Virus record (IMG/VR): IMGVR_UViG_2593339199_000002 | Coordinates: 1-64,000 of that record | Source of the DNA: a virus | Taxonomy: Duplodnaviria > Caudoviricetes | DNA length: 64,000 nucleotides | Strand: one strand, 5' to 3' | In this document: positions 1 to 64,000 of the stretch, in pieces | Layout: every line of letters starts with the position of its first letter | Numbering within the stretch: position 1 is the stretch's first letter | Notes under the pieces: model-generated | Database searches by the model: none | What the model was told of the DNA's origin: nothing | Seen by the model: only the letters and a program-made list of their open reading frames with translations | Made by a program: the position numbers and the translations under genes

Positions 1-525
1 CTGGTCGGCAATCACCGAGAAGTATTTCCCCTGCTCTTCGATACCGTTTTCCACCGGTGCCGATAGGTTCATGATAGGGATATACAGCTTTCGGAGCTCT
101 GCCATATCGTGCGATCCGGCATCGAAGAACCCGTGAATCAGCTGCCCCATCTCCTCTTTTTCCTTGGCGAACGCAATGAACGCGTCAATGAGGTCGCCGG
201 CATCCGAGAAGGTTAAGGCATCCGAGTAGATCAAATCGAATGGAAACTTTATAAGATAATCCCACGCCTTTTGAAAGGCATTAGGTTCGATCCTCATGAG
301 ATACACACCCGCGCAGTTTCCTGCGATGGCGTCTTCAAGCCGGTCAATCAGCGGGCCTGAACCAAAGATCGCTTTCGCTGCGGCTGCAGACGAAATGGCT
401 ACGGGATTGTAAAACTCGCCTTGGGTTGATTCTCCGATGAAGACGATCCGCTTTCCAGTCGGAAGGTACGTAGAGAAGTAGCTGTTCGGCAGCGTGGTAT
501 ACTCAATGTTGGCTGAGGGCTGCAT
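1..525 (-). CDS. Putative tail sheath-like protein, N-terminal part (runs off the left edge)
   Basis: Own translation from ATG 525 after GGAGGTGA gives MQPSANIEY...IVFIGESTQGEFYNPVAISSAAAAKAIFGSGPL, resembling sheath N-termini; located in the virion module. Confidence 0.55.
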   Translation of the reverse strand, partial: MQPSANIEYTTLPNSYFSTYLPTGKRIVFIGESTQGEFYNPVAISSAAAAKAIFGSGPLIDRLEDAIAGNCAGVYLMRIEPNAFQKAWDYLIKFPFDLIYSDALTFSDAGDLIDAFIAFAKEKEEMGQLIHGFFDAGSHDMAELRKLYIPIMNLSAPVENGIEEQGKYFSVIADQ

Positions 526-985
526 CGTCCTCACCTCCCTTGTAAACCATCCGGGTGTACGTCATGTGGAACTCGACGCGCCCGCCGGTGCCGCGCTTGG
601 GCTCGTTGAAGCTAATTTCCTGCTTGTCTTTAATGCGGAGCGGGACATCCCCTTGCCATTCGATCTCTAAGATCAGATCGTTTTCGGATGGATTTATGTC
701 ATGCTCCAGGTAATAAATGAAGGCGCCCGGAGTGGTCCGGCCCGCCGGCGACTGTTGGTTAACGCCGGACAGAGACAACGGTACCGCGTTTGGCTTTCGG
801 TAGGATCGGATTTTTTCGATCGTTACGACATAGCCGGTTCCATAGCACTTCGCGCATCCTGCCGTCGATTCCCCGCTTCGCTCACTGTAACACTCGCACC
901 GAAATCGCGGATCCCGCCGAACATAGACCACGGGGTAGCCCACTTGATCCAGAAGCTTGGAGAGATCAGCCCGCAAGTCTCGCAT
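503..985 (-). CDS. Putative neck/head-closure protein with Cys cluster
   Basis: CxC...CxxCxGTG motif; position between head and tail genes. Confidence 0.5.
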   Translation of the reverse strand: MRDLRADLSKLLDQVGYPVVYVRRDPRFRCECYSERSGESTAGCAKCYGTGYVVTIEKIRSYRKPNAVPLSLSGVNQQSPAGRTTPGAFIYYLEHDINPSENDLILEIEWQGDVPLRIKDKQEISFNEPKRGTGGRVEFHMTYTRMVYKGGEDDAALSQH

Positions 986-1779
986 TAGAATCCGCCCCTA
1001 TCATCAGGAGTCGCGGTATTCTTCCGGAAGCTTGCGGAGAGCGGTGTCGTATAACCGCGGCGGTCCCGGTTCATCAGATGATCCATCCAATACTTGCATT
1101 CCCTCTCGACCTCAGACATCATGTTCTGAATAACTTTCAGAACACCGGAGCCAATAACTTGAGGATCAGTCTTTTCTTGAATGGTCAGATCGCCGAGCGT
1201 TGCCGTGGATTCGTTGGCAATTGCGACAGTTGGATCGCCCAGATTCATCTTTTCAGAAAGACGAATGTAAAGCGTTCCAAGCAGCATCTTGGCCGCCTCA
1301 TACGGCACATACCGTGTGACGCCGAAGTATTCGATACGCGAGTCAAGGAGTTCCCGGAAACGTGCATTGTTGACGTCAGGGAACATATTCAGCAGGATAT
1401 ACGCTTTCTGGCCGGCATCGCGAAGCGCCGCGTACACTTCATGGATGGTGAAGTATTCGTAGAGGCTTTTCATGATGCCATGGACCTCGATGGCTTGGTC
1501 GCCGAACAGCGGCCCATACTGACTGGTGAACGTCTGCCTCGCGGTATCGCCCAGGCTGAGGCCTGATTCCGACTTGATCGATTTCTGCGCCACCACCGTA
1601 TAGGTCGTATTGTACAAGAATCCATCCCGCGGCTTGAATACGAGTTTCCTCGCTTTGACTCCAGCTGCCTTTGCTTGATCTAATGTCATGCGAGTGCCAT
1701 CTGCGGTTTCAACCGAAATGGTGCCCGTCATACCATAGACAGACGGGGGCAGGTAGTTCTCAATAGGAATGTTGACCAT
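985..1779 (-). CDS. Virion structural protein (Ig-like N-terminus, possible head-tail adaptor)
   Basis: LVFKPRDGFLYNTTYTV Big_5-like motif; start overlaps the upstream stop codon. Confidence 0.5.
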   Translation of the reverse strand: MVNIPIENYLPPSVYGMTGTISVETADGTRMTLDQAKAAGVKARKLVFKPRDGFLYNTTYTVVAQKSIKSESGLSLGDTARQTFTSQYGPLFGDQAIEVHGIMKSLYEYFTIHEVYAALRDAGQKAYILLNMFPDVNNARFRELLDSRIEYFGVTRYVPYEAAKMLLGTLYIRLSEKMNLGDPTVAIANESTATLGDLTIQEKTDPQVIGSGVLKVIQNMMSEVERECKYWMDHLMNRDRRGYTTPLSASFRKNTATPDDRGGF

Positions 1780-2354
1780 TACTTCACCGCCTTCTCTAAC
1801 GTTCTCAGGATCGTCCCATTCGGATGCACAAACTCGAATTTGTACGTGCCCGGATAGGCCTGCGTGCTCCAATGTCCACCGCTGTCGGTCGAGGCCTTTG
1901 CCACCAACTCGCCCGAGCTGACTGCATAGATATTGACCTTCGCGTTTGGCATCGGCAACCCGTTCATCATGACCGTGGTATAGCCGCCGTTGGACGTGAG
2001 CACCGTGATATCGGATACAAGTACAGGCGCGCTGGGAGCAGCGCCGCTTGCGTAACCCGATCGAACCTGAAAACGCTCTTTGGTGGTGCTTGTAACACCA
2101 TTCAAAGTGGCTTCGTAAGTGACGAGATAATCACCATAACCCCAGTCATCAGACACAAAAATTGCCTTTAGATAACGGCCTGGGCCTATTGATTCCAGTG
2201 TAACATGCTGTACGATAGTAAGACGATCTCCGTCATAATATTCAAGCGATGCGGTGGGAGGAAAATCAGCTGGGATCGGGGCATTATCCTCATCTATATT
2301 CAATAATTCTAAAAGAATCGTTGAGTTCTTCGTGTATACGCCAATAAAATCCAT
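1779..2354 (-). CDS. Virion structural protein, beta-sandwich
   Basis: ORF with RBS; carboxypeptidase-regulatory-like C-terminal motif (TDSGG.W...YPGTY). Confidence 0.5.
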   Translation of the reverse strand: MDFIGVYTKNSTILLELLNIDEDNAPIPADFPPTASLEYYDGDRLTIVQHVTLESIGPGRYLKAIFVSDDWGYGDYLVTYEATLNGVTSTTKERFQVRSGYASGAAPSAPVLVSDITVLTSNGGYTTVMMNGLPMPNAKVNIYAVSSGELVAKASTDSGGHWSTQAYPGTYKFEFVHPNGTILRTLEKAVK

Positions 2355-2414
2355 CGCATCCACCCTCTTTCTTAATTATATGTAATGCCCCCCAATAACT
2401 TGGAGGGCGGACCG

Positions 2415-3308
2415 CTAATTCTTCTGCGCAATAACGTAGAAGCTCTTGCTGTCAACCGTAGAAAGATCCAGGTCTTCATCGAACTCCAGCACGATCTCAC
2501 TAAGCGGTGAACTGGTGATGCCAAATGATAGCGGCACATTCACTTCCTGATCGGCAGGCGTCATTGAAGCAATGCCCAGCGTGTCTAGCCCCTGTTCCGG
2601 AGTGCCGCCCAGCTGGTCCTTCAGGTGATCCAATTCATCCTGCGCATTTGCTCCCGTGCCTGCGGTGTCCGTAGACTGCGCCGTGACCGGCGGCCTGACA
2701 TGGATTTGAATAATGCTGGAGTATGCACTGCGCGTGCCCGCGTCGTTGACGCTTCGGATTCGGGCATAATAGCTGCCCTCCTCTAGCGCCGTTTCCGGCG
2801 TCACTTCAGTTCCATATACCCGGCTGTCGCCTCTTGGCCAGACGAGCACATCGAACGTGTTGCTCCTCGAGATTTCAAGCTCATAGAAGTACGCACGTTC
2901 GGCTGCGTTCCATTTGAAGGTCACAGGATTGGCAACGGATGACAAATGCGATGGCGCGGTTACGACCGGAGGCTTGATATCCTTTATATCTGCTGTGTAG
3001 AACTCCATCATGAACGATTGGTCGAGCAACCTGCCCATGATGTCTTTGAGTCCTTCTTCGCCACCGACCAGCTCCACCTGGTAGTGAGCCAATGGGCTGA
3101 GCTTGGCGGCTGGCTGGATCAGCAGAACCTTGTTGCGGTATTCATAACTGAAGGGCTCCCCTTTTTGGGCGTCCACATTCAGAAGAACAATCGTTTGCGG
3201 CGATAGGGTATCGACGTTGATGTCGATTTTGAAGTAGACCTCAAGGATGATATCCACCGGCACTTTTTCAGCGCGGTGAACCGGATTCGTTCTTAGGACA
3301 ATGTTCAT
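2415..3308 (-). CDS. Ig-like (Big_5)/FN3-domain virion protein
   Basis: P...VP.D....V.F...I...T motif occurs twice; FN3-like YYARIRSVN...SAYS. Confidence 0.65.
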   Translation of the reverse strand: MNIVLRTNPVHRAEKVPVDIILEVYFKIDINVDTLSPQTIVLLNVDAQKGEPFSYEYRNKVLLIQPAAKLSPLAHYQVELVGGEEGLKDIMGRLLDQSFMMEFYTADIKDIKPPVVTAPSHLSSVANPVTFKWNAAERAYFYELEISRSNTFDVLVWPRGDSRVYGTEVTPETALEEGSYYARIRSVNDAGTRSAYSSIIQIHVRPPVTAQSTDTAGTGANAQDELDHLKDQLGGTPEQGLDTLGIASMTPADQEVNVPLSFGITSSPLSEIVLEFDEDLDLSTVDSKSFYVIAQKN

Positions 3309-3613
3309 GGTTGATCCATCGTCCGGTACGTAATCGCTATGACGGCCTTATCAGAAGGTGCCTCCGCGAACACGATGGTCTTTCCATTGATGACATAATC
3401 CTTGGCTGCGCCGCGCATCATGAACATGCCATCTTTGAAAACTTGCTCGCTTTGCGGGATTGGTGTCCACGACAAAACGAATTGCTTATTGACGGTATCT
3501 TTTGCGCCCAGAGGTTCCTCCTGGCTGATCGTCCGCGCGCCCGAGAACTCAGGCATCACGCCGACCTTGACCCGATATTGTGGAAACGTATCATGCGCTT
3601 TGACTCGTGCCAT
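3305..3613 (-). CDS. Small virion structural protein
   Basis: Shares the E.P.G..D..NK.F.L repeat unit with 5950..8046. Confidence 0.6.
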   Translation of the reverse strand: MARVKAHDTFPQYRVKVGVMPEFSGARTISQEEPLGAKDTVNKQFVLSWTPIPQSEQVFKDGMFMMRGAAKDYVINGKTIVFAEAPSDKAVIAITYRTMDQP

Positions 3614-3626
3614 ATCCTTCCCTCCC

Positions 3627-4139
3627 CTATTTCCACTGCACGCAGAAATCGTAGACGACAGGACGGACCGTTCCCGTATACAAGCAATCTACCTTAATCT
3701 GTATGAACTTTGATGCCACAGGCAGGTAGATAGGCTCGTCGATCTTACACGAAACCCAAGAGCCTGAGGAGCCGGTCCGATAGCTGAACTTGACGGTGGC
3801 TCCACTAGCTGGATACTCCTCGTAGTTGGCCAGCAAGTAAATCTCACTGGTCACCGCGGGAAGCTGCAAGAGGGATGTGATCCAAGAGTCGGCATTCATG
3901 GAGTACGACAGTGTGTTTAGCACCGCCGTACTCGCAGCATCCCGATTACTGGTGTCTACGAAAGGTTCGGCAAAGTACGTTTGATATGGCGAAACCAGCA
4001 GCAACATGTCGTAGCGCTCATACATGGTCTTGAGCTTGATCGCCTGCGCGATGTTGGCCTGCATGGTGTTCAAGTGAAAGTCATGCAGGACTTGTCCATC
4101 GAGGAAGCTAATCCGCTTCATGTAGTTGCCTGTTGCCAT
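3627..4139 (-). CDS. Virion structural protein
   Basis: ORF with RBS inside the structural operon. Confidence 0.55.
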   Translation of the reverse strand: MATGNYMKRISFLDGQVLHDFHLNTMQANIAQAIKLKTMYERYDMLLLVSPYQTYFAEPFVDTSNRDAASTAVLNTLSYSMNADSWITSLLQLPAVTSEIYLLANYEEYPASGATVKFSYRTGSSGSWVSCKIDEPIYLPVASKFIQIKVDCLYTGTVRPVVYDFCVQWK

Positions 4140-4156
4140 TTACTTCACCGCCAATC

Positions 4157-5929
4157 TTAGAAGGTTACCGACCAGGTGATTCGCATGCCCGTGTTCTTGT
4201 CTTTGGTGACCGGGCCGATGCCGGAGATGTTGAACATCTTGCCGAGCGTCTGCTCCGTGAACATCGCGACTTGATAGATGTCGTGCGTGTCTTTGTACCA
4301 TTTGTACGAGATCGACACCGTGTCGCCCGTCGCGACGGCCACCTTCAGGATCAGCTGCGTGCCGTCTGCGGACAGGTCGTAGTCCGTGCCGGCAACGAGA
4401 TCCGTTGCGCCTTTCTTAATCGAAAGGACTTGGAGTGCGCCAGCACCGTCTTTGGCGACCGGATGCTGCAGCGAATACGTCGTTTGGCCGGTGTTCATCG
4501 GCAGCACTTCGTCGTTCTGTGTGAGCAGCGGGCCCGGGATACCTTTCGGGAAGTCGGCGACGAACTGAACCGTCGTTCCGGAGTTGATCCGGTATTGGAA
4601 CGTCAACTGACCTGGCGTCTCTACGCCCGGAGCCGGATTCTGCGCGTCCTTGCCCTTCGGCGAAGTCGAGAAGCCGACGATTCCTTGGCTGGGGTTAATG
4701 AGCCATACGTCACCATCGCCGTTGACGAGGCCGCTGTTCGTGATCAGGTACTCGGTAACTTTGTTGTTCAAATCTTCGTGCGTAACGCTGACCAGCTCGA
4801 GCACCGGACCTTGCGACAAGGTGTAGTGCGTGTAATCCACGTTGTCACGTACCTTGTAGGCGATCTCATAGTTGTTGCCTACTGCAGGCGCCGGATTGAA
4901 TTGGATGGTCGCCGTATTGGCGTCCTTGATCGTCACGTTCAGCGTCACGTCAACCGGATTCGCTGGATCCGTGATGTCTCTTGCGCTGACCAGATCCGTA
5001 AGCGGCTTGCCCGCTGCTCCTGGAAGTGCATAAGTGTCCGTTGCTGCACCGACGATTGTATTCGTGAGCGAAGCTTTGGCCATAGGCTGCGTTGGGAAGA
5101 CTTCAAGTTCAGGCTCACCCGTACCGATCGGAGCCGGGTAGCGGATCAGCTGGCGGCATCCTTCAAACTCGGCGTCCATGAGAATCTTCATTTTATCAAG
5201 GCTCGAGAACTCGACCGGCTTGTAGTCTGGGTGACCTGCCGGCTTACCCCCAAGGCCCATGAAGCCGAGGCTGAAACGAACCTTGAAAACGTAGGCAACC
5301 GATACAGCGGCCTTCGCTGTTTCAAAGAACACCTTGCCCGTGCCGTAGTCGATCGTGTACGTTTTGTCTGCGTCCGAAGGAGCTGTACCGCGGGTGAAGG
5401 CTACGCCGCCTACCGTGACCGTCTCCGTGCCGGCGACGAGCTCCACATAAGCGTTGTTCACGCGGCGGAACTCGATAGACACCCGGTTCTTTGGCGCCAC
5501 CGCAAAGTGCAGCAGGCCTTGATCCGCGTCCTTCAGGAACACGTCTTTGTCGATGACAAGATCGACACCATCTACCGTTACTTTCTTCAGCGTAATGATG
5601 TTCGCTACATTCGTCATGACCAGTTCCTGATTGGCATTCGTCGATCCTACGTCAACGGAGTAGCTGCCGTCGATTTGCGGCTGCAGCGATAAGTTGAAGG
5701 CATAGGAGCCATCGGCCCCGGCCACCAGATCGGATGCACCAGCATCCGTCTGATTAGCGCGCACTTTCTTCTTCGGATCCGAAAAAGCAGTGCCGACGAT
5801 TTCATTGGCCGAGAGAACGACCAGGTTCTTCTTTTCTTTCGTGAAGGTCACTTCACCTTGCTCGTTGTAGAGCTCCAGCTTCACATGACCCTTAGCGTTG
5901 ATGTAAGCATCATCTCTTAGCATAGACAT
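4157..5929 (-). CDS. Fibre/baseplate-type virion protein
   Basis: KGHVKLELY...KNLVV N-terminus and ITWSVTF C-terminus; beta-rich repeats; paralogous to 5950..8046. Confidence 0.6.
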   Translation of the reverse strand: MSMLRDDAYINAKGHVKLELYNEQGEVTFTKEKKNLVVLSANEIVGTAFSDPKKKVRANQTDAGASDLVAGADGSYAFNLSLQPQIDGSYSVDVGSTNANQELVMTNVANIITLKKVTVDGVDLVIDKDVFLKDADQGLLHFAVAPKNRVSIEFRRVNNAYVELVAGTETVTVGGVAFTRGTAPSDADKTYTIDYGTGKVFFETAKAAVSVAYVFKVRFSLGFMGLGGKPAGHPDYKPVEFSSLDKMKILMDAEFEGCRQLIRYPAPIGTGEPELEVFPTQPMAKASLTNTIVGAATDTYALPGAAGKPLTDLVSARDITDPANPVDVTLNVTIKDANTATIQFNPAPAVGNNYEIAYKVRDNVDYTHYTLSQGPVLELVSVTHEDLNNKVTEYLITNSGLVNGDGDVWLINPSQGIVGFSTSPKGKDAQNPAPGVETPGQLTFQYRINSGTTVQFVADFPKGIPGPLLTQNDEVLPMNTGQTTYSLQHPVAKDGAGALQVLSIKKGATDLVAGTDYDLSADGTQLILKVAVATGDTVSISYKWYKDTHDIYQVAMFTEQTLGKMFNISGIGPVTKDKNTGMRITWSVTF

Positions 5930-5949
5930 GGTTTTCGTCCCCTCCTCTA

Positions 5950-8046
5950 TTAAAATCCACCGGTAAACGGTTGGCCATCTTTGTTGAGCAGCGTGATCGT
6001 CCACGTTACACGAATGCCCGTGGTAACTTCTTTGCGAGTCTCACCGACGCGAACCAAGGAGAATGCATCAACAGGATAATTGCTGAAACCTTCGATCTTG
6101 TCGTCAGCGCGTGGTCCGTCAAAGAGGCCCATTTCGCGGATCGTCACTTGGCTGTTCGGCGTATTCTCTGGGAACTCCGCGATGAAGGTGACCGAGCCCT
6201 TATCGAGCTGATACCATGGATACGCCGTGCCAGCCTTCGGCTTCTCGATGACAGCGCGCGTATAGCCGGTTGGTACGCCTGGTACTTCATCAGATTCGTA
6301 GAACACTTCGTAGCTCATGATGGCATTGCCGGCGTTGTTGCGGTCGCTGACGATGATCTTGTTGTTTACGGCATCCAGCTTGTACGTGCCTTTGCCGAAC
6401 AGATTGTCGTCCGTCACAACCGTCAGTTGGACACCCGTGCCGTACTCCAGCACTTGAACCGTCTTCGGTGCATTCGGAAGCGTGATCTCTTTTGCAGCCG
6501 TTGTGTTGTTGTAGTCCACGAGGATTGCATCCCCCGTTACCGGTTGCTTGCCGTTTGTGAACGTGATTTTGCCCGTTACCGAGTCCACCGTGTAGTCGAT
6601 CGTCGGTACAATGACTTGTGCGCCGCCGGATGGCGTTTTGTGAACCACGACGCTCGATGCAACCACATTGGGTTTCGAAAGCTGGAATACCTTGTTGTTG
6701 CCATCGATGACACCGGTCGGCACTTCGTTTGCAACCGCGCGGGTCACCGTCACGCTCGTCAGGCCGGAAGCTTGGCGAGCCAGATAGATTTCGCCGGTCA
6801 CATTGAACGTCACGAGCAGATTGGACAGCGCTCGGTTAAAGTAGACCTTGCCGTATTTCGGATCAACGAAATACTTGCCCTCTGCCACTTCGCCCAGCGT
6901 TTCAACCGCCTGCAGCGTGCTCGTGTTGTATTCGATGACGAGGCTCGCCGGATCAATCGGGAAATGCTCCAGCTGAATCATGAACGGCGCGGATGTCGTC
7001 GTGCTGTAGAAGCTTTGCGTGTCGAACGTCTTCGTGAAGGACTCGAACTCATGGATGAGTGCATTCATGTCCTTACTCAGCGCGTCGAAGCGAATACCCG
7101 CTACAACAACCTTTGGAGTAGCGACCGAAGCGTCTGCCCCGCTAAACTCGATCGTAATTTCCGTCTCGACCTCGTTGTTCAGCGCTGTGAACGCTTTGCT
7201 GGCGATCTCAGGCGCCACCAAGGACGAGTCCAACGTTTCGATCGTGTCTTTCAGAACGCCGTTAATGTACACGCCGATTTGACCGCCTTCGTTGGATTTC
7301 TCATACTCCAGGACGAAGTTGCTGATCTTCTCGTGGAACACGATCGTCTCATCGGCGTCGACAGCCACTTTCTTTCCGTCTTCGTCGGTCCACTTGGACG
7401 TGTAAGTCAGGCGTGCGTCCGACAGGTTGACCGGATAGTTTTTGCCATCGCCGAGGCCAATGAACATGTTTGTGTGCGTGCTGTAGATTTCAGCGCCGAG
7501 CGGGATGCAGCCAGGGGCGTCGTTCTTCGTGTGGACCGTGAAAGCCTTCTTCCCGACCTGGGAAGCATCTGCAGCTTCTTCTTTAATAAAGACTGTGTGC
7601 GGACGGTAACTGTAGAACACGTCGAAGTCTTTGTCGTCAACTGCACGCCAGAACACGTTTGGTGCGAAGTTCAACTGGTCGACGCCGCCAACGGCTGCCG
7701 AGATATTGTCGGATAGGCCGACATGATACTTCGGCGAGACATCACCCTTCGGCATGCGAACCTTGTACAAGATTTGATCCGGGTCGCCACTGAATGCGCG
7801 AAGCAGGATTTCTTCAGCGCCTTTGACAACCAGGTTCGCCTGATCGGCCAGAATGCCGAGAACATGGCCGTCATTGTCGATGGACTCGATCCGGATATGA
7901 CCTTTTGGCGCGAACTCGAATGTGTCGTGCAGGCCGCTTTTTTCTTTGCCGCCGACTTTTTGATTGAACTTGGCAATGAGCTCCTGTTTCTTCTCGCCTT
8001 CAGGAAGCATGCCGATCAATTTTTTGATGACATTGAGGTTCATCAC
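5950..8046 (-). CDS. Fibre/baseplate-type virion protein
   Basis: KGHIRIESID...ANLVV and IREMGLF motifs (tail-collar-fibre-like); VTWTITL near the C-terminus. Confidence 0.6.
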   Translation of the reverse strand: MMNLNVIKKLIGMLPEGEKKQELIAKFNQKVGGKEKSGLHDTFEFAPKGHIRIESIDNDGHVLGILADQANLVVKGAEEILLRAFSGDPDQILYKVRMPKGDVSPKYHVGLSDNISAAVGGVDQLNFAPNVFWRAVDDKDFDVFYSYRPHTVFIKEEAADASQVGKKAFTVHTKNDAPGCIPLGAEIYSTHTNMFIGLGDGKNYPVNLSDARLTYTSKWTDEDGKKVAVDADETIVFHEKISNFVLEYEKSNEGGQIGVYINGVLKDTIETLDSSLVAPEIASKAFTALNNEVETEITIEFSGADASVATPKVVVAGIRFDALSKDMNALIHEFESFTKTFDTQSFYSTTTSAPFMIQLEHFPIDPASLVIEYNTSTLQAVETLGEVAEGKYFVDPKYGKVYFNRALSNLLVTFNVTGEIYLARQASGLTSVTVTRAVANEVPTGVIDGNNKVFQLSKPNVVASSVVVHKTPSGGAQVIVPTIDYTVDSVTGKITFTNGKQPVTGDAILVDYNNTTAAKEITLPNAPKTVQVLEYGTGVQLTVVTDDNLFGKGTYKLDAVNNKIIVSDRNNAGNAIMSYEVFYESDEVPGVPTGYTRAVIEKPKAGTAYPWYQLDKGSVTFIAEFPENTPNSQVTIREMGLFDGPRADDKIEGFSNYPVDAFSLVRVGETRKEVTTGIRVTWTITLLNKDGQPFTGGF

Positions 8047-10133
8047 GGGTTCACTCCCTTTAATGTATTGGTGCCAATTTTGAATTTGCCGATTGGCGAG
8101 CCAGTCTCCGATACATCGCCAAGCGCATATAGCACCCGCTCCTTACCGTTTAACTCGAAAGAATCGTTCAGGTTCGGCTCGATGAGCACGTCCTTGGATT
8201 CCCCTTTATCTCGACCGTAATCATCTTTCGGATGCGGCAAATACGTTGGATTTACGAGGCGTGAGAACGCCACTTGCAAGCTGTCCTGCAGACCAGGCGC
8301 AAGGTCGAATCTGCGATCCGCCAGCTCGCCGGCCGCAAGGCCAAAATATTCGTGCAACTGCTGACTCAGGTCAGACCTTGCCGCTGCTTCATCTGTCATG
8401 TCCATGCTCTGCTCATCACGCGCAAGCGAGCGCAGCGAAGGAGCGACGGCGAATGTATCGCCAAGCTGAACATCGAGATGATTGAACAACGCATTGGCCA
8501 AATCCGGCTGCAGCCTGGTTACGTCGCAGCTTTGAATCGATAGGCTGTCCGCTGCGCCTTTTAACAGGCCAAGCGACAACCATGAGAGATCGAGCGCCGT
8601 GACATCGAGCGCTTCTTGACGTTCTGCAGACATCATTTTGTAATGCGTCGCAAACTGTTCACCAATAAGCGCAAGGCCATCGAAATACTCAAACACATCA
8701 TGAAAGGTGCGGAAATCGACGCTATCGGTCATGATTCGCATCAACTCGTCAAGGAGCGCCGCTTCAAAGTCCGTCTCGAGCTTCAGCTCCCCGATGATCA
8801 TAGCCCTCGCCATATCTTTGAGGAACATAGACTTGATGGTTGCGCCATTTGTCTCCAGATCAAATTGAACCACGGCGTCATCCTGGCTGATTGGACCTTT
8901 GGCATCTTCCAGATCCACGCTGACTTCGGCAAAACGCCGATCGACAATGGCATGTGGGAGATATAGATCCTTCATCAGCAGCCGGAGATACTTCATAATC
9001 TCCTCGCCCGGGCTCAGATCCACGACTTCTTGGACCAATTCCCTGAACATTGTCAGTGTTTCCCGCGTCGAATCGAGCATTTTCACGCCCAGATCCTCTT
9101 GGAAGGCAGGCTCTGTTAACAATTTTACCGTACTGCTTGCGTTTAGGAAAAAGCGATCCTCGGGCATTAGGTCATAAGAAACCCGCAATAGCTCACCTTT
9201 TATATCGAAATTGTAACGTCCTTCTAAATAAAGCTGCTTATTTTCACCATTATCTAAAAAGACTTCGATATTCGCCGCTGTAACCACTTTCTCGATGGCG
9301 TCCGCTAGATAATGCTCCATCAGGAGGCCCACGAAATCCGCAGGATTCTGTGTGAAGGTGTCCATTTCTCGGTACATTTTGATCAGCTGCGAGTCCTCAT
9401 TCAGTCCCGCCGAGAAGCTTTCCTTGAGGGATTGCCCCAGCATCGTGCTGACATAGCGTATCGCGCTCTCGACGCGGGAGACAAAGTTCTCGTCGATGCC
9501 CGGCAGCGCGCTGCTATTCATGTCCAGGTTTTCCTGCAGATAAGCCGTCAGACTCTCGAGCGAGTCGAAGCCAATGGAGTACAGCGGTGTCCCCTCCTGG
9601 AACAAGATGGCATGGAAGGTGTCCTCCACAAGCGTCGTCAGGAATGCCTCCAGCTCATCATCATGAACCATCGCGACCAGATCAAGGACATCATGCAGCA
9701 GCTGGAACACTTCGAGGCGGTTGTCGCGGTCCTTGAGCTCTGAATAAACCCAGTCCGTCTTCCACCCGTTTTCGGATACGCCGCGCACTCGATACTGGTT
9801 ATGGTCCTGAACGACGTCGGCATAATCATCATGATGCAGGGTCAGCCAGTACGATTCGGTTATCCCTTGTACGGGCTCGGTCAGTACCGCCTTAATCCGG
9901 AACAGTTTCCCGTCAACGTCAACCATGGCGATGCCGGTGTCTACCGATCGCTGAATCACGGAGCTTGCGATTCTAAGGCCCTGGCCTTCTGCGCGCAATC
10001 GGTAGGTGCCGGTTGTGCCTGGGAATGTCACCTGTCTAAAGAGGCGATCTTCGGAAACATCCTTGAAGTCAACAGGGAAAGGCACGGCTTGAGGTGTCGC
10101 GCTCACCGCTATGGAGAGTCTTGATTCAAGCAT
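8043..10133 (-). CDS. Large acidic virion-associated protein, function unknown
   Basis: 696-aa ORF coupled to the downstream gene. Confidence 0.55.
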   Translation of the reverse strand: MLESRLSIAVSATPQAVPFPVDFKDVSEDRLFRQVTFPGTTGTYRLRAEGQGLRIASSVIQRSVDTGIAMVDVDGKLFRIKAVLTEPVQGITESYWLTLHHDDYADVVQDHNQYRVRGVSENGWKTDWVYSELKDRDNRLEVFQLLHDVLDLVAMVHDDELEAFLTTLVEDTFHAILFQEGTPLYSIGFDSLESLTAYLQENLDMNSSALPGIDENFVSRVESAIRYVSTMLGQSLKESFSAGLNEDSQLIKMYREMDTFTQNPADFVGLLMEHYLADAIEKVVTAANIEVFLDNGENKQLYLEGRYNFDIKGELLRVSYDLMPEDRFFLNASSTVKLLTEPAFQEDLGVKMLDSTRETLTMFRELVQEVVDLSPGEEIMKYLRLLMKDLYLPHAIVDRRFAEVSVDLEDAKGPISQDDAVVQFDLETNGATIKSMFLKDMARAMIIGELKLETDFEAALLDELMRIMTDSVDFRTFHDVFEYFDGLALIGEQFATHYKMMSAERQEALDVTALDLSWLSLGLLKGAADSLSIQSCDVTRLQPDLANALFNHLDVQLGDTFAVAPSLRSLARDEQSMDMTDEAAARSDLSQQLHEYFGLAAGELADRRFDLAPGLQDSLQVAFSRLVNPTYLPHPKDDYGRDKGESKDVLIEPNLNDSFELNGKERVLYALGDVSETGSPIGKFKIGTNTLKGVNP

Positions 10134-10156
10134 AGCGATCCCTGCCTTTCACCGGA

Positions 10157-10633
10157 TTATTTGTTGCGGCTGCCGCGCTTAGCTGCTGCCGGCTCTTGAG
10201 TCGCGGATGGATCCATTGCGTCTGCTGCAGGCTCATTTCCAGCGCTCAGATCGAGGACCAGCTCCGCTTCGCCTTCGGATTGTGCCGTAATGGCATCAGC
10301 CGGATTCGCTTTGACTTGGCCGTGGCCGCTCGTATCCACTTCCATTACCGGACCGCGGGTTGCACCAGCGATTTGGTCTGCGCGCGTCTTCGCCATCTTA
10401 CCGGCAAGATCGTACTTTGCTTTCCATGCATCAACAGCTGCCTGCGGCAGGTCGCCTTCATACAGGTTGAGTGCCGGCGCGGAGCCGAGGATTGCATGTA
10501 CGATGCCGGAGAGATCGGTATTGGCGTCGAAATTGAGCACCTGCACCGGATTACTCGGCGTGATATACATGTTGGTCTTTGGATCGTAGAAGCTGCCCAT
10601 TTGATTGGTCAGGCCAACTTTAATCTCAGGCAT
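10157..10633 (-). CDS. Hypothetical head-associated protein
   Basis: ORF with AAGGAGG RBS directly after the capsid gene. Confidence 0.6.
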   Translation of the reverse strand: MPEIKVGLTNQMGSFYDPKTNMYITPSNPVQVLNFDANTDLSGIVHAILGSAPALNLYEGDLPQAAVDAWKAKYDLAGKMAKTRADQIAGATRGPVMEVDTSGHGQVKANPADAITAQSEGEAELVLDLSAGNEPAADAMDPSATQEPAAAKRGSRNK

Positions 10634-10667
10634 GGGAATACCCTCCTTGGTTCATTTTGAAAGTAAG

Positions 10668-10702
10668 AAAAGCGGGCGAACAGACATCTATTCGCCCGCT
10701 TT
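10668..10702 (-). terminator. Intrinsic terminator after the major capsid gene
   Basis: AAAGCGGGCGAA...TTCGCCCGCTTT inverted repeat. Confidence 0.75.
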
Positions 10703-10718
10703 GGGATCAGATACAGTA

Positions 10719-11804
10719 TTAGGACACGATTTTGATGCGGTCCGGAGTTGGGTAGCTACGTGCGAATGCCAGGTTGCGGGCAGTTGCTACGGCTTTACCT
10801 TCGTTCAGGACGCCGATACCATAACGCTCTTTGACCTTGATCGTTTGGATATCGCGCATCGGATCGTCGAACTGCTCCGTGGAGAGCGGATCTTTCACGA
10901 GCAGAATGCCGATGTTGTTGCGGTCCACTACGTACATGTCGAATTTCTTCGTGTCGAAGTTGAACGGCGCGAACGGCGTGAAGTTGATGTTGATCGCGAA
11001 CGGGATCCGGCCTTGAACCGTCTCTGGCGAGATCGACAGGTTCGTCACCTGGCTGCCGCCGAGTGCTGCATGGGAAAGGGAGTGGATCAGATCGTTCTTG
11101 AAGAATACGCTCCAAGTGAGCGGGTGCATGATGATGTCGGTCGGATTGAAGCCGTTCATCATGACCGCGATGAACAGGTCGATCATGTCTTCCGTGCTCA
11201 TCGTGTTGTTCATGTTGCCGTCGATGTCGCGGCCCGTCGTACCCGCTTCCGGATATTTCTGACGGATATCGTTGTCGTAAACGATGTGACCGTGTTTGGA
11301 GAACTGAATGAAGATTTTTTCTTCTTTCAGACGTGCCATTGCTTCGCCGGCCTTGCGAACCAGGATGCCGATGACGTCCCACTGGGAGTCGTTGATCATT
11401 TCGTCGGTTACACGAACGACCATACCGGACTTACCAACCTTCACCTCTTGCGTACGGTGGAGTTGGAAGTCCACAGTTTCTTCGAGGTACGATTGGCTCT
11501 CGCCGATGTCATGCGCACGCATCGCACCGATCGATGGGAACTCGATCGAGCGGCCTTCCGTGAGGCGCACCGTTTGGAGCAGTTGGGAACCGATATACAT
11601 CGGCTCAGCCGCTTCGCGCATCATGCCCGTGATGACGCGAGGGATCAGAATGGAAGCATCCTGGGTGGTCAGTGCTTCTTTGACGGACACGAGTTCGTTT
11701 TTCGGAATCTGTGTCCAGTCTTCAGAGACGTTCAGCTGGCGCTGCATGCGCTTCAGCACGCTCATCGATTGCTCGTTCAATTTCAGGTCGTTTACGTTAA
11801 ACAT
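10719..11804 (-). CDS. Major capsid protein (HK97 fold)
   Basis: LIPRVI, GES..Y.E, K.G....VTDEMINDSQWDVI and KERYGIGVL motifs; gene order. Confidence 0.85.
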   Translation of the reverse strand: MFNVNDLKLNEQSMSVLKRMQRQLNVSEDWTQIPKNELVSVKEALTTQDASILIPRVITGMMREAAEPMYIGSQLLQTVRLTEGRSIEFPSIGAMRAHDIGESQSYLEETVDFQLHRTQEVKVGKSGMVVRVTDEMINDSQWDVIGILVRKAGEAMARLKEEKIFIQFSKHGHIVYDNDIRQKYPEAGTTGRDIDGNMNNTMSTEDMIDLFIAVMMNGFNPTDIIMHPLTWSVFFKNDLIHSLSHAALGGSQVTNLSISPETVQGRIPFAININFTPFAPFNFDTKKFDMYVVDRNNIGILLVKDPLSTEQFDDPMRDIQTIKVKERYGIGVLNEGKAVATARNLAFARSYPTPDRIKIVS

Positions 11805-11827
11805 GGTCCCTCAGACCTCCCTTATCC

Positions 11828-13060
11828 TTATTTTTGAAGCAGGATGCGAACGGCGCCTACGGAGCCCTTCCAATCCCAGTTGGTTGGTACGCCAGGGATT
11901 TGACCCGTCGCTTTGAACGTCGCCTTGATGTCTACCGGAGCGCTGCCAGCTGCGTTGTCGAAGTTGACCGTTACAAGACCCAGCTCGTAGTCCACATAAG
12001 TCGGCTGGATTGGCGTGCCATTTGCAGTCACGACGAGCGATCCTTCAACGATCGGCACCTGCCAGATGCGGAGATCGTGGCGGCCGGATTGTCCCGGCTG
12101 AACCGTACCGATTACCAGGTCGGTGAATGGTACTTCGATGTTTGCGCCATTCGTCAGACCAGGGATCGCGCGAGGGAAGTATTTTTGACCTTCCATGTTG
12201 CGGTACGTTTTGTCGTAAGGGTATCCCGGGAAGCCGTCAGTTGCGCCCATGTCTTCCGGACGGAAGCCGCTGTTGTTGATCCACTTGTCGTCTTGGCGCA
12301 TGTCTTCCGTGCTCCACGTCACCCATTTCAGCCAGCCTTGTGGCGGCAGGTTCGTTTCAACGGACCATACTTGACCGACCACCTGTTCTTGTAGGCGGCC
12401 AAGCTCTTTGACCTGTACGTTGTATTCCGCGAGGTCGCCGGCAGTTGCTGCCGCGTCGAGCGCTGCGTATACCTTCTCGAAAGGCGCTTTGATGAAACGA
12501 CCGTTCTCGTCGGAGATTACGAAGTCGCCGTTTTTAACGAAGTCAGCGAGGTCGGCGTCGTAGAAAGAGCCCCACTCGATTTCTTCAGCGTCCGACTTTT
12601 TCGGAATGTAAGGCAATTCAATGTAGATTTCGTTTTCGATCGTCGGCTGCATGCCGTTGAAACCGTCAACGAACTCCTCATAGAGGTTGCCGTAAGCAAC
12701 GCCGATGGCCCGGTTCGCTTTTCGAACGTGGTTCGTGCCATCTTTGCCGACTTCCGTTACGTCCTTGCCGCCGTTGGCCAGCGTCAGAACCGGGCGCTTC
12801 ACGTTGCCGTCGAAATCGTTGATTACGCCGTCCTGGGATTCGCCGAAGTTGTCCGTTGCAGGTGCAACGATACGGCCTTTCGGGATAACGACCCAGCCGT
12901 CGCCGCCGAAGTGATACCGGAACAAGCGTTTCAGACGGTTATCGACCAGAAACTTCTCGCCCGGAGAGTCGTGTGTACCAGCTTGCAGCTTGGTATTTGT
13001 GCGCATGTATTGGTCTTGGGTCGATTTGATTGGACCCGCAATACCACGGAACATAGCCAT
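11828..13060 (-). CDS. Head decoration/virion structural protein
   Basis: VVIPKGRIVA motif; lies between protease and capsid genes; similar codon style to the capsid gene. Confidence 0.6.
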   Translation of the reverse strand: MAMFRGIAGPIKSTQDQYMRTNTKLQAGTHDSPGEKFLVDNRLKRLFRYHFGGDGWVVIPKGRIVAPATDNFGESQDGVINDFDGNVKRPVLTLANGGKDVTEVGKDGTNHVRKANRAIGVAYGNLYEEFVDGFNGMQPTIENEIYIELPYIPKKSDAEEIEWGSFYDADLADFVKNGDFVISDENGRFIKAPFEKVYAALDAAATAGDLAEYNVQVKELGRLQEQVVGQVWSVETNLPPQGWLKWVTWSTEDMRQDDKWINNSGFRPEDMGATDGFPGYPYDKTYRNMEGQKYFPRAIPGLTNGANIEVPFTDLVIGTVQPGQSGRHDLRIWQVPIVEGSLVVTANGTPIQPTYVDYELGLVTVNFDNAAGSAPVDIKATFKATGQIPGVPTNWDWKGSVGAVRILLQK

Positions 13061-13089
13061 TTGAACTCAACTCCAATTCGTTTGATGTA

Positions 13090-14592
13090 TTAACGCTTTT
13101 TTTTCTTGCTGCTGAACATGCCAGCGATGATGCCTTCGGCTTCCTCGACGGTGTACGACTTGTTGCCGTCCTCGCCTTCTTCGCCGGAGTAGCCTGGATT
13201 CGTTACGCTGCCTGGAGCTGGACGCTGATTCTTCATCTCAGCGACAAGATCGGAGAGCGTATTTTCAAGCGACTCTTTCGTGCGGGCAGCATGTGCAGTC
13301 ACCGCTTCCGCACGATCGACGCCGACCACATCCGGCTTGTTCAGCGTGCGCTTCATGTCCACGACCTTCTCGGCCAAATGACGATGAAGTTGAGCTTGCA
13401 GGTCAGCATTCTCGGCGAGTACGCGCTGAGATTCCTGTTCCGCAGTTGTAGCGCGGCCTACCAACTTCTGATTTTCGATCACCAGGTTGGTGATAGTGCG
13501 CTGCATTTCAGTGACCTGGCCTCGCAGTGTTACGACTTCGCCTTCTTGAACTGGCGTTGTCTGTGATGCTGGCGGCTCAGGTGTCGGCGCAGTTGGCGTA
13601 TTATCGCCCTCTTGCACTGGCGCTGCAGGCGGCTCGGCTGCTGGTGCAGGCGGCGCTGCCGGCGATTCTTGCCCTTCTTGAACGGGAGTTGCCGGCTGAT
13701 TCTCAGGCGCCGGCGCTGCTGGAGGCTGCTGCCCCTCTTGCGTCGGAACTTGAGGATTCGGATTCGTTTCAGGCTCAGGGTCCATGCTTCTAACGCTCCC
13801 TTCTGCGGTCACAAGACCTGTAATGAGTTGCCTTACATTTTCGTTCAGTTGATGATACAGGTTCACATCAGGCTGACGTATATTTTGGAACAGCCCTTCA
13901 GCGATCTGGAAGATTTCCATAGACGCTGATTCCTGCGAGCTGGATGGTGTCTGAGTTTCATCGCCTTCGACAACCGTTACGCTCGTGTTGCCGGCATTTT
14001 GGTCGGCAGGCACGTTTACGTAGGAGACTTCGCGTCCAAAAGTGGTTCCAATGATGAAGTGCGCGGTTTGGCCATCATGTTCTTCACCTGGATAGTGATC
14101 ACACCACTCTTGCGTTCTGTCTGTACCGCAAATGTTGCACGTTACTTTATCCGTCGTCGCCCCAATTGAGACAGTTTGGTAACGGCCATCCAGTACCTTC
14201 TCGATTGCAGTCGGATCGGTGATCTCGACCGTGAATACGAGTCCGGCACGACCGGATTTGGTCATATCGTGAAATTCAGCTTTCAGGATACGACCGATCG
14301 GTTCACCATGGTAATCATCGTGATGCGTTAAAACCGGTTTGTTGTACGGCGTCGTCCAACTTGCAAGTCCTTCACTAAGCCCCTCTTTAGTGTAGTACGT
14401 GTAGTTGGCCGTCCGTCCGACATGGATGGCTTCCATTTGGACAATCAATTTGCGATTCTTGCCCTTGGCAGACTCACTCAGTTTGTTCACCGATTCCTGC
14501 GTCAGCTTTGGCACCGAGCATACATACTCGGACATGCTGCCAGCAACCAGCTTTTTCGATTGGTGTTCCGCGAGTGAATACAGATTCTTCAA
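13090..14592 (-). CDS. Prohead protease with Pro-rich linker and coiled-coil scaffold
   Basis: KPVLTHH...PIGR, VSIG, CNICG and EVSYVNVPAD motifs. Confidence 0.85.
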   Translation of the reverse strand: MKNLYSLAEHQSKKLVAGSMSEYVCSVPKLTQESVNKLSESAKGKNRKLIVQMEAIHVGRTANYTYYTKEGLSEGLASWTTPYNKPVLTHHDDYHGEPIGRILKAEFHDMTKSGRAGLVFTVEITDPTAIEKVLDGRYQTVSIGATTDKVTCNICGTDRTQEWCDHYPGEEHDGQTAHFIIGTTFGREVSYVNVPADQNAGNTSVTVVEGDETQTPSSSQESASMEIFQIAEGLFQNIRQPDVNLYHQLNENVRQLITGLVTAEGSVRSMDPEPETNPNPQVPTQEGQQPPAAPAPENQPATPVQEGQESPAAPPAPAAEPPAAPVQEGDNTPTAPTPEPPASQTTPVQEGEVVTLRGQVTEMQRTITNLVIENQKLVGRATTAEQESQRVLAENADLQAQLHRHLAEKVVDMKRTLNKPDVVGVDRAEAVTAHAARTKESLENTLSDLVAEMKNQRPAPGSVTNPGYSGEEGEDGNKSYTVEEAEGIIAGMFSSKKKKR

Positions 14593-14607
14593 GATGTATC
14601 ACCTCCT

Positions 14608-16830
14608 TTAGTCATGACCCCCAATCTCCTCTCCCCCTGTTGGAGTTTCATTGGAGTGGATCGTCAGATCGCACTCGCAATTGGTATGAAACGGCGGAAT
14701 CTGATGAAACAAGGTTGCTTCATCGACTTTGCCGGGATTGGAAATATCGATCGCTGCTTGCGCTTTCTCATGGCAGACGGCACATTCGGATTCCGAGGCG
14801 ATCGGATGCAGCGAGGATTCGCCGTACCGGACCATCGCCAGCGCGTATCCGTAATGATAGGTCTTCATCAGAAGTGATTTTGAAATTGCCGTGAGCCGGT
14901 GTTTCAGCGACTGGAACGACCCCTTCACAGCAAGGACAGCATCCAGGAGGTTGTCCGTTCCCTCAAGGCGTTTGATGAGCAGTTCATGCAGCGTTTTTTC
15001 CATGAGGTCGAAAGAATGGTTTGCTGATTCGTTCACCAAGCGCAGCGCCATGGAGCTGTCGATCGCGGCCATCTTTTGACGGCCGGCGTCTTCCATCGCC
15101 TTTCGCGCGCCATCCATCAGGACCGTGTAGGTGTCCTTCGAAATGTACTGCTTCATCTTCTCTTTGCCAAAGTAGATCGAGGATACCAGGTTCTTCACGC
15201 TGTGGAGCGGGAATGCCTTGCGATCTTCGTAGCGCTTGAGCTCGTTGATCACGTCGGACTCCATCTGCGCATAGATCGATTCCAGATTGGTTGTGAGGTC
15301 GGAAACAGCTTGCTTGGAGAATTTATCTAAAGCCGCCTCTTTCATCAGTTCGATGTCAAGAGATTGCGTGCTTCGCTTAGGTCCGCTCCGCGTACCATGC
15401 TGGTTGGCCGGCTTCTGCTTGTTATTCGTCTCTGCTGTACCCGCCGGCGCGCTTGCTGCTTTCGCCTCGGCAGCTGCCTCGATCTTCGGAATGTCGATCA
15501 TGTTCAGGTACAAGCGAGCTTCATCGGCAGTCGGCTCAAGCGACATGTTCTTGCGGGTTTCTTCCCAGGTCTGCAGGTTGTGCTCGAACTTGTAAATCTC
15601 GTGCGTGTCGAGCTTGATCCGCATCTCCGCTTCAATTTCGTTGAAGACGAAATTGACGGCATAATCCGGATTGGCCACCGGATCGAATCCACCCTCCACC
15701 AGCAGTTCTTCGATGATGTACTTGTTGATCTGGTATTGGATCTGCTGCTGCCAGCCTTTTACGCGGTCTGCTTTGATGCCGCCCATGGCGTCCGCCGTAT
15801 TGCGGTTGGCCGTGTCACCGCGGCCCATATCGACCGTAGACATGCCCATGCCGGAGAAGACGCGCTGCTCGAAATAATCGAGGTACGGCTTTCCGTCAAT
15901 GGCTGTCAGCTTCACAGCTTCGATCTTGTGTCGTTCTGGAAGAACGATGGCTCCGTCAGTCGGCATGCTCTCTACGACCTGCTGCAGGCTTTGCAGCTCG
16001 GTGTCGGTGGCTTCGTAGCCAGGCTTGTCCAGTCCGACCGTGTAGGATAGGAGCGGGAAGATATGCCGATAAAGCAGAAGCGCCGCATTTTCTTCAACCT
16101 TGCGCAGGAGCCGAACATCATCAAGTACCGGCGCAAGCCATGGTAACCCGAAGGCTTCCCCTGACGGCACGTTCACTTTAATGTGAACCATGTCTTCAGG
16201 TTTGAAGGTCAGCTTGTTGTTCTGACCAGGCACCTGCTGTTGATAGCCGGTAATGTTACCGTTCGCATCTCGCGAGACTTGAATCGTGCTTGCCGGAAGT
16301 AAGAAGTAGCCGGCCACGGGATCTTTCGCTGGAGGAACAGCCGTAGCCGTTATCCCCGGCACCATCCCTTTGCCGCCTTTCGCTCGCGCCTTCACAATGA
16401 AGGCATTGGAGAAACGGACGACATCCCGGGTAATGGCATGCCATAGATCTTCAGTTGGCATCTGCGTTGCGATCGACATCATATCCAAGCGGAGCTTGAG
16501 ATATTGTAGTGCCTGATCATTCTTCGTCTGCCAGTTGTAGCCGGACTTAAAGATCAATTCTTCGTATTTCATCACGGCCTGCATGATATAGGAATCACGC
16601 TCGATTGCCGTGGAGATCACCGTTAAATCAACCTTCGATCCTTCAAAGTTTTCCCGGCCGCCGCCTCCGCCTTGGGCATTGGACAGCTGATAGCCAATAC
16701 GCTTGAAGCCAATGGCTTTCGGGTCACGATTGATTGCTCCACCGCTGCCTCCGCCACCGCTTTTCTTCGGGGTCGTGGGTGCATTTTTGAAGCCAAATCT
16801 CTGGATGAAGCGGTCGAATAATTTAGCCAA
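14608..16830 (-). CDS. Portal protein with C-terminal MuF/minor-head-like domain
   Basis: Portal motifs (EDMVHI, FGLPWLAPV); C-terminal CxxC...PPFHTNCEC. Confidence 0.8.
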   Translation of the reverse strand: MAKLFDRFIQRFGFKNAPTTPKKSGGGGSGGAINRDPKAIGFKRIGYQLSNAQGGGGGRENFEGSKVDLTVISTAIERDSYIMQAVMKYEELIFKSGYNWQTKNDQALQYLKLRLDMMSIATQMPTEDLWHAITRDVVRFSNAFIVKARAKGGKGMVPGITATAVPPAKDPVAGYFLLPASTIQVSRDANGNITGYQQQVPGQNNKLTFKPEDMVHIKVNVPSGEAFGLPWLAPVLDDVRLLRKVEENAALLLYRHIFPLLSYTVGLDKPGYEATDTELQSLQQVVESMPTDGAIVLPERHKIEAVKLTAIDGKPYLDYFEQRVFSGMGMSTVDMGRGDTANRNTADAMGGIKADRVKGWQQQIQYQINKYIIEELLVEGGFDPVANPDYAVNFVFNEIEAEMRIKLDTHEIYKFEHNLQTWEETRKNMSLEPTADEARLYLNMIDIPKIEAAAEAKAASAPAGTAETNNKQKPANQHGTRSGPKRSTQSLDIELMKEAALDKFSKQAVSDLTTNLESIYAQMESDVINELKRYEDRKAFPLHSVKNLVSSIYFGKEKMKQYISKDTYTVLMDGARKAMEDAGRQKMAAIDSSMALRLVNESANHSFDLMEKTLHELLIKRLEGTDNLLDAVLAVKGSFQSLKHRLTAISKSLLMKTYHYGYALAMVRYGESSLHPIASESECAVCHEKAQAAIDISNPGKVDEATLFHQIPPFHTNCECDLTIHSNETPTGGEEIGGHD

Positions 16831-16908
16831 ATGCTCTCCCCCTTCCCCAAACGCGCTTGTATATCTTAACCAATTATAAACCGAAAATGTAACGCATTAC
16901 ACTTTCAG

Positions 16909-18156
16909 TCAGACATCATATCCGTGGGCTGAAACATACTCGTCTACCCAATCGGCAGTGATCGTGCTGGCCTCTCCCAAATCCTCTAATATGCTGAAGA
17001 ATTGTCGAATTTGCTCCTTCTTCTGAATCATCATGAGCTGCTTTTCATAAAAGATGGATTCTTGCTGATAGAATTTGAGCATGTCCGTCGTGCTGGATTC
17101 GTATTTCGTCTGATTGCTTTGGATTGAATCCACCATCATGCCGGCGAAGGCATCAAAGGCCGCGCTGCCGGGGCTCTGGTTGTAGAGCCAGGTGGTCATC
17201 TGGTGCGTACTGCTGGTCTTGATCTGCTGGCGCATCCACTGCGCCCGGCTGACGAACTGTTCCTTCTGATCGTCGATCATGACCATCTGTCCCTTGGAAG
17301 CCGTATGCTCCTGCTTCAGATCGGCAAATGTCAGCATGAGATGCGCCTTGGCAGCGGTCGGGTCACTGATCGTTGCCGCACGCAGGATGAACTCCTTCAT
17401 GCCCGATTGCATGACGACGGCCGGCGCCTGGACGATCATGCGTATCGTATTCAGGAGTCCGGCAAACATCAGCGTCCGGTTGCGATGGACATAAGACGTG
17501 TCAGCCAGCGTCGTGTGGAAGGTATCCAGCGTCTTCTTGCTGACTTCCGTGCTCAGCAGCTCCTGCTCTAATGCTGCCGCCGTGGAACCGCCGTCCGACT
17601 CTTCCTCCTCATCATCTGAATATGATTCGATGAGCTGCGTCGAAAGTGAATTAAAGTCCTTCTCCAAGCTGAGCCAGGTGTCAATGCTCTGCTTCTCTGC
17701 CGCAGCGATCTCATTCGTGTCGGTTCGGTCCGTAATCTGCGTTCGGTAATGGCCGTCCACGAAATCCCGGCGCAGCTGGCAGGATGCCTTCATCCGGTAG
17801 AGGATCGTGTAGATCTCGGTATCTCCGGAGCCGGTAATCCCACTTGCCGCATCCTCGTCGGCCATGACGTCCTTTAGGCTCCCGGTGGTCAGATGCTGCA
17901 AATAGACCTTGAAAGCATCAGTCTGATTACGCTGCGCAATTAGCTGCATGGTCGCATCCAGGTCTGCGATGAGCTGGTCATAGTCGGTCAGCGTGCTGGT
18001 TATCGTAAAATCCTTCGCCCGTTCGATCTTTAGAATGATCGCAGGGTCGATCGTGTAATTTTGGTTATTGGCGGTGCGCTTCAGCTGCGGATGATAGTCC
18101 ACTTGCTCGCGCTCGTAAGGTGTGTCTATGCCCTTGTTTCCGTAGAGTTCCTCCAC
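16909..18156 (-). CDS. Hypothetical helical protein
   Basis: GTG start at 18156 after GGGAG RBS; the longer ORF-track start is unlikely. Confidence 0.6.
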   Translation of the reverse strand: MEELYGNKGIDTPYEREQVDYHPQLKRTANNQNYTIDPAIILKIERAKDFTITSTLTDYDQLIADLDATMQLIAQRNQTDAFKVYLQHLTTGSLKDVMADEDAASGITGSGDTEIYTILYRMKASCQLRRDFVDGHYRTQITDRTDTNEIAAAEKQSIDTWLSLEKDFNSLSTQLIESYSDDEEEESDGGSTAAALEQELLSTEVSKKTLDTFHTTLADTSYVHRNRTLMFAGLLNTIRMIVQAPAVVMQSGMKEFILRAATISDPTAAKAHLMLTFADLKQEHTASKGQMVMIDDQKEQFVSRAQWMRQQIKTSSTHQMTTWLYNQSPGSAAFDAFAGMMVDSIQSNQTKYESSTTDMLKFYQQESIFYEKQLMMIQKKEQIRQFFSILEDLGEASTITADWVDEYVSAHGYDV

Positions 18157-18365
18157 AAAATCAGCTCCCGCATAAAATATGTAAGGCGCGGATTGCTCCG
18201 CGCCCCCCAGGGAAAGAGAGATGAAGATGAGCCTAGCCATAAGAAGGATACAGGGGATTTTTGCCTTCCACCTTCTACGCCGTAAGACGGCATATCCGGG
18301 ACAACGCATTATCTCAGGCGTTCCAAACCTTCTTTGTTCAGTTAGGTTAAATGATCTTAACCAAA

Positions 18366-20123
18366 CTAAAACTTTGCTCGCATCGGGCGCTGCCGCGTAT
18401 TGCCCCGCCCCCACGGGGATTCTGCACGCGACTGCGAGTAACCAAGCGGCACTTTGTTTAAATGCCAATTCGGATTATCTCTTGCTTCCCGCTCTCGCTG
18501 CTGTTGCTGCGGCTTGAACACGTCTCGGTTCCCGCCGAATACTTTTTCAGCAATCTTTTCCTCGGTCTTATTTTTGATTGGAATCGTCTTCCGGGCCACT
18601 TTGATTTCTTCCAAAATCTTCGTGATGTCCGGAAACTCCAACGTGAATCCAAGAATCGTAAGCATAAACGCATCAAGCGCGTGCTCATTCTCGGAGGTGT
18701 AGACGGGACGGCCATTCTGCGTGATTTTGACGACCTGGTAATCCATCATCTGCTTCCAAACCATATCATCAAACGGCGAGAGCAGGATCTGATCCCGGTC
18801 CAGCAAGATGGAGGCCTGGTTGACCATGAATGGCTTGACGTCCTTCATATCGACTTCACGTGTGCCCGGATCCCGCACTTCGATCTTGGAGCCGAAGTGG
18901 ATGCCCTTGACCTTACGGTCGAGCCCCGTCAACGGATACTCCCGGCCATGCAGACGCAGCATTTCGATCTGATACTCGCCGAAGCCGCGGTCGATATAGA
19001 TGAACTTCGGATCGTAGATCTCGTTCAGTTCGATGATCTTCTTCACGGCATTATCCAGCGTGAACTCACCGCGGGTAATCTCCGCGCGCATGCACACCCT
19101 GAACTTTTTGTGGAGCTCATCAAATTCCGTGACGATAATCTGCGTGGCTGCACCGTACTTATCCCAGTCAACGCCGATGATTCGGTGTGCTGGAGGGGCA
19201 GGCTTTCTTCTAGTATAAGGCCCGAAGTATACAATGTCATCCAGGTTCACGCCCTGTGTCTTGTACTGTTCCTTCTCCCACGCATTCAGTTCACGATAAG
19301 AATACAGATATTGCGATTTTGCTCGTTCTACCGCAGCTTTGCTGAAGACACCGACCGTTTCTTCTCCAAACTCTGCCATTACCTCGTGGATATAGGCCTG
19401 TTCGGTCATCGTCGCCCGCATCTCGCCCTCGAACTTGTCGTCCCAATCCGGGTTGACCATCGAAGGGAAATAGTAAGAATTGTAGCCAGTCTTCGGGTTC
19501 GTGCAAACCTCGTAGAAGAAGTCCCGCTTACCTGTCGGCGTCGAGGAGCACCAGATGCCGATTCGCTTCGGATCTTCGTTGGCAATCGCCGTCGTTGCAT
19601 CGATACCGCCGCGGTCCATATAATCGATCTCATCCATGAAGATCCAGTCCGCCCGCTGACCCCGGATCGATGCGCCGGCATTGCCGCTTGTGGCACCGAC
19701 CGTAAAGCCCATGATCGTGGAGCCGTTGTTGAATTGGATAATGAACGGGTTCTTTGTCCGGGAAGCCTGGGAGCTCAGCAGTTCCTCGGAGCCGTCAATC
19801 ATTTCAGCCAGCCGCATGAAGATCAAACGAATCTGATTTTCATATGGAGCCGCAATGATGAGCCTTGCATTTTCGTGATGAAAAGCATACCACAAACAGA
19901 AGACAACCATCGTTTCGGTTTTTCCAACCCGTCGCCCCATGCGAACAGCTAGGCGCCGATTGCCCTTCATAATGTCACGGATCAGTTTCTTCTGATACCA
20001 TCTGGCCTTCCATGGATTGCCTTTGGGATCTTTCAGCTTCCAGTACGCCCATTTGACCGGATCGGAGCGAATATCCAACTCCATCTGGTCCATTTGCTGA
20101 TCGTTCATCGCTGCTGCTGTCAT
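18366..20123 (-). CDS. terL: Terminase large subunit
   Basis: GRRVGKT Walker A, IFMDE Walker B, STP motif III, GVDW nuclease, HALDA. Confidence 0.92.
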   Translation of the reverse strand: MTAAAMNDQQMDQMELDIRSDPVKWAYWKLKDPKGNPWKARWYQKKLIRDIMKGNRRLAVRMGRRVGKTETMVVFCLWYAFHHENARLIIAAPYENQIRLIFMRLAEMIDGSEELLSSQASRTKNPFIIQFNNGSTIMGFTVGATSGNAGASIRGQRADWIFMDEIDYMDRGGIDATTAIANEDPKRIGIWCSSTPTGKRDFFYEVCTNPKTGYNSYYFPSMVNPDWDDKFEGEMRATMTEQAYIHEVMAEFGEETVGVFSKAAVERAKSQYLYSYRELNAWEKEQYKTQGVNLDDIVYFGPYTRRKPAPPAHRIIGVDWDKYGAATQIIVTEFDELHKKFRVCMRAEITRGEFTLDNAVKKIIELNEIYDPKFIYIDRGFGEYQIEMLRLHGREYPLTGLDRKVKGIHFGSKIEVRDPGTREVDMKDVKPFMVNQASILLDRDQILLSPFDDMVWKQMMDYQVVKITQNGRPVYTSENEHALDAFMLTILGFTLEFPDITKILEEIKVARKTIPIKNKTEEKIAEKVFGGNRDVFKPQQQQREREARDNPNWHLNKVPLGYSQSRAESPWGRGNTRQRPMRAKF

Positions 20124-20136
20124 AAGCTACACCTTC

Positions 20137-20559
20137 TTAATCGCTCATGGCATCTGCCGCAGCACCCAAGATACCCATTCCCAGAGCGCCAGCGCCATAA
20201 GCTACCGCCTTGCCCTTCCAGCCTCCACCGAATGCACCGAATGCTTTATTGTAGCGTCCGCCCCACTTCTTGGCGTCGCCGGCATAACGATTAAATCTGT
20301 CCGAATACAGATTACGTCTTGTTTCCATCTTGTCAGATACGGCATTAGGACCATGAGCTGCGGTCTGGTATCGAACATCGGCCTGGGCATTTCTTAATTG
20401 ACGCGCTGCCCCAATTGCCTTGCCCTGTAAGCTTCCAACCATTGCTGCTCCACCATATTGCGCACCGGCGACAACAGCAGAGCCGAGCATGGCTCCGCCG
20501 ACAAAGCCGCCGCCAATGCCATCATCTACTTTGTGATACGGTTGATTGCTTGCCATCAT
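20137..20559 (-). CDS. Gly/Ala-rich putative membrane-interacting protein
   Basis: Glycine-zipper hydrophobic segments. Confidence 0.6.
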   Translation of the reverse strand: MMASNQPYHKVDDGIGGGFVGGAMLGSAVVAGAQYGGAAMVGSLQGKAIGAARQLRNAQADVRYQTAAHGPNAVSDKMETRRNLYSDRFNRYAGDAKKWGGRYNKAFGAFGGGWKGKAVAYGAGALGMGILGAAADAMSD

Positions 20560-20573
20560 GACAAACGCCTCCT

Positions 20574-21389
20574 TTACTCATTTGCGGCCTTATAGGCGAC
20601 CCCCGCGAGCGCGCCCGCCAGGACGCTGCCGCCGACAATTGCGGCCGTTCTTCCTTTCATGCGATACAGCTTGCTGGCCATCTTATCCGTGGCCTCGAAG
20701 ATCTTGTTACCGACCTTGGTGTTCCCAAGCAGCTCATTTCGGGCATGCGCTGCAACGGCGAGTGCTTCATTCGTGCCTTTGGCGGCGCCGGAGCGAAGAT
20801 TCTCGTATTGATCCAGCTTCGTAAGCGCGGCCGCCTGCTTTTCTGCCGAGAGCTTCGGACTGGCTTGAATCTCGCTTCTTTGCTTCTGCAGATAGTTATC
20901 GAGCGCGCCACCGTCTTGCGCAAAGCTTTTAAAGACCTCGGGACCGTGGCTCATGATTGCTGCGGCTGGTAGTCCCGCAAAGGCGCCTGCTGCGACCGCG
21001 CCGCCGATCGCGCCCCGAACATACTTGGCGCTCGGATCCGTCGCTTCATTGCTGTTAATTTTGTTGTGCGGCTCATTGCTTCGGAGCATGTGGATGCCGA
21101 TCCCGCCGACTGCCGCACCGCCGACCTGGACGCCATAATTAAACATGACGCTTTTCACCGAGCCGTGCCCGGCCTTAAAGCCGTGAAGCAGGCCGCGCGA
21201 GACAACGCCCGCCTTGGTTTGGGCTATAGGCGCGCCGATTGCCTTCGCGGCACCAGCCACACCGGCAGCGATTGCGCCACCACCCAGGAAGACGCCGGCC
21301 TGCTCGACGAGTGTGGAGGCCGTCTCGATCCCCATGCCGATGCCCATATCGCCAAGCAAGCTATGTCCTTGATTGTCTGCCATCATCAT
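20574..21389 (-). CDS. Gly/Ala-rich putative membrane-interacting protein
   Basis: Several GxxxG hydrophobic segments. Confidence 0.6.
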   Translation of the reverse strand: MMMADNQGHSLLGDMGIGMGIETASTLVEQAGVFLGGGAIAAGVAGAAKAIGAPIAQTKAGVVSRGLLHGFKAGHGSVKSVMFNYGVQVGGAAVGGIGIHMLRSNEPHNKINSNEATDPSAKYVRGAIGGAVAAGAFAGLPAAAIMSHGPEVFKSFAQDGGALDNYLQKQRSEIQASPKLSAEKQAAALTKLDQYENLRSGAAKGTNEALAVAAHARNELLGNTKVGNKIFEATDKMASKLYRMKGRTAAIVGGSVLAGALAGVAYKAANE

Positions 21390-21400
21390 TCACTCCCCGC

Positions 21401-21847
21401 TTAATAGCTTTTTGCTGCGCCGCGGGCGTGGTTCGCCATGATCGAAGATGCATTCTGACGAGCTGACATGGCATTGTTTAGTCCCATCTGCTTCATGTAC
21501 TGCTGCCCGTCGCTTTGCTGGAACCCGCCGCCGAATGAACGGCTCTTGGCGCCAATGCCGGCTTTGACCTGATCAAGCCCGCGCGCGATCTCCGGCGCCA
21601 TCTGCAGCGCCATCACACCGAGCATCGTGGCTGCTCCGCCTGGCACCGCCATCCACAAGGCATTGCTAACTGCCGCCTTGCCGATAGCAACAGGCATGGA
21701 TTCCCCGTCCTTCATGCGAGTATAGGCGTCCAGGCCGATGAAGCCGTAGCCGGCCACCCCGCCCAGAACGCCTCTTGCCTTGGCTATGCCGCCTTTAGCT
21801 GTCTTTGGAACGGGATTTTGCGTATTGGCATTTGAGTTTGCAGCCAT
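21401..21847 (-). CDS. Gly/Ala-rich hypothetical protein
   Basis: ORF with GGAGG RBS. Confidence 0.6.
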   Translation of the reverse strand: MAANSNANTQNPVPKTAKGGIAKARGVLGGVAGYGFIGLDAYTRMKDGESMPVAIGKAAVSNALWMAVPGGAATMLGVMALQMAPEIARGLDQVKAGIGAKSRSFGGGFQQSDGQQYMKQMGLNNAMSARQNASSIMANHARGAAKSY

Positions 21848-21853
21848 CGCTCA

Positions 21854-22231
21854 TCAACCTCCATGCCGGAGATTATGCAGTGCAAACACAAGATCTCCGC
21901 TTGTCCCAACCGGGTCGAAGGTGGTCACCTTTTGGCCTTGATCCTGCGGATGCGTCTTGTAGCTTGCATCGTACGTCATGCCGTCCCCTTCGGTCTGCGG
22001 CAGCGAGTAGATATTCGGATCGAGGTTGTACATCAGCGCCGTCTCCCGGTTGTATCGATTCATTTGGTGAAAGCTCTCGTAGCCGGCATAAGCCGCGATC
22101 CCGCCTATTGCGACGCCCTTGCCTTTTCGGGACAAGCCGGCGCCCGTAAACAGGTTATTGACGCTGCGAGGCTTTCCTGTCTCGAATAAGCTTTTTGCGA
22201 ATTTGCCTGAAAATCGTGGCATCGTTATCAC
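21854..22231 (-). CDS. Hypothetical protein
   Basis: ORF in operon with one hydrophobic Gly-rich segment. Confidence 0.55.
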   Translation of the reverse strand: MITMPRFSGKFAKSLFETGKPRSVNNLFTGAGLSRKGKGVAIGGIAAYAGYESFHQMNRYNRETALMYNLDPNIYSLPQTEGDGMTYDASYKTHPQDQGQKVTTFDPVGTSGDLVFALHNLRHGG

Positions 22232-22236
22232 CTACC

Positions 22237-22584
22237 TTAGATCAATGGCACGCCGACCAGATCCCGCTGGCCTTGCGCGTTTCGGCTGATACCGCCGCCG
22301 CCGCCTATGCGGCTAACGGTGTCTGCAACGGCATAGCCGCCAAGACCAAGCGCTGCCGACCGCCCCATGCTGATGCTGCCCGGTTTCCACTTGAAGCCAC
22401 TCATGGTGCCATTCTTGCGGTACCAGTCTTCGGCTAATGCCCGGTCAGGCGCTTTCCGCAACATCGTTGTCAGTGGCGCTTCTGTTCTCCACGTCGATTT
22501 CGCATCTGCATACAACGATTTGGATTCTGCTTTAAGCGCGCTCCATGCGTTGAGGGCAAGATTTGCCTTTGGCATGTCGATCAT
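22237..22584 (-). CDS. Hypothetical protein
   Basis: ORF in operon with Gly-rich C-terminus. Confidence 0.55.
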   Translation of the reverse strand: MIDMPKANLALNAWSALKAESKSLYADAKSTWRTEAPLTTMLRKAPDRALAEDWYRKNGTMSGFKWKPGSISMGRSAALGLGGYAVADTVSRIGGGGGISRNAQGQRDLVGVPLI

Positions 22585-22614
22585 TCCTTTCTTTGATTTA
22601 TTTATGAGAAATGG

Positions 22615-23364
22615 TTACTTCTCATCGAACCCGATCGGCTCAACATCGATAATGGTTGGCGTGTTGTTGCCGGCCATTCGGCGATAATACGCCTGTTCTG
22701 CTTCATCCTCGTCGTCCTCAAGCTTCTTCATATCCTGCTGCGTTTTAATCAGCTCTGCAGCCCGCTGCGAGGCGTCAAGAACAAAGGTGGTCTTATTACC
22801 TTCCTTGTCTTTGCGCGTGCTGTTGAGCAGCTGGAGCGTCTTGTGCTTGGATGCGAGAAGCTTCTGCTTGTATTCGACAGCCGGATGTAGCTCGGAGCGG
22901 GTCATGGCATCCCCGTCTTCGTTGACGCTGATGGTATTCTCGATAATGAAATCCGCATCGATCGCCATCTTGTTGTCGCATCGCAGCATCTGGATATCCA
23001 GATCTACGACTTCCTTGACCATGATGAGATCGACCGTATTGCCCGGATCGTCGCGATCAATCTTGAGCGCCGTGATATAACGGTCGAACAAGTCTTCAAT
23101 CGCCGCGATTTCTATTGGACATTTTTCTCCATGAGGCGCCAGCTCCATTTGGTGCAGCTGACAAGAATCTTTATAAGGGCAGCCGTTCGATTTGCAGATA
23201 ATCGGAACGCTGGCATAAAGACCATGCTTGGTATTACGCAGCCGTTTGGCCACTTCGATCGCCTGGACTGCGTTTGGATTCTGCGTCCACGCTGTTGGGT
23301 TCAAATTCTGCGAAACGACCATCTTGCCGGCTTCTGTTTTCGGACCTGTATCACTCATGCACAT
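22615..23364 (-). CDS. Putative terminase small subunit
   Basis: GPKTEAGK..VSQN and TKHGLYA motifs; Cys cluster; upstream of terL. Confidence 0.55.
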   Translation of the reverse strand: MCMSDTGPKTEAGKMVVSQNLNPTAWTQNPNAVQAIEVAKRLRNTKHGLYASVPIICKSNGCPYKDSCQLHQMELAPHGEKCPIEIAAIEDLFDRYITALKIDRDDPGNTVDLIMVKEVVDLDIQMLRCDNKMAIDADFIIENTISVNEDGDAMTRSELHPAVEYKQKLLASKHKTLQLLNSTRKDKEGNKTTFVLDASQRAAELIKTQQDMKKLEDDEDEAEQAYYRRMAGNNTPTIIDVEPIGFDEK

Positions 23365-23500
23365 TCTCCTCTCTAAAGACCAAAAAGAGGTAGCACCAAT
23401 GCCCCTTCATTGTCCGAATCGGTGCTTTATGGGCGGTCTACCCCTTATGATTATTGTACATGCAAGGCGTCTGCGCCCTGAAACGCAGCCAGATCCGGCC

Positions 23501-23530
23501 AACAAAAAAGAGCCCCCGCCTGGGAGCTCC
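23501..23530 (-). terminator. Terminator after the partition operon
   Basis: Minus-strand GAGCTCCC/GGGGGCTC stem followed by a T-tract. Confidence 0.6.
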
Positions 23531-23543
23531 TTCTGATCGAATC

Positions 23544-23726
23544 CTATTCAGTTCCGTTGTTTTTCTCAATATCCCTGTTATTTCCTTGCAATCTCTGCGC
23601 CTTGTCAATTTCCAAGCCTAGCAAGAGCAGGCGCCGCGCCTCATACGCCTGATCACCCTTGTTTATCGGCTCGAAATGTTCACGCAGCTTGGTGTCCGCC
23701 TCTCGAAGCGTGACTTGCAGCCTCAT
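23544..23726 (-). CDS. Ribbon-helix-helix adaptor (ParR-like)
   Basis: Alternating strand RLQVTL followed by helices; coupled to the actin-like gene. Confidence 0.6.
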   Translation of the reverse strand: MRLQVTLREADTKLREHFEPINKGDQAYEARRLLLLGLEIDKAQRLQGNNRDIEKNNGTE

Positions 23727-24928
23727 GCCGCATCACCCTCGAATACTGGCAGCACATACTCCTCGTAAGCAGAGGTTTGGCCAATTTGATTGGAAAGCAG
23801 CAGCGCGCCGACCATATAGAAACCGATGACGTTTGCGAATTGCGGATTATCAAGTGCAACCATGATGTCGATGCCCTTCTCGGCGAACAGCTTCTGAAGC
23901 GCTTCGGTGAAGATATACGCGCCGCCGCCGGTCAGATAGATCGCATTGAGACGGTACACTTCGTCGCCCCATGCATCGAGAACGGCCTTCGAGATAATCG
24001 GCGCCACTTCGTCCACGGCCTCCTGGATCTCGGCCGAAACATCGATCGGCCTGTTCAGGTGCAGGATCTCTTTCGTTCGGATCGCTTGATCTAAGTCCTC
24101 ATCGGTTACCTTGATCCGCTTGCCCATCGCATCGAACTTCGCGACGATCAGCTTGCGCAGCGCGTCGTAGACGGCCGTGGTGGCCACTGTCGAGATAATA
24201 TGGTCCTTGCGGCGATCATCTAGCGTCCCATTCACGAACAGGGCTGCGTCAGTCGTACCGTGACCAATATCGATTACGCCAAGGTTTTTGTATTTCACGT
24301 TGTTAATCAGGAACCTCACGCGGTCAAAGAGGAAACTGTCATATGTAACCGATCCTTCCGGCTGGCGAAGCACCAGGCAGCCGACGATGTTGATCTTCTT
24401 CTTCACTGTGATGGGCTTCTTGCCATGACGATCGTAGCCGACGTGGAAATCAATCTCGTAGCTGCCGGTCAGAAATTCTTCGAGGTCCGTCCGGATATTC
24501 AGGTCGTAGTCTGCGTTCGGAACACCGGTTACGATGAACACGTCATACTCGCCTTCTTCATGCGGCACCGACATTGCTGTTGCTGTCTTAAACAGTACGC
24601 GGCTCACGGCATCCTTTGCACGGTTACGGTCGCGGGTCCGGTTCGACGCGCCCATGTCCACCTGGAGGGCCTGCATGCCGACGTAATGCGTCTCGCCTTC
24701 GATCGTAACCAGGAGCTCGTCCTTGTTGATCTCACCGCCGAAACCAACGGCGCCTTCTGCCCTGCCGGACATAGCTGTGCTTGGAAAGCTGTCTCCTGCA
24801 TTCAAGAAATTGGACAAGAGTTTCGTAATGCCAAATCCGATATCGATACCGACGAGGTACGTCTTCTTCGTTTGCTGAGCTGGAGCAACTGCTGCGGCCT
24901 CTGTAGCCTTGGCTTTTCCTACTGGCAT
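23723..24928 (-). CDS. parM: ParM/StbA-family actin-like ATPase
   Basis: GIDIGFGITK, QPEG, VIDIGHGTTD, LTGGGA and PQFANVIGF actin-fold motifs. Confidence 0.9.
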   Translation of the reverse strand: MPVGKAKATEAAAVAPAQQTKKTYLVGIDIGFGITKLLSNFLNAGDSFPSTAMSGRAEGAVGFGGEINKDELLVTIEGETHYVGMQALQVDMGASNRTRDRNRAKDAVSRVLFKTATAMSVPHEEGEYDVFIVTGVPNADYDLNIRTDLEEFLTGSYEIDFHVGYDRHGKKPITVKKKINIVGCLVLRQPEGSVTYDSFLFDRVRFLINNVKYKNLGVIDIGHGTTDAALFVNGTLDDRRKDHIISTVATTAVYDALRKLIVAKFDAMGKRIKVTDEDLDQAIRTKEILHLNRPIDVSAEIQEAVDEVAPIISKAVLDAWGDEVYRLNAIYLTGGGAYIFTEALQKLFAEKGIDIMVALDNPQFANVIGFYMVGALLLSNQIGQTSAYEEYVLPVFEGDAA

Positions 24929-25063
24929 TTAATTTCCTCCTGATTACTTGATTATACTCACATTTACTCATTTCTACTATCAATGAGTAAATTCTACCAC
25001 TATTAATCTATGAACACAAGCAAAACTTTCCTTTAATTTTCTCTTAATATCTCCGTTTTTCTA

Positions 25064-25110
25064 CAAAAAAGAACAGCCTGCAGGTGTGCCTTCCTGCGGG
25101 CTGTTCTTTG
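25064..25110 (-). terminator. Terminator ending the tRNA operon transcript
   Basis: AAAGAACAGCC...GGCTGTTCTTT stem with T-tract. Confidence 0.7.
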
Positions 25111-25181
25111 ATTTGATATGGCGTCACAAAAGGGCGGAGATCCTCGTGCGTGACAGTATTTTAAGCCTTCCGGCCTAAAAT

Positions 25182-25361
25182 TTATTCGCTATCAGCCGGT
25201 CGTTCTTGATAGACGCCGACGCGGCAGTCTTGACAGAGCTCGTGGTTCAGCTCCTCCGTCGTTTTGGGTGAGCCTTGGCAGACGTCGTTAATGATCCGCA
25301 TCTGGACTTGGCAATCCGGGCACTTCACGATCCGGCGCCACGGCCACACTTCGATGGGCAT
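25182..25361 (-). CDS. Small Zn-ribbon protein
   Basis: CPDC...CQDC; RBS GAGGTG. Confidence 0.5.
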   Translation of the reverse strand: MPIEVWPWRRIVKCPDCQVQMRIINDVCQGSPKTTEELNHELCQDCRVGVYQERPADSE

Positions 25362-25371
25362 TACAATCACC

Positions 25372-25629
25372 TCAATAGATGATGGCCTCAATCCCCTCGC
25401 TGGTCGTAACCAGTTTAAGACAACCGCGGAACTGCAGCGATCCTTGGGTATGGGGACTGTCAGGTGTATTTTTCGTCGAAAACGGGACCGATGAGGTGAC
25501 GTTCATCACGTAGTGCGTCTGCCCTTTGCACTTGACGACCCAAGGTGCAATGCCAGGATTGCCGATGCTTTTCTTGTTGAAATGAAAGACGACCCTGGTG
25601 GTTACGTCACTAACGATTTCCTCGATCAT
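25372..25629 (-). CDS. Hypothetical protein
   Basis: ORF with RBS immediately after tRNA-Cys. Confidence 0.55.
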   Translation of the reverse strand: MIEEIVSDVTTRVVFHFNKKSIGNPGIAPWVVKCKGQTHYVMNVTSSVPFSTKNTPDSPHTQGSLQFRGCLKLVTTSEGIEAIIY

Positions 25630-25653
25630 CGGTTCACCGCCTATGCTTAAATT

Positions 25654-25728
25654 TGGAGCGGGATGATGGATTCGAACCACCGTCTCTCAGTTTGCAACCG
25701 AGTGCCTTAACCACTTGGCTAATCCCGC
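25654..25728 (-). tRNA. tRNA-Cys(GCA)
   Basis: Cloverleaf GCGGGAT...CTCGG-TTGCAAA-CTGAG...GGTTCGAATCC...T-CCA; U73 discriminator. Confidence 0.9.
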
Positions 25729-25731
25729 AGA

Positions 25732-25809
25732 TGGAGCGCAGAGAAGGATTCGAACCTCCGAATGGCCGGCTTGCGAGCCAGCTGCGTTAAGCCGCTTCGC
25801 CATCTGCGC
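25732..25809 (-). tRNA. Atypical tRNA with Cys-like body and 8-nt anticodon loop CUCGCAAG
   Basis: GCGCAGA/TCTGCGC acceptor, U73, encoded CCA, normal T arm; anticodon stem GCTGG/CCGGC encloses 8 nt. Confidence 0.75.
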
Positions 25810-25813
25810 ATGA

Positions 25814-25885
25814 TGGTGGAACGAGCTGGGTTACTCTCCCCAAGCATTTCTCGGTAGGGCATTCCCACCCGAGCCGCGCTGATCC
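25814..25885 (-). ncRNA. tRNA-like RNA ending in ACCA, lacking canonical D and T loops
   Basis: 72 nt between tRNAs with short spacers; GGA/TCC-ACCA ends and two internal hairpins. Confidence 0.5.
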
Positions 25886-25892
25886 ATAGGTA

Positions 25893-25979
25893 TGGCTCTC
25901 CAGATGGGACTCGAACCCATGACATCGTAGGCATGTTATCGCCGGCTTCTACGTGCTCTATCTTCTGAGCTACTGGAGA
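25893..25979 (-). tRNA. Atypical tRNA with 18-nt anticodon loop (identity undetermined)
   Basis: Perfect acceptor TCTCCAG/CTGGAGA, D arm GCTC/GAGC, T arm ATGGG-TTCGAGT-CCCAT and CCA; stem CGTAG/CTACG encloses AAGCCGGCGATAACATGC. Confidence 0.75.
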
Positions 25980-25983
25980 GATA

Positions 25984-26059
25984 TGGCTGACCGACCAGGG
26001 CTCGAACCTGGGACCCACGGATTAACAGTCCGTTGCTCTACCGACTGAGCTATCGATCA
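25984..26059 (-). tRNA. tRNA-Asn(GTT)
   Basis: Canonical 76-nt cloverleaf, ACGGA-CTGTTAA-TCCGT, G73, CCA. Confidence 0.93.
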
Positions 26060-26317
26060 ATAATGAGAAACCTGTTCACCAGTCTCAAATTGAATTGGCA
26101 CCGGTGAACGCCAGTTCCTCTTTTTTGCGGTGATACAAGTACGCCTTCGAGCCACCGCGGCTTTAAGAGAACACGCACAAGTTTCAAGAAAGATGTCGCC
26201 CTCGCCCGACTGCTGCGCGTATCAGCAACCAGACGAGAACGACGGTGCCAAAGATTGCTCCAAAACCGAGAGAGGAGAGGCTATCATGAACAGCCCAGGC
26301 ATCGCTGCCTGTCTCTT

Positions 26318-26348
26318 ATTATACACATATTGTAATGCATTACAATAT
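26318..26348 (-). promoter_or_regulatory. SigA-type promoter of the tRNA operon overlapped by a perfect 22-bp palindromic operator
   Basis: Minus-strand TGTGTATAAT extended -10; palindrome ATATTGTAATGCATTACAATAT at 26327-26348. Confidence 0.65.
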
Positions 26349-26383
26349 ATATTTTCGATTATCTTCACTTTCCTCTATTATCT

Positions 26384-27094
26384 TCATGTATACCATGTCC
26401 CTTCGTCTTCTCCTGCGCTCCAATCGCACATGTATTCCATGCGATACACACGATCGGTCATATATCTGCGCATCTCTTGAACGCTTGCCAGACGCTCTGG
26501 GAATGACTCTGCCGTGATTGTGGCCGTATATCCACTCTGTGCTGCCGCATAGGCATGGAACTGCTTAAAGGTCGTGTCTTCCGGTGTACAAATGGATCCT
26601 ACAAAGACGACATCGCTGTTCATACGATTGTAGTACCTTGCGATCGTGTCGATGTTACCAATGTCGATCCGGGACTCCGGCTCATCATAGAGCAGCTGCT
26701 TGTTGCTTGTATAATCCATGACGTATCCCAGGAGCGAGTGTTCGACGCTGATCGTATGACTGTTGACATACAGCTCCATCCTGTCGTTGCTGTCGCGCGT
26801 AATTTGCGCGTCAAATCCGAACAACTCTATTGCAAGATTACATAGCTGCTCGAAATACCTGCGCTTCATTGACCTGTGAGGTGCCATGATGATCGCATCT
26901 TTATCACGCTTTAATATGGCTCGTTTCAAGAGCGCGGTTGTCTTCCCGGTTCCCCGTGCGGCGATGATACTGATAAGCCGTGCGTCGGAGTGGATGAATC
27001 TTTCCCAGGAATCATAGCCCTCTGCGAGAACGACCGACGGCAGCGGTTCTGGATGGGCTTCCAAATAAGGGGCCAATAATTCCATTAGATTCAC
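26384..27094 (-). CDS. Stand-alone terminase-like P-loop ATPase domain
   Basis: RGTGKTT, LLYDE and C-terminal YRMEYMCDW typical of the end of terminase ATPase domains. Confidence 0.6.
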   Translation of the reverse strand: MNLMELLAPYLEAHPEPLPSVVLAEGYDSWERFIHSDARLISIIAARGTGKTTALLKRAILKRDKDAIIMAPHRSMKRRYFEQLCNLAIELFGFDAQITRDSNDRMELYVNSHTISVEHSLLGYVMDYTSNKQLLYDEPESRIDIGNIDTIARYYNRMNSDVVFVGSICTPEDTTFKQFHAYAAAQSGYTATITAESFPERLASVQEMRRYMTDRVYRMEYMCDWSAGEDEGTWYT

Positions 27095-27326
27095 CTGCCT
27101 CTATGAAGCGCGGCCCGACGTAATTCACCTTGTGGCCATCCACCTCGATCATCTCATTTACTTCCTCGAACCAGAGTTCGATCTTGCGGAACCAGAGCTC
27201 GCCCTCATTATCGACGTAGGCCACCTTCGTCTCTTGCGTTGCTTCGTCCTTGCCGATGCCGGCCACCCGGTAGATTTTGCGATTTCGGAAATGGCGGTAT
27301 AGGCCGTTGATTCTTGGTGTTTTCAT
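27012..27326 (-). CDS. DUF1653-like protein
   Basis: YRHFRN.K.Y.V.G and LWFR....F.E...PRF. Confidence 0.7.
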   Translation of the reverse strand: MKTPRINGLYRHFRNRKIYRVAGIGKDEATQETKVAYVDNEGELWFRKIELWFEEVNEMIEVDGHKVNYVGPRFIEAGESNGIIGPLFGSPSRTAAVGRSRRGL

Positions 27327-27395
27327 GTTGAGATCCCCTATCCCCTCATATAGGCCGAAGGCCGTCAAAATTTTTTTTAATTTAGCGCCGAGTTC

Positions 27396-29123
27396 TTATA
27401 CATTGTTTACGTCTATCGTCCCTCGCGTAATATAGTCACCGTAGGTTGCACAAAACGCATCCACGATAACAATATCATTCGGCGATAAAACGGTAGACTT
27501 TGCGGCATAAAAATTGATCTTGATGCTTGTTCCCGTAAAAGTCTCAGGAATGATGAATCTATCTACGTACATCATTTGTTGCGCACCAGATAACGTAAGA
27601 GCTTTTAGGGTGCCTAGAACTGTTCCCATGGAGTCTGTAACTTCGACTGTGCCGTCAGGCGAATTGTATGTCCTGTAGTTTGCAGCGAGATAAATGGGTG
27701 CCCCTCTTAATGCCACGCTTACAGGTACGGTGTAAGTGATCTTATTGCCAGTCATCGTTCCATTTGCAGACTCACTAGGTAGCAGGTTTTCAGCCAGCTG
27801 CTCCAACTTCCCGAAACGTCTGATTCCATTTACCTTTCCACCAAATACCACTCCTGCTTGCGGGCCATCGGTTAATGTAATGGTGGCATCAAACGTATTG
27901 TTTACAGTCAGATTTTCAGGTATCTCGTCCACTGTTACATCCTTGTTGTTATTCGCAACAATTCTATTGCCACTATACTTAGCGAGATCAACCACGGTAT
28001 CGTCCAAGTTGTCGTAGAAAGCATCCGTGTCGATGGATGTTACAGATGAAATCCAAGGAGAGGCAGAATAGATGATACTTCCGACACAAGCATTGCCATC
28101 CGCATAGCGATTCCCCCTGAAACTGAATCTACGGGTAGAGCCAATTCCCTCTAGGCAAATGACATGCTTCGGAGATATAGGCGAACCAGCCATATCGCTT
28201 ACCGTGCCCTTGATGAAATGATTGTTATCTATTTGCATGTTGCCTTGCTGATCTCCGTATATTTGAATGTACCCTTCATACGATTCAGACAAGTTCATTT
28301 TACTTCCGCCAGATGTTAACAAGCTGCCACAACGACTGAACGTGTTGTCAACGACCGAAATATCTTTATTCAATTGCTTTAGCTGAATGCCAACGCCAGA
28401 AACCCGATCAAACCAATTGCTTTGGATCATGTTGTTGTCACAGCCATATAAACTAATCGCCGCTTCACGATCAATCCACTCGAAACGATTATTGAATATC
28501 CGGCTTGCTCTGGCTTGCACCAAATCAAAGCCTTTGCTTGCAACAAAGATGTTAAATGAGAACTCACAGTCGATCATGCGTCCAGAGAAGGCTACAATGT
28601 TAACCGCATTGGGAGATTGATTATATAGCGTGAAAGCACAACGCCAAAAGTGGAAGTTATGGTATTGATCCGTAGTATTTGACGGAGCATCCAATACTCT
28701 CATGTTTTTAAATGAGCATTCCGTTATGTTCGCTGTACGAGGACTACAAGGCACGAATAATCTAGTGAATCCAGTAAAAGAAAGGTTTCTTAGCGTAAAG
28801 TGCCACCCTTGATCTGCCGCATCGAAAAGTTCTTTTGTATAATCCCCTTTTAAAACAGAACCCCCATTTTTAAATACATCCCCGTAGTTTGATCCAGACC
28901 AATAATCCTTTACCGTAGACTCTCCCACAAAGGTCAAATTGTCGTAACGCTCCAATCTGCCAAGAACGAGCCATTCACTCGCTGGAATGTAGATGGTTTT
29001 ACAGAAAAGACTATCTTGCGCCATATCAATGGCCTTTTGAATTGCTGCGGTATTATCAAACGTACTATTCTGCGAAACTGGTGTGGCTCCGAAAGTGGTT
29101 ATATCAAAATAATTGCCATTCAT
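27396..29123 (-). CDS. Pectate-lyase-like beta-helix protein (putative polysaccharide depolymerase)
   Basis: FGA...DNTAAIQKAID...TIYIP motif and Asn-ladder repeats. Confidence 0.7.
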   Translation of the reverse strand: MNGNYFDITTFGATPVSQNSTFDNTAAIQKAIDMAQDSLFCKTIYIPASEWLVLGRLERYDNLTFVGESTVKDYWSGSNYGDVFKNGGSVLKGDYTKELFDAADQGWHFTLRNLSFTGFTRLFVPCSPRTANITECSFKNMRVLDAPSNTTDQYHNFHFWRCAFTLYNQSPNAVNIVAFSGRMIDCEFSFNIFVASKGFDLVQARASRIFNNRFEWIDREAAISLYGCDNNMIQSNWFDRVSGVGIQLKQLNKDISVVDNTFSRCGSLLTSGGSKMNLSESYEGYIQIYGDQQGNMQIDNNHFIKGTVSDMAGSPISPKHVICLEGIGSTRRFSFRGNRYADGNACVGSIIYSASPWISSVTSIDTDAFYDNLDDTVVDLAKYSGNRIVANNNKDVTVDEIPENLTVNNTFDATITLTDGPQAGVVFGGKVNGIRRFGKLEQLAENLLPSESANGTMTGNKITYTVPVSVALRGAPIYLAANYRTYNSPDGTVEVTDSMGTVLGTLKALTLSGAQQMMYVDRFIIPETFTGTSIKINFYAAKSTVLSPNDIVIVDAFCATYGDYITRGTIDVNNV

Positions 29124-29312
29124 TTTCCTTGCATCTCCTAATCTTCTTCACGTAGTTTGTTTTTTCTTGGTGTCGTCCGAGCCCAGGCTTTAAAAAAATA
29201 GTCGTCGCAGGTCTTGTCCCGAAGAACGACTTCCTTGTGCTTGCAGCAAAAGCCGAGCGCTTCCGGCGCATACCGGTCACGGTAGAGCTGTACGCATGAA
29301 ATGCATGTCCGT

Positions 29313-29588
29313 TCACTTCCCTGGTTCATACAGTTCACCCGCCATTCCAAGGAGCTCGCGGGCAAGCGAGAACCGGCCGAAGTCATAATCACCGTCCCGA
29401 TCTGCCAGCTCTGCCTTCCTCTTTTCTTCCTTAATTCGATCGATTAGTGCCTGATGGCGCTGCTTCTGGTTCTCCATGTCCTGGATGCCCATGCTATACC
29501 CATGATTGAATCCTTCTGAATAGATGGTGGCATCTGCTGCCTTCTGAGACTCGCGTAGCGCCTTCGGCAAATGTTTTCTTTTGGTCAT
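29313..29588 (-). CDS. Hypothetical protein
   Basis: ORF with GGAGG RBS. Confidence 0.55.
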   Translation of the reverse strand: MTKRKHLPKALRESQKAADATIYSEGFNHGYSMGIQDMENQKQRHQALIDRIKEEKRKAELADRDGDYDFGRFSLARELLGMAGELYEPGK

Positions 29589-29603
29589 GGGTGCATGCCT
29601 CCA

Positions 29604-30098
29604 TTACTCGTCGTCGTCCTCATCATTATCATATTCATCAACATCAACCAACTGAATTTGCGGCCTGAAGTCATTTCTCTGGTAATCGCGAAGGCTGCTT
29701 TCCACGTCATGATACACGACCCAATCCTCGGCCGTCAGATCTTCGCTGTCCGCAAGATACTCGGTCGGATCATGACCTTCACGCAGGATCTGCTCCATAA
29801 TCACGCCGGTCTGCTCGTCCTGCTGCAGATAGAAGTCTCTGCTTCCGGCGCGGGTGACCTTCCATCCGGACTTCACTAATCGTAATGCCACACAGAAATC
29901 GAAGGTTGATGCGTAATGCAGATCCTCGTCGCTCGGCACGATGATCAGCACCTTGCTGTCGCCGAACTGCTCGTGCCATGCTTGTGCCAGAGACGCCGCG
30001 CATTCATACGTCATGTCGCCTGCTTTGAGTGCATAGACGCCCTGCACGTACTGCGCTTGCTTAATGTAATGCTCCAGCATCTCCATTATGCGGCCCAC
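29604..30098 (-). CDS. Hypothetical protein (DUF2829-like segment, acidic tail)
   Basis: FDF..AL..VK.G.KV.R.G...DL.AEDW. Confidence 0.5.
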   Translation of the reverse strand: MGRIMEMLEHYIKQAQYVQGVYALKAGDMTYECAASLAQAWHEQFGDSKVLIIVPSDEDLHYASTFDFCVALRLVKSGWKVTRAGSRDFYLQQDEQTGVIMEQILREGHDPTEYLADSEDLTAEDWVVYHDVESSLRDYQRNDFRPQIQLVDVDEYDNDEDDDE

Positions 30099-30685
30099 AC
30101 CTCTCCGCTCTCTGGATTCACCATCGACAGCTTGCCTCCGAAGACACTTCCTGTATCGATAAACAGCTGATCGTGATGCAGCACGACGTTATCCACCGGC
30201 GTATGCCCATGCACGACGATCTTGCCGACATCGCACTTGCCCATGAATCTGGTCCAGATCAGGTCCTGCTGCCGCTGTTTATGAAGCGGGATGCAAGGTA
30301 TTACACCTGCATGAACGAAGATGAACTTGTCCGTCTCGTGATACCATTTCAGATTCTCCTGCATCCAATTGATATCTGAATAGAATGATTCGTTTTTCCC
30401 GCCATACGACTGAATGGTCTTATCGCCGCCATTGAACGTCCAGACCTCACCGTATTCCTCATGATGAATCATCATGTCATCGTGATTGCCGCGGAGCGCG
30501 ATCGCTCCCTTTTCGACTAATTCCTTGACCAGCTCGATGACCTGCCTGCTGCTTGGTCCCCGATCCGTGTAATCCCCACACAGAATCAGTTGATCATTGG
30601 CAGGATCGTAGCTGCATTTCTCGAGTAGTTCCACCAGCTGCTTATGCTGGCCGTGTATATCGCTACATGCAAGTAGACGCTTCAT
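30086..30685 (-). CDS. Ser/Thr protein phosphatase (metallophosphoesterase)
   Basis: SDIHG, GDYTDRG, GNHD, HAG, HGHTP and IDTG motifs. Confidence 0.92.
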   Translation of the reverse strand: MKRLLACSDIHGQHKQLVELLEKCSYDPANDQLILCGDYTDRGPSSRQVIELVKELVEKGAIALRGNHDDMMIHHEEYGEVWTFNGGDKTIQSYGGKNESFYSDINWMQENLKWYHETDKFIFVHAGVIPCIPLHKQRQQDLIWTRFMGKCDVGKIVVHGHTPVDNVVLHHDQLFIDTGSVFGGKLSMVNPESGEVWAA

Positions 30686-30970
30686 GATGCCCTCTCCCCC
30701 GATTCTAGTCGTTCATCAGCCACTCCTCTGTCGTCGTCATTCCACGAGCTGCACGCTTCTCCTCTCGGGCTTGGAACTTGACCAGCGCCTTTGGATCCAT
30801 CTCCCACTCATCGTGCGCCATCGGGCCTCCTGGCTCGTGAAATGACATCATCTGACGAGCCTTCTGCCCCGCCTGCTTCACTTTCGAAAAGCCACTGAAT
30901 GCATGCTTAAAGATTGGGTTTGCTGTAACTGCACGGTTGCTGAGTAACACCGCGATCACCTCCTTTCGGA

Positions 30971-31312
30971 TTAGTCGCGGGTGCCTGCCTTTCGCTTCAT
31001 GCGCGCATTCTTCTTGTAGATGCTGCGCCTTGTGCCGCAGGCTGCGCAGTATACCGTCTCACGGTCATTCTCTTTGCCACACATGACGCAGAGTCCCTGA
31101 TCCAATCGCTCGGCATATTTCTTCCTCTGGAAATGCTTCTGGCACAATCCCAATCCGTAGAGCTTGTTGCCACAGCCTTCCTCGCTGCACGTTCCCGCTT
31201 CCTTGCGCATGATCGCATTCGCATCCCCATGACGAAGCTCACGCCGATAGTGCGTCCAGCACTTGCCCCTGGCCACTACTTTTTTAGTACATCCCTCAAT
31301 GCTGCAGCTCAT
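30971..31312 (-). CDS. Zinc-finger protein (CSxEGC...CxxH twice, then CxxC pairs)
   Basis: Cys/His pattern; first gene after the leftward promoter. Confidence 0.7.
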   Translation of the reverse strand: MSCSIEGCTKKVVARGKCWTHYRRELRHGDANAIMRKEAGTCSEEGCGNKLYGLGLCQKHFQRKKYAERLDQGLCVMCGKENDRETVYCAACGTRRSIYKKNARMKRKAGTRD

Positions 31313-31337
31313 TTACTTCCCTTCCTTTCATTATCAT

Positions 31338-31366
31338 ATTGTAATGCATTACATTGTTGTTGACAA
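31338..31366 (-). promoter_or_regulatory. SigA-like leftward promoter overlapped by the TGTAATGCATTACA palindrome
   Basis: Minus-strand TTGTCA-N17-TACAAT; palindrome at 31340-31353. Confidence 0.6.
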
Positions 31367-31615
31367 GCTCAAGAGACCCTATAGAAGCTTGAAACTTGGA
31401 TAAAAAAATTTGGCCATCAGCATGCCCAGTTGACACTTGCCACATGACCCTATAAAGGAGCAATTTTTGCAAAAAAATTGCGGGCGGTAGTAGGTATCTA
31501 TGCGTTGCAGCGCACTGATCGTTCGGTGCCCCACCCCTTCTCATATGAGGGCATCAACGCACACATCTGGGTTGGCAGTGATCCCATAAAACTGACCATC
31601 GAAAGGAGTCATACC

Positions 31616-32179
31616 ATGACTACAGCAACGACAGCAGCAAAGACGAGCATTACGGACCGGTTTAACGCAGCATACCAAGGCGCAACACGCGTCCTTGGCA
31701 GCGCAAAGGTAACGGCACACGGTTATGCAACAGCAGGTGCAGTGGCAACGGCAGCCTATGCGGGCAGAGCATGCAAGGGCATCGAGTCCTTCTTCTCCAA
31801 GGCATGGGCATACACCAAGAAGGCCGTGACCTTCCTTGGTATTGATGCGCACACGGCAACGATCGGTGCAGCAGCAGCGGCAGTAGCAGGCGCAGTCGTA
31901 GGCTATACAGGCGCAGCTACACTTCTCGGCGCAACGGCAGCGGTAGCCGGTTATGCATCCTTGATTGCCATCCCGATGATGGCCCTGTACCTCGTACTCA
32001 ACAAGTCCTACCGCAAGGATAAGGGATGGCTCAAGGGCATCTTCGGTGCCATGAACGCAGCAACCCTTGTTCCATTTGCTGTTGTCTACGGCGCATACTA
32101 CGTGGCTAAGGCGCTAGCCTATGCCGGCGTATACGGCATGACTGCATCCAACATGGGTGCAGCATTCCTGGTCCTCTAA
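31616..32179 (+). CDS. Ala-rich membrane protein, first gene of the rightward arm
   Basis: AAAGGAG RBS; several hydrophobic helices. Confidence 0.7.
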   Translation: MTTATTAAKTSITDRFNAAYQGATRVLGSAKVTAHGYATAGAVATAAYAGRACKGIESFFSKAWAYTKKAVTFLGIDAHTATIGAAAAAVAGAVVGYTGAATLLGATAAVAGYASLIAIPMMALYLVLNKSYRKDKGWLKGIFGAMNAATLVPFAVVYGAYYVAKALAYAGVYGMTASNMGAAFLVL

Positions 32180-32616
32180 GAGGCGCACAGGATGCGGGTA
32201 TTCATGCATCTCCCTGACGTGATGACGACGGATGACGGGATGTGTAGGGGATACCAGGCGCGGCTACTGGCATGCGCGCCATACAAGTACATGAGCGGTC
32301 GTGATGATACCTACGTAGTGGTATCCGCACTGGTAACTAGCGCATAGATACCCGGGTATATGCCAGCCGCACTGGTGTACGTGATAGCCCCCATGTATAG
32401 GGGCTTGTTGTGGTGCGCATATAACACCCTTTGCCGTATAGCGGGAATCACCCGCCGGCTCTGGATTTACTGAGGTTTTATCCTCTTGGCGGGGCTCATG
32501 CAAGACGATTCGTGCTATATAAGCAAAATCCTATTTTCCTATTTTCCTATTGATTCCCAAATTAACCGGGCCGACGTATAGGCCACAAATAACCGATCTT
32601 AAAGGAGACTATCCAC

Positions 32617-35600
32617 ATGACAACTCAATCCGCAACCAACAACACATTCACTTCCGCAGCTGACGTACTCGGCGCACTGGCTACATTCCCGGGCATCCGT
32701 GAAGGCGGCAAGAACTTCGATGCAGTGATCAACGCAATGGTAGAGGGCAACAGCCTGCTGAACGTGCTTCATGATCCAACCGGCATTGCAGGGATCGCGC
32801 CACAGCAAGCTCACCACTTTGCCCGCTTCGTTGCAGCACATGAGCTGCCAGATCACCTAAAGCCGAAGAAGCGTGATGCCATTCAGACCCTGATCGCGGA
32901 TATCAACTTCATGACGCGGGATGCCGATGGATGGCTGGTATCGACGCTTAAGTACAATGATCCAACTCGCGACAATGGCTTTGATTTCAAATCCGAGAAT
33001 CAAATGGCAGATACCTTCGCCTCCGAGCCGGTCGTGCTGCAGATCCGCAAGAAGCTGAGCAAGGGTGAAATGGTTGTTGAGAAGCGGGCCCGCCTCATGC
33101 ATGACATCGTAACGGTGAAGATGAACTGGATCCTGGAAGAAGGCCAATCCGAGTTCACGGCAGAGCAGCTGTCGGTTCACAAGGAGCTGAATGAGAAAGG
33201 CTTCAAACTGATCATCAACGGCCAAGAGAAATACGCGAAGATGATTCAGCAAACGAACAGCCAAGCACGCCAAGTGATGGAGAACTTCCTGGTGTGCGAT
33301 AACGAGTTCGATGCGGTTCCTGACTTCTTCATGAAGCTCGGCCACAACCTGATTGCCTATGCCAAGAAGAACGCTGATGGCACCATGACGATCGATTGCA
33401 CCAAGTACATGAGCCGTATTGGTCTGTCCGGCACCAGCTCCGTGAATACCCGCTCCATCTCGATCGGCAGCGATATCCAAGAGAATGACGAGCTCTACAG
33501 CGTGGTGGGCGGCAACTTCACGATGCGTATTCAACCCGACGTCCATGTGAAGATCCGCACGGGCCAATACAAAGTCATGAATGCGCAGACACACGAGTTT
33601 GAGGTATTCGATGCAGCGAACCATCCGGTTGATATGGTTGCCGGCGACGGCCTGATCTTCGTAAACGAGCGCGTCTATAAGGCACTCGTAGCGGAGCATG
33701 GCGTAGACGTTGACGCATGGCAAGTTCGTATCACGCCGTTTGGTAAGGGACTGGCTGTCTATGTCCCTGGGCTTGAGAAAACATTCGCAGAGGATATCGT
33801 CGCATTCAATTCCGCGATCAAAGGCGACTTCCGTGATGTTGTAGGCGCACACAAGATCCAATTCCGTATCGCGTTGTTCAACAAGCCGGCGAAGAAAGTG
33901 AAGAAGTTTACGGAGTATCCTTACCAATTCGTGCATGGCACGTCCCTGACGGCAGAGGACATGATGGAGCTGGTTCGCCCGCATGTCGATAAAGTCGTTG
34001 AGATGCTGCAGGATGCAGATAAGCTGAAAGAATACCTCGGCATGGATCACCTTGATGGCGCATCTGATGAGCAGCTGGACAAGGCTCTCGTGACGACACT
34101 AATGACATTCCTGCATGAGGCACCATTCACGTATAAGGACGTGCAAATGAAGAAGTTCGCCGTGCAGCATGTCATGGACATGATCAAGAATTGGGTGGTC
34201 GGCTCCATCCCGATCCGCGGCAACTACAAGTTCATGGTGCATGATCCTATCGCAATCGTCGATGCGATTGCCTTGGACCGCAAGCTCCCAGGCAAGCTGC
34301 GTGATGAAGACGGCAATATTTCGATTCCTTCTAACCTGGGTCTGTCCGCCGGCACTGTGGTCGTCCGTGACCTGAAGGACGCTTATATAGAAGGTGAAGT
34401 CGGCATGCAGCGGAATCCACTCATCGCTAAGAGTGAATCCGCATTCGCTATGGCCGTGAAAGACGTTAAATATGCGCGTGCCGGCCACTACCGTAACCTG
34501 TGCATCATGAGCGTGCATGACTTTAATACGGCCAAGCAAGGTGGCGCCGATAATGATGGTGACAAGACGCTGGTGGTTTATGATCAAACGATCATCAAGG
34601 CAATCAAGCGCAATGCTCACCTCCCTGCCCTGCTCGATGTGCATGTCGTGGAATACAACGACGGCGAGCCTGTGTTCGACAGCGGCTGCCCGAAAACATG
34701 GAGCAAGGCACCGGAGAACGTCTACGAGATTCCCGCTTCCATGATCGTGAAACAATCGGGCTTCAAGGTAACCTTCAACAAGGATCAGTACAATGATGCG
34801 CTCATCAATGAGCTTCACAAACTGACCAAGAACTACATCACTCGCACGCTGAAGCCAAACCAAATCGGCATGCTGACGAACTATGCAACCAAGCTTGCTG
34901 ATGCTGTCCGCGCCATGGGCTATCAGTATGCACTCGGCGTGAATGCAGAAGGCAACGCCCTGACGGCAGAGGACAAGAAAGAGCTGCTCGGCAAGGTCAA
35001 GCAATTCGAGCAATGGATCGACCTGCTCCGCCTGTGCCAAGGCTGGGAGATCGATGCCGCTAAACACGGCGGCGCATTCTGGGATGAATTGGCCAACGAA
35101 CTGTCCTTCATCCAAGATCCTCCGAAGGAAGTCGGCTACGTGAACAAGAAGGGTGTTGCCGTATGGTACACGCCTGACTGGATGGGTGCACGCAACGAGA
35201 AAGAGCATGCAGTGGCAACCGGCTCCGTATTGTCCCGCGTGTTCACGGATATGGTGAAAGAGCGTGCTGGCATCCAGGCATCGGTTTCTGAACTGGACAA
35301 GCGGAATGAAGGGACCAACATTTTCTACGAGTTGAACGCAGCGATTGCCATGACGCCAGAGCGCATGGATGCTTTGAAGCCATCGATCGTCGAGATCGAC
35401 CGTGAATATCGTCTGGGCATCAAGCAGCTGATGGAGAAAGAAGCAGCTGCCAAGGAGCGGGCGATTGCCGCGGCGGACGGTAACAAGCAAAAGCTCGAAT
35501 ACTATCTGGAATTGGTGAAGCAGCAGTCCAAAGAAGAACGCGAGATGCTGATCGAATCCTGCGCTGGTCAACTTGAGCGCCTGGAAGATGTATTCCTGCC

Positions 35601-36042
35601 TGAAGAGATCGGCTTCGTTGCTTACAAGGTGGCGTATATCGATAACAAGTCCGAGTCCACGACTTTCCCATGGACTGCAGCGAAGCGTCAGCTGCTGGCG
35701 GCATGCCAAGTAGCTGCAGGCACGATTCCTACTCGCTTGCCACAGATTGCTACACGCAAAGCGGATGTAGAAATTAAGATGCAGCTGGTTAACCCACGTT
35801 CGGCTGATCTGATTGCGAAAGCGGTCCGTAACGGCTACATGGACGTGAAACTGGTTGAAGATCAGCTGACAGGCATGATGCAATACGCTGTAGGCGTAGA
35901 GAATGTGCTGCTCGGCTATGTGTACCACAATTCGGCTATCTGGTTCAACGGCATGAACCTGGGACGCGTACACTTCACCACTGGCCGCAACCTGTCCGAT
36001 AAATCGGTAGCCATTGCAGCAACTCACATTCAACTTGCTTAA
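32617..36042 (+). CDS. YonO-like single-subunit two-barrel RNA polymerase (cellular RdRP-like family)
   Basis: GDG, QVR...KG, RNP and catalytic GADNDGDK (DxDGD) motifs in a 1141-aa protein. Confidence 0.85.
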   Translation: MTTQSATNNTFTSAADVLGALATFPGIREGGKNFDAVINAMVEGNSLLNVLHDPTGIAGIAPQQAHHFARFVAAHELPDHLKPKKRDAIQTLIADINFMTRDADGWLVSTLKYNDPTRDNGFDFKSENQMADTFASEPVVLQIRKKLSKGEMVVEKRARLMHDIVTVKMNWILEEGQSEFTAEQLSVHKELNEKGFKLIINGQEKYAKMIQQTNSQARQVMENFLVCDNEFDAVPDFFMKLGHNLIAYAKKNADGTMTIDCTKYMSRIGLSGTSSVNTRSISIGSDIQENDELYSVVGGNFTMRIQPDVHVKIRTGQYKVMNAQTHEFEVFDAANHPVDMVAGDGLIFVNERVYKALVAEHGVDVDAWQVRITPFGKGLAVYVPGLEKTFAEDIVAFNSAIKGDFRDVVGAHKIQFRIALFNKPAKKVKKFTEYPYQFVHGTSLTAEDMMELVRPHVDKVVEMLQDADKLKEYLGMDHLDGASDEQLDKALVTTLMTFLHEAPFTYKDVQMKKFAVQHVMDMIKNWVVGSIPIRGNYKFMVHDPIAIVDAIALDRKLPGKLRDEDGNISIPSNLGLSAGTVVVRDLKDAYIEGEVGMQRNPLIAKSESAFAMAVKDVKYARAGHYRNLCIMSVHDFNTAKQGGADNDGDKTLVVYDQTIIKAIKRNAHLPALLDVHVVEYNDGEPVFDSGCPKTWSKAPENVYEIPASMIVKQSGFKVTFNKDQYNDALINELHKLTKNYITRTLKPNQIGMLTNYATKLADAVRAMGYQYALGVNAEGNALTAEDKKELLGKVKQFEQWIDLLRLCQGWEIDAAKHGGAFWDELANELSFIQDPPKEVGYVNKKGVAVWYTPDWMGARNEKEHAVATGSVLSRVFTDMVKERAGIQASVSELDKRNEGTNIFYELNAAIAMTPERMDALKPSIVEIDREYRLGIKQLMEKEAAAKERAIAAADGNKQKLEYYLELVKQQSKEEREMLIESCAGQLERLEDVFLPEEIGFVAYKVAYIDNKSESTTFPWTAAKRQLLAACQVAAGTIPTRLPQIATRKADVEIKMQLVNPRSADLIAKAVRNGYMDVKLVEDQLTGMMQYAVGVENVLLGYVYHNSAIWFNGMNLGRVHFTTGRNLSDKSVAIAATHIQLA

Positions 36043-36602
36043 TCATTGATGCATGGGGAGGGCACTGTCTCTCCCCCACCCTTCGGGTATGCATACAGCT
36101 GATAAGTCATCGCTGCACCTGCGTCACGCATGAGCCTCGCCAAGAGCATACAACCTCACCTCTGCCCCATCGGCATCCCACATGCCCATGCCTGTCCCAT
36201 GACCATACCCATGCGAACACGATGCGGCCACCTCCACCCTGTCAACTTGGGGTAACTCAGCAATCTTTGCCCAGCGACATGACACCATGCCCAGAGGGGG
36301 CCACAGCAGGTTCGTTCCCGCTTCATGTGTCCAGCTCACCGAGCATCCTGGGGTTGAAAATTGGAAATTCGCATCCCGCTTCTGCATCCGGATGATCGTG
36401 CTTCTTTATGGCCATGATGCTGATATGATCATGCCTTCGGATAGGTGCGATGAGACACGCTAGAGGGGCGCCTGACGGCGCTGTTCATCTCGATGTATCA
36501 TTCGTGCATCAAGAAGCTATTGACGCTATACGTGGCACAGGAGAGCGGCTGACGCCGCATTTCATCTTGAGGCTAAACTACGTGCAAGGAGAGATGTTTA
36601 TC

Positions 36603-36983
36603 ATGCAAGCGACTGTTAATGCGACTATTACCGAGATCAATAAGCTCACCTGGAAGGTTGAAGGCGTGCATACGGTTTATGTGCGTGCAATCCGTGATGC
36701 TGTGGATCCATGGTTCAACTACTATATCCTTGATTCCTTGGAATCTGAACGTGTCCTGCATTCTGTTGATGACCATGATTCCTTCCCTGATGATCAGGCG
36801 ATGAATGAGGCACTTGCATGGGCAGTGCTCTATGCAGAAGGTGGTATCGAGGACGATAGCATCAATGAAAGTGCTACGTGCGAGGAAGGCGACATGGACG
36901 ATTACGATGCTCGTGAGGAAGGTCCCTTCGGTGGTGCCTTTGCTGACTGGGATGATTACTATCGTTACATTGGTGCTATCTAG
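36603..36983 (+). CDS. Acidic hypothetical protein
   Basis: AAGGAG RBS; very D/E-rich C-terminus. Confidence 0.6.
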   Translation: MQATVNATITEINKLTWKVEGVHTVYVRAIRDAVDPWFNYYILDSLESERVLHSVDDHDSFPDDQAMNEALAWAVLYAEGGIEDDSINESATCEEGDMDDYDAREEGPFGGAFADWDDYYRYIGAI

Positions 36984-38585
36984 TATCTATGCTCTAGTAT
37001 CTATGCTCTCTATATGCTTCATGCGTATAGGGAGCTTCTTTCCTTTCCCGCTCCCCCGCTTGCCCCTGCTGTGATGGGCGTCTGACGCCGCTCTTCATCA
37101 TGATCGATCAAAATCGTCCATCCTTCCCCCTTCCTATTTCCTCTGAATGGAGGCTTGTTATGAAACCGAATCAACCTGATGCGCTGGCTTTGTTCAGCAG
37201 CATCGTGCGTTTAATGCAGATGAGCGAAACGAATGAGGTGCCTATCGCTACATGCCATGCTATGCATTTGGAGTTTACGAATGACCGTATGTGCTATGAC
37301 GAAGCAGTTGCTCTTATGGATATGCTTGTTGCTCGTAACTATCTATCTGTGCGTGTTGGGCAATGGGGAGTCAAGATGTTGTCTCCTACTTCTTATGGAC
37401 ATGAGCGATTAGCTTTGTATTCCTCTCCCGCTTCCCCGCCGCCCCTTCGGTCTTGATATGCCTGACGGCATGATGCATTCCGATGAATAATCCCTACGTG
37501 GAGGTATGCTTGATGAAACTTGAAAATATGCAGTCCCATGCGGATGCCCTTAATAATACGATTGCAAGCACATGCGACTATTGCGGTGCATGTGATACGT
37601 GTGCTGAATACATCTATCTTACGCAAGACATCGCTTTTGAGAAGCAGGTGCAGCGTGCTCCTTCTCATGTTCGCCTCGATCTCCGTCGGTCATATCATGA
37701 ATCAGATTGGGTTCTTCTATAAGTGCCTGACGGCATGATTCATTGTGATGTAATGTGCTACAATGTGCACATGGGCATATCTGATTATTAAGTTTCATCC
37801 GTATTGCTTATTGCCTGATTATCATCCAGTACATAATGTGAGGTGATTGGCATGGAGATTAATATGTATTCTGTTTCCGCCGATATGGATGCATCTGATT
37901 TGCATACCGCTGCAATGCCGTATGGTCAAGCGAAGTTTATGTACGATCGCTGGAAGGCTGATCCGGAAGTGTTCAACGTTATTATGTATCGGCATGAAGG
38001 CGACAAGAAGATCATGCTTGGACCAAGTGAGGTTTAATTGTGGAGCTCGTTTCTGAATACTGTCATGTGCGTCAATCGTTTATGCTGCATGATATCGAGG
38101 TGCGTGTTGGTGACTATGTAGGTTTTACCTATACTTCTCCTACTTCCTCTACTCGGATATTAGGCTATGTTCATGGCTTTGATCTTTCCGCCGGCCTGAT
38201 GTTTGTGATCATCTCTGGGAAGCATGCTGTGTATGGGTATTCCTTGGACCAGGTGAAGGATCTTTACTTTCCAGAGGAGGACGAATAGTTGGGTAGGCAT
38301 CAAATGCGTAAGAAACTCCGTCATGGCGGAGAGTTATCCATTTTCTCATGGATCGGCCTGCTGGTTTTTGCATGCATCGCTTTATCGTTTCATGCAACGC
38401 GCCTCGTTTTTATCAGCTTATTCGGAAGCATATTGATTTGCACGCTACTAGAGAAGCTGTATAAACGTGCGTTTCGCAAGGATCCCCCTCAAGCTCTCTT
38501 CTATACGTTATTGGTTTTATGCGCGGTTGGACTTGCGATTGCGTATATGGTGATTACGGATATGGATTCCTTGTTTTTGTAGCTG

Positions 38586-38626
38586 AGTCACACTGCTCTT
38601 ATCTAGGGCAGTGTGACTTTTTTTAT
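38586..38626 (+). terminator. Intrinsic terminator
   Basis: AGTCACACTGC...GCAGTGTGACT followed by a T-tract. Confidence 0.8.
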
Positions 38627-38945
38627 TCCCGCGCCCTCCCCCATTAATCGTGAAAGGTTGTGACCACATGAACATGAAACACCTGAAGGATCATGGCGTC
38701 TATATCGGCTTCTACCGGGAGCATGGTTTCGTCTATGGTATCCCCAATGGCCAATTCGACCCTGTTACAAGAGAGAAACGTTTCAGCTTCTATGGGCTGC
38801 ATAATGGCAAGATCAATCATATCCGCAAGGATCAGCTTCATACGTTATTTACCGAAGAGGTTCTTACGGCCGGTTAGGACTATACGTTGCATTGATAGAG
38901 TGGTAAAATGTCCCTATGTCTTTTTGCCTATACTTTAATTGGGAG

Positions 38946-39308
38946 ATGTTTAGTTTGAAATTCAAGATGATCGCGGCTGCTGCATTGGCGGCTGTATTGC
39001 TTGCGGGTTGTACGTCCAGAGAGGATAAAGCGGAGCAGTTCGCTATTGATGGCCTTATTGACTTCAATCACGGCGACGTGGAATCCTTCACCGTAGAAAG
39101 CTCCGGTATCGATCGGGATGATTACCTGATGACACGCTATCGATTCTATGGCACCGTCGTCTATAAGGGTAAGACGATACATAATGCATTTGCGATCGCC
39201 CAGTACAATAAAACCACCGACGATCCCCGCTGGGCCTTTGGTGGATGTAACTGTGTCCAGCTCGAAGAAGCTTACGAGTCCGGAAACAGCACTGCAAGTA
39301 ACCGTTAA
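38946..39308 (+). CDS. Lipoprotein
   Basis: Signal peptide with LAGC lipobox. Confidence 0.7.
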   Translation: MFSLKFKMIAAAALAAVLLAGCTSREDKAEQFAIDGLIDFNHGDVESFTVESSGIDRDDYLMTRYRFYGTVVYKGKTIHNAFAIAQYNKTTDDPRWAFGGCNCVQLEEAYESGNSTASNR

Positions 39309-40925
39309 GGCTGGGTGTATAATCATGACGGAACAGCAACGCATTTCCCTCGATGTTTTCCGCGCCCTGGCTTTTCTTTGCCGTTCGCTATATCCCCTTT
39401 ACGATGGTGTGAACCGGTATGCATGGCGACAGCAGCATCTGCTTGATGGTACAGTAAGCATTAGCCATGATGACTTCGGTAAGATTGTTTATTCCCTCGT
39501 TACACATGGCTATGTGGAATACCATGCAGGCAAAGGCTTGTATCGTCCTGCTACTACAGCCATTCAGCGTATGGAGGAGATCGATTCTGGAGCTCATTGA
39601 GTCATACTTGGCCTTTATCCCCGGCGAGCTATACTACTTCGTTTGTGACAATATTGCCTATCGTGCTGTATACGTGAACTCGTTTGATGAGAATGATGGT
39701 GTGCCTTGCGGATTGCATCATCGCTTCTCCCCGTGCCTCCAGTTCGACGTGGGCCAGGACTATATGATCGGCAAGCAGTCGGTCATGTTCTTTCTCACGT
39801 TTCAGCTGCAGCAATGCTACATGGTTTCGCGGCCAAATGAATGGGAGCCCTATATCAAGCGACTATACGGAAGGTATGGCTAGGAGGAATCTGCTTGGAA
39901 CTTGCGTCTGTCTATATAAGCATCAGCAGCTATGTCATTGGTGCGAATTATCATTTCCTCTTTTACGGCGCCCCTACTGCGGGCCGGCTGGAACGTGTCG
40001 ATGGTCCATGCTTATATTTCAGCAATGTCTCCATGCATCATGAGGCTGAGGAATATGAGCTGATCCCTTCGGATTGCTTCCATCTTGATACGATTACGGA
40101 GCTGGAGATGATCGGCGATCTTCCTATCGATTACGGCCTGATCCGCGGAGATTTCTATCGTTTTGTGCATGCCGGCTACATCTACGAAGGCGTGTATACG
40201 CGCGAGCAGAATCGCAATGGCATGGTTATGTACGAGTTTCGGAAGCTGCTCTGCACGGATAAGGATGAGCGGACATCCAGCATGCAGACGTGTACCTTCT
40301 TCCCTCATGAGCTATTAAGTCTTACGCATCTTGGGGCGGCCCGTCCGAAGCCATATATCTGAATACGAAAGGTTTGAATGATATGGAAGGCATTGGTCTC
40401 TTCCTAGCGATCGTAGCATGGATCGCCTTTATTTGTATTGTCGCTTCGGCCCGCCAGGGTCGTAACTTCGAAGTTATGAAGCCATGGATTCTGATGATCG
40501 GCAGCGCGACGTATTTCTTCTGCGGCCCGTTTCTGCTCGTGGTTAATGGCTGGTGGATCATAATGATCATCGGCGGAGGCATCTGGGGCTTGATCTATTT
40601 CATCAAATCTTCATCGAGAGGAAGTCGTTAATATGTGCGCATGTGGAACTCCGTTTCCTGTTGATTGCGATTGCCGTCCGGACTATGGGTATATCCCTGC
40701 TCATCTGGATGCACGCGCAGATTTTGATTGGCATGCTCCTGAGCCTACGGATCACTTCTCCGAAGATGATGTAACGCCTGCCATCTTCCACGCCGCCTCA
40801 TTGTTGGAGCAGCCGGCTGAAGATCCTTCGTTCTGCACATGCGGACTCGGCATTCAGCACCAGGACTGCTTCTGTCTCCCCTTCTAGTAATAGATCGTGT
40901 ATCATGATGCTATGGGGGTTGAGAG

Positions 40926-41402
40926 ATGGCAGATTGGTATTTGGAAGATATTCATGGAGTACGACATAAAGCAGTCATCGCAGCTATGCAGCCTAATCAA
41001 GCCGCTAAAGCAAGATGGACGAAGGGCCTCAGCTGGCACAGGGAGCTCAAGGCAACGGACCGAGAAACATTCGTCCTTATTGACGATGCTACTGGCACCG
41101 CTCAAGGTGCCATTTCCCTGTCCGATGCTGGGGATCACGTCTACATACATTTGCTTGAGAATGCGCCACATAATCGCTCTGTTGCAAATCCAAGGCAATT
41201 TGTGAATGTATCACGGATCCTTATTGGTTTTGCCGGAGCAATCAGTAACTCCTTCGGATACGAGGGCTTCTTGGCTTTGACACCAAAGTCGTCGTTGGAG
41301 GATTATTATGCCCGCCTGTTCAAGGCTTTCCCGCTTCCCGATCGTAAGATGGGCATACATGGTGTTGTCTCAAATCACTGGTACAGGGTATACTATACGT
41401 AG
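40926..41402 (+). CDS. GNAT-family acetyltransferase-like protein
   Basis: VYIHLLENAPHN...V...LI.FA...S...GY.GFL.L.PK..L..YY pattern. Confidence 0.65.
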   Translation: MADWYLEDIHGVRHKAVIAAMQPNQAAKARWTKGLSWHRELKATDRETFVLIDDATGTAQGAISLSDAGDHVYIHLLENAPHNRSVANPRQFVNVSRILIGFAGAISNSFGYEGFLALTPKSSLEDYYARLFKAFPLPDRKMGIHGVVSNHWYRVYYT

Positions 41403-41416
41403 AAGGGCGTGATCTT

Positions 41417-41662
41417 ATGGCGCGTAAAATATTGCACGGTGTCCAAAATGCGAAAGGACAACCTATTCGAGTAACGGTTGGAACTGCTCGTGTAAAAGAG
41501 ACAATCGTTGATCTTGAAAGGCTTGAGATGATTGACCCTCGTGGTATCCATACGGATCCAAGTGGTCGCGATGGCCATACGCCTGAATCTCGGGCAGCTA
41601 TGACCGAGTTCATCCGTAAATGTAAATCCGGCGAAATTGAAATGAAACCAATCGAACTATAG
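41417..41662 (+). CDS. Small protein cotranscribed with the GNAT gene
   Basis: ORF followed by a terminator at 41673-41703. Confidence 0.6.
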   Translation: MARKILHGVQNAKGQPIRVTVGTARVKETIVDLERLEMIDPRGIHTDPSGRDGHTPESRAAMTEFIRKCKSGEIEMKPIEL

Positions 41663-41758
41663 TATTTCCTTGAAGCACTCACATTATGTGGGTGCTTTTT
41701 TTGTTGTCCAAAATGCCTCCATCGGGCAGGCAGCTGAGACTTAATACCACTGGAGGTA

Positions 41759-42034
41759 TTGATGATGATTACGAAACATAAAATGCCCATCGCCGTTATT
41801 GGCCTGCTTATCCTATTCTCCGCGGTCATCTGGCGCAACGTGCAGTCTGATTTCAACAATGTCACCTGGAAGCAATACATAGTCGGATCCGGCGACACCA
41901 TGTGGAGCATTGCGCAAACGTCAACGGTGGATACAAATACGCGCGACATTGTTGCGGTCATGCAGGACTATAACGAGATGCATAACGTTAATCTTCATCC
42001 CGGTGATGTAATCTTGGTCCCGATGTCCAAATAA
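41759..42034 (+). CDS. TM + LysM protein (YneA-like division inhibitor)
   Basis: N-terminal TM; YIVGSGDTMWSIA...LHPGDVILVP. Confidence 0.75.
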   Translation: MMMITKHKMPIAVIGLLILFSAVIWRNVQSDFNNVTWKQYIVGSGDTMWSIAQTSTVDTNTRDIVAVMQDYNEMHNVNLHPGDVILVPMSK

Positions 42035-42072
42035 CCTGACGGCTCGATTATTTACGATATTAATTTCGGAGG

Positions 42073-42519
42073 TTGATATTCATGCATATTAAATTGACAT
42101 GTTGTTTCGAATGCGGCCCGACCAGGCTGATCCCGCCCCATCTTACTAATAACGAGATCAATTGGATTCGGTGTGCCGGCTGCCGCGAGAAAAATCGGGC
42201 GTTCTATCGCGACTTCTGGAGCGAATATGTTGATGCCATGAATAATGGAGATCGTTTAGTTGATGACGGTCGTATTGTTGCTCGCATCAATGGTGAGCAT
42301 TACGTGATCGGATTCGAAGATGAAAAAGGCTATTTCCGCGGTCACGGCGGTAACACTTTCGTCCTTCGGTTTACGAGCGGTCCGCACGCCGGACAGACCT
42401 ATCGCACGACGAATCTCTGGGCTCAAGGCAAGATCAGCCATGGGTTCGAGAAGATCCTCACAGATAATGCTGTCTTCGTGCCGCAGGTCTTTGCCTCACT
42501 TCTTGAGGCGCTGGCCTGA
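42073..42519 (+). CDS. Hypothetical phage protein
   Basis: ORF with GGAGG RBS; CxxC pairs. Confidence 0.6.
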   Translation: MIFMHIKLTCCFECGPTRLIPPHLTNNEINWIRCAGCREKNRAFYRDFWSEYVDAMNNGDRLVDDGRIVARINGEHYVIGFEDEKGYFRGHGGNTFVLRFTSGPHAGQTYRTTNLWAQGKISHGFEKILTDNAVFVPQVFASLLEALA

Positions 42520-42544
42520 CGGCCTATTTCATTTTAACATGCGG

Positions 42545-42621
42545 GCCCCTTCCCGCACTGTAGCATGGTAGTGCCATGCCTGATGATGGCTTCTCTAAGC
42601 CGAAACAGTAATGCAAGGGGC
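42545..42621 (+). ncRNA. Type III hammerhead ribozyme
   Basis: ACTGTA | GCATGG-tagtg-CCATGC | CTGATGA | t-GGCTT-ctct-AAGCC | GAA | ACAGT; complete core with three paired stems. Confidence 0.9.
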
Positions 42622-42629
42622 TGGTCAAT

Positions 42630-42857
42630 ATAGATAAAAAGATCAAAAAGACAAAGCTGTCCCTGGACGATCGCCTGTACATTCTTCAGACGAATCTCCT
42701 CCCGCCTGAGTTACGAATCAAGCTACACCAGGCTGATACCTTGTATTTTCAAAATCAGGACGAACGTGCTGCCGCTCTCATAGCAGAGATCGAGGAATCC
42801 TGTCGTGAGAAGGGCATCACTTTGCATCGCCCCCCATTCTTTCCACTTGGAGACTAA
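42630..42857 (+). CDS. Unannotated 75-aa ORF with probable ATA start
   Basis: AAGGGG RBS at 42615-42620; open frame (I/M)DKKIKKTKLSLDDRLYIL...FFPLGD* ending just before the next gene. Confidence 0.55.
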   Translation: MDKKIKKTKLSLDDRLYILQTNLLPPELRIKLHQADTLYFQNQDERAAALIAEIEESCREKGITLHRPPFFPLGD

Positions 42858-42862
42858 TACAT

Positions 42863-43391
42863 ATGCGTGAAATTATTTTGGTTCGTGTAGTTAATGAGGG
42901 TAAACCTCGTCCGCGTTTAGCTTTGCCTGCTCTCCCTCCTATTCAACCGTTGAAGCTTCTTCCCCGCAATCCGCAGTCTAAACTGTTTGCGTACCAACCA
43001 AGCGACAACTCTCATATTGGCCAACTAATCGATCTGAAAGGATGATTCTCATGATACAACGATTCTTTATTCGTCCGGCCGGCGCCGACTTCGCGATCAT
43101 TGTGGTCGTGGACGGCGCGGAGCAGGAAGTCGAGCGCGGCGGCAAACCTCTGATCAGAGGCAAGTTCCTCCACTATGTGAAGGATCGGAATGCCCTTATT
43201 GAGAAAGTGGGGGCTGTTGCATCATGAAGTGGAAATGGCGCATTGGGATCGGGCTTCTACTCCTGTTCACGATGCGCTTCTGGTTGCATTGGATACTCTT
43301 GCTGGGCCTGATCTTCATGATCGGCTGCATTGTCATCAAAGTTCTTGGCGATGCCCACGAACTGCTCGGTTTTATCAGGCGCAAGCGATGA
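42863..43391 (+). other. Three small coupled CDSs (42863-43045, 43042-43227, 43224-43391 membrane peptide)
   Basis: Overlapping ATGA stop/start junctions. Confidence 0.5.
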
Positions 43392-43818
43392 CGCTTCTCC
43401 CTTGCCCCCTCCAATGACCATACTATGAGTCCCCCCGAAGGGGGCAATGCCGTCCGCTAAATGGACAGACTCCGTGCAACCTATGTAAGTATGTATCATG
43501 GAAATGATCGACCAATCAGTGTTACTTGATTGACTGTCATGCGGCTTTATTCCATAGTGGAACATGCATCTTGTCATGGATCATGTTTCTTTGGGCTCCT
43601 GCCCTTTTTCCAATTCTGGAATCTTGTTGCATGATTCCTTGATTCTTGGTGGTCTGACATGATGCTTGATTAAAAGTGCCACTATATATATTACATAGTG
43701 GCAAACTTGGGGTATTTGAACCCCAGTTTTCTTCCAATTGATGATTTCACATAATTGTCACATGTTGTTCGTATTTGTTCTGGCTGACGCCAAGGTTCAT
43801 TTTGGAGGTGGTTATCCC

Positions 43819-44352
43819 ATGTTCGTCGTACAATATCGCGATCATACGTCCTTCGATGAACTCCGTGTGGATCTGGCGCAGACTGAATCAGATTTGAACA
43901 GCTTTTGGCACCATGACGCATCGGTAATCTCAATTCAGCATGTCTGGGAGATTCCAGATGATGCGCAGTTATTTCGCCTGATTGTTGCAGGCAGCCGTGA
44001 CTTCAACGACTATCCCCTACTCCGCTCCAAGCTGGACTTCTTTCTCCAGCATCAGCCGTATACGATCATTGTGTCCGGCGCGGCCCGCGGTGCTGATTCG
44101 CTCGGTGAAGATTATGCTAAAGAACGCGGCTTGCCGATCGACCAGTTCCCTGCTGACTGGAATCCCCTCCACTTAAAAGGCAAGTTGGATCGCAGTGCAG
44201 GGTATCGTCGGAACGAACAGATGGCGAAAGTTTCACAAGGGTGCGTTTGCTTCTGGGACGGAACTTCACGCGGCACCGAGCATATGATTAATCTCGCCAA
44301 CAAATACAAACTGCAGACCCGCGTGGTCAAATATGAGGAGGAGCTTGTTTGA
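43819..44352 (+). CDS. SLOG-family (DUF2493/YspA-like) protein
   Basis: LIVAGSRDFNDY, SGAARGAD, AGYRRNEQM and FWDGTSRGT. Confidence 0.85.
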   Translation: MFVVQYRDHTSFDELRVDLAQTESDLNSFWHHDASVISIQHVWEIPDDAQLFRLIVAGSRDFNDYPLLRSKLDFFLQHQPYTIIVSGAARGADSLGEDYAKERGLPIDQFPADWNPLHLKGKLDRSAGYRRNEQMAKVSQGCVCFWDGTSRGTEHMINLANKYKLQTRVVKYEEELV

Positions 44353-44798
44353 AAGAGGTAGCGATCTATACTGATGGTGCGTGCAGCGGCAATCCCGGTC
44401 CTGGTGGCTGGGGTGCCGTTTTAATTTATGGCGATATTATCGGTAAATTTAACGGCTGCGAGGCATATTCCACGAATAATCGCATGGAGCTGATCGCCGT
44501 GATCCAAGCCCTTCGGTTACTGAATGAGCCCTGCCGCGTCCGGATTTACAGCGACTCTGCCTTCATCGTAAATTGTTTCAAGCACAAATGGCACGAGCAT
44601 TGGGTGGCCCACAACTGGCGGAACACGCAAAAGCGCAAGGTTGAGCACCGCGAGCTATGGGAGCAGTTGCTCAACCTGAACAAGCTGCATCAAGTCACCT
44701 ATCATAAAGTCGACCGGGATGCCGGCGTGCAGCATAATGTAACCGCTGATCAGCTTGCACGAGAAGCCATCATTATGTATCGCAAGACAATTGCTTAA
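44349..44798 (+). CDS. rnhA: Ribonuclease HI
   Basis: YTDGACSGNPGPGGW, TNNRMEL, YSDS and N..AD.LA. Confidence 0.92.
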   Translation: MKEVAIYTDGACSGNPGPGGWGAVLIYGDIIGKFNGCEAYSTNNRMELIAVIQALRLLNEPCRVRIYSDSAFIVNCFKHKWHEHWVAHNWRNTQKRKVEHRELWEQLLNLNKLHQVTYHKVDRDAGVQHNVTADQLAREAIIMYRKTIA

Positions 44799-44892
44799 TC
44801 CATTTTGTATCCGAATGTATACATATTGTAACTAATTAATGCAAAAGAAAACCGCTGGCGTATGCCAACGGTTGTTTGTATATCCGAGCTTA

Positions 44893-45666
44893 TTAACGAA
44901 GCAGGGACAGAACGCCTTGTGGTGCAGAGTTTGCTTGAGCCAGCATCGATTGGGAAGCTTGAAGAAGAATGTTGTTCTTCGTCAGGTTGACCATCTCGCT
45001 CGCCATGTCCGTATCGCGGATGCGGGACTCGGAAGCCGTCAGGTTCTCGGTCGTCGTGCCCAAGTTGTTGGACGTGTACTCGAGACGGTTTTGAACCGCA
45101 CCCAGCTTGCCACGCTCCGTAGCAACGGCTTTGATCCCATCATTTACTTCAGCCAGCGTAGTCGTGTCATCAAGGCCAATAAAACTAGCCGTGACAATTT
45201 GACCAATATTGATGAGAGTTCCTTTATCGTCAGTAGCGATAGCGACACCGGTTGTGTTGTTGATGTTGATTCCGTTGAACGTGGTGTTAGACATGATGTT
45301 GTCGATTTGACCACCCAGCGCTTTCATCTCTTCGCCGATGTTGGCTTTGTCTTCAGTCGAATACGTGCCGTTAGCATCTTGAACTTTCAGTTCTTTCATT
45401 CGGCTCAGCATTGCGGATACTTCGTTCAGCGCACCCTCAGCCGTTTGAACATAGGAGATGCCGTCTTGCGTATTGCGTTGAGCTTGCTGAAGTCCACGGA
45501 TTTGTCCGCGCATGTTTTCGGAGATCGAAAGACCTGCAGCGTCGTCGGCAGCGCGGTTAATGCGGAGACCCGAAGAAAGCTTCTCCATATTCTTGCCAGC
45601 AGCCGTGTTATTCAGGGCCATGTTGCGGTGCGTGTTGAGCGCGCTAATATTGTGGTTGATAATCAT
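44893..45666 (-). CDS. hag: Flagellin (short, D0/D1 only)
   Basis: MIINHNISAL, KLSSGLRINRAADDAAGL, RIRDTDMASEM and QGVLSLLR. Confidence 0.95.
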   Translation of the reverse strand: MIINHNISALNTHRNMALNNTAAGKNMEKLSSGLRINRAADDAAGLSISENMRGQIRGLQQAQRNTQDGISYVQTAEGALNEVSAMLSRMKELKVQDANGTYSTEDKANIGEEMKALGGQIDNIMSNTTFNGININNTTGVAIATDDKGTLINIGQIVTASFIGLDDTTTLAEVNDGIKAVATERGKLGAVQNRLEYTSNNLGTTTENLTASESRIRDTDMASEMVNLTKNNILLQASQSMLAQANSAPQGVLSLLR

Positions 45667-45725
45667 TTGTATTACCTCCGTGTGTGTTAGGTAGTAGATG
45701 ATTCCTTTCATCTACTTGGATTGAT

Positions 45726-45881
45726 TTACTTATCAGCGATTTCCGCCCTTACAATGGAAATCTCTTTTGGTGCCTCGATCTTTAACCGAAGCATATCGTC
45801 TTCGGTTTTAATAACTGTCACAACGATGTTGCCATTGATAATGATGCTTTCATTGGGTTTTCTACCAAGCACTAGTGCCAT
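45726..45881 (-). CDS. csrA: CsrA carbon storage regulator, 51 aa (not in the ORF track)
   Basis: Own translation MALVLGRKPNESIIINGNIVVTVIKTEDDMLRLKIEAPKEISIVRAEIADK; AAGGAGG RBS. Confidence 0.88.
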   Translation of the reverse strand: MALVLGRKPNESIIINGNIVVTVIKTEDDMLRLKIEAPKEISIVRAEIADK

Positions 45882-45912
45882 AGTACACATCCTCCTTGAT
45901 GTTCTAATAGCT

Positions 45913-45940
45913 ATATCGACCGTACAGATGGCATTGTTTA
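45913..45940 (-). promoter_or_regulatory. SigmaD (sigma28) promoter of csrA-hag
   Basis: Minus-strand TAAA-N16-GTCGATAT versus consensus TAAA-N15/16-GCCGATAT. Confidence 0.75.
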
Positions 45941-46126
45941 TACCTAAATGACATGAAAATTAAAAAAATCCATGGGTCTACTGAATTATTCGTTTTGACG
46001 ATGCAAATCGCTGCAGAATGCAGCATATTAGATCAGATCAGATTTCATTAGATTCTTTTTTAGGAGGAAAATGCCGATGAACGCCTAAGGCAGTACATCC
46101 AGACAAGGAAAGGAGGGAATCAGCCA

Positions 46127-46237
46127 ATGATATACGCCGTCATTATTTTGCAGGTCATCACCATCGTGATCTTATTCGTTACATACACCCTAAACCGAAA
46201 AACCATTAAGATCTACAAGGAAATGAACAAGCGATGA
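46127..46237 (+). CDS. 36-aa single-TM peptide with basic tail
   Basis: AAGGAGGG RBS; MIYAVIILQVITIVILFVTYTLNRKTIKIYKEMNKR. Confidence 0.6.
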   Translation: MIYAVIILQVITIVILFVTYTLNRKTIKIYKEMNKR

Positions 46238-46413
46238 ACCCGTCACGCTTCAGGTAGCGTCAAAGTTAATTAACCGTTCATATTTTCCATAGGAAAATGT
46301 TAAATATTTTCGTATATCCTAATAGTTATATGATTATATTTCTATATTTTCCATGGTTACATGATTCTATTTTCAAAATACCTCATGAAAAAGGAGGCCT
46401 CATCAAGGCCTCC

Positions 46414-47268
46414 TCATTTGTCTTTCTTCACAAACATCCTCACAAACCACGGGAGAGATTTGACGATCTCCTGCTTCATCTCCTGCTGCATCTCCAGCTT
46501 GGCCTGTTTATCATCCTTCAATTCCTTCAATTGCTCTAGGATTACTTTATCCCGCGTATCGACATCCTGACGCATTGTTGAGACGGCCTGCTCGATGAGC
46601 TCTCGTTGCTTATCATCTGTCACGTTTTCTTGAAGGGCAGTAAGCGCACCGGCGATACTCTCGATCTTCTCGTTAATCTCCTCGATCCGATCCTCACCAG
46701 GCAGAAGCAGCTGCATCTTTTCATCCATTCGCTTATCTACAACTTGCGCAATGAACTCGGAGAGCATGCGCATCTGATCTTCCGATGCATTGGAAAACGG
46801 ATCGACCAGCCCTCCCTCCCTGCTGGGGCGTCGGTCATCATCAATTTCATCTCGCTCGAATACGCGAATTTGATCCGACGACACGATGCCTACCAGCTCG
46901 GCACATCGTGAGAGCTTAATGTTCTGCGACTTACGAAGTAGCAGCGCCATTTTGAGGCGGAAGACGGCCTGGTAGTCCATGAGGACGGTCCGGCCACTCA
47001 TACGTGCCTCGATGTAGTGGTTGAGCTGCTTCTGCCAGCTCCGCATGGTCGAAGGCTTGCACAAGAAGTTCGGAGCCTGCTCCTGCGTGCAGTACCACTC
47101 CTCAAACTCGGATGTGGTGTAGTCAACGGCCTCTTTCATGGCCTCTATGTAGTCATCAAAGAGCTCGTCGGTCAAATCTGTCTTCAATATCAGCTTAAAT
47201 AGCGGGTCCTGCCTAAATTCCTGGCTCAGGCGGGCACTCATTACGCCGCCGGTCCCCTGCTCGCTCAT
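46414..47268 (-). CDS. MerR-like HTH + coiled-coil + amphipathic tail protein (TubY/RacA-like)
   Basis: PSTMRSW HTH-like segment, heptad region, C-terminal LPWFVRMFVKK. Confidence 0.6.
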   Translation of the reverse strand: MSEQGTGGVMSARLSQEFRQDPLFKLILKTDLTDELFDDYIEAMKEAVDYTTSEFEEWYCTQEQAPNFLCKPSTMRSWQKQLNHYIEARMSGRTVLMDYQAVFRLKMALLLRKSQNIKLSRCAELVGIVSSDQIRVFERDEIDDDRRPSREGGLVDPFSNASEDQMRMLSEFIAQVVDKRMDEKMQLLLPGEDRIEEINEKIESIAGALTALQENVTDDKQRELIEQAVSTMRQDVDTRDKVILEQLKELKDDKQAKLEMQQEMKQEIVKSLPWFVRMFVKKDK

Positions 47269-47543
47269 CAGATCACCTCAGGTTATATTTTAACCTAATC
47301 TGGTCTGATCTGTCACGATTTAAGCTGGATCAGCCTCCATTATTATCGATCAGGCTCCATCAAACTCTATTAGTATTGATTATATTTCATCAGATTCTAT
47401 CAGATTAAGCTTTCTTATTCTATTCTGTTTATTTCTGATTAAATCTGAATCAATTTAAAACGGTATACATCCGAACACATTAGATCAGATTCTATCAGCT
47501 AATTTTCTGATGTAATCTGAGGTGAAAGGGGAGGGCGGTTTCC

Positions 47544-48152
47544 ATGCGGAAGCAGATTTTCGGTGTTTTTTGGGCGGCGGCCATGATGGCGCCTGGTATC
47601 ACCATGAATTTCGTACCAAAACTAGCGGCGGCCGGCATCTTCGCCGCGGCCATCGCGCTTAACGCCTACATTTTAGGGAACATGACGTGGCAAAAGCATG
47701 CCATGACCGATAAATTGACGGGTCTGCGTAACAGGGCAGCACTCGATCAACAGCTGAAGGTATATCGGAAGCGCCAGGTGTCGGTGCTCATGATCGACAT
47801 CGATAATTTCAAGTCCATCAACGATTCCTTCGGACACGCGATAGGGGATGGGGTCCTTTATGATGTGGCCAATACGATGATGAGCCAAATTCGAGGTGCT
47901 GACATCTACCGCTATGGGGGAGAGGAGTTCACGATCATCTTGCCTGGATTGCAGATACGAGAGAGCTATGCGATCGCAGAGCGCCTTCGGAAAGCCGTAG
48001 AGCAACACGTTCACGTTTATGGAAGGCCCGTGACGATTTCAATCGGCGTAGCCAGCTGCTCAGATATCAAGCTGGCGATGAAGCAGGCGGATGAATGCCT
48101 GTACGAATCCAAGCAACGAGGGAGGAATGCCACAACTGCTTGTGCATGTTGA
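47544..48152 (+). CDS. Membrane-anchored diguanylate cyclase
   Basis: TDKLTGLRNR, DIDNFKSINDSFGH..GD, RYGGEEF and K..GRN. Confidence 0.92.
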   Translation: MRKQIFGVFWAAAMMAPGITMNFVPKLAAAGIFAAAIALNAYILGNMTWQKHAMTDKLTGLRNRAALDQQLKVYRKRQVSVLMIDIDNFKSINDSFGHAIGDGVLYDVANTMMSQIRGADIYRYGGEEFTIILPGLQIRESYAIAERLRKAVEQHVHVYGRPVTISIGVASCSDIKLAMKQADECLYESKQRGRNATTACAC

Positions 48153-48236
48153 GCCTGACGGCTCGTTTCATATTAGAATCTGACCGCCATCGTGCGGTCT
48201 TTTTTTATTCCATTGAAGGGAGGAAGCCGCGTGGCC

Positions 48237-48740
48237 ATGCCTGAAGGCAAATTAGGGTTCGATAAGCTCCGGGTAGAAATGTGGGTGTCTGGAACAGCAG
48301 GGGAGGATGGTGCAGGTGGATACTGTGCTCATTTGCACAGCGTGCTTGATGGGCAGAAGTACACCAAGACTATCGCAGGCTTTGGGAACGGCGTGACGCC
48401 GACCCGTATGACATTGAAAGCCGTACTGGAAGGACTCAAGCAAATTAAGAACAAGTGCTTCATTCACATCTATACAGGTATCCCGCAGGTGAGCGCCGGC
48501 ATGAACAAGCACATTCATCGCTGGGCGAAAAAAGATTTCAAAGGAGCCAGCGGCCAGGATCTCCAGCACGAAGATCTCTGGCGCCAGATCCATTTCCTCT
48601 TGGAGGAAAGGGTGATGTCCTACAAGGTGCATTATCTAGGTGACAGCCCGAAGCCGGACAACAATATTATGGTGATCCATACGGCCAGCCAGTATGCACA
48701 GAAGGCACGCAAAAACTTCATGGAGGTGTCGATCGGATGA
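48237..48740 (+). CDS. RNase H-fold protein lacking catalytic carboxylates
   Basis: Aligns by eye with RNase HI (RMTLKAV, DLWRQI) but D/E/D positions are replaced. Confidence 0.7.
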   Translation: MPEGKLGFDKLRVEMWVSGTAGEDGAGGYCAHLHSVLDGQKYTKTIAGFGNGVTPTRMTLKAVLEGLKQIKNKCFIHIYTGIPQVSAGMNKHIHRWAKKDFKGASGQDLQHEDLWRQIHFLLEERVMSYKVHYLGDSPKPDNNIMVIHTASQYAQKARKNFMEVSIG

Positions 48741-49479
48741 ATCGCATAGGCCCGATCATGGATCGGATTATCGATAGCACGCTGCTGCTGGTCCTTAGCC
48801 TTGTTATCTTGACCGTAGCTTCTTTCGCACTCAGCATATACGCACTCATTCTGTTCATCGCGCTGATCGTGCTTTTTGCATGCTATGTGCGATGGTCTGT
48901 ACAAACCGAACCAGTTGAGGAGGATCACCAACATGACGATGGTCACAACAACATGCAGCCTTTGTCGCACCGACGTCACGCTTGATTTTGAAAACCTGTC
49001 GCATGACGAGGCCGTCGAAAGACTTCGCAAGCTCGATAAAAAGGCGATGGAATGCCCAGGCATGCATGTCGAGATGGGCGGCTGGTACAAGCGCTGGAAG
49101 TTGGATGAGGCGCTTCGCGCAGCCTATCCGGATCATTACACCAATGGAGCCTGACGGCTCGTTTCATGCTGATCTACATATTAGAGAGGAGATCTCCATC
49201 ATGCATATAGCTTCTGTCGTTGCAAACCACCTCATCAATGCCGGCTCTAAAGCCGAGATTCAAAGCACACTTCAATCTTGCCGTTCGCATACCGAGCAGC
49301 ACGATGCATTGAAAATGGCTGCGGATCATATTCTGCTGGCCGTTGAATCGAATATCGCACAAAAGAATCATCAAGTCGCAATCTGGGAGCTCTCGAAGCT
49401 GGCGATCGTGGAAGACGAACTGCTGAAGGCGGAGCGTCGCATGAATCACGTATTATCGCTCACAGGAGCACGCCTCTAA
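48737..49479 (+). other. Three small CDSs (48737-48985 membrane, 48933-49154 Cys-containing, 49201-49479)
   Basis: ORFs with plausible RBSs. Confidence 0.5.
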
Positions 49480-49648
49480 TGCTTTGGCTTGGTGCATTCA
49501 TGATCATCGTTCTATCAGGGCAGGTGTGGTGCCTGCCCCTATTGTTCATTTTCTTTTTTATTGTAATGGCTAACAAGAAGATCAATTAGGCGCCTGACGG
49601 CGCGATTCATCTTAGCTAATATCCAATTTCCCGAGGAGGAAACTAACC

Positions 49649-50725
49649 ATGTTAAATCAAGTCAAATCGCTCGTAGCAGGCAATGTCAAGGTTGAGATCC
49701 GTGACCGCAATCAGTACAACCAGTATCCGGTTATCGTGACGGACATGGCGCAAGATTCGATCACGTTCGGATGGGCGCTGACGTACTATGCGCGTCACAT
49801 GACCAAGGGCAATGAGCGCATGTACGACGGCAAAGAAGCATTCACCACGTTAACGATCACGAACTTTCAACGTCTCTATGATCGGCTCATGTCGGTGGAT
49901 GCTCGCTTTGCAGCCGGCGACGGTGTGACGGTCGGCAACAACAATGCTCGTACCGCGGTCTACGAAATGAGCGAGAAGGCTCGCTTCCATGTGCGTCAAT
50001 TCAATGACAGCATCACGATCAGCCTGTCGATTACGGATCCGGCATCGCCGTTCTATCTGCTGGCGATCAATTTCCGCGTGGTCAATAGCAAGAAAGAGCA
50101 GGGCAAGCGCCACCTGATCGGCTCCGAATCCCAATGGGATCTGAATACGGACACGTTCACGGAGAACAACGCCGTCATGTCGCCGAAGAAGAAGAAATAC
50201 CTGCAGGTGTTCCAGGAAGATCAGAACACGATTCCGTATGTAAAGGCGCCGAGCCGTCCAGGCATGAATAACACCACGCAAGTGGATCCGAATAACAGCG
50301 AGTTCCTGTACATCATGGACATCGATAACGAGTTTCGTGCACTGGCATTCATCTATGAGCGTGCGATTCTCGAGCATGCGATGACCGCAGCCCTGCCGCT
50401 GGTTCAAGCGAAGCAGCAGCCTACGCAAAATGCATTCGGCGCGAGTGCCCCGGGCAGCTTCAGCGATTACAGCGGATTCGGACAGCCGCAGCAAGGCTTC
50501 GGTGCGCCAGCTCAACAACAAGCACCATTCAACGTGCCGGCACAGCAGCAAACTCTATTCGGAAGCGCGCCTGCGCAACAAGGATTTGGAGCAGCGTCAC
50601 AACAGAGCTTCGGCTCGCAGCCAGCCGATCAAGCACCATTCAGCCAGGGGCAACCTGCAGGTGCTGGACTCGGCAATGCATTTATGCAGAAACCGAATTG
50701 GAGCGAAAACGACCGGGCATTCTAA
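49649..50725 (+). CDS. Protein with FG/Q-rich disordered tail, possible ssDNA-binding protein
   Basis: Strong RBS; beta-rich N-domain; QQGFG repeats; ends NDRAF. Confidence 0.6.
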   Translation: MLNQVKSLVAGNVKVEIRDRNQYNQYPVIVTDMAQDSITFGWALTYYARHMTKGNERMYDGKEAFTTLTITNFQRLYDRLMSVDARFAAGDGVTVGNNNARTAVYEMSEKARFHVRQFNDSITISLSITDPASPFYLLAINFRVVNSKKEQGKRHLIGSESQWDLNTDTFTENNAVMSPKKKKYLQVFQEDQNTIPYVKAPSRPGMNNTTQVDPNNSEFLYIMDIDNEFRALAFIYERAILEHAMTAALPLVQAKQQPTQNAFGASAPGSFSDYSGFGQPQQGFGAPAQQQAPFNVPAQQQTLFGSAPAQQGFGAASQQSFGSQPADQAPFSQGQPAGAGLGNAFMQKPNWSENDRAF

Positions 50726-50918
50726 TGCTTGGTTGATCCTCCTATAAGAGAAGAGGGAGTGCTTTTACAGGCTCCCTTGGATCTTTAAAAAATCCGGTTC
50801 CCCCGGGGCCAGGGAGTCCCCTCAAATGCGGCGATTACCTGCGATAAGCTTTTATGAGCTGGTTTTATTAACGAAGCGAAAATGGTATACTATTATGAAG
50901 TGGAAAGGAGGGAATCGG

Positions 50919-52814
50919 ATGATACAGGTACGTATGCAGTACAACAATGTTTACTTGAAGATACTTGATGGACCGGAGACATTTGACCATACGCTTGAAA
51001 AAGTGCGTTACATCCGGAACCGTGGGTTTAACATGGAAACAGGTGAATGGATGTTTGATCGTGAATATATCGGGGATTTACTTGCTTTATTCGATAATCA
51101 AATTACCTGGATGACACCGCTTCATGAAATTGTCGCAGGCGTCAATTTGAATCATGAGATCGTCAACCAACACATTCAATGGGAATCCGAAGGCGAGTTC
51201 AAGAACTTCTTGTTGCCGCTGTATGCGTATCAAAAAGTCGGGGCCAATTTCCTCATTGACCGTGGATGTGCAGCTGTGTTCGATGGCTGCGGGTTGGGCA
51301 AAACTCCTCAGCTGATTGGAGCATGTGAAAAGCTTCATGAGCAGGGAAGGGCCCAAAAGATGCTTATTGTCACACTCAGTTCCCTCAAACGACAGTGGGC
51401 AAAGGAAATCGAGAAATTCTCCGGGAAGACGGCGATCGCCGTTTCAGGTACGCCGGCTAAGCGCGCATCTCTTATCAAAGGATTCGCTCAGCGCAAGGAC
51501 ATTCAATACATGGTGATCAATTATGAGATCCTTCGGAATGATACCCTCCGAGAATTGATTAAGAATATACCGTTCGATGTGGTAGCGCTCGATGAAGCAC
51601 AGAAGATAAAGAATGGCGTGCGCGACACCTCTTTGAATATGGAGCCGAGCCAGATTGCTGCGGCGGCCTATGAGCTTAAACACATCAAATATCGTTTTGT
51701 CGCGACGGCGACCCCGCTTCAAGGCAAGGCTGAAGAGATCTTTAGCATCTTTTACTTTCTGAATGAAGAAATTCTTGGGCCATGGAATTATTTCCGTGAG
51801 CGCTACTGTAAATACAGCACGCGATATGGCATCACGGGGTACATTAATTTGGGCGAGCTGTATTACCGAATCGCACCATTCTTCATCAGGCGGACAAAGG
51901 ATATGCCAGAGATTCAACAGCAGCTTCCGCAAGTCCAGCATTCCCATGTCTTCCTTGAAATGACGGATGCACAAGAAAAGCTGCATGATTATCTGATCGA
52001 AAAGCTTACGGACATTAAAGAGCAGGCCAGGAGTATCACGGATTACAAGTTCATCAATGGGCAATCCATGTCCCCTCAAGAGGCAAAGGAATACTACGAT
52101 GCCTTGGCGCAAGGCTATCAGAGCTTTCTACTCAGCACCTGCGACAGTCCGGAGCTGCTGCTGATGTCCAAGACCCCGATGGCCGAGAAGATACTGAAAG
52201 AAGTCCAGCTCAGCGAGAAGGATCTGAAATCACCGAAGATCGATCAGTTCAAGGAGTTCTTCAGCAGCATGCTATATGATGAGCCAAACTCCAAGGTCGT
52301 TATCTTTTCCCGCTTCGAACGGATGGTGGAGCTGTTGTACCGTGAGCTCAACAAGGATTCCCGCGGCCGACCACTCGATAATCCGATCGCAGTCGCTTAT
52401 CATGGACAATTGACCGAAGGCGCCAAGGAATACGCTAAGGAACAATTCCTTCACAATCCAAATATTAAGGCCATTATCTGTACCGATGCAGGATCAACGG
52501 GACTAAACCTTCAGGTGGCGAACTACATGGTCCACATCGATCTGCCTTGGGATCCGACACTGTTGGAACAGCGCAATGGCCGCATTGACCGGACAGGTAA
52601 CGCCTTCGCCAATGTGACCATCTACTATTACGCCATGGAGAACAGCTTCGACGAGCATCTGCTGGAGATTCTGGACCGCAAGTCCGATCTCGCGAACCAG
52701 GTTCTCACCGGTGGTGCTGACAACCGCAGCCGTGAGAGGGATGTCAACAAGCTGGCGATGGATCGCCTCCTTCGGAAACGAAACAAGCAAACGAATAATG
52801 AGAATGTGGGGTAG
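50919..52814 (+). CDS. SNF2-family helicase/translocase
   Basis: GLGKT, DEAQ, TATP, GLNLQ and QRNGRIDR. Confidence 0.92.
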   Translation: MIQVRMQYNNVYLKILDGPETFDHTLEKVRYIRNRGFNMETGEWMFDREYIGDLLALFDNQITWMTPLHEIVAGVNLNHEIVNQHIQWESEGEFKNFLLPLYAYQKVGANFLIDRGCAAVFDGCGLGKTPQLIGACEKLHEQGRAQKMLIVTLSSLKRQWAKEIEKFSGKTAIAVSGTPAKRASLIKGFAQRKDIQYMVINYEILRNDTLRELIKNIPFDVVALDEAQKIKNGVRDTSLNMEPSQIAAAAYELKHIKYRFVATATPLQGKAEEIFSIFYFLNEEILGPWNYFRERYCKYSTRYGITGYINLGELYYRIAPFFIRRTKDMPEIQQQLPQVQHSHVFLEMTDAQEKLHDYLIEKLTDIKEQARSITDYKFINGQSMSPQEAKEYYDALAQGYQSFLLSTCDSPELLLMSKTPMAEKILKEVQLSEKDLKSPKIDQFKEFFSSMLYDEPNSKVVIFSRFERMVELLYRELNKDSRGRPLDNPIAVAYHGQLTEGAKEYAKEQFLHNPNIKAIICTDAGSTGLNLQVANYMVHIDLPWDPTLLEQRNGRIDRTGNAFANVTIYYYAMENSFDEHLLEILDRKSDLANQVLTGGADNRSRERDVNKLAMDRLLRKRNKQTNNENVG

Positions 52815-52860
52815 GCCTGACGGCCTGCCTCTTTTTACTTTATGGGAAAGGGCGGGAGAA

Positions 52861-53223
52861 ATGAGCGAAGAAACGGTTATTAAGGAGCTTAACTTTGATC
52901 TAATCGCTGCCGGCATCCGAAACATGAGCGTTATCCCTGATTCGGAGTATGAGCATATGCATAAGGCAATGCCGGTCTTCAATGTCCTCTTGAATGAAAC
53001 TGAAACTGATGTTGAGTTTTTGAAAGGCACTACAATTGAGCAGTTTGAAATCACGTTCGATTACATAAATAATGCCATTACCTATGAGGATGGATTGGAA
53101 GAACACGAGCTGCAGTTCGCACAAGAGATGCGAAATGCGCTGTTCCAATACTGCGCCGTGCGCGATTGGATTCGAGATGCATCTGCGCTGCAGACATTTC
53201 CCCGTAAGGTTACATTCATTTAG
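52861..53223 (+). CDS. Hypothetical protein
   Basis: ORF with RBS, downstream of a hairpin motif. Confidence 0.55.
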   Translation: MSEETVIKELNFDLIAAGIRNMSVIPDSEYEHMHKAMPVFNVLLNETETDVEFLKGTTIEQFEITFDYINNAITYEDGLEEHELQFAQEMRNALFQYCAVRDWIRDASALQTFPRKVTFI

Positions 53224-53238
53224 CGAGGTGAATCATTC

Positions 53239-53937
53239 ATGGTTGAGCCGTTGTACGGCTATTACGAGAAGGAATACTGGCTGGCGCAGCTGGACCGCTT
53301 GGTTACATTTAAGATCATGGTGGACCGCGGCCACGAGCCGGAGGATCTGGAGTTCTTCAAGGGGCATGAAGCGTTTGCCTACAATGCTCCCGAGTTTTTC
53401 ATGCAGACGTTTAAGCTGCTGACCAGCGATTTGCTGATCGATTATCCTGAAATCACGGAGGAGGATCAGAAGATAGGCATCGGCTATCGGATTAAGTTTC
53501 ACTTCCGGCCAGACCTGACGCCAGAGGAACTGGAGCGAAAGGGGGCGCTGAAAAAGCACCTGCATGTCGCCTTTGATCATGTCGATGTCGAAGGCGTCAA
53601 TACAAAGTGGGACCTGGATAAAGATGAAGACGAGCTAACGATCGAGGTGCAGCTCTGGACCGGTTTTGGATTTATTTTGCATCACGTCATGCGGGCCATG
53701 GATAACATGAAACCATTCTTGATAATGAAGGAGGTTCTGATCGATGTCGGACAAAGTAGTAATCACGCTGGAGAGGAACAAGATGCCGCATGTGGCATTC
53801 GAGCAAAAGGGTGGGGCGAAGACCGGGGGCCATTGCTACCACGATCAAGTGATCAGCTTGATCATGTCTGCGCAGAACGAGCAGCTTGTAGTGGAACAGA
53901 AAGAGACGGTGCTCAGCTCGCCGGCGCTGCCGAGTAA
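53239..53937 (+). CDS. Hypothetical protein
   Basis: GAGGTG RBS; 3' end overlaps the next gene. Confidence 0.5.
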   Translation: MVEPLYGYYEKEYWLAQLDRLVTFKIMVDRGHEPEDLEFFKGHEAFAYNAPEFFMQTFKLLTSDLLIDYPEITEEDQKIGIGYRIKFHFRPDLTPEELERKGALKKHLHVAFDHVDVEGVNTKWDLDKDEDELTIEVQLWTGFGFILHHVMRAMDNMKPFLIMKEVLIDVGQSSNHAGEEQDAACGIRAKGWGEDRGPLLPRSSDQLDHVCAERAACSGTERDGAQLAGAAE

Positions 53938-54418
53938 TACGGTTAAATACGCCCAGCATTCAGATGGCACACATGTGCTGTTTGTGCTGGAAGATGAGGC
54001 GTATTCGGACATTTCCTATTACACGTCCACGTTTCAAAATGTGGCCTTCCCAAAGATGGTATTCGGTTATATCGTGAAAGGCACATCGTTGGCCAAAGCC
54101 TACGTGGCCTGTTACAAGGACAAATATTTGCGGGACACGACGCCATTATTCAAGTTCCCGTACTCCAACGTGCATGCGAACGGCGCGCTTTGTTATTTCT
54201 CCACGGAGGTCATCAAAGACCTCGTGCAGTTGCAGACGTTTGCTTATCGTTGGCGCCAGGTGCCGAACAACGATCACCTAACGGGCCAGCGGACGGAGCT
54301 CGATGCGTCGCTGCGCGAGTTGTTCGAAATGCACCAAGACGCGGATTTCAATTACGACATTTTGGCACCGATGAACACGACGTTCGGCGAGTGGGGCCAA
54401 ACAATCACCAGGCCATAG
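53744..54418 (+). CDS. Prokaryotic E2 family D-like protein
   Basis: FP.MVF...T.LFKFPYSNV...G.LC and NNDH motifs; adjacent to ThiF. Confidence 0.7.
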   Translation: MSDKVVITLERNKMPHVAFEQKGGAKTGGHCYHDQVISLIMSAQNEQLVVEQKETVLSSPALPSNTVKYAQHSDGTHVLFVLEDEAYSDISYYTSTFQNVAFPKMVFGYIVKGTSLAKAYVACYKDKYLRDTTPLFKFPYSNVHANGALCYFSTEVIKDLVQLQTFAYRWRQVPNNDHLTGQRTELDASLRELFEMHQDADFNYDILAPMNTTFGEWGQTITRP

Positions 54419-54427
54419 GAGGGCTGC

Positions 54428-54913
54428 TTGATGTCCATGCAATTTGAAAGTGAACAAGATCTGATGCAAGAGCAGGGGCAGGTCGTACATAAAATCGTTA
54501 TTCCCGCTCCGGCCGATGACAATAAGGAAGACGCCGATCTCGAAAGGGAGGTATGGCAGGCTGAAGCGCAGGAGTCTGCCACTGAAGAGGAGGATCTCAC
54601 GGCCGAGAACTTCTTCGATTTCAGCGGCGGCACTTCCCGGGCACCGAAGAACAAAACAAAGCCAGCAGTAAAGGCAAACACGAGTAAGGCGGTCAAGCCA
54701 AAAGATCCGGAGAAGAAATACGGATCGGATTTCGTGATCTGCTATGCCCGTGAGCGCATCGAGATGCCGGCCGGCGAAGATCTAACGCTCGAGCAAGTTC
54801 GGCAATGGTTGGAGACGGATTTCCCCGAGTTCGGCAAGGAACGAACAGAGATGCTCGTGGATGAGGATCAAAAGTTCATCGTGCCGATCCTCAAGTCGCC
54901 GAAGAAAGGATGA
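54428..54913 (+). CDS. Ubiquitin-like (Prok_Ub) domain protein with acidic N-extension
   Basis: LTLEQVR..L...FPE; C-terminal KKG. Confidence 0.6.
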   Translation: MMSMQFESEQDLMQEQGQVVHKIVIPAPADDNKEDADLEREVWQAEAQESATEEEDLTAENFFDFSGGTSRAPKNKTKPAVKANTSKAVKPKDPEKKYGSDFVICYARERIEMPAGEDLTLEQVRQWLETDFPEFGKERTEMLVDEDQKFIVPILKSPKKG

Positions 54914-54917
54914 TCTC

Positions 54918-55706
54918 ATGAACGTACCAACGCTCAACCTGCCCTCCAACTTCTTTACGATCGTGCAGATCGGCGTCGGCGGCAACGGCGGCTATTTGAC
55001 ACAGCGGCTAACCAAAATGATGTATGCCTTCGGCCGGACGACCGAGCAAGCATTCAGCTACTGCTTAGTAGATGGCGACCGCTTCGAAGCCAAGAATCTG
55101 CTGCGGCAGCCATGTATCGCCGAGGATCTCTTGGAACTCAAATCCAAGGTGCTCGCCGAGCGATATGGCACCGTCTATGACCTGAAGATCAGCTATCGGG
55201 ACCGTTATGTGGAATCCGTACAGGATCTGCATGACCTCATGATCGGCGTCGAAGCCCGGGGGACCGTAATCCTGCTTGGCTGCGTAGATAACCATGCAAC
55301 GCGCAAACTCATGCATCGGTTTTTCCATGAAACAAAGCACGACATCATCTATCTCGATAGCGGGATCGAAGCTGTGCTGCCCGACGAGCCAAACAGCGGC
55401 TATGCTGGCCACGTCGTCTGCGGCGTAAAGCTGCAGGGGAAGGTCCTGCTGGAGCCTGTCGGCGATCTTTACCCGGATATCCTAGAGGATGATGAATCCA
55501 AGCTGCCTACGGAATCCTGCGGCGACACGATCGTCAATCATCCCCAGCGCATGATGACCAATGAAATGGCCGCACTCGTTATGGCTGGCTATTTGAATAC
55601 AATCCTTGGCGAGGAACAAATTGTTGCGCATTACACAAACTTTAATGCAAAAACCATGCTTTCTAAGCCCGCCTATATTCACAAAGAGGCGCTTCAGGGT
55701 GTATAA
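54918..55706 (+). CDS. ThiF/E1-family adenylyltransferase
   Basis: IGVGGNGG, DGDRFE.KNL.RQ, GCVDN..TR, DSG and SC motifs. Confidence 0.88.
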   Translation: MNVPTLNLPSNFFTIVQIGVGGNGGYLTQRLTKMMYAFGRTTEQAFSYCLVDGDRFEAKNLLRQPCIAEDLLELKSKVLAERYGTVYDLKISYRDRYVESVQDLHDLMIGVEARGTVILLGCVDNHATRKLMHRFFHETKHDIIYLDSGIEAVLPDEPNSGYAGHVVCGVKLQGKVLLEPVGDLYPDILEDDESKLPTESCGDTIVNHPQRMMTNEMAALVMAGYLNTILGEEQIVAHYTNFNAKTMLSKPAYIHKEALQGV

Positions 55707-55741
55707 TCCCCTGGAGCGCTATTTTCCAGGGAGATGATGCA

Positions 55742-58348
55742 ATGGGCGCGAAAAAGCTCAAAGAATATCCATCTATTACGAAAAAATGCTCGTGGGAAAG
55801 GAAGGACGTTACATACGAGCAGCATGAACTAGTTCATCTTGAAGCCACCGGCGGTTCTCCTTATCCGGACGGGGAATGGGAGTGGAGTGGCAGCTACAAT
55901 ATCCGCGTCAATGTAGGTGATATCGGCAACTGCTACCCCTATGAAGGCGGGCTTTCAGGCAGTCCGAAGTATTACTTCGATAAACGCAAAGGACGCCGTG
56001 TAAAGCGTTACAAATTCGATCTTTGCTTGAAAGTCGTAGGGGGCGATCGGCTCTCGCTGGACGTTGGACGTGCCAAGAATCTGAGCAAGCTGGACTGTAA
56101 GCGGCTCATCGTACACATGATCCATGAGTTCGAGAAGACGGACCGCTACAAGGAAGAATTGTGGCCAAAGATCCTAGATCCCGACAATCGGGAACCGATC
56201 ATCAAAGATATCGACGGGAAGCTCGTTTGGATTGCAACGACGTGGAAAGGCCTCTGGTCTGCAGTACAGCAGAAGCATGCATATAAGAGTACCGGCTTGG
56301 GAAGATCCTATGTCCTGCCATCGGGCCAGTATTTCACACGGCAGGTCAATGTCAAAATGGAGTATCCGCATAAGAAGGAAGATGGCTCGACCGATTATTA
56401 CCGCGGCGTGAAAATCTACAAGGATCCGTGGTACAAGCAGGTTGATCATAGCTGCGGCACCAGCAGCGGTGGCGGCCTCGACATGAATAAGCGGGGGACA
56501 TATGAGGCATTGATCGATGCAGCCATTTGGAATACCGACGATACGCTGCTCGAATACATCATGCAAGATGAATACCGTAATTTGTCCGGGTGGTGAAAAT
56601 GTGTTTGAAGTAACGAAACCCTGCAAGGATTGTCCATTCCTCAAGGAATCCACGATGCGGCATTCGCTTAACCCGAGCCGGCTGCCCGGCATTGTAGAGA
56701 CATTGATGGATGATCATAATCATTTCACCTGCCACAAAACGATCGATTATTCGAAGGATACGAATGACGACGGCACAAGGCCTTTCCAAGAAGGCAATCA
56801 GATGTGTTTCGGTGCCATGACTTACCTGGACAAGGTGGGGCGGCCGAACATTGCGATGCGCCTTGGCATGCTTACTGGCAAGCTCAGTAGAGAGCAACTT
56901 GAGCGTTGCCATAGCATCATCGTCAATCCGGACGAAATAGGTGAGGATCATTGAATTAATCGATGCTTACAATTACCGGCACCCGGGCGAGTTCCAAGCC
57001 GCAATCAACCGGCAGGAGGCCATGCGAGGCGCGCTGCAGACATGGTGGGTGACCAAAGAAGGCGTGAAGCTCAAGCCGTTTCAGATGACTGATCGCCATC
57101 TCCTGTCGATTATCAAGATGATGGAGGATCAAGCAGAGAAACGAGCCGTCCTCCATTCAGCCAAGCGAATATTGAAAAGCCATGCGACCTACAAGGCTGC
57201 TAAACGTGAAGCAATCAAAAGGGGGCTTATACAGGAATGAGCGATACGTGGCGGTTGTATGATCGTGATCATCGCGATTTTATGTACGAATTGATGGATA
57301 CCAAGGTGGAGTCAATCCCCTTGCCTTTGCTCGGTGAAATCCAGCTGCGGCCAGACATTCATGATCATATCAAAATCAACGGAGAAATCTATTCGGTATG
57401 CATTTTGAATTTAGCTAACAATGCTGCCTTTGTTCGCCGGCTCGATTTGAGCGGTAATCATGATACTGAATACAAGCCCAATGCGAGATGTCCGCACTGC
57501 GGATATGAGGACATTGATTGCTTCGAGTGGAGTGGCGATGAGGGCGACAGGGAGTGCGGGCACTGTAGCTTGCCATTCAGCTATACGCGAGAGATCATCA
57601 TCGAGTATTCAACAGAGAAGAAAGGGCCGAGCAATAAGCCGGTGCGGGTGGAGCTATGACCGACGAAAAAGATGAAATCAAATATTCGAGCCACAAGGAA
57701 GTTTCCGAAACCTATCACATCTCCTTGGATAGCCACCGGTGCCAATGGGCTCGGATTACGATCAATGAAACCGGCGATTTTAACGCGATCACTGATTGCG
57801 GCAATTTCAATTATGCATGGCATGGCTATGGCGGCGGTTCATTTAAGGAGTTCTTGGTCAAGATCTTCAGCAGAAACGCAAGTGGCAAAGGCAGTTACGT
57901 GTACGATAAGATCTCCGACGACAGCCGAAGCCGCGTGAACTGCAAGGAAACCATTGCTCCGATGTGGAAGGATTTCATTGAAAAGTACCGGGAGCTTTAC
58001 AAGGATAAGCGATCCGACGCAAGGATTGCCGAACGCTTGAAATATTCCAATGCCTATAAGGCAAAGTGGGCGTTCGATGAATTAAGAGAGAAGGCGAGAT
58101 CAACCAGGGATGTGCTGAAGTCTATCGAAGAGGAAGGCGAGCTCAGCTCGGATCGCTTCTACTCCTTGATGTGGGACAATGCTCAAATATCGGACTTATT
58201 CTTCGATGGTGACTATATTGCCCACTGCCTTGATGTGGAGATGACCGGCGACCGACATGCCATTGCTTTTTGTGAAGTGGTAGCACCTGTCTTTGCTGAA
58301 ATTCTGCGTCAAGAACTGAAAGAAGAACCTGTCACAGCCGCCTCTTGA
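55742..58348 (+). other. Five hypothetical CDSs (55742-56596, 56601-56954, 56941-57240, 57237-57659, 57656-58348)
   Basis: Coupled ORFs, two Cys-rich; terminator at 58337-58363. Confidence 0.6.
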
Positions 58349-58592
58349 GCGGCTTTTTTCTTTATCCAAAATGTCGAGCATTACATACGCCTGACGGCGT
58401 GTTTCTTGTAGATTCACTCATAAAATTGAGGTGATGCCAGTTAATACGAGCATTTAACCACAAGATATTGGGGTTAGTATCGGATATGACACTAGATCAT
58501 TCTAGTCTGTCTTATTCGTATTGTAATGCCTTGCAAAACGTGGGGTGAGTGTGTTAGTATAGGCCTACGACGACAACCGAATATAAAGCGGG

Positions 58593-59270
58593 GTGAATGC
58601 CATGAACATGCGCAGGAGGATAGCGTCATGCTTCGGAATTTCACTACTTGCTGCCGTACTTGTCATTGAGGCCAAGGGCAACTATGACTTGAGTAAGGAA
58701 CGAAACGCGGTACATGACGCCAATCTGACGCTCAAACAGCAAATTGAGCAGCATCTGACTGATCTGGAGCAGAGTCAATCTGATCTGGGCGAAGTGCAAA
58801 AGCAGAAAGACGATCTGCAAAACGAGAATCGTTCGCTTCTTCAAGAAGTGGATAAGCTGCAAGACCAATTGAAACAAGCAAGGACCGCGCCGCCGGCACC
58901 GACGCACCTGTTATATTCAGGCGACTCGATGCAGGAATCGCAAACAAAATGGTTGTCGTTCAAAGCAACGTATTACGATTTAGGCTATGCATCTTGTGGT
59001 AAATGGCCTGGCGACCCAGGCTACGGCATCACTGCATCTGGCCGGCACGTTAAGACGGGCCTGACGATTGCAGTCGATCCGGATGTGATCCCGCTCGGAT
59101 CAATGGTCGAAGTCATGTATCCTGACGGCAGGGTAGAGAAACGGCGTGCCGATGACACTGGTGGAGCCATCAATGGCCGGCACATCGATATCTACGTACC
59201 CAAAGTGACGTCAACTCTGGGTGTAGATAAAGTTAAAGTGCGGATCATCTCGTCGCCAAGCGAGTTGTAA
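58593..59270 (+). CDS. 3D-domain cell-wall lytic protein with signal/TM and coiled coil
   Basis: ITASG, IAVDPDVIPLGS and ADDTGGAI.G.HIDIY. Confidence 0.88.
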   Translation: MNAMNMRRRIASCFGISLLAAVLVIEAKGNYDLSKERNAVHDANLTLKQQIEQHLTDLEQSQSDLGEVQKQKDDLQNENRSLLQEVDKLQDQLKQARTAPPAPTHLLYSGDSMQESQTKWLSFKATYYDLGYASCGKWPGDPGYGITASGRHVKTGLTIAVDPDVIPLGSMVEVMYPDGRVEKRRADDTGGAINGRHIDIYVPKVTSTLGVDKVKVRIISSPSEL

Positions 59271-59313
59271 TCCGCACGAGGAGAGGCACATGAAATAGTC
59301 GGGAGGAAGCAGC

Positions 59314-59538
59314 ATGTCTAAAGAGCAACCTGGACAAGGTGATTTATTCGATGAATTGATTCCCAAACGCAACGAGCAGAAAGGCCTGACCATGGAAGAT
59401 GAATTGCGTACTTCGTATCTGTTGGTCAATGTCCTGCTGGGGCTGTTGGTTCAAAAAGGCGTCATTACGCAGGCAGAGGTTGATACGCTACTCGCGGAGC
59501 TGTATGCCGAATATAAAGCAAGACGGAAGGTGGGTTAA
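59314..59538 (+). CDS. Hypothetical protein
   Basis: ORF with RBS. Confidence 0.55.
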   Translation: MSKEQPGQGDLFDELIPKRNEQKGLTMEDELRTSYLLVNVLLGLLVQKGVITQAEVDTLLAELYAEYKARRKVG

Positions 59539-59543
59539 TCGCC

Positions 59544-59879
59544 ATGCCTACCGTCACCCAGCTGCGTCCGCATGTGACGCATTTCTCTGAAGAAATCAAG
59601 CTGAAGGCACAGGTGAGTCAAGAGGTCACCGTTGCCGGACGAATTGATAGTGTCAGCCAAATCGACGACAGTACGATCGTCATCATGTTGGACGATTACA
59701 TCGGACAGCTGCGCGTTGTCATGTCCAGCATTATGTACAGCCATTTCAAGTCGATCATCGACGTAGGAAACTTCGTTTCCGTTGTTGGATACGTGAACGT
59801 GGTGTCCCATAAAGTCGCTGGCGAATTGAAAAGCGAGTATTCGATCATCGGCTTTGACATGAATATTTTATCCTTTTAG
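59544..59879 (+). CDS. OB-fold nucleic-acid-binding protein
   Basis: VTVAGRI..V...LDD..G.L.V...G..V.V.G.V. Confidence 0.7.
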   Translation: MPTVTQLRPHVTHFSEEIKLKAQVSQEVTVAGRIDSVSQIDDSTIVIMLDDYIGQLRVVMSSIMYSHFKSIIDVGNFVSVVGYVNVVSHKVAGELKSEYSIIGFDMNILSF

Positions 59880-60136
59880 GGGGTGGTGAGCATTCGTAAC
59901 GTGCTTGTTTTCCCAAGCGGTGAGGAGCAGGACTTCATGTACCCGACCGACCGCGAGATTGTCGATGGAACAGAGCTCGAGTTGGTAATGATGGATGAGT
60001 CCATACATAGGCTCAATGTTACGTCCGTCGTGCGTGAAGAAAAGCGCATCTTGTACCATCTGTCGTACTAACCAGTCGCTGACGCTCCTATTCATTTTAC
60101 ATGATTCAAAACCCAAAACCAGAAAGGTGATGCACA

Positions 60137-60982
60137 ATGAACGGTCAACAAGGATACCAAAACGGCGGTCAACAAGGATGGGGCGCTCAAGGCGGCCAAC
60201 AGCAAGGATGGGGCGGCCAGCAACAAGGCGGATACCAGGGCACGCCGAACGGCGGAGGCTATCAAGGCGGCGGCCAAGATAATGGAAACGGCGGCGGCAA
60301 CAAGAACAGCTATGATTCGTTCTGCGAAATCACGCTGATCGGCAACATCGCCGGCATCACGGATCCAGAATCCAAGCAGCGCGTTCACGCGTACTCCAAG
60401 CCGATGAACAACGGCGCGAAAGTAGCCAACACGAACATCGCGGTTAATCTGCAGGGTAAGGATGCCGGCGAGTTCTGGAAGCTGGAAGTCTGGGCGAACT
60501 CGCCGGAGCGCAGCCGTCTTCACAACTTCCTGATGGACCACTGCTCGACCGGCCGTAAAGTCTTCATCAAAGGCATCCCGATGCTGAACCGTGACGGCGA
60601 CAAGTATTTCCCGACGATCCGCGTAACCGAGCTGATCGGATTGGGCAGCGGTCAACAACAAGCTAATGGCGGCAACGGTGGCGGCCAGCAACAGCAAGGC
60701 GGCTTCCAACAGCAGGGCGGAGGGCAGCAACAGCAAGGTGGTCAGCAACCAGGCGGTTGGGGCAACCAACAAGGTTACCAGCAGCAGCAAAACGGCTTCG
60801 GCGGCCCAAACCCGAACATGGGTGGAGCACAGCCACAGCAGCAAGGCGGTAATTTCCAACAAAACGGCCCGCAAGGCGGCTTCGGTGGCCCGCAAGCCGG
60901 TCCTCAAGGCGGTTTCGGTGGTCCACAGGGCGGTTTTGGAGCACCACAAGGAGCGCCTGGTCAATTCCAAGGCCAGCGCTAA
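60137..60982 (+). CDS. ssb: Single-stranded DNA-binding protein with G/Q-rich N- and C-terminal extensions
   Basis: ITLIGNI, IAVN, EFW.LEVW and G.KVFIKG OB core. Confidence 0.8.
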   Translation: MNGQQGYQNGGQQGWGAQGGQQQGWGGQQQGGYQGTPNGGGYQGGGQDNGNGGGNKNSYDSFCEITLIGNIAGITDPESKQRVHAYSKPMNNGAKVANTNIAVNLQGKDAGEFWKLEVWANSPERSRLHNFLMDHCSTGRKVFIKGIPMLNRDGDKYFPTIRVTELIGLGSGQQQANGGNGGGQQQQGGFQQQGGGQQQQGGQQPGGWGNQQGYQQQQNGFGGPNPNMGGAQPQQQGGNFQQNGPQGGFGGPQAGPQGGFGGPQGGFGAPQGAPGQFQGQR

Positions 60983-61054
60983 TCATGATGTAGCGGGGAA
61001 GCGGATGCTGGTATTCACTTCCCCCTTTCATCAGATCTATAGGAGGTCATCGCC

Positions 61055-61300
61055 ATGCACATATTGAACCATGTCGGCTTGATCTTTCTCGGCTACCTGT
61101 TGATCGGTCTGATTATGATGGGCCTTTCATGGCTGTATTATAAGCTTACGAACCGTTACACAGGAGGCGGACTTATTGATTTTGGCTGGCAAGTTGAGCT
61201 GCTGATGGGTATGACGCTTTGGCCAATCTGGGTGCTAAACCTGATTGGCGACATTCGCTCCAGACGCAGACTGCGCAGAGAGAGGATGCGAAAAGCATGA
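61055..61300 (+). CDS. Small membrane protein
   Basis: Two hydrophobic segments; GGAGG RBS. Confidence 0.55.
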   Translation: MHILNHVGLIFLGYLLIGLIMMGLSWLYYKLTNRYTGGGLIDFGWQVELLMGMTLWPIWVLNLIGDIRSRRRLRRERMRKA

Positions 61301-61656
61301 GTCAAGCCGTTAAGCCGGCAGACGCCCTCGGACGATTCATGTTTGGAATCTTCAACCACTATCGGGATAATGGGTTGTCCATTCCCATGGCGAAAGGCCG
61401 CATGTTTGACGAGGCGCTTCAGACCTGCGCCAAGATGATTAAGGATGAGACGGACATTCCGGATCACGGCTTGGTCATCGCGGCGCAAATGGTATCGCAG
61501 CTTTTGAATCATCGCGGCTACGAGCTGTCACAGGCGGTCGAGAAATCGCAGGATCCGAATGATCCGCGCCTCGAGCCCATGCGGCAGATCAAGGCGGCAA
61601 AAGATGCGATTGATCTTTTCATTTCCACTTACAAGGGGGAACAGCAGCATGGCTAA
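61297..61656 (+). CDS. Hypothetical protein
   Basis: Coupled ORF upstream of recA. Confidence 0.55.
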   Translation: MSQAVKPADALGRFMFGIFNHYRDNGLSIPMAKGRMFDEALQTCAKMIKDETDIPDHGLVIAAQMVSQLLNHRGYELSQAVEKSQDPNDPRLEPMRQIKAAKDAIDLFISTYKGEQQHG

Positions 61657-62800
61657 AGAAAAATCGCATACCGACAAGCTGGAGGAATCGTTTGCGGGAT
61701 CGAAAGATATTCGTAAAACGTTCGACCAGCGTTTCGGTCCGGGCACGTTCTTTACATTCGGGGATACCACCAAAGCGGAGGTCTATCCGATTTCGACCGG
61801 CATTCCAACCGTGGATTATGCCTCGGGTATCGGCGGCGTGCCGCTTGGCCGGATCATCGAAGTCTTTGGACCTGAATCTTCAGGTAAGACGAGCCTCTGC
61901 CTGATGACGGTTGCTCAGTTCCAAGAGCAAGCAAAAGTCCCAGGGACGATGATTTTCGGCAAGCGGGCTGCCATTATCGACGCCGAGCACGCGCTGGATC
62001 CGATTCACGTTCGTAATCTTGGTGTCGACGTTTCGCCTGAAACCGGCATGCTGGTGAACCAGCCGGACAGCGGCGAGCAGGCCTTCGACATCATGGAAGC
62101 AATGTGCTATTCCAATCAATTTGGACTCGTGATCGTCGATTCGGCGGCAGCTCTCGTCCCATTGGCGGAAGTGGAGAATGGCATGGATTACAATCCGATC
62201 GGCCTGCAAGCACGGATGCTTTCCAAGGGCCTGCGCAAATTGAAAGGTCTTGCGTATAAGCATAACGTGACATTCATTTTCATCAACCAGCTGCGGGAAA
62301 AGCCCGGGGCACAAGGCACCGTTATCGAAGTAACGCCGGGAGGGCGCGCGCTTCGATTCTACTCCTCGATCCGGATTGACGTCCGGGCGAAGAAGATCGA
62401 AAAGAGCGGTACGTTCATCGGGAACGCGACGACAGCCAAGTTCGTTAAGAACAAGGTGGCGCCGCCGTTTACCAATGCGGAATATGATTACTACTGGCAT
62501 GGCGGCGTCGATCGCATCAAGAACATCATGGATGTAGCGATTGAAACGGAAGTCATCACCCGTGCCGGCGCGTATTACTTCTACGGCGAGGACAGCAAGA
62601 ACCCGTACATGGACGGAGCGGGCAATCAGCTGAAATGGCAAGGTAAGGAGAGCCTGCTTGAGGCGCTCCGTAATTCGCCGGCGCTTTATGAGTACACGAA
62701 CGGCATCGTGCAAGGCAAGATTCCGAAAGACACGCAATTCATATCCGAGTCCGCCGACGATCCTTCCGAGGAAAATGAGCTTGAGCTGGAACTCGCGTAA
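61649..62800 (+). CDS. recA: RecA recombinase
   Basis: GPESSGKT, IDAEHALDP, FINQLREK, TPGGRALRFY and KNKVAPPF. Confidence 0.95.
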   Translation: MAKEKSHTDKLEESFAGSKDIRKTFDQRFGPGTFFTFGDTTKAEVYPISTGIPTVDYASGIGGVPLGRIIEVFGPESSGKTSLCLMTVAQFQEQAKVPGTMIFGKRAAIIDAEHALDPIHVRNLGVDVSPETGMLVNQPDSGEQAFDIMEAMCYSNQFGLVIVDSAAALVPLAEVENGMDYNPIGLQARMLSKGLRKLKGLAYKHNVTFIFINQLREKPGAQGTVIEVTPGGRALRFYSSIRIDVRAKKIEKSGTFIGNATTAKFVKNKVAPPFTNAEYDYYWHGGVDRIKNIMDVAIETEVITRAGAYYFYGEDSKNPYMDGAGNQLKWQGKESLLEALRNSPALYEYTNGIVQGKIPKDTQFISESADDPSEENELELELA

Positions 62801-62812
62801 GGAGAAACGCTC

Positions 62813-63385
62813 ATGGAAGAAGATCAAATTTTCATCAATGAGCTCCAGGTCCCGGAGATTTGCCTCCAGGGCCTGGCTCATGAACGCTTGAAGGAAAGCA
62901 TATTGCACTGTCAGGCATGCTCCAGCGCCAAGCTGACGAAGCCGCTGACGCTGCACAATAACGAAGCCAGCTTGATGATTGTGGGCGAGCGCGCAGACGA
63001 TGTACTGTTCGATTCTCCACAAGGCAAACAGCTGGCTAATCTTATGGCCGCCGCGAACCTTGACATGAAGGACGTGTATTTCTCGTCGCTCCTGAAATGC
63101 CGGGAGTCCAGTGAAGCAGCCAACTGCCAGCATCATTTAATTGGAGAAGTCATGCTTGTGAGACCGAAGCTCGTCATTTGCCTTGGCTACAACGTTTGCC
63201 AAGTATTCGATCTGCAGCCTGATCTGGGTTCATACTGCATGATTTATCCGAATGTTCACGCTCTGTTTACGTACTCGGTGTCTGACGCAAGCGGCAATCA
63301 GGAATTAATCGTACTACGCACGATCCAGGAGCAGTTCTCCTATGTTGCGCAGACAATCCGACACATGAAGCAGCAGAGCGCATAA
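62813..63385 (+). CDS. Uracil-DNA glycosylase family 4-like protein (degenerate active site)
   Basis: CxxC, MIVGE, KCR and RPKLVICLG. Confidence 0.65.
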   Translation: MEEDQIFINELQVPEICLQGLAHERLKESILHCQACSSAKLTKPLTLHNNEASLMIVGERADDVLFDSPQGKQLANLMAAANLDMKDVYFSSLLKCRESSEAANCQHHLIGEVMLVRPKLVICLGYNVCQVFDLQPDLGSYCMIYPNVHALFTYSVSDASGNQELIVLRTIQEQFSYVAQTIRHMKQQSA

Positions 63386-63405
63386 CTTTCTAGGGGGTTT
63401 GTGCC

Positions 63406-63648
63406 ATGTCCGAAAGAACCGTCACTGAAGGGGTGTTTACCGTCCGTCAGGTTGCTTCCATTCTCGGGATTCATCGCGACACGATGAAATACTGGGAAGA
63501 GAACAACTTGATCCCGAAGGCACGCCGAAACCCGAAGAATGGATACCGCATCTACAATGAAGCTGAGATCAAGGAAATCGCTAGATCCAGGGGCCTTCTG
63601 GCCGTTGAAATAGAAGCTGCGCTGGTGAAAGAGCGACTCCAAATTTAG
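63406..63648 (+). CDS. MerR-family HTH protein
   Basis: VA..LGI...T.KYWE...LIP.A.R...NGYRIY. Confidence 0.85.
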   Translation: MSERTVTEGVFTVRQVASILGIHRDTMKYWEENNLIPKARRNPKNGYRIYNEAEIKEIARSRGLLAVEIEAALVKERLQI

Positions 63649-64000
63649 GTAGTGCTGTTAGTTGACAGCTTCCAGTTGTACCCTTATAATTACCTCTTGT
63701 GACACTATGGTATACCGATAAGGGATGCACTTGGAGTACAAAATGCGAGCGTAAAGGAGACGGATGAAACTCAGTACATATTTCCACGTATCCACTAGCT
63801 TTTTCTCGTATTTTTACGCTATCCGGAGGAAAATCGACTGATGCGGCACAATGCACCCTGAGATCACGCCATATGGCTCCAAATTGTAATGCATTATTTC
63901 CATCCGTCTTTCTCTATGTTATAATATTTGTATCAATGGAACGTGTTACAATTTGGTAAACTGCCGCGAAGGGTGGATTTGGAAAATGTCTGAAATGAGA

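Follow-up and report, generated by a model that had tools for sequence, protein, structure and literature searches.

The window analysed here, 64,000 nt of a phage record of 99,904 bp that holds about half a genome, contains a gene for a YonO-like RNA polymerase followed on the same strand by many copies of a short hairpin motif. The question raised by this arrangement is whether the motif is the signal at which the phage-encoded polymerase starts transcription.

Polymerase gene

The predicted polymerase matched the RdRP family of Pfam (PF05183) with an E value of 1.2e-7, exceeding the curated cut-off. BLASTP against SPbeta YonO gave an E value of 1e-6, with 24% identity over 237 aa spanning the catalytic motif (DNDGDK included), and phrog_8308 was matched by both SPbeta YonO and the polymerase of the present phage, placing the two in the same family. 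Foldseek with a low-confidence model of the polymerase returned QDE-1 and RDR2 as the best matches. These results agree with the original prediction of a YonO-like two-barrel RNA polymerase; the enzyme is a distant YonO homologue of the two-barrel type.

Hairpin element

CTGACG occurred 55 times on both strands of the window, compared with 33.3 expected. All 14 plus-strand sites listed in the original prediction were found (Table 1), and nearly all were indeed followed by TTCAT or a near match: 12 of the 14 had at most one mismatch in the box, and sites 42036 and 52817 (cited by the position of CTGACG) had two each, TTATT and CTCTT. With up to one mismatch allowed, CTGACG-N6-TTCAT gave 12 matches in the window against 1.61 expected, a number reached in none of 100 shuffles. 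Over the 99,904-bp record this pattern was found 16 times forward and 0 times in reverse, and a reversed control pattern gave 0 matches. The A of TTCAT lies 11 nt past the last loop base, the same distance as predicted.

A covariance model was built from 18 copies and run over both strands of the 99,904-bp record with filters off. It recovered its 18 copies and a new one at record position 89626, giving 19 copies, all on the plus strand and scoring at least 25.4 bits; the next match scored 11.3 bits. No copy was detected by the model on the minus strand or in the structural arm of the record. In a 3.6-Mb Alicyclobacillus genome, the same model found only 3 weak matches, the best with 22.1 bits. 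The exact pattern is present in at least 116 viral contigs and occurred once per contig in all 80 that were listed.

Table 1. Polymerase gene and hairpin elements in the 64,000-nt window. Elements are written as left stem, closing pair with loop, right stem and downstream box; bit scores are from the covariance model; G002, G003 and G004 are relatives carrying the polymerase
Feature	Position	Strand	Sequence	Bits	Remarks
YonO-like single-chain two-barrel RNA polymerase gene	32617..36042	+			1141 aa; catalytic GGADNDGDK at residues 642-650 of the translation
Hairpin element	36468..36494	+	GCGC-CTGACG-GCGC + TTCAT	38.6	Model-building sequence; first of tandem pair; 430 nt past polymerase stop; 131 nt to next start
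Hairpin element	36545..36571	+	GCGG-CTGACG-CCGC + TTCAT	35.2	Start at 36603, 54 nt on
Hairpin element	37078..37104	+	GCGT-CTGACG-CCGC + TTCAT	32.6	One T.C mismatch; start 78 nt on
Hairpin element	37458..37484	+	ATGC-CTGACG-GCAT + TGCAT	34.9	Previous stop 6 nt, start 51 nt
Hairpin element	37723..37749	+	GTGC-CTGACG-GCAT + TTCAT	37.3	Stop 5 nt before; called start 125 nt on
Weak copy	42032..42058	+	TAAC-CTGACG-GCTC + TTATT	25.6	Two stem mismatches; start 46 nt on
Hairpin element	42512..42538	+	TGGC-CTGACG-GCCT + TTCAT	29.9	Followed by ~670 nt without good plus-strand ORF
Hairpin element	43780..43806	+	CTGG-CTGACG-CCAA + TTCAT	31.4	C0 to start codon 35 nt; G004 orthologue of next gene likewise preceded by motif
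Hairpin element	48151..48177	+	GAGC-CTGACG-GCTC + TTCAT	36.1	Terminator-like hairpin next (48182-48199); next gene RNase H-like
Hairpin element	49147..49173	+	GAGC-CTGACG-GCTC + TTCAT	37.4	Start 50 nt on; G004 orthologue with motif
Hairpin element	49590..49616	+	GCGC-CTGACG-GCGC + TTCAT	40.3	T-rich terminator-like stretch upstream; G002 orthologue with motif
Hairpin element	52813..52839	+	AGGC-CTGACG-GCCT + CTCTT	32.0	SNF2 helicase stop 3 nt before; start 44 nt on
Hairpin element	58387..58413	+	ACGC-CTGACG-GCGT + TTCTT	35.1	Preceded by terminator-like hairpin
Variant element	60075..60101	+	GTCG-CTGACG-CTCC + TTCAT	30.8	Tandem C.T/T.C mismatches on coding strand, G.A/A.G on template strand; variant also before G004 orthologue; G002 and G003 orthologues with motif too

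The element combines a 5-bp hairpin with a 2-nt spacer and a TTCAT box, and position +20 is a purine. The box is the most strongly conserved part (about 1.3-2 bits per column). The loop, TGAC on the coding strand, and the closing C:G pair (18 of 18 copies) are fixed, and the four outer pairs need only pair. Pairing was seen in 90.0% of the 90 stem cells as opposed to 64.7% in shuffles, and 22 cells were changed on both sides compared with 7.4; neither value was reached in 500 shuffles. In controls in which the stem position was slid, 26-59% was paired. The flanks thus covary with the structure kept, as originally claimed, and the stems at 37082, 42036 and 60079, which had been described as weak, have 1, 2 and 2 mismatches, respectively.

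Placement of the copies

Gene calls that are crude and leave 13% of the sequence non-coding put the core of 17 of the 19 copies outside any gene; for the remaining two, the only overlap is with small ORF calls on the opposite strand. A start codon follows within 35-58 nt in 13 of 19 cases, the full range being 35 to 674 nt. Nine of 19 copies begin no more than 9 nt past the previous stop codon, often 2-9 nt; those at 37727, 42516 and 48155 come directly after a stop codon with the next called start distant. Seven copies are tied only to a downstream start versus 3 only to an upstream stop. The genes preceded by the elements are small unknown genes and DNA replication/recombination genes of the polymerase arm, over ~55 kb. 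The original claim that the motif stands before genes and downstream of the polymerase gene was confirmed, and a tandem pair precedes the first gene after the polymerase. The covariance model found no element upstream of the polymerase gene in the 99.9-kb record. A terminator-like hairpin was present within 75 nt upstream of only 3 of 59 copies in five phages; most copies would therefore also be transcribed from upstream, and a role in RNA is possible.

Conservation in related phages

Five phage records (G000-G004) all showed two divergent arms, and in each the copies were confined to the strand of the polymerase gene and to the region downstream of it. The first copy was located 0.2-1.2 kb past the end of that gene, and no copy preceded the gene in any of the five. 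Same-strand downstream copies were also present at further polymerase-bearing loci: three in L263, two in L267 and one each in L025 and L266. A uniform detector applied to 7 relatives gave 13 downstream and 0 upstream matches on the same strand, compared with 0 downstream and 5 upstream on the opposite strand; these 5 were without the tail box. The comparison with related phages that had been proposed thus showed polymerase-bearing relatives to carry their own versions of the element.

The architecture is common to these phages and the loop is phage-specific, the coding-strand loops being TGAC, TGTC/TATC, TCC, ATCC and TAAC. Stem pairing, calculated independently for three phages, was 90.0, 83.5 and 90.7% versus 64.7, 58.2 and 70.1% in their shuffles, with 0 of 500 shuffles reaching the observed value in each, indicating that hairpin structure has been selected independently in the three. 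The motif was found before 7 of 10 orthologous genes in G004 and 5 of 8 in G002, including genes for an AAA ATPase, primase, beta clamp and UvrD helicase. The values were 1 of 8 in G003, with 5 recognised copies, and 0 of 8 in G001, with 3. Lineage-specific versions at orthologous positions in polymerase-bearing relatives support a functional link to the polymerase.

Possible functions of the element

The explanation judged most probable, to which we give an even chance, is that the elements are promoters of a phage-encoded two-barrel RNA polymerase, with the YonO-like enzyme as the most likely reader. The earlier hairpin-promoter interpretation stands as regards the YonO-type gene, the covarying hairpin and its placement; that the element acts as a promoter, that its hairpin forms in DNA and that the YonO-like enzyme reads it are put forward here as our interpretation.

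On the template strand, every loop variant reads c-GNNA-g, c-GNAB-g or c-GNA-g, which are stable DNA mini-loop classes. Such mini-loops are reportedly the subject of a 2002 paper by Nakano. GNA loops with a C:G closing pair are treated in PMC3201870. Among 39 non-Watson-Crick stem cells, 20 are T.C/C.T on the coding strand (G.A/A.G on the template strand) and only 2 are the opposite, 14 of the 20 coming from one recurring variant (GTCG...CTCY) and so not being independent. G.T and A.C mismatches are equal, 7 each, a measure that points to neither strand and does not discriminate between DNA and RNA. Covariation by itself cannot separate a DNA from an RNA hairpin, and a review notes the high energy demand of extruding a 5-bp cruciform (PMC4496689).

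An action in mRNA is thus to be considered, in which a small hairpin of the leader, its loop fixed and its tail single-stranded, is bound by a phage protein or cut by an endoribonuclease, serving in processing, stabilisation or translational control of middle-gene messages. The scarcity of upstream terminators and the copies shortly past stop codons place many elements within longer messages, the stem covariation is equally compatible with RNA, and limitation to one gene class suits a class-specific RNA regulator. We nevertheless consider this unlikely. The complements of the loops on the template strand all belong to stable DNA loop classes, whereas UGAC, UGUC, UAUC, AUCC and UCC on the coding strand belong to no stable RNA loop class known to us. 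The recurrent variant would give tandem U.C/C.U mismatches in an RNA stem, G.U would be no commoner than A.C, and the start codon lies at distances that vary too much for a translational operator. A comparison of the window with Rfam returned nothing at gathering score.

Hairpin promoters could also be read, not by the YonO-like enzyme, but by a second, giant two-barrel polymerase from the structural genes, possibly borne in the virion, the arrangement in N4, crAss-like phages and P23-45. In the structural arm of the complete relatives G002 and G004 lie genes for homologous giant proteins (1869 and 2307 aa), which are 29% identical over 1990 alignment columns and have an aligned RYPxxH...(N)ADxDGD motif in both. 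The hairpin reader in N4 is the virion polymerase (PMC4496689), and virion and non-virion two-barrel polymerases of P23-45 use different promoters (PMC10770324). However, the giant proteins had no Pfam or PDB sequence match, their candidate status coming from one motif, and in this phage no such gene was found within the 99.9-kb record, which covers only about half of the genome. Early transcription of the YonO-like gene would be the expectation for a virion enzyme, yet no element stands before that gene in the five phages, and the elements precede replication genes, which in P23-45 fall to the non-virion enzyme (PMC10770324). This reader is accordingly rather improbable.

A role at gene ends, as a terminator or pause signal that the phage polymerase recognises by sequence, would suit the copies close behind stop codons, and a conserved 26-nt motif occurs at seven virion-polymerase termination sites in P23-45 (PMC10770324). 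It is very unlikely here: the next ribosome-binding site follows within 20-30 nt, leaving no space for another promoter, downstream-start-only copies outnumber upstream-stop-only ones, the tandem pair stands before the first gene, and a U-tract is absent. Least credible is a promoter for the host RNA polymerase (sigma-A or phage-modified), with TGAC as the -35 core and a weak -10 at +24 to +29: a consensus scan called 36472 (CTGACG-18-TATCAT) and 37462 (CTGACG-18-AATAAT) and 13 of 18 copies have A at +25, but the sigma-70-type geometry does not fit, since a start near +36 would leave the ribosome-binding site off the message in the 8 of 19 copies with a start codon 35-46 nt from C0, the conserved TTCAT would fall in the spacer with the supposed -10 weak (at most 0.8 bit), stem covariation would be left unexplained, and the relatives' loops TCC, ATCC and TATC are unlike a -35 box.

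Comparison with known systems

The elements resemble promoters P1-P3 of the coliphage N4 virion polymerase in having a small hairpin upstream of the start (here predicted), with a 5-7 bp stem and a tiny loop, and a short single-stranded stretch between stem and start (PMC4496689). In both, conservation covers the loop and the stem bases next to it, the rest of the stem is free to vary as long as it pairs, and the template loop has a C:G closing pair and belongs to the G...A type; in N4, a sheared G:A is formed in the template loop and the distance to +1 is fixed (PMC4496689). N4 has 3 promoters at one genome end, which serve early genes and an injected enzyme (PMC4496689), in contrast to the present phage, whose 19 copies are scattered among middle or replication genes across ~55 kb; its loop is 4 nt long, that of G002 3 nt. 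The polymerase of N4 is single-subunit and T7-like and has no relationship to the two-barrel enzymes. A search of five phage records for PF00940 gave no match, and neither did the search's control.

Thermus phage P23-45 likewise has a single-chain two-barrel polymerase, the non-virion gp64, whose own promoter motif stands ahead of early genes (PMC10770324). Downstream of the gp64 gene and on its strand come the replication-type genes that the enzyme serves (PMC10770324), as is putatively the case here. The gp64 promoters are GC-rich and those of gp96, a virion RNA polymerase fused to the tape measure, AT-rich (PMC10770324); this second giant polymerase in the structural module has its candidate counterpart in the relatives. 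Unlike the elements here, the P23-45 motifs come from start-site mapping and ChIP-seq (PMC10770324). A hairpin is not mentioned in the main text of that paper (PMC10770324), and the P23-45 intergenic regions after gp64, viewed by eye, contained long terminator-like hairpins and no mini-hairpin family.

In SPbeta, YonO transcribes one late operon, beginning at a single site with the late promoter PYONO, whose sequence was left undefined by the authors (PMC5467207). No hairpin of the element class was found in a 22-kb SPbeta stretch including yonO-yonK, and the elements here, unlike the SPbeta case, precede middle genes and not structural genes.

Polymerase/promoter pairs of the T7 type have a common architecture with specificity differing between related phages, about 17-20 copies of one compact signal standing before non-early genes, the polymerase gene lying upstream of its first promoter, and relatives differing at few specificity positions. 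The present system is similar in copy number, in the polymerase gene being ahead of the first signal and in the few positions varying among relatives. T7 promoters are read as duplex DNA with no hairpin, and the T7 enzyme family is unrelated to the two-barrel polymerase. Lambdoid boxB has a 5-bp GC-rich stem and a small conserved loop, as here, but it has a pentaloop, a boxA partner and two nut sites per genome, in contrast to the tetraloop, fixed downstream box and 19 copies of this phage; the boxB/put-like antitermination site offered as the original alternative fits this copy number poorly.

Proposed mode of action

With no element upstream, the polymerase gene would be expressed first from other promoters. 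The polymerase would then initiate at the 19 elements, at a start site predicted about +13 to +20 from the closing C, with the hairpin probably read as DNA on the template strand in the manner of the N4 early promoters. In this way, the YonO-like enzyme may transcribe the middle-gene module of ~55 kb.

Genome layout and the polymerase gene

The source record (G000), whose first 64 kb form the window, is 99,904 bp long, is classed in IMG/VR as a provirus and has a CheckV completeness of approximately 51%; the same polymerase protein also occurs on a longer contig (up to 213.5 kb). The record is organized into two divergent arms, listed with the other features in the table. Searching the whole window against Rfam at gathering score gave three tRNA-model matches only.

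The translated polymerase gene contains the catalytic motif GGADNDGDK. SPbeta YonO aligned with it in BLASTP (E 1e-6 over 237 aa, FDNDGDK facing ADNDGDK), phrog_8308, the PHROG family of YonO, matched at E 2.3e-14, and Pfam PF05183, a eukaryote-type RdRP family that gave no match in the control genomes, scored above its cut-off. The homology across DxDGD, the PHROG match and the Pfam match all agree with the YonO-type assignment of the original prediction, and the gene is accepted here, from its sequence, as a predicted, distant YonO-like two-barrel RNA polymerase. An AlphaFold model, built from 9 sequences and examined for the two double-psi beta-barrel fold, was of low confidence (mean pLDDT 61.7, core <50). 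With this model, Foldseek ranked QDE-1 and RDR2 on top (E 3e-11 to 5e-7, TM only 0.21–0.34), and the crAss-like phage virion polymerase was placed far lower (E 0.18).

Homologues of the polymerase are rare. A protein search returned 8 others, with P0002 (75% identity) and P0003 as the closest. Full-length relatives of 31–40% identity were found in the viral records G001 (195 kb), G002 (216 kb, with terminal repeats), G003 (93 kb) and G004 (229 kb), in one contig of Alicyclobacillus shizuokensis (L025) and in seven metagenome loci (L263–L269). Nothing was found by tblastn of the G000 and G002 polymerases against the phage collection, or in an initial scan of viral contigs with a single polymerase protein. 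The two-arm layout was seen in all of G000–G004, with the polymerase gene near the head of one arm.

Features of the source record and of related records and loci
Feature	Record or locus	Position	Strand	Details
Structural arm	G000	1-31544	-	terminase, portal, protease, major head and tail proteins
Polymerase/replication arm	G000	31616-99904	+	few small genes, polymerase gene, small unknown genes, then replication/recombination genes (SNF2 helicase, RecA, AAA ATPase, ThyX, UvrD helicase, primase, second SNF2-like protein, beta clamp)
Polymerase gene	G000	32617-36042	+	1141 aa
Elements outside the window	G000	67944, 70732, 76100, 79447, 89626	+
tRNA cluster, small	G000	25654-26059	-	tRNA-Cys, tRNA-Asn, one with oversized anticodon loop read as 4-base anticodon cgca (ARAGORN)
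C/A-rich stretch	G000	36043-36470		long, non-coding, behind polymerase gene
C-rich stretches CCTYTCCCGCTYCCCCGC	G000	37040-37075, 37425-37455		directly upstream of elements 37082 and 37462
Hammerhead-like core	G000	42545-42621		CTGATGA, GGCTT/AAGCC hairpin, GAAAC
GGDEF diguanylate cyclase domain gene	G000	47544-48152		Pfam E 4.7e-38
Terminator-like hairpin	G000	48182-48206		GACCGCCATCGTGCGGTC plus T7
Palindrome TGTAATGCATTACA	G000	16888-16901, 26331-26344, 31340-31353, 58522-58535, 63885-63898		window sites; 7 more places in record
Sigma-70-like TTGTCA-17-TACAAT	G000	31366-31338	-	overlapped by TGTAATGCATTACA
GTCG-loop-CTCY variant	G000	60075-60088, 76096-76109		sites 60079 and 76100
GTCG-loop-CTCY variant	G004	127118, 135466, 139313, 149878, 153846
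Giant structural-arm protein	G002	69496-75105	+	1869 aa
Giant structural-arm protein	G004	48186-55109	-	2307 aa
Element version, 17 copies	G004			stem-CT[G/A]TCG-stem-CA-TTCNT-N3-GA (coding strand, as in all rows below)
Element version, 15 copies	G002			stem-C-TCC-G-stem-R-TTTGGTGAAAA; 3-nt loop
Element version, 5 copies	G003			GCCC-CATCCG-GGGC, T-rich tail, TGA
Element version, 3 copies	G001			TGC-CTATCG-GCA
Element version, 3 copies	L263			CT[G/A]ACG
Element version, 2 copies	L267			CTAACG; stems CTCC/GGAG and GCAG/CTGC
Element version, 1 copy	L025			CTATCG, immediately behind terminator
Element version, 1 copy	L266			CTATCG

A repeated hairpin element behind the polymerase gene

All 14 CTGACG sites named in the original prediction were present. 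The pattern CTGACG-N6-TTCAT, allowing one mismatch, was found at 12 window sites versus 1.6 expected, and over the whole record it gave 16 forward and 0 reverse matches. A covariance model was built from an alignment of 18 copies and run on the whole record without filters. It returned 19 copies spread over 53 kb, all on the + strand and scoring 25.4–40.3 bits, with the next score at 11.3 bits; each has a 5-bp stem and a 4-nt loop.

In the 18-copy alignment, CTGACG was invariant in every copy, and the four stem pairs outside the invariant C:G pair covary: stem cells changed on both sides numbered 22, versus 7.4 in shuffles, and none of 500 shuffles reached 22. Downstream of the stem come a spacer of 2 nt and then TTCAT, which occupies +12 to +16 counted from the closing C; a purine is invariant at +20.

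Crude gene calls placed 17 of the 19 element cores outside genes, on an arm that is 13% non-coding by the same calls, and the remaining two overlapped just small opposite-strand ORF calls. A start codon follows within 35–58 nt in 13 copies. The 19 sites precede 18 distinct genes, one gene being common to a tandem pair, and one newly found copy lies 43 nt ahead of the beta-clamp gene.

Several other features adjoin the elements. The hammerhead-like core lies directly after element 42516 and is followed by approximately 670 nt with no good + strand ORF; Rfam at E up to 1 gave no match in positions 42400–43300 despite the visible CTGATGA...GAAAC core. The GGDEF gene lies directly upstream of element 48155, and between this element and an RNase H-like gene at 48237 lies the terminator-like hairpin, which could make for a very short transcript or may stop the host polymerase only.

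Lineage-specific versions in related phages

The original prediction proposed a motif search in related phages. The exact G000 pattern was not enriched there; instead, each relative carries its own version. In the relatives, every copy has the orientation of the polymerase gene and lies downstream of it, with none between the arm start and that gene. Stem covariation was significant in G004 and G002 too, and the G000 covariance model recovered nine of the G004 copies. When the flanks of seven relatives were scanned with one uniform pattern (C-TNNC-G plus four perfect pairs around it), there were 13 downstream and 0 upstream matches on the same strand; on the opposite strand, 0 were downstream and 5 upstream. 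By eye, the lineage tail box was present in 11 of the 13 downstream matches and absent in the 5 opposite-strand matches and in the 2 matches in L012, one of the relatives scanned. In the cultured strain A. shizuokensis NBRC 103103, the polymerase is 40% identical and one or more elements are present, with a terminator directly ahead of at least one of them.

Homologues in G004 were found for 10 of the 18 downstream genes, 7 of them with the G004 motif 36–63 nt upstream, and in G002 for 8, of which 5 have the G002 motif 44–61 nt upstream. The G003 motif stands before one of 8 orthologues, plus one 1.2 kb away, and G001 had none before 8. Since motifs are kept before orthologous genes, elements with different loops and tails appear to be functional counterparts. 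The initial observation is thus confirmed and extended, with 19 copies in G000 and lineage-specific versions in its relatives.

As a control, the G000 model was run on an Alicyclobacillus genome of 3.6 Mb, where it gave 3 weak matches with a top score of 22.1 bits. A 15-base exact pattern occurred in at least 116 viral contigs with one copy each in the 80 listed, so multi-copy use is not general. Simple loop counts in the distant YonO-like loci L015–L025 gave no clear family, and a scan of G005 for CTRTCG...TTTGGTGA gave one exact copy, the others looking like chance.

Function of the element

Most likely, the elements are the promoter set of a phage polymerase. This reading follows from the many copies of a compact, strand-specific signal, their confinement to one contiguous gene module, the position of the first copy immediately behind a phage polymerase gene, the common architecture with lineage-specific letters and the retention before orthologous genes.

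A signal acting at the mRNA level is a possible alternative. A terminator-like hairpin lies ahead of just 3 of 59 copies, which indicates that the elements are also transcribed from upstream; on the same count, an upstream terminator was dropped as an argument for promoters. The form of the hairpin bears on this alternative and is treated in the next section.

It is also possible that the promoters are read by a second polymerase. The complete relatives G002 and G004 both encode a giant structural-arm protein, and the two are homologous and align at an RYPxxH...(N)ADxDGD motif; neither had a Pfam match or a PDB sequence match. By analogy to N4, crAss-like phages and P23-45, they could be candidate second two-barrel RNA polymerases, perhaps virion-borne. 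The YonO-like gene is never preceded by an element, which speaks against such a reader.

Host sigma-70-type promoters were rejected. Only 2 of the 19 copies were called with TGAC as the -35 box, the implied start near +36 would fall in or past the ribosome-binding site in 8 copies with a start codon at +35 to +46, and the conservation falls in the wrong places for such promoters. Intrinsic terminators were rejected as well, since the stem is followed by NN-TTCAT with no T-run; the 4 copies listed by a lax terminator scan owe this to scattered T. Read as terminators of any kind, the elements would leave no room for another promoter ahead of the next ribosome-binding site. The original prediction gave a boxB/put-like antitermination site as its alternative. 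A boxB/nut site does not fit 19 copies over 53 kb, as such sites number one or two per genome and occur in early-operon leaders with boxA; in the window, no family other than the tRNA models reached the Rfam gathering score.

All five related phages carry, in each arm, a separate, near-invariant 14-bp palindrome, TGTAATGCATTACA, with dozens of copies in G001–G004, often 26–45 nt before a start codon. Considered as a mark of sigma-A promoters, it had a TATAAT-like box on its upstream side at 42 of 92 sites and on its downstream side at 31. This palindrome may be the sign of a second class of promoters or operators.

Form of the hairpin

On the template strand, the loops of the different lineages read c-GTCA-g, c-GACA-g, c-GATA-g and c-GTTA-g (cGNNAg), c-GGAT-g (cGNABg) and c-GGA-g (a GNA triloop closed by a C:G pair). 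By sequence, all three correspond to stable DNA mini-loop classes, reportedly those of Nakano et al. (2002). GNA loops and their C:G closing pair are treated in PMC3201870, and for N4 a loop of this kind, with a sheared G:A, is given as the explanation for extrusion at physiological superhelicity (PMC4496689).

The 59 sites have 236 stem cells, of which 39 were non-Watson-Crick. Twenty of these were T.C/C.T on the coding strand, equal to G.A/A.G on the template, and only 2 were the reverse. Most of the pyrimidine mismatches come from one recurring variant, GTCG-loop-CTCY, which is common to G000 and G004 (five sites in the latter), alternates across orthologous positions with stems that pair fully and may be a distinct promoter subclass. 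It would form tandem G.A/A.G on the template strand, and tandem U.C/C.U if in mRNA. Tandem G.A/A.G mismatches are tolerated.

The loop and mismatch asymmetries thus favour a template-strand DNA hairpin over an mRNA-level signal. The argument is limited, because G.T mismatches were as frequent as A.C (7 each), the variant sites do not count as independent and the advantage of the template strand in nearest-neighbour DNA folding is just approximately 0.4 kcal per site.

Predicted start site

A search for sequencing runs that match positions 36400–46399 listed one DNA run, possibly the source of the sequence, and no RNA run; the start site is therefore predicted from geometry. At site 43784, among the tightest copies, the Shine-Dalgarno sequence opens near +20, with the start codon following at +35. 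With a Shine-Dalgarno sequence near +20 in the tightest copies, transcription should start at or before about +20. The N4 start is placed five bases after the stem (PMC4496689); if this geometry holds, C14/A15 of TTCAT would be the start. A second candidate is the invariant purine at +20. A TGA 11–16 nt after the closing G is common to all lineages and may mark the initiation region.

Comparison with known systems

The G000 element resembles N4-type promoters in its short stem (5 bp, against 5–7 bp in the N4 type) and very small loop upstream of a gene. As in the N4 type, the loop and adjacent stem bases are fixed and the other stem bases are free if paired, which is true of G000, G004 and G002. 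Unlike in N4, the only polymerase-like genes found are of the two-barrel type; PF00940, for the T7-family virion polymerase, matched none of the five records, but the control gave no match as well. T7-type systems look alike in layout, with multiple promoter copies in one module behind the polymerase gene and lineage-specific letters.

The arrangement in P23-45 is as in G000: the gene of gp64, a non-virion two-barrel polymerase, is followed by early genes with a gp64 promoter motif, which was located by start-site sequencing and ChIP-seq (PMC10770324). Inspection by eye of the intergenic regions after gp64 revealed long terminator-like hairpins and no mini-hairpin family. For SPbeta, a scan of a 22-kb stretch for c-TNNC-g, c-TNC-g and c-NTCC-g hairpins, requiring three or more additional pairs, turned up a single unrelated match, and an SPbeta review held nothing further on the promoter. 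Among the listings of literature searches and in the papers cited here, no report of a hairpin promoter for the two-barrel class came up; the P23-45 promoter logos may bear on whether the GC-rich gp64 motif hides a hairpin. The YonO promoter sequence is described as still to be determined (PMC5467207), and a hairpin promoter for the YonO class would fill a gap in print.

Implications

The motif of the original prediction is real and has more copies, and versions in relatives, than proposed; its hairpin-promoter interpretation is plausible and the best available, and we infer alike that the elements act as promoters, that the hairpin forms in DNA and which enzyme reads it. A broader proposal is tentative and, in our view, rather doubtful: a ~200-kb Bacillota phage lineage may have evolved shape-read promoters independently of N4, in which template-strand GNNA/GNA mini-hairpins are read by a YonO-type two-barrel polymerase, and the loop (TGAC, TRTC, TAAC, ATCC or TCC on the coding strand) and tail form a specificity code that diverged with the enzyme. 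If this proposal is true, the YonO family would gain its first defined promoter type, and the cell-type (two-barrel) polymerases as a whole their first hairpin promoter. With a 27-nt signal, one candidate enzyme and natural loop variants for specificity swaps, the hairpin-promoter interpretation itself is directly testable, and compact orthogonal polymerase/promoter pairs for Gram-positive hosts are a possible use. If this interpretation holds, extruded-hairpin recognition, so far demonstrated only for the unrelated N4 virion polymerase, would have arisen twice, now in a lineage related to cellular RNA polymerases.

Follow-up and report, generated by a model that had tools for sequence, protein, structure and literature searches.

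A type III hammerhead ribozyme motif ahead of a small conserved gene in a Paenibacillus provirus and its probable role in RNA processing

Genes and motifs at the locus

The window analysed here is a stretch of 64,000 nucleotides, positions 1 to 64,000 of the 99,904-bp virus record IMGVR_UViG_2593339199_000002 (Duplodnaviria; Caudoviricetes). Two genes on its + strand flank the region of interest, and the features found there are listed in Table 1. The product of the upstream gene is 100% identical to P0002 (145 aa), and its homologue on the 136-kb contig L001, the closest relative, is 65% identical. No Pfam or PHROG family was found for the upstream protein; used as bait, it recovered only its own contig in IMG/VR and three proteins in a large protein collection. 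Homologues of the upstream protein occur in the Bacillus cereus group.

Table 1. Features at the locus, numbered from the first letter of the window
Feature	Position	Strand	Description or evidence
Upstream gene, Cys-rich	42073..42519	+	148-aa ORF from TTG 42073; probably 145 aa from ATG 42082
Dispersed element-specific motif	42513..42532	+	Hairpin GGCC-TGAC-GGCC, 3 nt, TTCAT (42528-32); pattern count
Accessory GC hairpin	42541..42556	+	GCGGG-CCCCUU-CCCGC, immediately 5' of stem III; folds
Anti-SD GCCCCUU	42545..42551	+	Pairs with AAGGGGC 42615-42621; extends stem III across a 5x5 internal loop
Type III hammerhead ribozyme	42557-42609	+	Descriptor match, minimum-energy fold, R1 covariance model
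Stem III	42557-61 with 42605-09	+	5 bp; open end
Hammerhead site GUA	42560-42562	+	Cut predicted between A42562 and G42563
Stem I	42563-68 with 42574-79	+	6-7 bp; loop UAGUG
Core strand CUGAUGA (C3-U4-G5-A6-N7-G8-A9)	42580-42586	+	Complete
Stem II	42588-92 with 42597-42601	+	5 bp; loop CUCU
GAAA (G12-A13-A14 + A15.1)	42602-42605	+	A42605 pairs with U42561 = A15.1-U16.1
Shine-Dalgarno AAGGGG(C)	42615..42621	+	9 nt before ATA 42630
75-codon ORF	42630..42857	+	ATA 42630 to TAA 42855-57; missed by gene callers; conserved small-protein family

The dispersed hairpin motif has the stop codon of the upstream gene, TGA 42517-19, in its loop, and its TTCAT ends 12 nt before the accessory helix. The motif was matched 8 times against 1.88 expected, a count reached in 0 of 100 shuffles, and 11 + strand copies lie just ahead of a Shine-Dalgarno (SD) and start codon. 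It heads many gene units of this element and may be a promoter or a processing signal. As a plain repeat, 'GGCCTATTTCAT' was weak, with 10 matches against 5.6 expected, and the looser hairpin pattern was informative instead. A weak consensus scan of 41500-43500 found no sigma-70-like promoter or terminator on the + strand from the upstream gene to the ORF.

The downstream ORF had been described in the initial annotation as a gene without an annotation, and HMMER searches and alignments agree that it is real although uncalled. A full HMMER search gave 52 representatives of the family at E ≤ 1e-3 and 22 at E ≤ 1e-10, with the motif LDDRxYxLQ..LP.DL..AD..Y.Q. The L001 ORF is 40% identical to that of the window and starts with ATG after GGAGG; the window ORF keeps 28 residues in columns invariant with this homologue (alignment A1) and all 6 columns invariant across a 21-sequence alignment (A4). 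The product was not found by a word-based search of the protein collection, and tblastn on GenBank phages gave no match.

There is no in-frame ATG, GTG or TTG before codon 38 of the ORF. The ATA start claimed for it holds as the sole candidate with an SD, but the Met of the homologues in A4 aligns nearer to CTG 42657 than to ATA 42630. In the whole record, 42630 is the only clean SD-plus-ATA candidate. A 202x contig likewise reads ATA at this position; the contig is possibly the source of the record, so that it confirms no more than the letters. Judged from the sequence, the ORF probably starts at ATA 42630, and we presume that this ATA is used.

The hammerhead and its class

The coordinates given in the initial annotation for the core, the GUA, the flanking pairings, the hairpin, the TTCAT and the ORF were all correct on re-reading. 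Every invariant core base of the hammerhead is present, the GUA agrees with the N-U-H cleavage triplet (H is not G), and three helices surround the core; stems I and II end in loops, while stem III stays open. Stem II does not directly follow A9: U42587 is inserted between A9 and G10.1, on which the initial annotation was silent, though the pair G42588-C42601 (G10.1-C11.1) is present. The minimum-energy structure calculated by RNAfold for 42541-42625 is the three-way junction with the SD/anti-SD extension, at -35.6 kcal/mol (z -2.4; 8 of 200 shuffles folded at least as well).

The bare core (CTGATGA, 8-38 nt, GAAA) was matched twice against 1.93 expected, which is not significant alone. The full descriptor, which includes the core, the three helices and the UH site, had a single match on both strands of the 99,904-bp record, whereas 200 dinucleotide shuffles together gave 4 loose matches and 0 strict ones. 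An Infernal search with hammerhead models, proposed earlier as a check, gave a divided answer. Rfam reported no hammerhead at the gathering score, nor at E ≤ 10 on 261 nt, and RF00008 alone, run over the whole record, gave the window hammerhead no score at E ≤ 10. The covariance model R1, built on 22 other phage and prophage hammerheads with the window left out, scored it at 45.3 bits (E 6.2e-11) as its sole match in the window at E ≤ 10. The gathering threshold of RF00008 is 48.5 bits, and at the gathering score Rfam found a hammerhead in 0 of 16 related loci. Since RF00008 does score the insertion-free relative L121, we read the silence of Rfam at the window as a limit of the model. The curated type III model of Rfam thus has a blind spot, missing many phage hammerheads with one inserted nucleotide after A9.

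The pattern used to collect relatives was modelled on the core and stem II of the window hammerhead; it demanded the core and one inserted nucleotide. Matches were found in 25 viral contigs, 11 genome contigs and at least 81 metagenome contigs; the inserted nucleotide is common to all fetched sequences because the pattern demanded it. From these matches 26 distinct type III sequences were taken, and 22 of them were used for the alignment A3 and for R1, leaving out the window and L001 for independence, L109 for a long insert in loop I and L117 for its doubtful assignment. In A3 (n=22), paired cells make up 93.1%, compared with 66.3% in shuffles, and 15 of 20 pairs changed on both sides; 0 of 500 shuffles reached the observed pairing, and 0 of 500 the covariation score. 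Independent evidence in R1 and A3 comes from stems I and III alone, as the fetching pattern had already fixed stem II and the core. The covarying pairs include a 4-bp pseudoknot between loop I and loop II, in which UGCU/AGCA alternates with UCCU/AGGA. The window hammerhead, with its loops UAGUG and CUCU, is unable to form this Watson-Crick pseudoknot, though its loops may touch by non-Watson-Crick contacts. Hammerheads need a tertiary contact between loop I and loop II to cleave fast at low Mg2+, and rapid cutting at the Mg2+ level of the cell is therefore uncertain here. In 22 of 22 A3 sequences and in L001 the cleavage triplet is GUC, whereas it is GUA in the window.

The layout of the class is a GC hairpin, stem III, GUH, the stem I hairpin, CUGAUGA (often with one additional nucleotide), the stem II hairpin, GAAAC and the second strand of stem III, followed after 0-60 nt by an SD and start codon. 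An SD and start were found within 70 nt downstream in 22 of 26 loci, the other four being without an identified SD and start (L091, L108, L111, L118). A stable hairpin just upstream of the ribozyme ranked at ≤0.05 in 11 of the 26 loci and at ≤0.10 in 17.

Two relatives share the surroundings of the window hammerhead. In L001, the hammerhead lies between homologues of the same two flanking genes; compensatory changes have turned a U-A pair of its stem I and an A-U pair of its stem III into G-C. In L121, a 206-kb contig with the same gene neighbourhood, it lies after a homologue of the LysM gene; this insertion-free hammerhead scored 33.9 bits with R1 and 42.7 bits (E 1.8e-8) with RF00008. The gene behind it is different from the window ORF and has GGAGG, 8 nt and ATA GAT, without a well-placed canonical start. 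Exactly one hammerhead was found in each of two relative records searched whole. Blastn of 41000-44500 against GenBank phages gave one irrelevant 53-nt match only, and when the conserved 58-aa protein encoded downstream served as query, only the two contigs already known came up and no further members of the phage clade. The unique descriptor match, the R1 score, the covariation and the relatives bear out the full type III hammerhead that had been claimed, and 42557-42609 belongs to a known kind, the phage intergenic hammerheads (Perreault 2011).

Pairing of the Shine-Dalgarno with RNA upstream of the cut

The pairing between anti-SD and SD proposed in the initial annotation was also found, in register with stem III and in a helix that the predicted cut severs. 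The duplex of the SD with the 5' fragment has -13.8 kcal/mol and is the strongest in the window; among 9082 background windows of 30 nt, 0 reached this value. When the hammerhead helices were enforced, the fold with masked SD reached -36.2 kcal/mol versus -28.6 kcal/mol for the best SD-free fold, which gives masking an advantage of 7.6 kcal/mol in the uncut RNA. Once the RNA is cut, the fragments would hold each other with a net -8.2 kcal/mol, a calculated micromolar Kd, and the SD is predicted to become more accessible, with a P(unpaired) of 0.59 compared with 0.16 in the uncut RNA. These computed energetics fit a release of the SD after cleavage. The accessory hairpin 42541-56 and the anti-SD/SD helix are mutually exclusive, and most class members have a counterpart of the hairpin.

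The SD complementarity of the window is far above background, but masking is absent in the closest relative. In L001, P(unpaired) is 0.64 before and 0.62 after cleavage, and the duplex rank is 0.153. Among other members, the anti-SD of L121 lies within the upstream hairpin (rank 0.010), the SD itself forms the 3' strand of stem III in L086, L102 and L098, and CUCCUU directly precedes stem III in L084 and L103. Strong SD complementarity (rank ≤0.05) was found in only 5 of 22 class loci (binomial p 0.004, the loci not being independent), and the other 17 showed no enrichment.

An ensemble test was made as well. For the window, SD masking with mononucleotide-shuffled 5' fragments gave 0.07 ± 0.10, versus 0.02 with the natural fragment. 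Across 20 loci, the mean SD accessibility was 0.33 in the precursor versus 0.52 in the product (p 0.009), and with shuffled 5' fragments it was 0.38, no different from the natural ones (p 0.60). Since shuffled fragments mask a G-rich SD about equally, the ensemble test shows no specific masking. It mis-called the starts of L001 and L058, and the duplex-rank test was used instead.

Proposed role and comparison with known systems

We propose that transcripts of the + strand gene array of the Paenibacillus provirus include the ribozyme, presumably together with the upstream gene, and that the RNA would cut itself in vivo after A42562. Hammerhead self-cleavage leaves 2',3'-cyclic phosphate and 5'-OH ends. 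The upstream product would then end in the hairpin 42541-56 with a 2',3'-cyclic phosphate, and the base of stem I would become the exact 5'-OH start of the downstream mRNA, with 52 nt left ahead of the SD of the small conserved ORF; the 5'-OH end of the mRNA that had been claimed follows from this established chemistry, given the predicted cut. Such processing would uncouple the mRNA of the small gene from the upstream RNA, and both products would gain structured ends, with possible effects on translation and stability. It is probable that the element is a genuine type III hammerhead whose main job is the processing of intercistronic or leader RNA. The accessory hairpin also complements the SD with its loop, and as long as the RNA is uncut, the anti-SD/SD helix would lengthen stem III. 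After the cut, this helix would join two separate, weakly held fragments and should therefore fall apart.

A chance or fossil look-alike that does not cleave, in a stretch that is a structured intergenic spacer or terminator region, would fit the silence of Rfam, the insertion in the core, the GUA in place of GUC and the lack of an obvious loop-loop contact. It is nevertheless very improbable, given the shuffles without a strict descriptor match, the complete set of invariant bases, the L001 element in the same position with compensatory changes and the R1 score. An extra nucleotide between A9 and G10.1 is moreover tolerated, and a U there raised the rate of a trans-cleaving hammerhead 3-4-fold (passages in PMC3705267); GUA sites are known in natural hammerheads, as a passage in PMC1636495 states. 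It is also unlikely that the ribozyme is real and serves only the genes from 42863 onward, while the small gene decays, its ATG mutated to ATA, its protein lost and its SD pairing functionless. Decay would account for the missing canonical start and for the Met start of the L001 homologue and of the aligned homologues, and since the record holds only one clean SD-plus-ATA candidate, ATA starts are no habit of the element. However, the frame is intact over 75 codons with invariant residues retained, the spacing between SD and ATA is ideal, and L121 also places ATA behind GGAGG, which hints at a conserved ATA rather than a recent accident.

A translational ON-gate as the main function, in which the SD would be locked to the anti-SD until the cut, is on balance doubtful. 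Its steps after the cut, which we put forward tentatively, would be a weak helix between the fragments, refolding of the 5' piece as 42541-56 and loading of ribosomes at ATA 42630. The strength of the duplex, the fold energetics and the predicted gain in SD accessibility argue for such a gate, as do the parallel SD pairings in L121, L086, L102, L098, L084 and L103, and it would be compatible with the processing role. Against it stand the lack of masking in L001, the almost equal masking by shuffled 5' fragments and the loci without enrichment, and the 13-bp interrupted helix may come apart slowly. An ATA start would give very low output regardless of the SD, which also counts against the gate. 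In E. coli, engineered switches do free an SD from an extended hammerhead stem by cleavage (passages in PMC7445771). Cleavage-gated translation at this locus is plausible, though less likely than not, and the suggestion that the ribozyme acts as a 'timer' is speculation.

For the class, a natural ribozyme-licensed RBS, in which the SD of the next gene is paired to RNA removed by self-cleavage, seems rather unlikely but possible in a subset of members; only processed mRNA would then allow translation of that gene. This subset would consist of the window, L121, L086/L102, L098 and L084/L103; in the window and L121, a weak AUA start that is conserved may be tied to the gate, which we likewise advance with reserve. 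Processing as the main job agrees with what was proposed for prophage hammerheads that flank genes, namely that they process long phage transcripts into gene-length mRNAs (passages in PMC3088659).

The window element shares with RF00008 and the hammerheads of Perreault et al. 2011 (PMC3088659) the core, the three-helix junction, the open stem III and an intergenic position between co-oriented phage genes. It differs from the RF00008 type in the extra U after A9, the GUA, the absence of the relatives' loop pseudoknot and the SD-containing extension of stem III. The main text of PMC3088659 has no occurrence of 'Shine-Dalgarno' or 'ribosome binding', and its Dataset S1 may already contain the class. 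One extra nucleotide between A9 and G10.1 is likewise found in the CChMVd (+) hammerhead (De la Pena & Flores 2001, as cited in a passage of PMC3705267). That ribozyme serves a viroid in rolling-circle replication, whereas the ribozyme of the window would act in the mRNA of a dsDNA phage.

The layout of the class suggests the hypothesis of a self-processing intercistronic insulator, in some cases with a cleavage-licensed RBS. In the RiboJ-type synthetic insulator, a hammerhead removes whatever variable RNA lies upstream, so that a defined and structured 5' end comes just before the RBS; RiboJ is derived from a plant satellite RNA, whereas the window element is a natural phage sequence with an added upstream hairpin. 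The glmS ribozyme likewise cleaves itself in a bacterial 5' leader, and its 5'-OH end changes the fate of the downstream mRNA, but it needs GlcN6P and lowers expression via degradation (passages in PMC6765202). For the window no cofactor is implied, and the predicted effect, if any, is upward.

A literature search for a natural hammerhead masking an SD found only engineered devices and reviews. The Hartig laboratory and Ogawa/Maeda are said to have made earlier designs of RBS-masking hammerhead switches. In the E. coli switches, as passages in PMC7445771 describe them, the SD likewise lies in a stem-prolonging helix severed by self-cleavage, but they are man-made type I ribozymes whose stem I is extended to include the SD, and a ligand controls them via an aptamer. 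The window element is natural and of type III, with a stem III extension across an internal loop and no visible ligand sensor. The locus offers a compact testable case, with an upstream hairpin, a ribozyme, an SD paired with the removed piece and a conserved small gene within ~120 nt. If the licensed RBS is true, the engineered RBS-masking hammerhead switches would have their first counterpart in nature, and a concrete function would be in hand for the hammerheads of bacteria and phages, an orphan class with thousands of known members whose bacterial roles a passage in a 2019 review calls "largely elusive" (PMC6765202).

A hammerhead with one inserted core nucleotide

The spacer between the 148-aa upstream ORF and the next open frame is 110 nt long, and its elements are listed in the table. 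On re-reading the sequence, the core, cleavage site, Shine-Dalgarno (SD) and anti-SD segments, alternative hairpin and ORF were all found where the initial annotation had placed them; the sole item overlooked was the extra U42587.

Features of the spacer and copies of the dispersed hairpin motif (window positions, except G000, the whole record)
Feature	Position	Strand
Upstream ORF, 148 aa	42073-42519	+
Hairpin motif copy GGCC-UGAC-GGCC UAU UUCAU	42513-42532	+
Accessory hairpin GCGGG-CCCCUU-CCCGC, after 8 nt	42541-42556	+
ACUGUA, 5' strand of stem III and GUA site	42557-42562	+
Stem I hairpin GCAUGG-UAGUG-CCAUGC	42563-42579	+
Core CUGAUGA	42580-42586	+
Extra U	42587	+
Stem II hairpin GGCUU-CUCU-AAGCC	42588-42601	+
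GAAA	42602-42605	+
CAGU, 3' strand of stem III, then AAUGC	42606-42609	+
SD AAGGGGC, then 8 nt	42615-42621	+
AUA start candidate	42630	+
Hairpin motif copies	36469-36488, 37724-37743, 42513-42532, 48152-48171	+
Hairpin motif copies	49148-49167, 49591-49610, 52814-52833	+
Further copies with the 10-mer	37460, 42034, 58389; G000 89624	+

The bare core with a gap matched twice (1.93 expected, not significant). A descriptor that added the three stems and a UH site gave one match in the whole record on both strands, while 200 dinucleotide shuffles of the record gave four loose matches in total and no strict one (stems of at least 5, 4 and 4 bp). The RNAfold minimum-energy fold of 42541-42625 was the hammerhead junction with the SD/anti-SD extension (-35.6 kcal/mol, z -2.4), and 8 of 200 shuffles were equally or more stable.

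A 27-letter pattern of core and stem II matched one IMG/VR contig, the 136-kb L001, in which the hammerhead sits between homologues of both window neighbours (upstream protein 65% and downstream ORF 40% identical). Its site is GUC, and relative to the window two stem I pairs changed from U-A to G-C and from C-G to U-G, and the outer stem III pair from A-U to G-C. A degenerate pattern that kept the requirement for a single insertion after A9 was found in at least 81 metagenome contigs, 25 viral contigs and 11 bacterial genome contigs. Among the matches listed, the strict descriptor divided 132 pattern instances into 58 of type I, 28 of type III and 46 unclassified, many of the last with one stem mismatch. 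The metagenome matches (L003-L083) mostly belong to the type I family, which shares the inserted U, has a stem III reduced to a minimum (GAAAC-AU-GU) and often occurs as two copies on opposite strands, 50-1200 nt apart, e.g. L003:4593-4619(+) and 4461-4487(-).

From the 26 distinct type III sequences obtained, 22 were aligned; the window and L001 were left out for independence, and the other two omitted were L109, which has a long insertion in a loop, and the doubtful L117. Standard pairs were formed by 93.1% of the cells (66.3% when shuffled, 36-47% with slid partners), both sides had changed in 15 of 20 pairs, and the covariation score of 0.703 against 0.198 was reached by none of 500 shuffles, figures that apply to an alignment whose core and part of stem II were fixed by the pattern and whose paired stems I and III were selected by the descriptor. 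A 4-bp pseudoknot between loops I and II (UGCU/AGCA, UCCU/AGGA) covaried too.

The Rfam hammerhead models were silent at the locus, with no match at the gathering score and none at E≤10 on a 261-nt slice, and RF00008 alone had no match in the whole record. A model built from the alignment gave 45.3 bits for the window element (E 6.2e-11) and 48.3 bits for L001, without any other match at E≤10 in 65,757 bases, and found exactly one hammerhead in each of two whole records. A third phage relative, the 206-kb contig L121, was found through the downstream ORF family and carries a hammerhead directly after a homologue of the window's LysM gene. This copy lacks the inserted nucleotide; its score was 33.9 bits with our model and 42.7 bits with RF00008 (E 1.8e-8; gathering score 48.5). 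It thereby connects the hammerhead of this phage lineage with the curated family and suggests that Rfam is blind to the window copy because of the 1-nt insertion. The hammerhead is confirmed as an observation and is a further example of a known ribozyme kind; it belongs to a sub-class that has a single nucleotide inserted in the core and escapes the Rfam model. Part of PMC3705267 describes an extra nucleotide between A9 and G10.1 in the CChMVd (+) hammerhead, where a U gave 3-4-fold faster trans-cleavage; according to an excerpt of PMC1636495, natural hammerheads with a GUA site exist and cleave somewhat slower than GUC after purification.

Neighbouring genes and the AUA start

The 99,904-bp record, of which the window is the first 64 kb, is a provirus by IMG/VR classification. 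The best matches of the window's flagellin gene are 82-86% identical to it, and since the named ones among them are Paenibacillus flagellins, the host is Paenibacillus-like. This gene (44893-45711, minus strand) lies within the predicted provirus, and in our mapping the independent 213-kb contig described below ends nearby. Small ORFs form a co-oriented plus-strand array at about 36-44 kb. The upstream ORF probably starts at ATG 42082 after GGAGG, giving 145 aa; the protein has a CxxC...CxxC near its N terminus, and its named relatives are limited to hypothetical proteins of 95 aa from the Bacillus cereus group.

The downstream frame is open from 42612, with no ATG, GTG or TTG until codon 38. 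The ORF was not found in a 5.8-billion-protein collection and was therefore missed by gene callers. A profile of the window and L001 ORFs matched 52 cluster representatives at E≤1e-3 (22 at ≤1e-10; most 55-90 aa) with the common motif LDDRxYxLQ..LP.DL..AD..Y.Q...E.C; hence the gene is real, and no Pfam family matched it. Homologues mostly start 1-4 residues ahead of LDDR, so that the alignment favours CTG 42657, which has no SD; ATA 42630 lies 9 nt after AAGGGG, and no other clean combination of SD and ATA occurs in the whole record. Positions 42400-42900 are identical in a contig of 213,532 bp (depth 202) that was assembled independently and may come from the same sample, and therefore the ATA is not an assembly slip. 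Behind the L121 hammerhead lies a different gene, for a 72-aa membrane protein, where GGAGG, 8 nt and ATA GAT follow one another (L121:563-600) and the sole canonical start, TTG 567, overlaps the SD. The L121 stretch AAUCAUAGAUAUAAAC resembles the window's AAUAUAGAUAAAAAG. Two cases are no proof, and they hint that a weak AUA start may be part of the hammerhead module in this lineage.

Masking of the Shine-Dalgarno sequence

The initial annotation proposed that self-cleavage frees the SD and switches translation on as a timer. The helix itself is strong: the SD probe and the 30 nt that precede the cleavage site formed a duplex of -13.8 kcal/mol, equalled by 0 of 9082 other plus-strand 30-nt windows, and this helix continues stem III in register beyond a symmetric 5x5 loop. 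When the hammerhead helices were imposed, the masked fold came to -36.2 kcal/mol, 7.6 kcal/mol below the best SD-free fold (-28.6), which includes the upstream hairpin 42541-42556. After cleavage the fragments gained a net -8.2 kcal/mol when bound versus refolded singly; the calculated Kd is micromolar, and therefore the balance should shift toward free SD, although release of the 13-bp interrupted helix may be slow. Engineered E. coli switches place the SD in an extended hammerhead stem from which cleavage frees it, as part of PMC7445771 describes. Among the other loci, L121 has an anti-SD in its upstream hairpin (duplex rank 0.010), the SD itself is the stem III 3' strand in L086, L102 and L098, and CUCCUU adjoins stem III in L084 and L103; SD-complementarity ranked ≤0.05 in 5 of 22 loci (binomial p 0.004, overstated since close pairs are included).

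Against this, the closest relative, L001, showed no masking (probability unpaired 0.64 before and 0.62 after cleavage; duplex rank 0.153). Shuffled 5' fragments were about equally effective in masking the G-rich SD of the window in the ensemble test (0.07 ± 0.10, natural 0.02), and natural and shuffled fragments did not differ in the class as a whole (p 0.60). When the folded region was extended upstream, the SD was predicted to pair with the GGCC motif instead, breaking stem III. The initial interpretation is therefore supported in part: cleavage-dependent unmasking of the SD, as modelled, is possible but rather doubtful, and the boldest reading, a naturally occurring ribosome-binding site that cleavage licenses and that is combined with an AUA start, seems rather unlikely. 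The timer found no support in the present results.

Hairpin, hammerhead and transcript processing

In 22 of 26 type III loci, the 70 nt that follow GAAAC contain an SD and a start codon with an open frame of 35 codons or more. The 45 nt 5' of stem III were mostly more stable in folding than same-locus background windows, with a rank ≤0.05 in 11 of 26 loci and ≤0.10 in 17 of 26 (median 0.063). The local versions of this hairpin are GCGGG/CCCGC in the window and GCGGC/GCCGC in L001. In L098 (9426-9484(-) and about 45 nt upstream of it), the hairpin is a perfect intrinsic terminator, and its U-tract is the stem III 5' strand. Since the hairpin and the SD/start positions recur across loci, the module consists of hairpin, hammerhead and ribosome-binding site.

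The gene that follows in L098 has its SD, GAGGAG, in the stem III 3' strand, and the hammerhead can form in read-through RNA only. Five prophage hammerheads, two on contigs titled Caulobacter, carry an AGGAGG-like SD inside loop II (L095:277-336, L097:5583-5641, L106:243-301(-), L112:4852-4910, L115:2042-2100(-)) and ATG or GTG 2-3 nt after stem III, so that the ribozyme itself would be the ribosome-binding site.

The dispersed hairpin motif in the initial annotation proved real: NGCC-TGAC-GGCN, 3 nt and TTCAT matched 8 times where 1.88 matches were expected, a count reached in none of 100 shuffles. The outer stem pair covaries across copies, which usually lie 30-45 nt before an SD and ATG; by our own reading, 11 plus-strand copies are closely followed by an SD and start codon. 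The motif may serve as a promoter specific to this element or as a signal for RNA processing, and if it marks transcript starts, the hammerhead would trim a leader of about 35 nt rather than separate cistrons.

After the cut, the upstream RNA would terminate in a hairpin, and the base of stem I would be the exact start, bearing a 5'-OH, of the downstream mRNA; such ends, we infer, would shield both pieces from exonucleases. Part of PMC3088659 proposes that the hammerheads of prophages cut long transcripts into mRNAs of gene length, and a portion of PMC6765202 adds that such processing could yield transcripts differing in stability or translation efficiency. The hairpin-hammerhead-ribosome-binding site module fits both of these transcript-processing proposals.

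Follow-up and report, generated by a model that had tools for sequence, protein, structure and literature searches.

A csrA-flagellin cassette in a jumbo Paenibacillus phage encodes a naturally short CsrA that lacks the FliW-binding extension

The window analysed here is the whole stretch of 64,000 nucleotides that forms positions 1 to 64,000 of the IMG/VR virus record IMGVR_UViG_2593339199_000002. A preliminary description had proposed that the window holds a phage-borne cassette with a sigmaD promoter, csrA and a flagellin gene, and every element of this cassette is present where it had been placed. Read from the sequence on the minus strand, the order is a putative sigmaD (FliA)-type promoter (45913..45940), the gene for a minimal CsrA (csrA-P; 45726..45881), a 59-nt leader, a flagellin gene (fla-P; 44893..45666) and an intrinsic terminator (44850..44873). 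The terminator consists of a 10-bp stem with six GC pairs followed by TTCTTTT and would end the csrA-flagellin transcript. The cassette was described as inverted relative to its neighbours, and it is indeed a minus-strand unit flanked on both sides by plus-strand genes, RNase H on the left (44349-44798) and a 36-aa open reading frame on the right (46127-46237). An upstream open reading frame of 284 aa near the cassette matched no family above threshold in a profile search, and a membrane-anchored GGDEF diguanylate cyclase is encoded 1.7 kb from the cassette. These two genes were placed outside the unit because a neighbourhood comparison showed that the neighbours of the cassette are not common to other carriers.

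The cassette is phage-borne and lies between the portal and TerL genes on the left and a module of helicases, primase and clamp on the right. An artefact in which host flanking DNA was included by the 'provirus' call was considered and rejected. The carrier is a jumbo phage of Paenibacillus, probably temperate and plasmid-like. Its TerL is 34-43% identical to those of jumbo phages, 70% identical to that of an IMG/VR phage of 194.7 kb with an estimated completeness of 99% and 70-77% identical to those of eight Bacillus and Paenibacillus 'plasmids' of 200-260 kb; an actin-like ParM/Alp segregation protein is also encoded in the record. Megablast of the region at 40-52 kb found no counterpart among GenBank phages. 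A search of 74 genomes from the GTDB genus to which Paenibacillus sp. J5C2022 belongs found the TerL of the window in none, a result that is uninformative on the host. Among sequencing runs, one DNA run, probably the source itself, contains the cassette, and no RNA run was found.

The csrA-P gene is preceded by the ribosome site AAGGAGG (45897-45891). The usable start codon is ATG 45881, located 9 nt after GGAGG, because ATG 45890 abuts GGAGG; an equivalent start position is shared by the homologues. The 51-aa product comprises the beta-strand core only. Pfam family PF02599 is matched (65.1 bits, cut-off 27, E-value 5.4e-18) over residues 3-51, which correspond to profile positions 2-50 of 53. 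In alignments to solved CsrAs, among them the 83-residue 5dmb_D and the 49-aa 'Truncated-CsrA' 5z38_E, the protein covers their residues 1-48. There is no C-terminal helix or extension. Relative to the canonical 74-aa Paenibacillus CsrA the protein ends at position 50, and the region of V/I51 and N55 is absent, in agreement with the extension having been reported as missing. A score below the cut-off of the NCBIfam csrA equivalog TIGR00202 (55.2 bits, cut-off 70.1) is consistent with the absent C-terminal third. The word 'truncated', which had implied a cut-down host gene, is misleading because CsrA-P belongs to a natural short lineage: it shares 54% identity with the canonical protein versus 69-80% with other naturally short CsrAs, and 73% with the CsrA of an unrelated 125-kb phage. 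No variation is seen in the short family at L3, R7, K8, I43, R45 and E47, and these residues line up with those of the solved CsrAs. For RNA binding, CsrA-P retains Leu, Leu and Arg/Lys on strand 1 and, on strand 5, the equivalent of Arg44 and a hydrophobic residue; the roles of these residues are described in part in the available text of PMC7366521. Absence of the helix could lower the stability or the activity of a CsrA of 51 aa.

The fla-P gene encodes an intact 257-aa flagellin of the Paenibacillus type with both Flagellin_N (PF00669, 144 bits, 4.1e-42) and Flagellin_C (PF00700, 99.7 bits, 1.2e-28), and the two coding genes of the cassette are accordingly both supported by Pfam, with the lengths first assigned to them. 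Fla-P shares 82-86% identity with Paenibacillus flagellins of like length (255-257 aa). Conservation against 50 host flagellins is 85-95% at the termini, 49-66% in the centre and 88-95% in the C-terminal half. This is the conservation pattern of a working subunit and suggests that Fla-P could be exported and polymerized into filaments. The score of Fla-P against the NCBIfam model 'flagellin Hag' (285.6 bits) is below the cut-off of 352; this model has 301 positions, and flagellins of the Paenibacillus type are shorter. Cassette flagellins range from 257 to 654 aa, with sizes that follow the host groups.

The csrA-flagellin pair was verified in 13 further phage or phage-plasmid replicons, which represent at least three terminase lineages. 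An alignment-based scan of IMG/VR gave 16 flagellin loci, two of them cut at the contig end; a CsrA gene lies directly upstream in nine of the 14 assessable loci, and the other five are without csrA. A query with a single flagellin against viral contigs, unlike the alignment-based scan, found no relative, and tblastn of the 51-aa CsrA, a short and therefore weak query, gave no match to GenBank phages at 1e-3. Bacillus phage EZ-2018a has the pair, its csrA-like gene having been spotted by reading upstream of the flagellin; the encoded CsrA-like protein is without the basic residues of strand 1. Three phage-plasmids are annotated with 'carbon storage regulator' followed by 'flagellin', and the cassette is carried by complete replicons of ~200 kb from cultured B. 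licheniformis and B. halotolerans strains. Among the five closest jumbo relatives, three have both genes, two have neither and none has one alone. The two genes behave as a unit that is gained or lost together, and the cassette, being absent from two of these five, is dispensable. Between a 124-kb phage and a 204-kb phage-plasmid the identity is 89% for CsrA and 88% for flagellin, and their TerL lineages give no cross-match, a distribution that points to horizontal spread.

The sigmaD/FliA consensus consists of TAAA, about 15 nt and GCCGATAT. In the cassette TAAA (45940-45937) is followed by a 16-nt spacer and by GTCGATAT (45920-45913), with one mismatch in the -10 element. The promoter that had been described is present and its position is conserved across cassettes, although the spacer is one base longer than the usual 15 nt. 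No second match to TAAA-N16-18-CGATAT exists on either strand, in the window or in the whole 99.9-kb record; the motif by itself is not significant (0.31 matches expected by chance in the window and at least one match in 26 of 100 shuffles). It sits 59 nt upstream of the csrA start. Eight of 11 other cassettes have an equivalent motif at -58 to -75, as do 3/3 phage-plasmids at -62 to -74; overall, 11 of 14 replicons and one chromosomal copy have a sigmaD-type promoter ahead of csrA. The host hag promoter in L176 matches the cassette promoter in form. A phage-encoded sigma factor was rejected as no sigma factor gene was found in the record.

The leader has a minimum free energy of -13.2 kcal/mol (z = -2.67, with one of 200 shuffles as good). 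In the predicted hairpin (45693..45716) positions 45716-45708 pair with 45701-45693, and the loop AAGGAA exposes a GGA (45705-45703) as the first candidate CsrA site. The second candidate site, ACGGAGG (45675..45681), overlaps the flagellin Shine-Dalgarno sequence and lies 8 nt upstream of the flagellin ATG and 26 nt downstream of the loop GGA. Both AAGGA in the loop and ACGGA at the Shine-Dalgarno sequence were correctly noted in the preliminary description; the stem is of 9 bp, not 8. Six of the seven other accessory leaders that were folded, and likewise the host hag leader, present a GGA in a hairpin loop on stems that differ in sequence; the P. urinalis leader, as judged by eye, has this feature too. 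The sequence (C)ACGGAGGTA precedes the flagellin ATG in L028, L185, L187, L188, L189, L191, L192 and L204. The host hag leader in L176 has AAGGAC in a hairpin loop together with a GGA-containing ribosome site. An Rfam scan at gathering thresholds returned three tRNAs only, and a known sRNA sponge was not found.

FliW was reported as missing from the window, and at E <= 1 it was not found in the whole 99,904-bp record either, which covers about half of the phage. Nor was it found in the 13 other cassette-bearing replicons (absent in 10/10 and 3/3, and in 14/14 overall), six of which are at least 90% complete and three of which are complete plasmids. FliS was not found in 11/11 cassette records. 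The number of residues after the conserved Arg is 6-25 (median 9) in 11 cassette rows and 28-39 (median 33) in 32 FliW-adjacent genomic rows; CsrA-P has a tail of six residues. The median is 17 residues in viral CsrAs that do not adjoin a flagellin, compared with 9 in cassette CsrAs. Asn at +10 or +11 is present in 0/10 distinct cassette CsrAs and in 16/16 among the FliW-linked tails listed. According to the available text of the respective studies, N55 of CsrA is essential for FliW binding in B. subtilis genetics and the V/I51-N55 region is needed (10.1101/2020.07.02.184341), and FliW binding is lost in C. jejuni CsrA without residues 56-75 (PMC7829508) and in H. pylori CsrA1-58 and CsrA1-54 (PMC11905337). 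From these comparisons, the inference that CsrA-P is blind to FliW is well supported. Some residual binding is possible because a contact of FliW with the CsrA core has been published, namely a K123-D41 salt bridge that is needed for inhibition in B. subtilis (10.1101/2020.07.02.184341).

We favour, with a probability of about 0.6, a reading in which the cassette is a self-contained accessory unit (moron) that combines a FliW-blind repressor with a host-compatible flagellin and resets the amount and type of host flagellin. Such a cassette probably lets large phages reset or replace the filament protein of the host. SigmaD operates only in motile cells, and host RNA polymerase that carries it would transcribe a bicistronic csrA-P-fla-P mRNA. 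CsrA-P would retain the RNA-binding beta-core and offer FliW no docking surface; it would bind GGA sites in flagellin leaders, at the hairpin loop and at the Shine-Dalgarno sequence, and repress flagellin translation outside the host Hag-FliW-CsrA feedback. Fla-P, in which the termini for assembly are conserved and the exposed middle diverges, would be exported by the host machinery and alter the composition of the filament. The net result would be a phage-imposed reset of flagellin quantity and identity, from which phage or host might benefit. The preliminary description had proposed FliW-independent repression of host flagellin, addition of the phage subunit to filaments and a block on flagellotropic competitor phages; each of these effects is putative. 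Translation of Fla-P may be linked in cis to csrA-P because fla-P has no separate promoter and the intercistronic region is short or overlapping. In the window 10 nt separate the csrA stop from the leader hairpin, and translational coupling would therefore be weak here. Across the cassettes, the csrA stop codon is often inside or adjoining the flagellin ribosome site, as it is in the B. licheniformis and B. halotolerans versions.

A more specific version is tentative, and we would sooner doubt it than accept it. The FliW-blind mini-CsrA would silence the host flagellin, the coupled phage flagellin would escape and take over the filament, creating a new flagellar surface, and the arrangement would have spread repeatedly among large phages and phage-plasmids of motile Firmicutes. 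Escape of Fla-P from CsrA-P is suggested only by the geometry of the cassette. The Fla-P leader bears the same CsrA-type sites, and CsrA-P may therefore throttle Fla-P as much as it does host Hag, an implication that the preliminary description did not draw.

CsrA-P might instead act only as a brake on its own downstream flagellin, replacing the FliW sensor and having little effect on host hag. Such a role would be in keeping with the CsrA-type sites in the leader of the cassette itself, which are conserved across cassettes, and with an architecture in which csrA and flagellin always share one transcript and come and go as a pair. It would also suit the accessory flagellins on chromosomes of Halobacillus, Brevibacillus, Paenibacillus and Clostridia, each of which is accompanied by a short CsrA and no adjacent FliW. 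However, host hag leaders bear like sites, such as those described above for L176, and a diffusible CsrA dimer is therefore expected to bind there too. Furthermore, RIP-seq for chromosomal csrA-tldR-fliC loci recovered the 5' UTR of the other flagellin gene with the accessory CsrA, as given in the available text of PMC13418256. A purely private function is rated as unlikely.

It is quite improbable that the cassette shuts off the flagellum altogether, with CsrA-P repressing hag unrelieved and cytoplasmic Fla-P titrating FliW, so that host CsrA stays active and filaments are lost. The payoff would be to block flagellotropic competitors or to stop progeny from adsorbing to doomed cells. c-di-GMP inhibits motility in Bacilli and FliW binds flagellin at its C-terminal half, and the nearby GGDEF gene and the strong conservation of this half in Fla-P would both fit. 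Yet GGDEF is present in only one of 11 cassette-bearing records, a sponge would require neither the conservation of an assembling subunit nor the host-group sizes of 257 to 654 aa, and if CsrA-P represses Fla-P then scant sponge would be produced.

Passenger DNA, that is, a recently captured piece of a host flagellar locus with no selected phage function, is already unlikely and scarcely credible: the similarity of Fla-P to host flagellins and the absence of the cassette from two of five close relatives would fit, but the host locus has the order fliW-csrA(74 aa)-promoter-hag, whereas the cassette has no fliW, a short and distinct csrA lineage, a promoter upstream of csrA, a compressed spacer and two intact frames, in a design that recurs across 14 replicons from three or more terminase lineages. 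Equally hard to sustain is the idea that FliW still controls CsrA-P through the beta-core and that the cassette is extra dosage in the Hag-FliW-CsrA loop; it draws on the K123-D41 salt bridge of B. subtilis, but in the available text of the same study N55 contacts mediate initial binding (10.1101/2020.07.02.184341), truncations longer than CsrA-P already lose binding (PMC7829508, PMC11905337) and CsrA-P has Ser at the position aligned to D41.

The accessory unit favoured here shares with the B. subtilis Hag-FliW-CsrA switch a csrA directly upstream of flagellin, a sigmaD-type promoter and GGA in both the hairpin loop and the ribosome site. Unlike that switch, it is phage-carried, on replicons without fliW, and its CsrA is without the C-terminal helix and N55 extension. 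The promoter lies upstream of csrA in the cassette, whereas in B. subtilis it lies between csrA and hag; both cassette genes therefore form one transcript. The closest known system, as far as the available text of PMC10705468 describes it, is that of the TldR-FliC(P) flagellar-remodelling prophages of Enterobacter. There, too, the flagellin of a mobile element is located beside a repressor of flagellin expression, a repressor activity that CsrA-P would have by analogy. In the clostridial chromosomal csrA-tldR-fliC arrangement an accessory CsrA binds a flagellin 5' UTR (PMC13418256, available text), which resembles the action proposed for CsrA-P. The cassette differs from the TldR systems in that its hosts are Bacillales and repression would be translational only. 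A TldR partner for the phage flagellin was rejected since the TnpB/TldR domain PF07282 had no match in the record. PMC10705468 states that its authors detected no association of csrA-associated TldRs with bacteriophages. A survey of CsrA/Rsm homologues from phages and from plasmids reported csrA in 30 of 2517 phage genomes (PMC7366521); CsrA-P is likewise a phage-borne member of this family, and the available text of the survey mentions neither Bacillus or Paenibacillus phages nor a pairing with flagellin. No description of a phage csrA-flagellin pairing was found in a literature search of limited coverage.

If the favoured reading is correct, Bacillus and Paenibacillus phages control a major host surface organelle by very compact means, namely a CsrA that is reduced to its RNA-binding core and unseen by FliW, together with a replacement subunit. 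Phage flagellar remodelling would then extend from the RNA-guided TldR of Enterobacter to Gram-positives and to translational control, and the cassettes would constitute a natural experiment on the purpose of the CsrA C-terminus. Were the phage flagellin also to escape and take over the filament, the cassette would be a translational counterpart of TldR remodelling that is achieved by deletion of the sensor surface of the regulator. Possible consequences concern motility, biofilm formation, sensitivity to flagellotropic phages and flagellin recognition by plants and animals. As cultured B. licheniformis and B. halotolerans strains carry the cassette, the idea is directly testable.

Comparable pairs are present on the chromosomes of Brevibacillus reuszeri, Halobacillus yeomjeoni, Paenibacillus sp. 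J5C2022 and Lachnospiraceae, where a short or atypical CsrA with no adjacent FliW is encoded directly upstream of an extra flagellin. A published description of these chromosomal pairs was not found in the literature search. Unlike the cassette, they reside on a chromosome that also holds a canonical fliW-csrA locus. The Brevibacillus pair has the sigmaD motif and the same leader design as the cassette.

The csrA–flagellin cassette (the two genes on one predicted transcript) is real, and the observation is stronger than the preliminary description reported; the interpretation offered there is partly supported. The σD promoter, 51-aa CsrA (CsrA-P) and intact 257-aa flagellin (Fla-P) that it listed were confirmed on the minus strand. 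The σD-type promoter, TAAA-N16-GTCGATAT (45940–45913; motif match), is followed by a csrA ribosome site (AAGGAGG, 45897–45891) read from the sequence, csrA-P (51 codons, 45881–45726; Pfam CsrA family, 65.1 bits against a cutoff of 27), a 59-nt spacer, also read from the sequence, fla-P (257 codons, 45666–44893; both flagellin helical domains in Pfam) and a predicted intrinsic terminator (44873–44850). An alternative csrA ATG at 45890 directly abuts GGAGG. The ATG at 45881 lies 9 nt after GGAGG and corresponds to the start in all homologues, and CsrA-P was therefore taken as 51 residues. The cassette is inverted relative to its neighbours, as had been noted, an RNase H gene (44349–44798; Pfam 7.6e-35) and a 36-aa ORF (46127–46237; ORF call) both being on the plus strand. 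A second RNase H gene (48192–48740, plus strand; 2.8e-07) lies beyond, so that two such genes flank the cassette region, and a SLOG/YAcAr-domain protein (43738–44352, plus strand) is encoded just upstream of the first.

The cassette is located in a phage genome, as first described, with portal (3.1e-57) and large terminase (1.2e-37) genes on the structural side to the left and helicases, a primase and a sliding clamp to the right. IMG/VR classes the 99,904 bp record as a 'provirus' with 51% completeness, and its encoded proteins are also found on a ~213.5 kb contig. The terminase is 34–43% identical to those of the jumbo phages Moorella MTATph1, Bacillus vB_BceM_WH1 and 0305phi8-36, 70% identical to that of a 194.7 kb IMG/VR phage (completeness 99%) and 70–77% identical to those on eight 200–260 kb 'plasmids'. 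These related 'plasmids' come from Paenibacillus rhizovicinus, P. urinalis, Bacillus thuringiensis, B. halotolerans, B. licheniformis and B. paralicheniformis. Together with an actin-like segregation protein (23723–24928, minus strand; ALP_N 1.2e-19 and MreB-like/ParM/Alp7A C-terminal domains), this kinship points to a jumbo phage maintained as a plasmid-like prophage. The host genus is likely to be Paenibacillus, since Fla-P is 82–86% identical to Paenibacillus flagellins.

CsrA-P had been called truncated. It does end at canonical position 50 of the 74-aa CsrA encoded after fliW in a Paenibacillus genome, but it shares only 54% identity with that protein, compared with 69–80% with naturally short CsrAs of 51–65 residues and 73% with the CsrA of an unrelated 125 kb phage. 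Judged by these identities, it belongs to a short CsrA lineage and is not a broken host gene. Across the collected loci, the tail (residues after the conserved Arg) measures 28–39 residues (median 33) in 32 genomic CsrAs with adjacent FliW, 6–25 (median 9) in 11 viral CsrAs upstream of flagellin (10 distinct) and 8–40 (median 17) in 90 other viral CsrAs; FliW was found within 600 nt of none of the 101 viral entries. When Asn was required strictly at +11, 12 of 30 distinct FliW-linked CsrAs qualified, versus none of ten cassette CsrAs. Asn at +10 or +11 occurs in all 16 FliW-linked tails displayed and in none of the cassette tails. The absence of fliW from the window extends to the whole 99,904 bp record (rated 51% complete), in which FliW (PF02623) was not found, and PF02623 is likewise absent from all ten other viral carriers of the pair, six with a completeness of 90% or higher, and from all three complete phage-plasmids. 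In published work, FliW binding needs N55 of B. subtilis CsrA (10.1101/2020.07.02.184341), is nearly lost in C. jejuni CsrA without residues 56–75, with V51 and N55 crucial (PMC7829508), and is not seen between FliW2 and H. pylori CsrA1-58 or CsrA1-54 (PMC11905337). All of these proteins are longer than CsrA-P. A CsrA core of this size can fold, because a 49-aa truncated chain has been solved (5z38_E). Elsewhere, seven Clostridia loci (L032, L034, L042, L054, L056, L057 and L079) carry a chromosomal csrA directly upstream of flagellin with no adjacent FliW, and their CsrAs have in common a conserved tail of their own, about 24 residues long, that contains a Cys and ends in Trp; these loci may be the csrA-tldR-fliC loci of the literature. 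In Paenibacillus sp. J5C2022 (L179; G001:C58) the canonical fliW-csrA is accompanied by three additional short csrA genes, of which two stand in tandem upstream of an additional flagellin gene, and Halobacillus yeomjeoni (L029) has two tandem csrA–flagellin units adjoining fliW.

Aligned with 50 host flagellins, Fla-P is 85–95% conserved over its first 80 and last 77 residues and 49–66% in the middle; at columns where at least 90% of the hosts agree, it deviates in only four residues. Such a pattern fits a subunit that must still be chaperoned, exported and polymerized and yet differs on its exposed face. The σD-like pattern has one match in the window (expected 0.31; at least one match in 26 of 100 shuffles), which is also the single match in the 99.9 kb record. 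By itself this proves little; its weight comes from position and conservation. The motif lies 58–75 nt before the csrA start in eight of 11 other cassettes and 62–74 nt before it in all three phage-plasmids, and a host hag promoter has a matching form. The 59-nt spacer is predicted to form a hairpin with loop AAGGAA (z = −2.67; one of 200 shuffles equally good). GGA falls within a hairpin loop in six of seven other folded accessory leaders and in the host hag leader, with unrelated stem sequences. ACGGAGG overlaps the fla-P ribosome site, and eight other loci have the same motif ahead of their flagellin ATG. The AAGGA loop and the ACGGA noted earlier are thus present as candidate CsrA sites. 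No element of the layout first described is missing, but the promoter spacer is 16 nt and the hairpin stem 9 bp.

Related flagellins were sought in IMG/VR contigs by an alignment-based scan. Nine of the 16 contigs found have a CsrA gene directly upstream, five have none there and two end before the upstream DNA. Bacillus phage EZ-2018a (118 kb), among only 12 flagellin matches in 50,697 GenBank phage records, carries a divergent CsrA-like ORF, a σD motif and a flagellin, and three jumbo phage-plasmids are annotated 'carbon storage regulator' then 'flagellin'. By terminase, at least three groups of carriers can be told apart: jumbo, about 120 kb (terminases 49–53% identical to each other) and smaller elements of 41–53 kb. 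Their flagellins (257–654 residues) cluster according to apparent host, not according to terminase lineage. Of five jumbo relatives, three carry the complete pair and two lack it entirely; neither gene occurs by itself in any of them. A 124 kb phage and the 204 kb B. halotolerans replicon share CsrA (89%) and flagellin (88%), whereas their terminase lineages gave no cross-match in the comparison, and none of the cassette-flanking genes compared across carriers is in common. The pair therefore behaves as a single mobile unit passing between phages. The B. halotolerans (L202) and B. licheniformis (L204) cassettes sit between a DnaA-N-domain protein and dnaN, near an annotated LXG polymorphic-toxin gene, a neighbourhood unlike that in the window.

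The Paenibacillus host locus runs fliW, csrA, a 131-nt spacer with hag's own σD promoter, and hag. In contrast, the cassette has its promoter in front of csrA and carries no fliW. The csrA–flagellin spacer is at most 76 nt in 13 of 15 cassettes and at most 30 nt in five, in four of which (L189, L191, L202 and L204) the csrA stop codon falls inside or beyond the ribosome site of the flagellin gene; a second σD promoter precedes flagellin only in L200. The nearest known systems are the flagellar-remodelling TldR-FliC(P) prophage module and chromosomal csrA-tldR-fliC loci, for which the available text reports no phage association of the csrA-linked TldR loci (PMC10705468, PMC13418256). A TnpB-like gene was sought in the record and not found, which sets it apart from TldR-FliC(P). 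Phage-borne csrA genes are already known from a survey whose available text mentions no pairing with flagellin (PMC7366521); no description of the pairing was found in the literature searched, where supplementary tables may mention it.

The reading we prefer, with a probability of about 0.6, is that a FliW-blind CsrA-P overrides Hag feedback and Fla-P alters the host filament. In σD-active cells one mRNA would yield CsrA-P and the linked Fla-P. CsrA-P would bind the GGA sites of flagellin leaders without being switched off by FliW and would for that reason override the host's secretion-coupled feedback on Hag; Fla-P would join the host export pathway and change the filament. A sharper version, in which coupling in cis lets Fla-P escape repression and replace Hag, is only tentatively proposed. 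That CsrA-P is a private brake serving the extra flagellin only seems unlikely. A reading in which both products together shut off flagella, Fla-P acting as a FliW sponge, is less probable again: it is hinted at by a diguanylate cyclase gene 1.7 kb from the cassette (47544–48152, plus strand; 202 residues, two predicted N-terminal membrane segments, GGDEF domain with a GGEEF motif, Pfam 4.7e-38, TIGR00254 141 bits), but only one of 11 carriers has such a cyclase. We give very little credence either to inert passenger DNA or to residual FliW control of CsrA-P through its core.

Two further features of the window were recorded. A 1141-aa protein (32617–36042, plus strand) weakly matches PF05183, the cellular RNA-dependent RNA polymerase family (31.3 bits against a cutoff of 23.8), and may be a YonO-like single-subunit RNA polymerase. 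Three tRNA genes (25654–26059, minus strand) comprise Cys, Asn and a third with an 8-nt anticodon loop ('cgca' according to ARAGORN; Rfam tRNA 45.5 bits).
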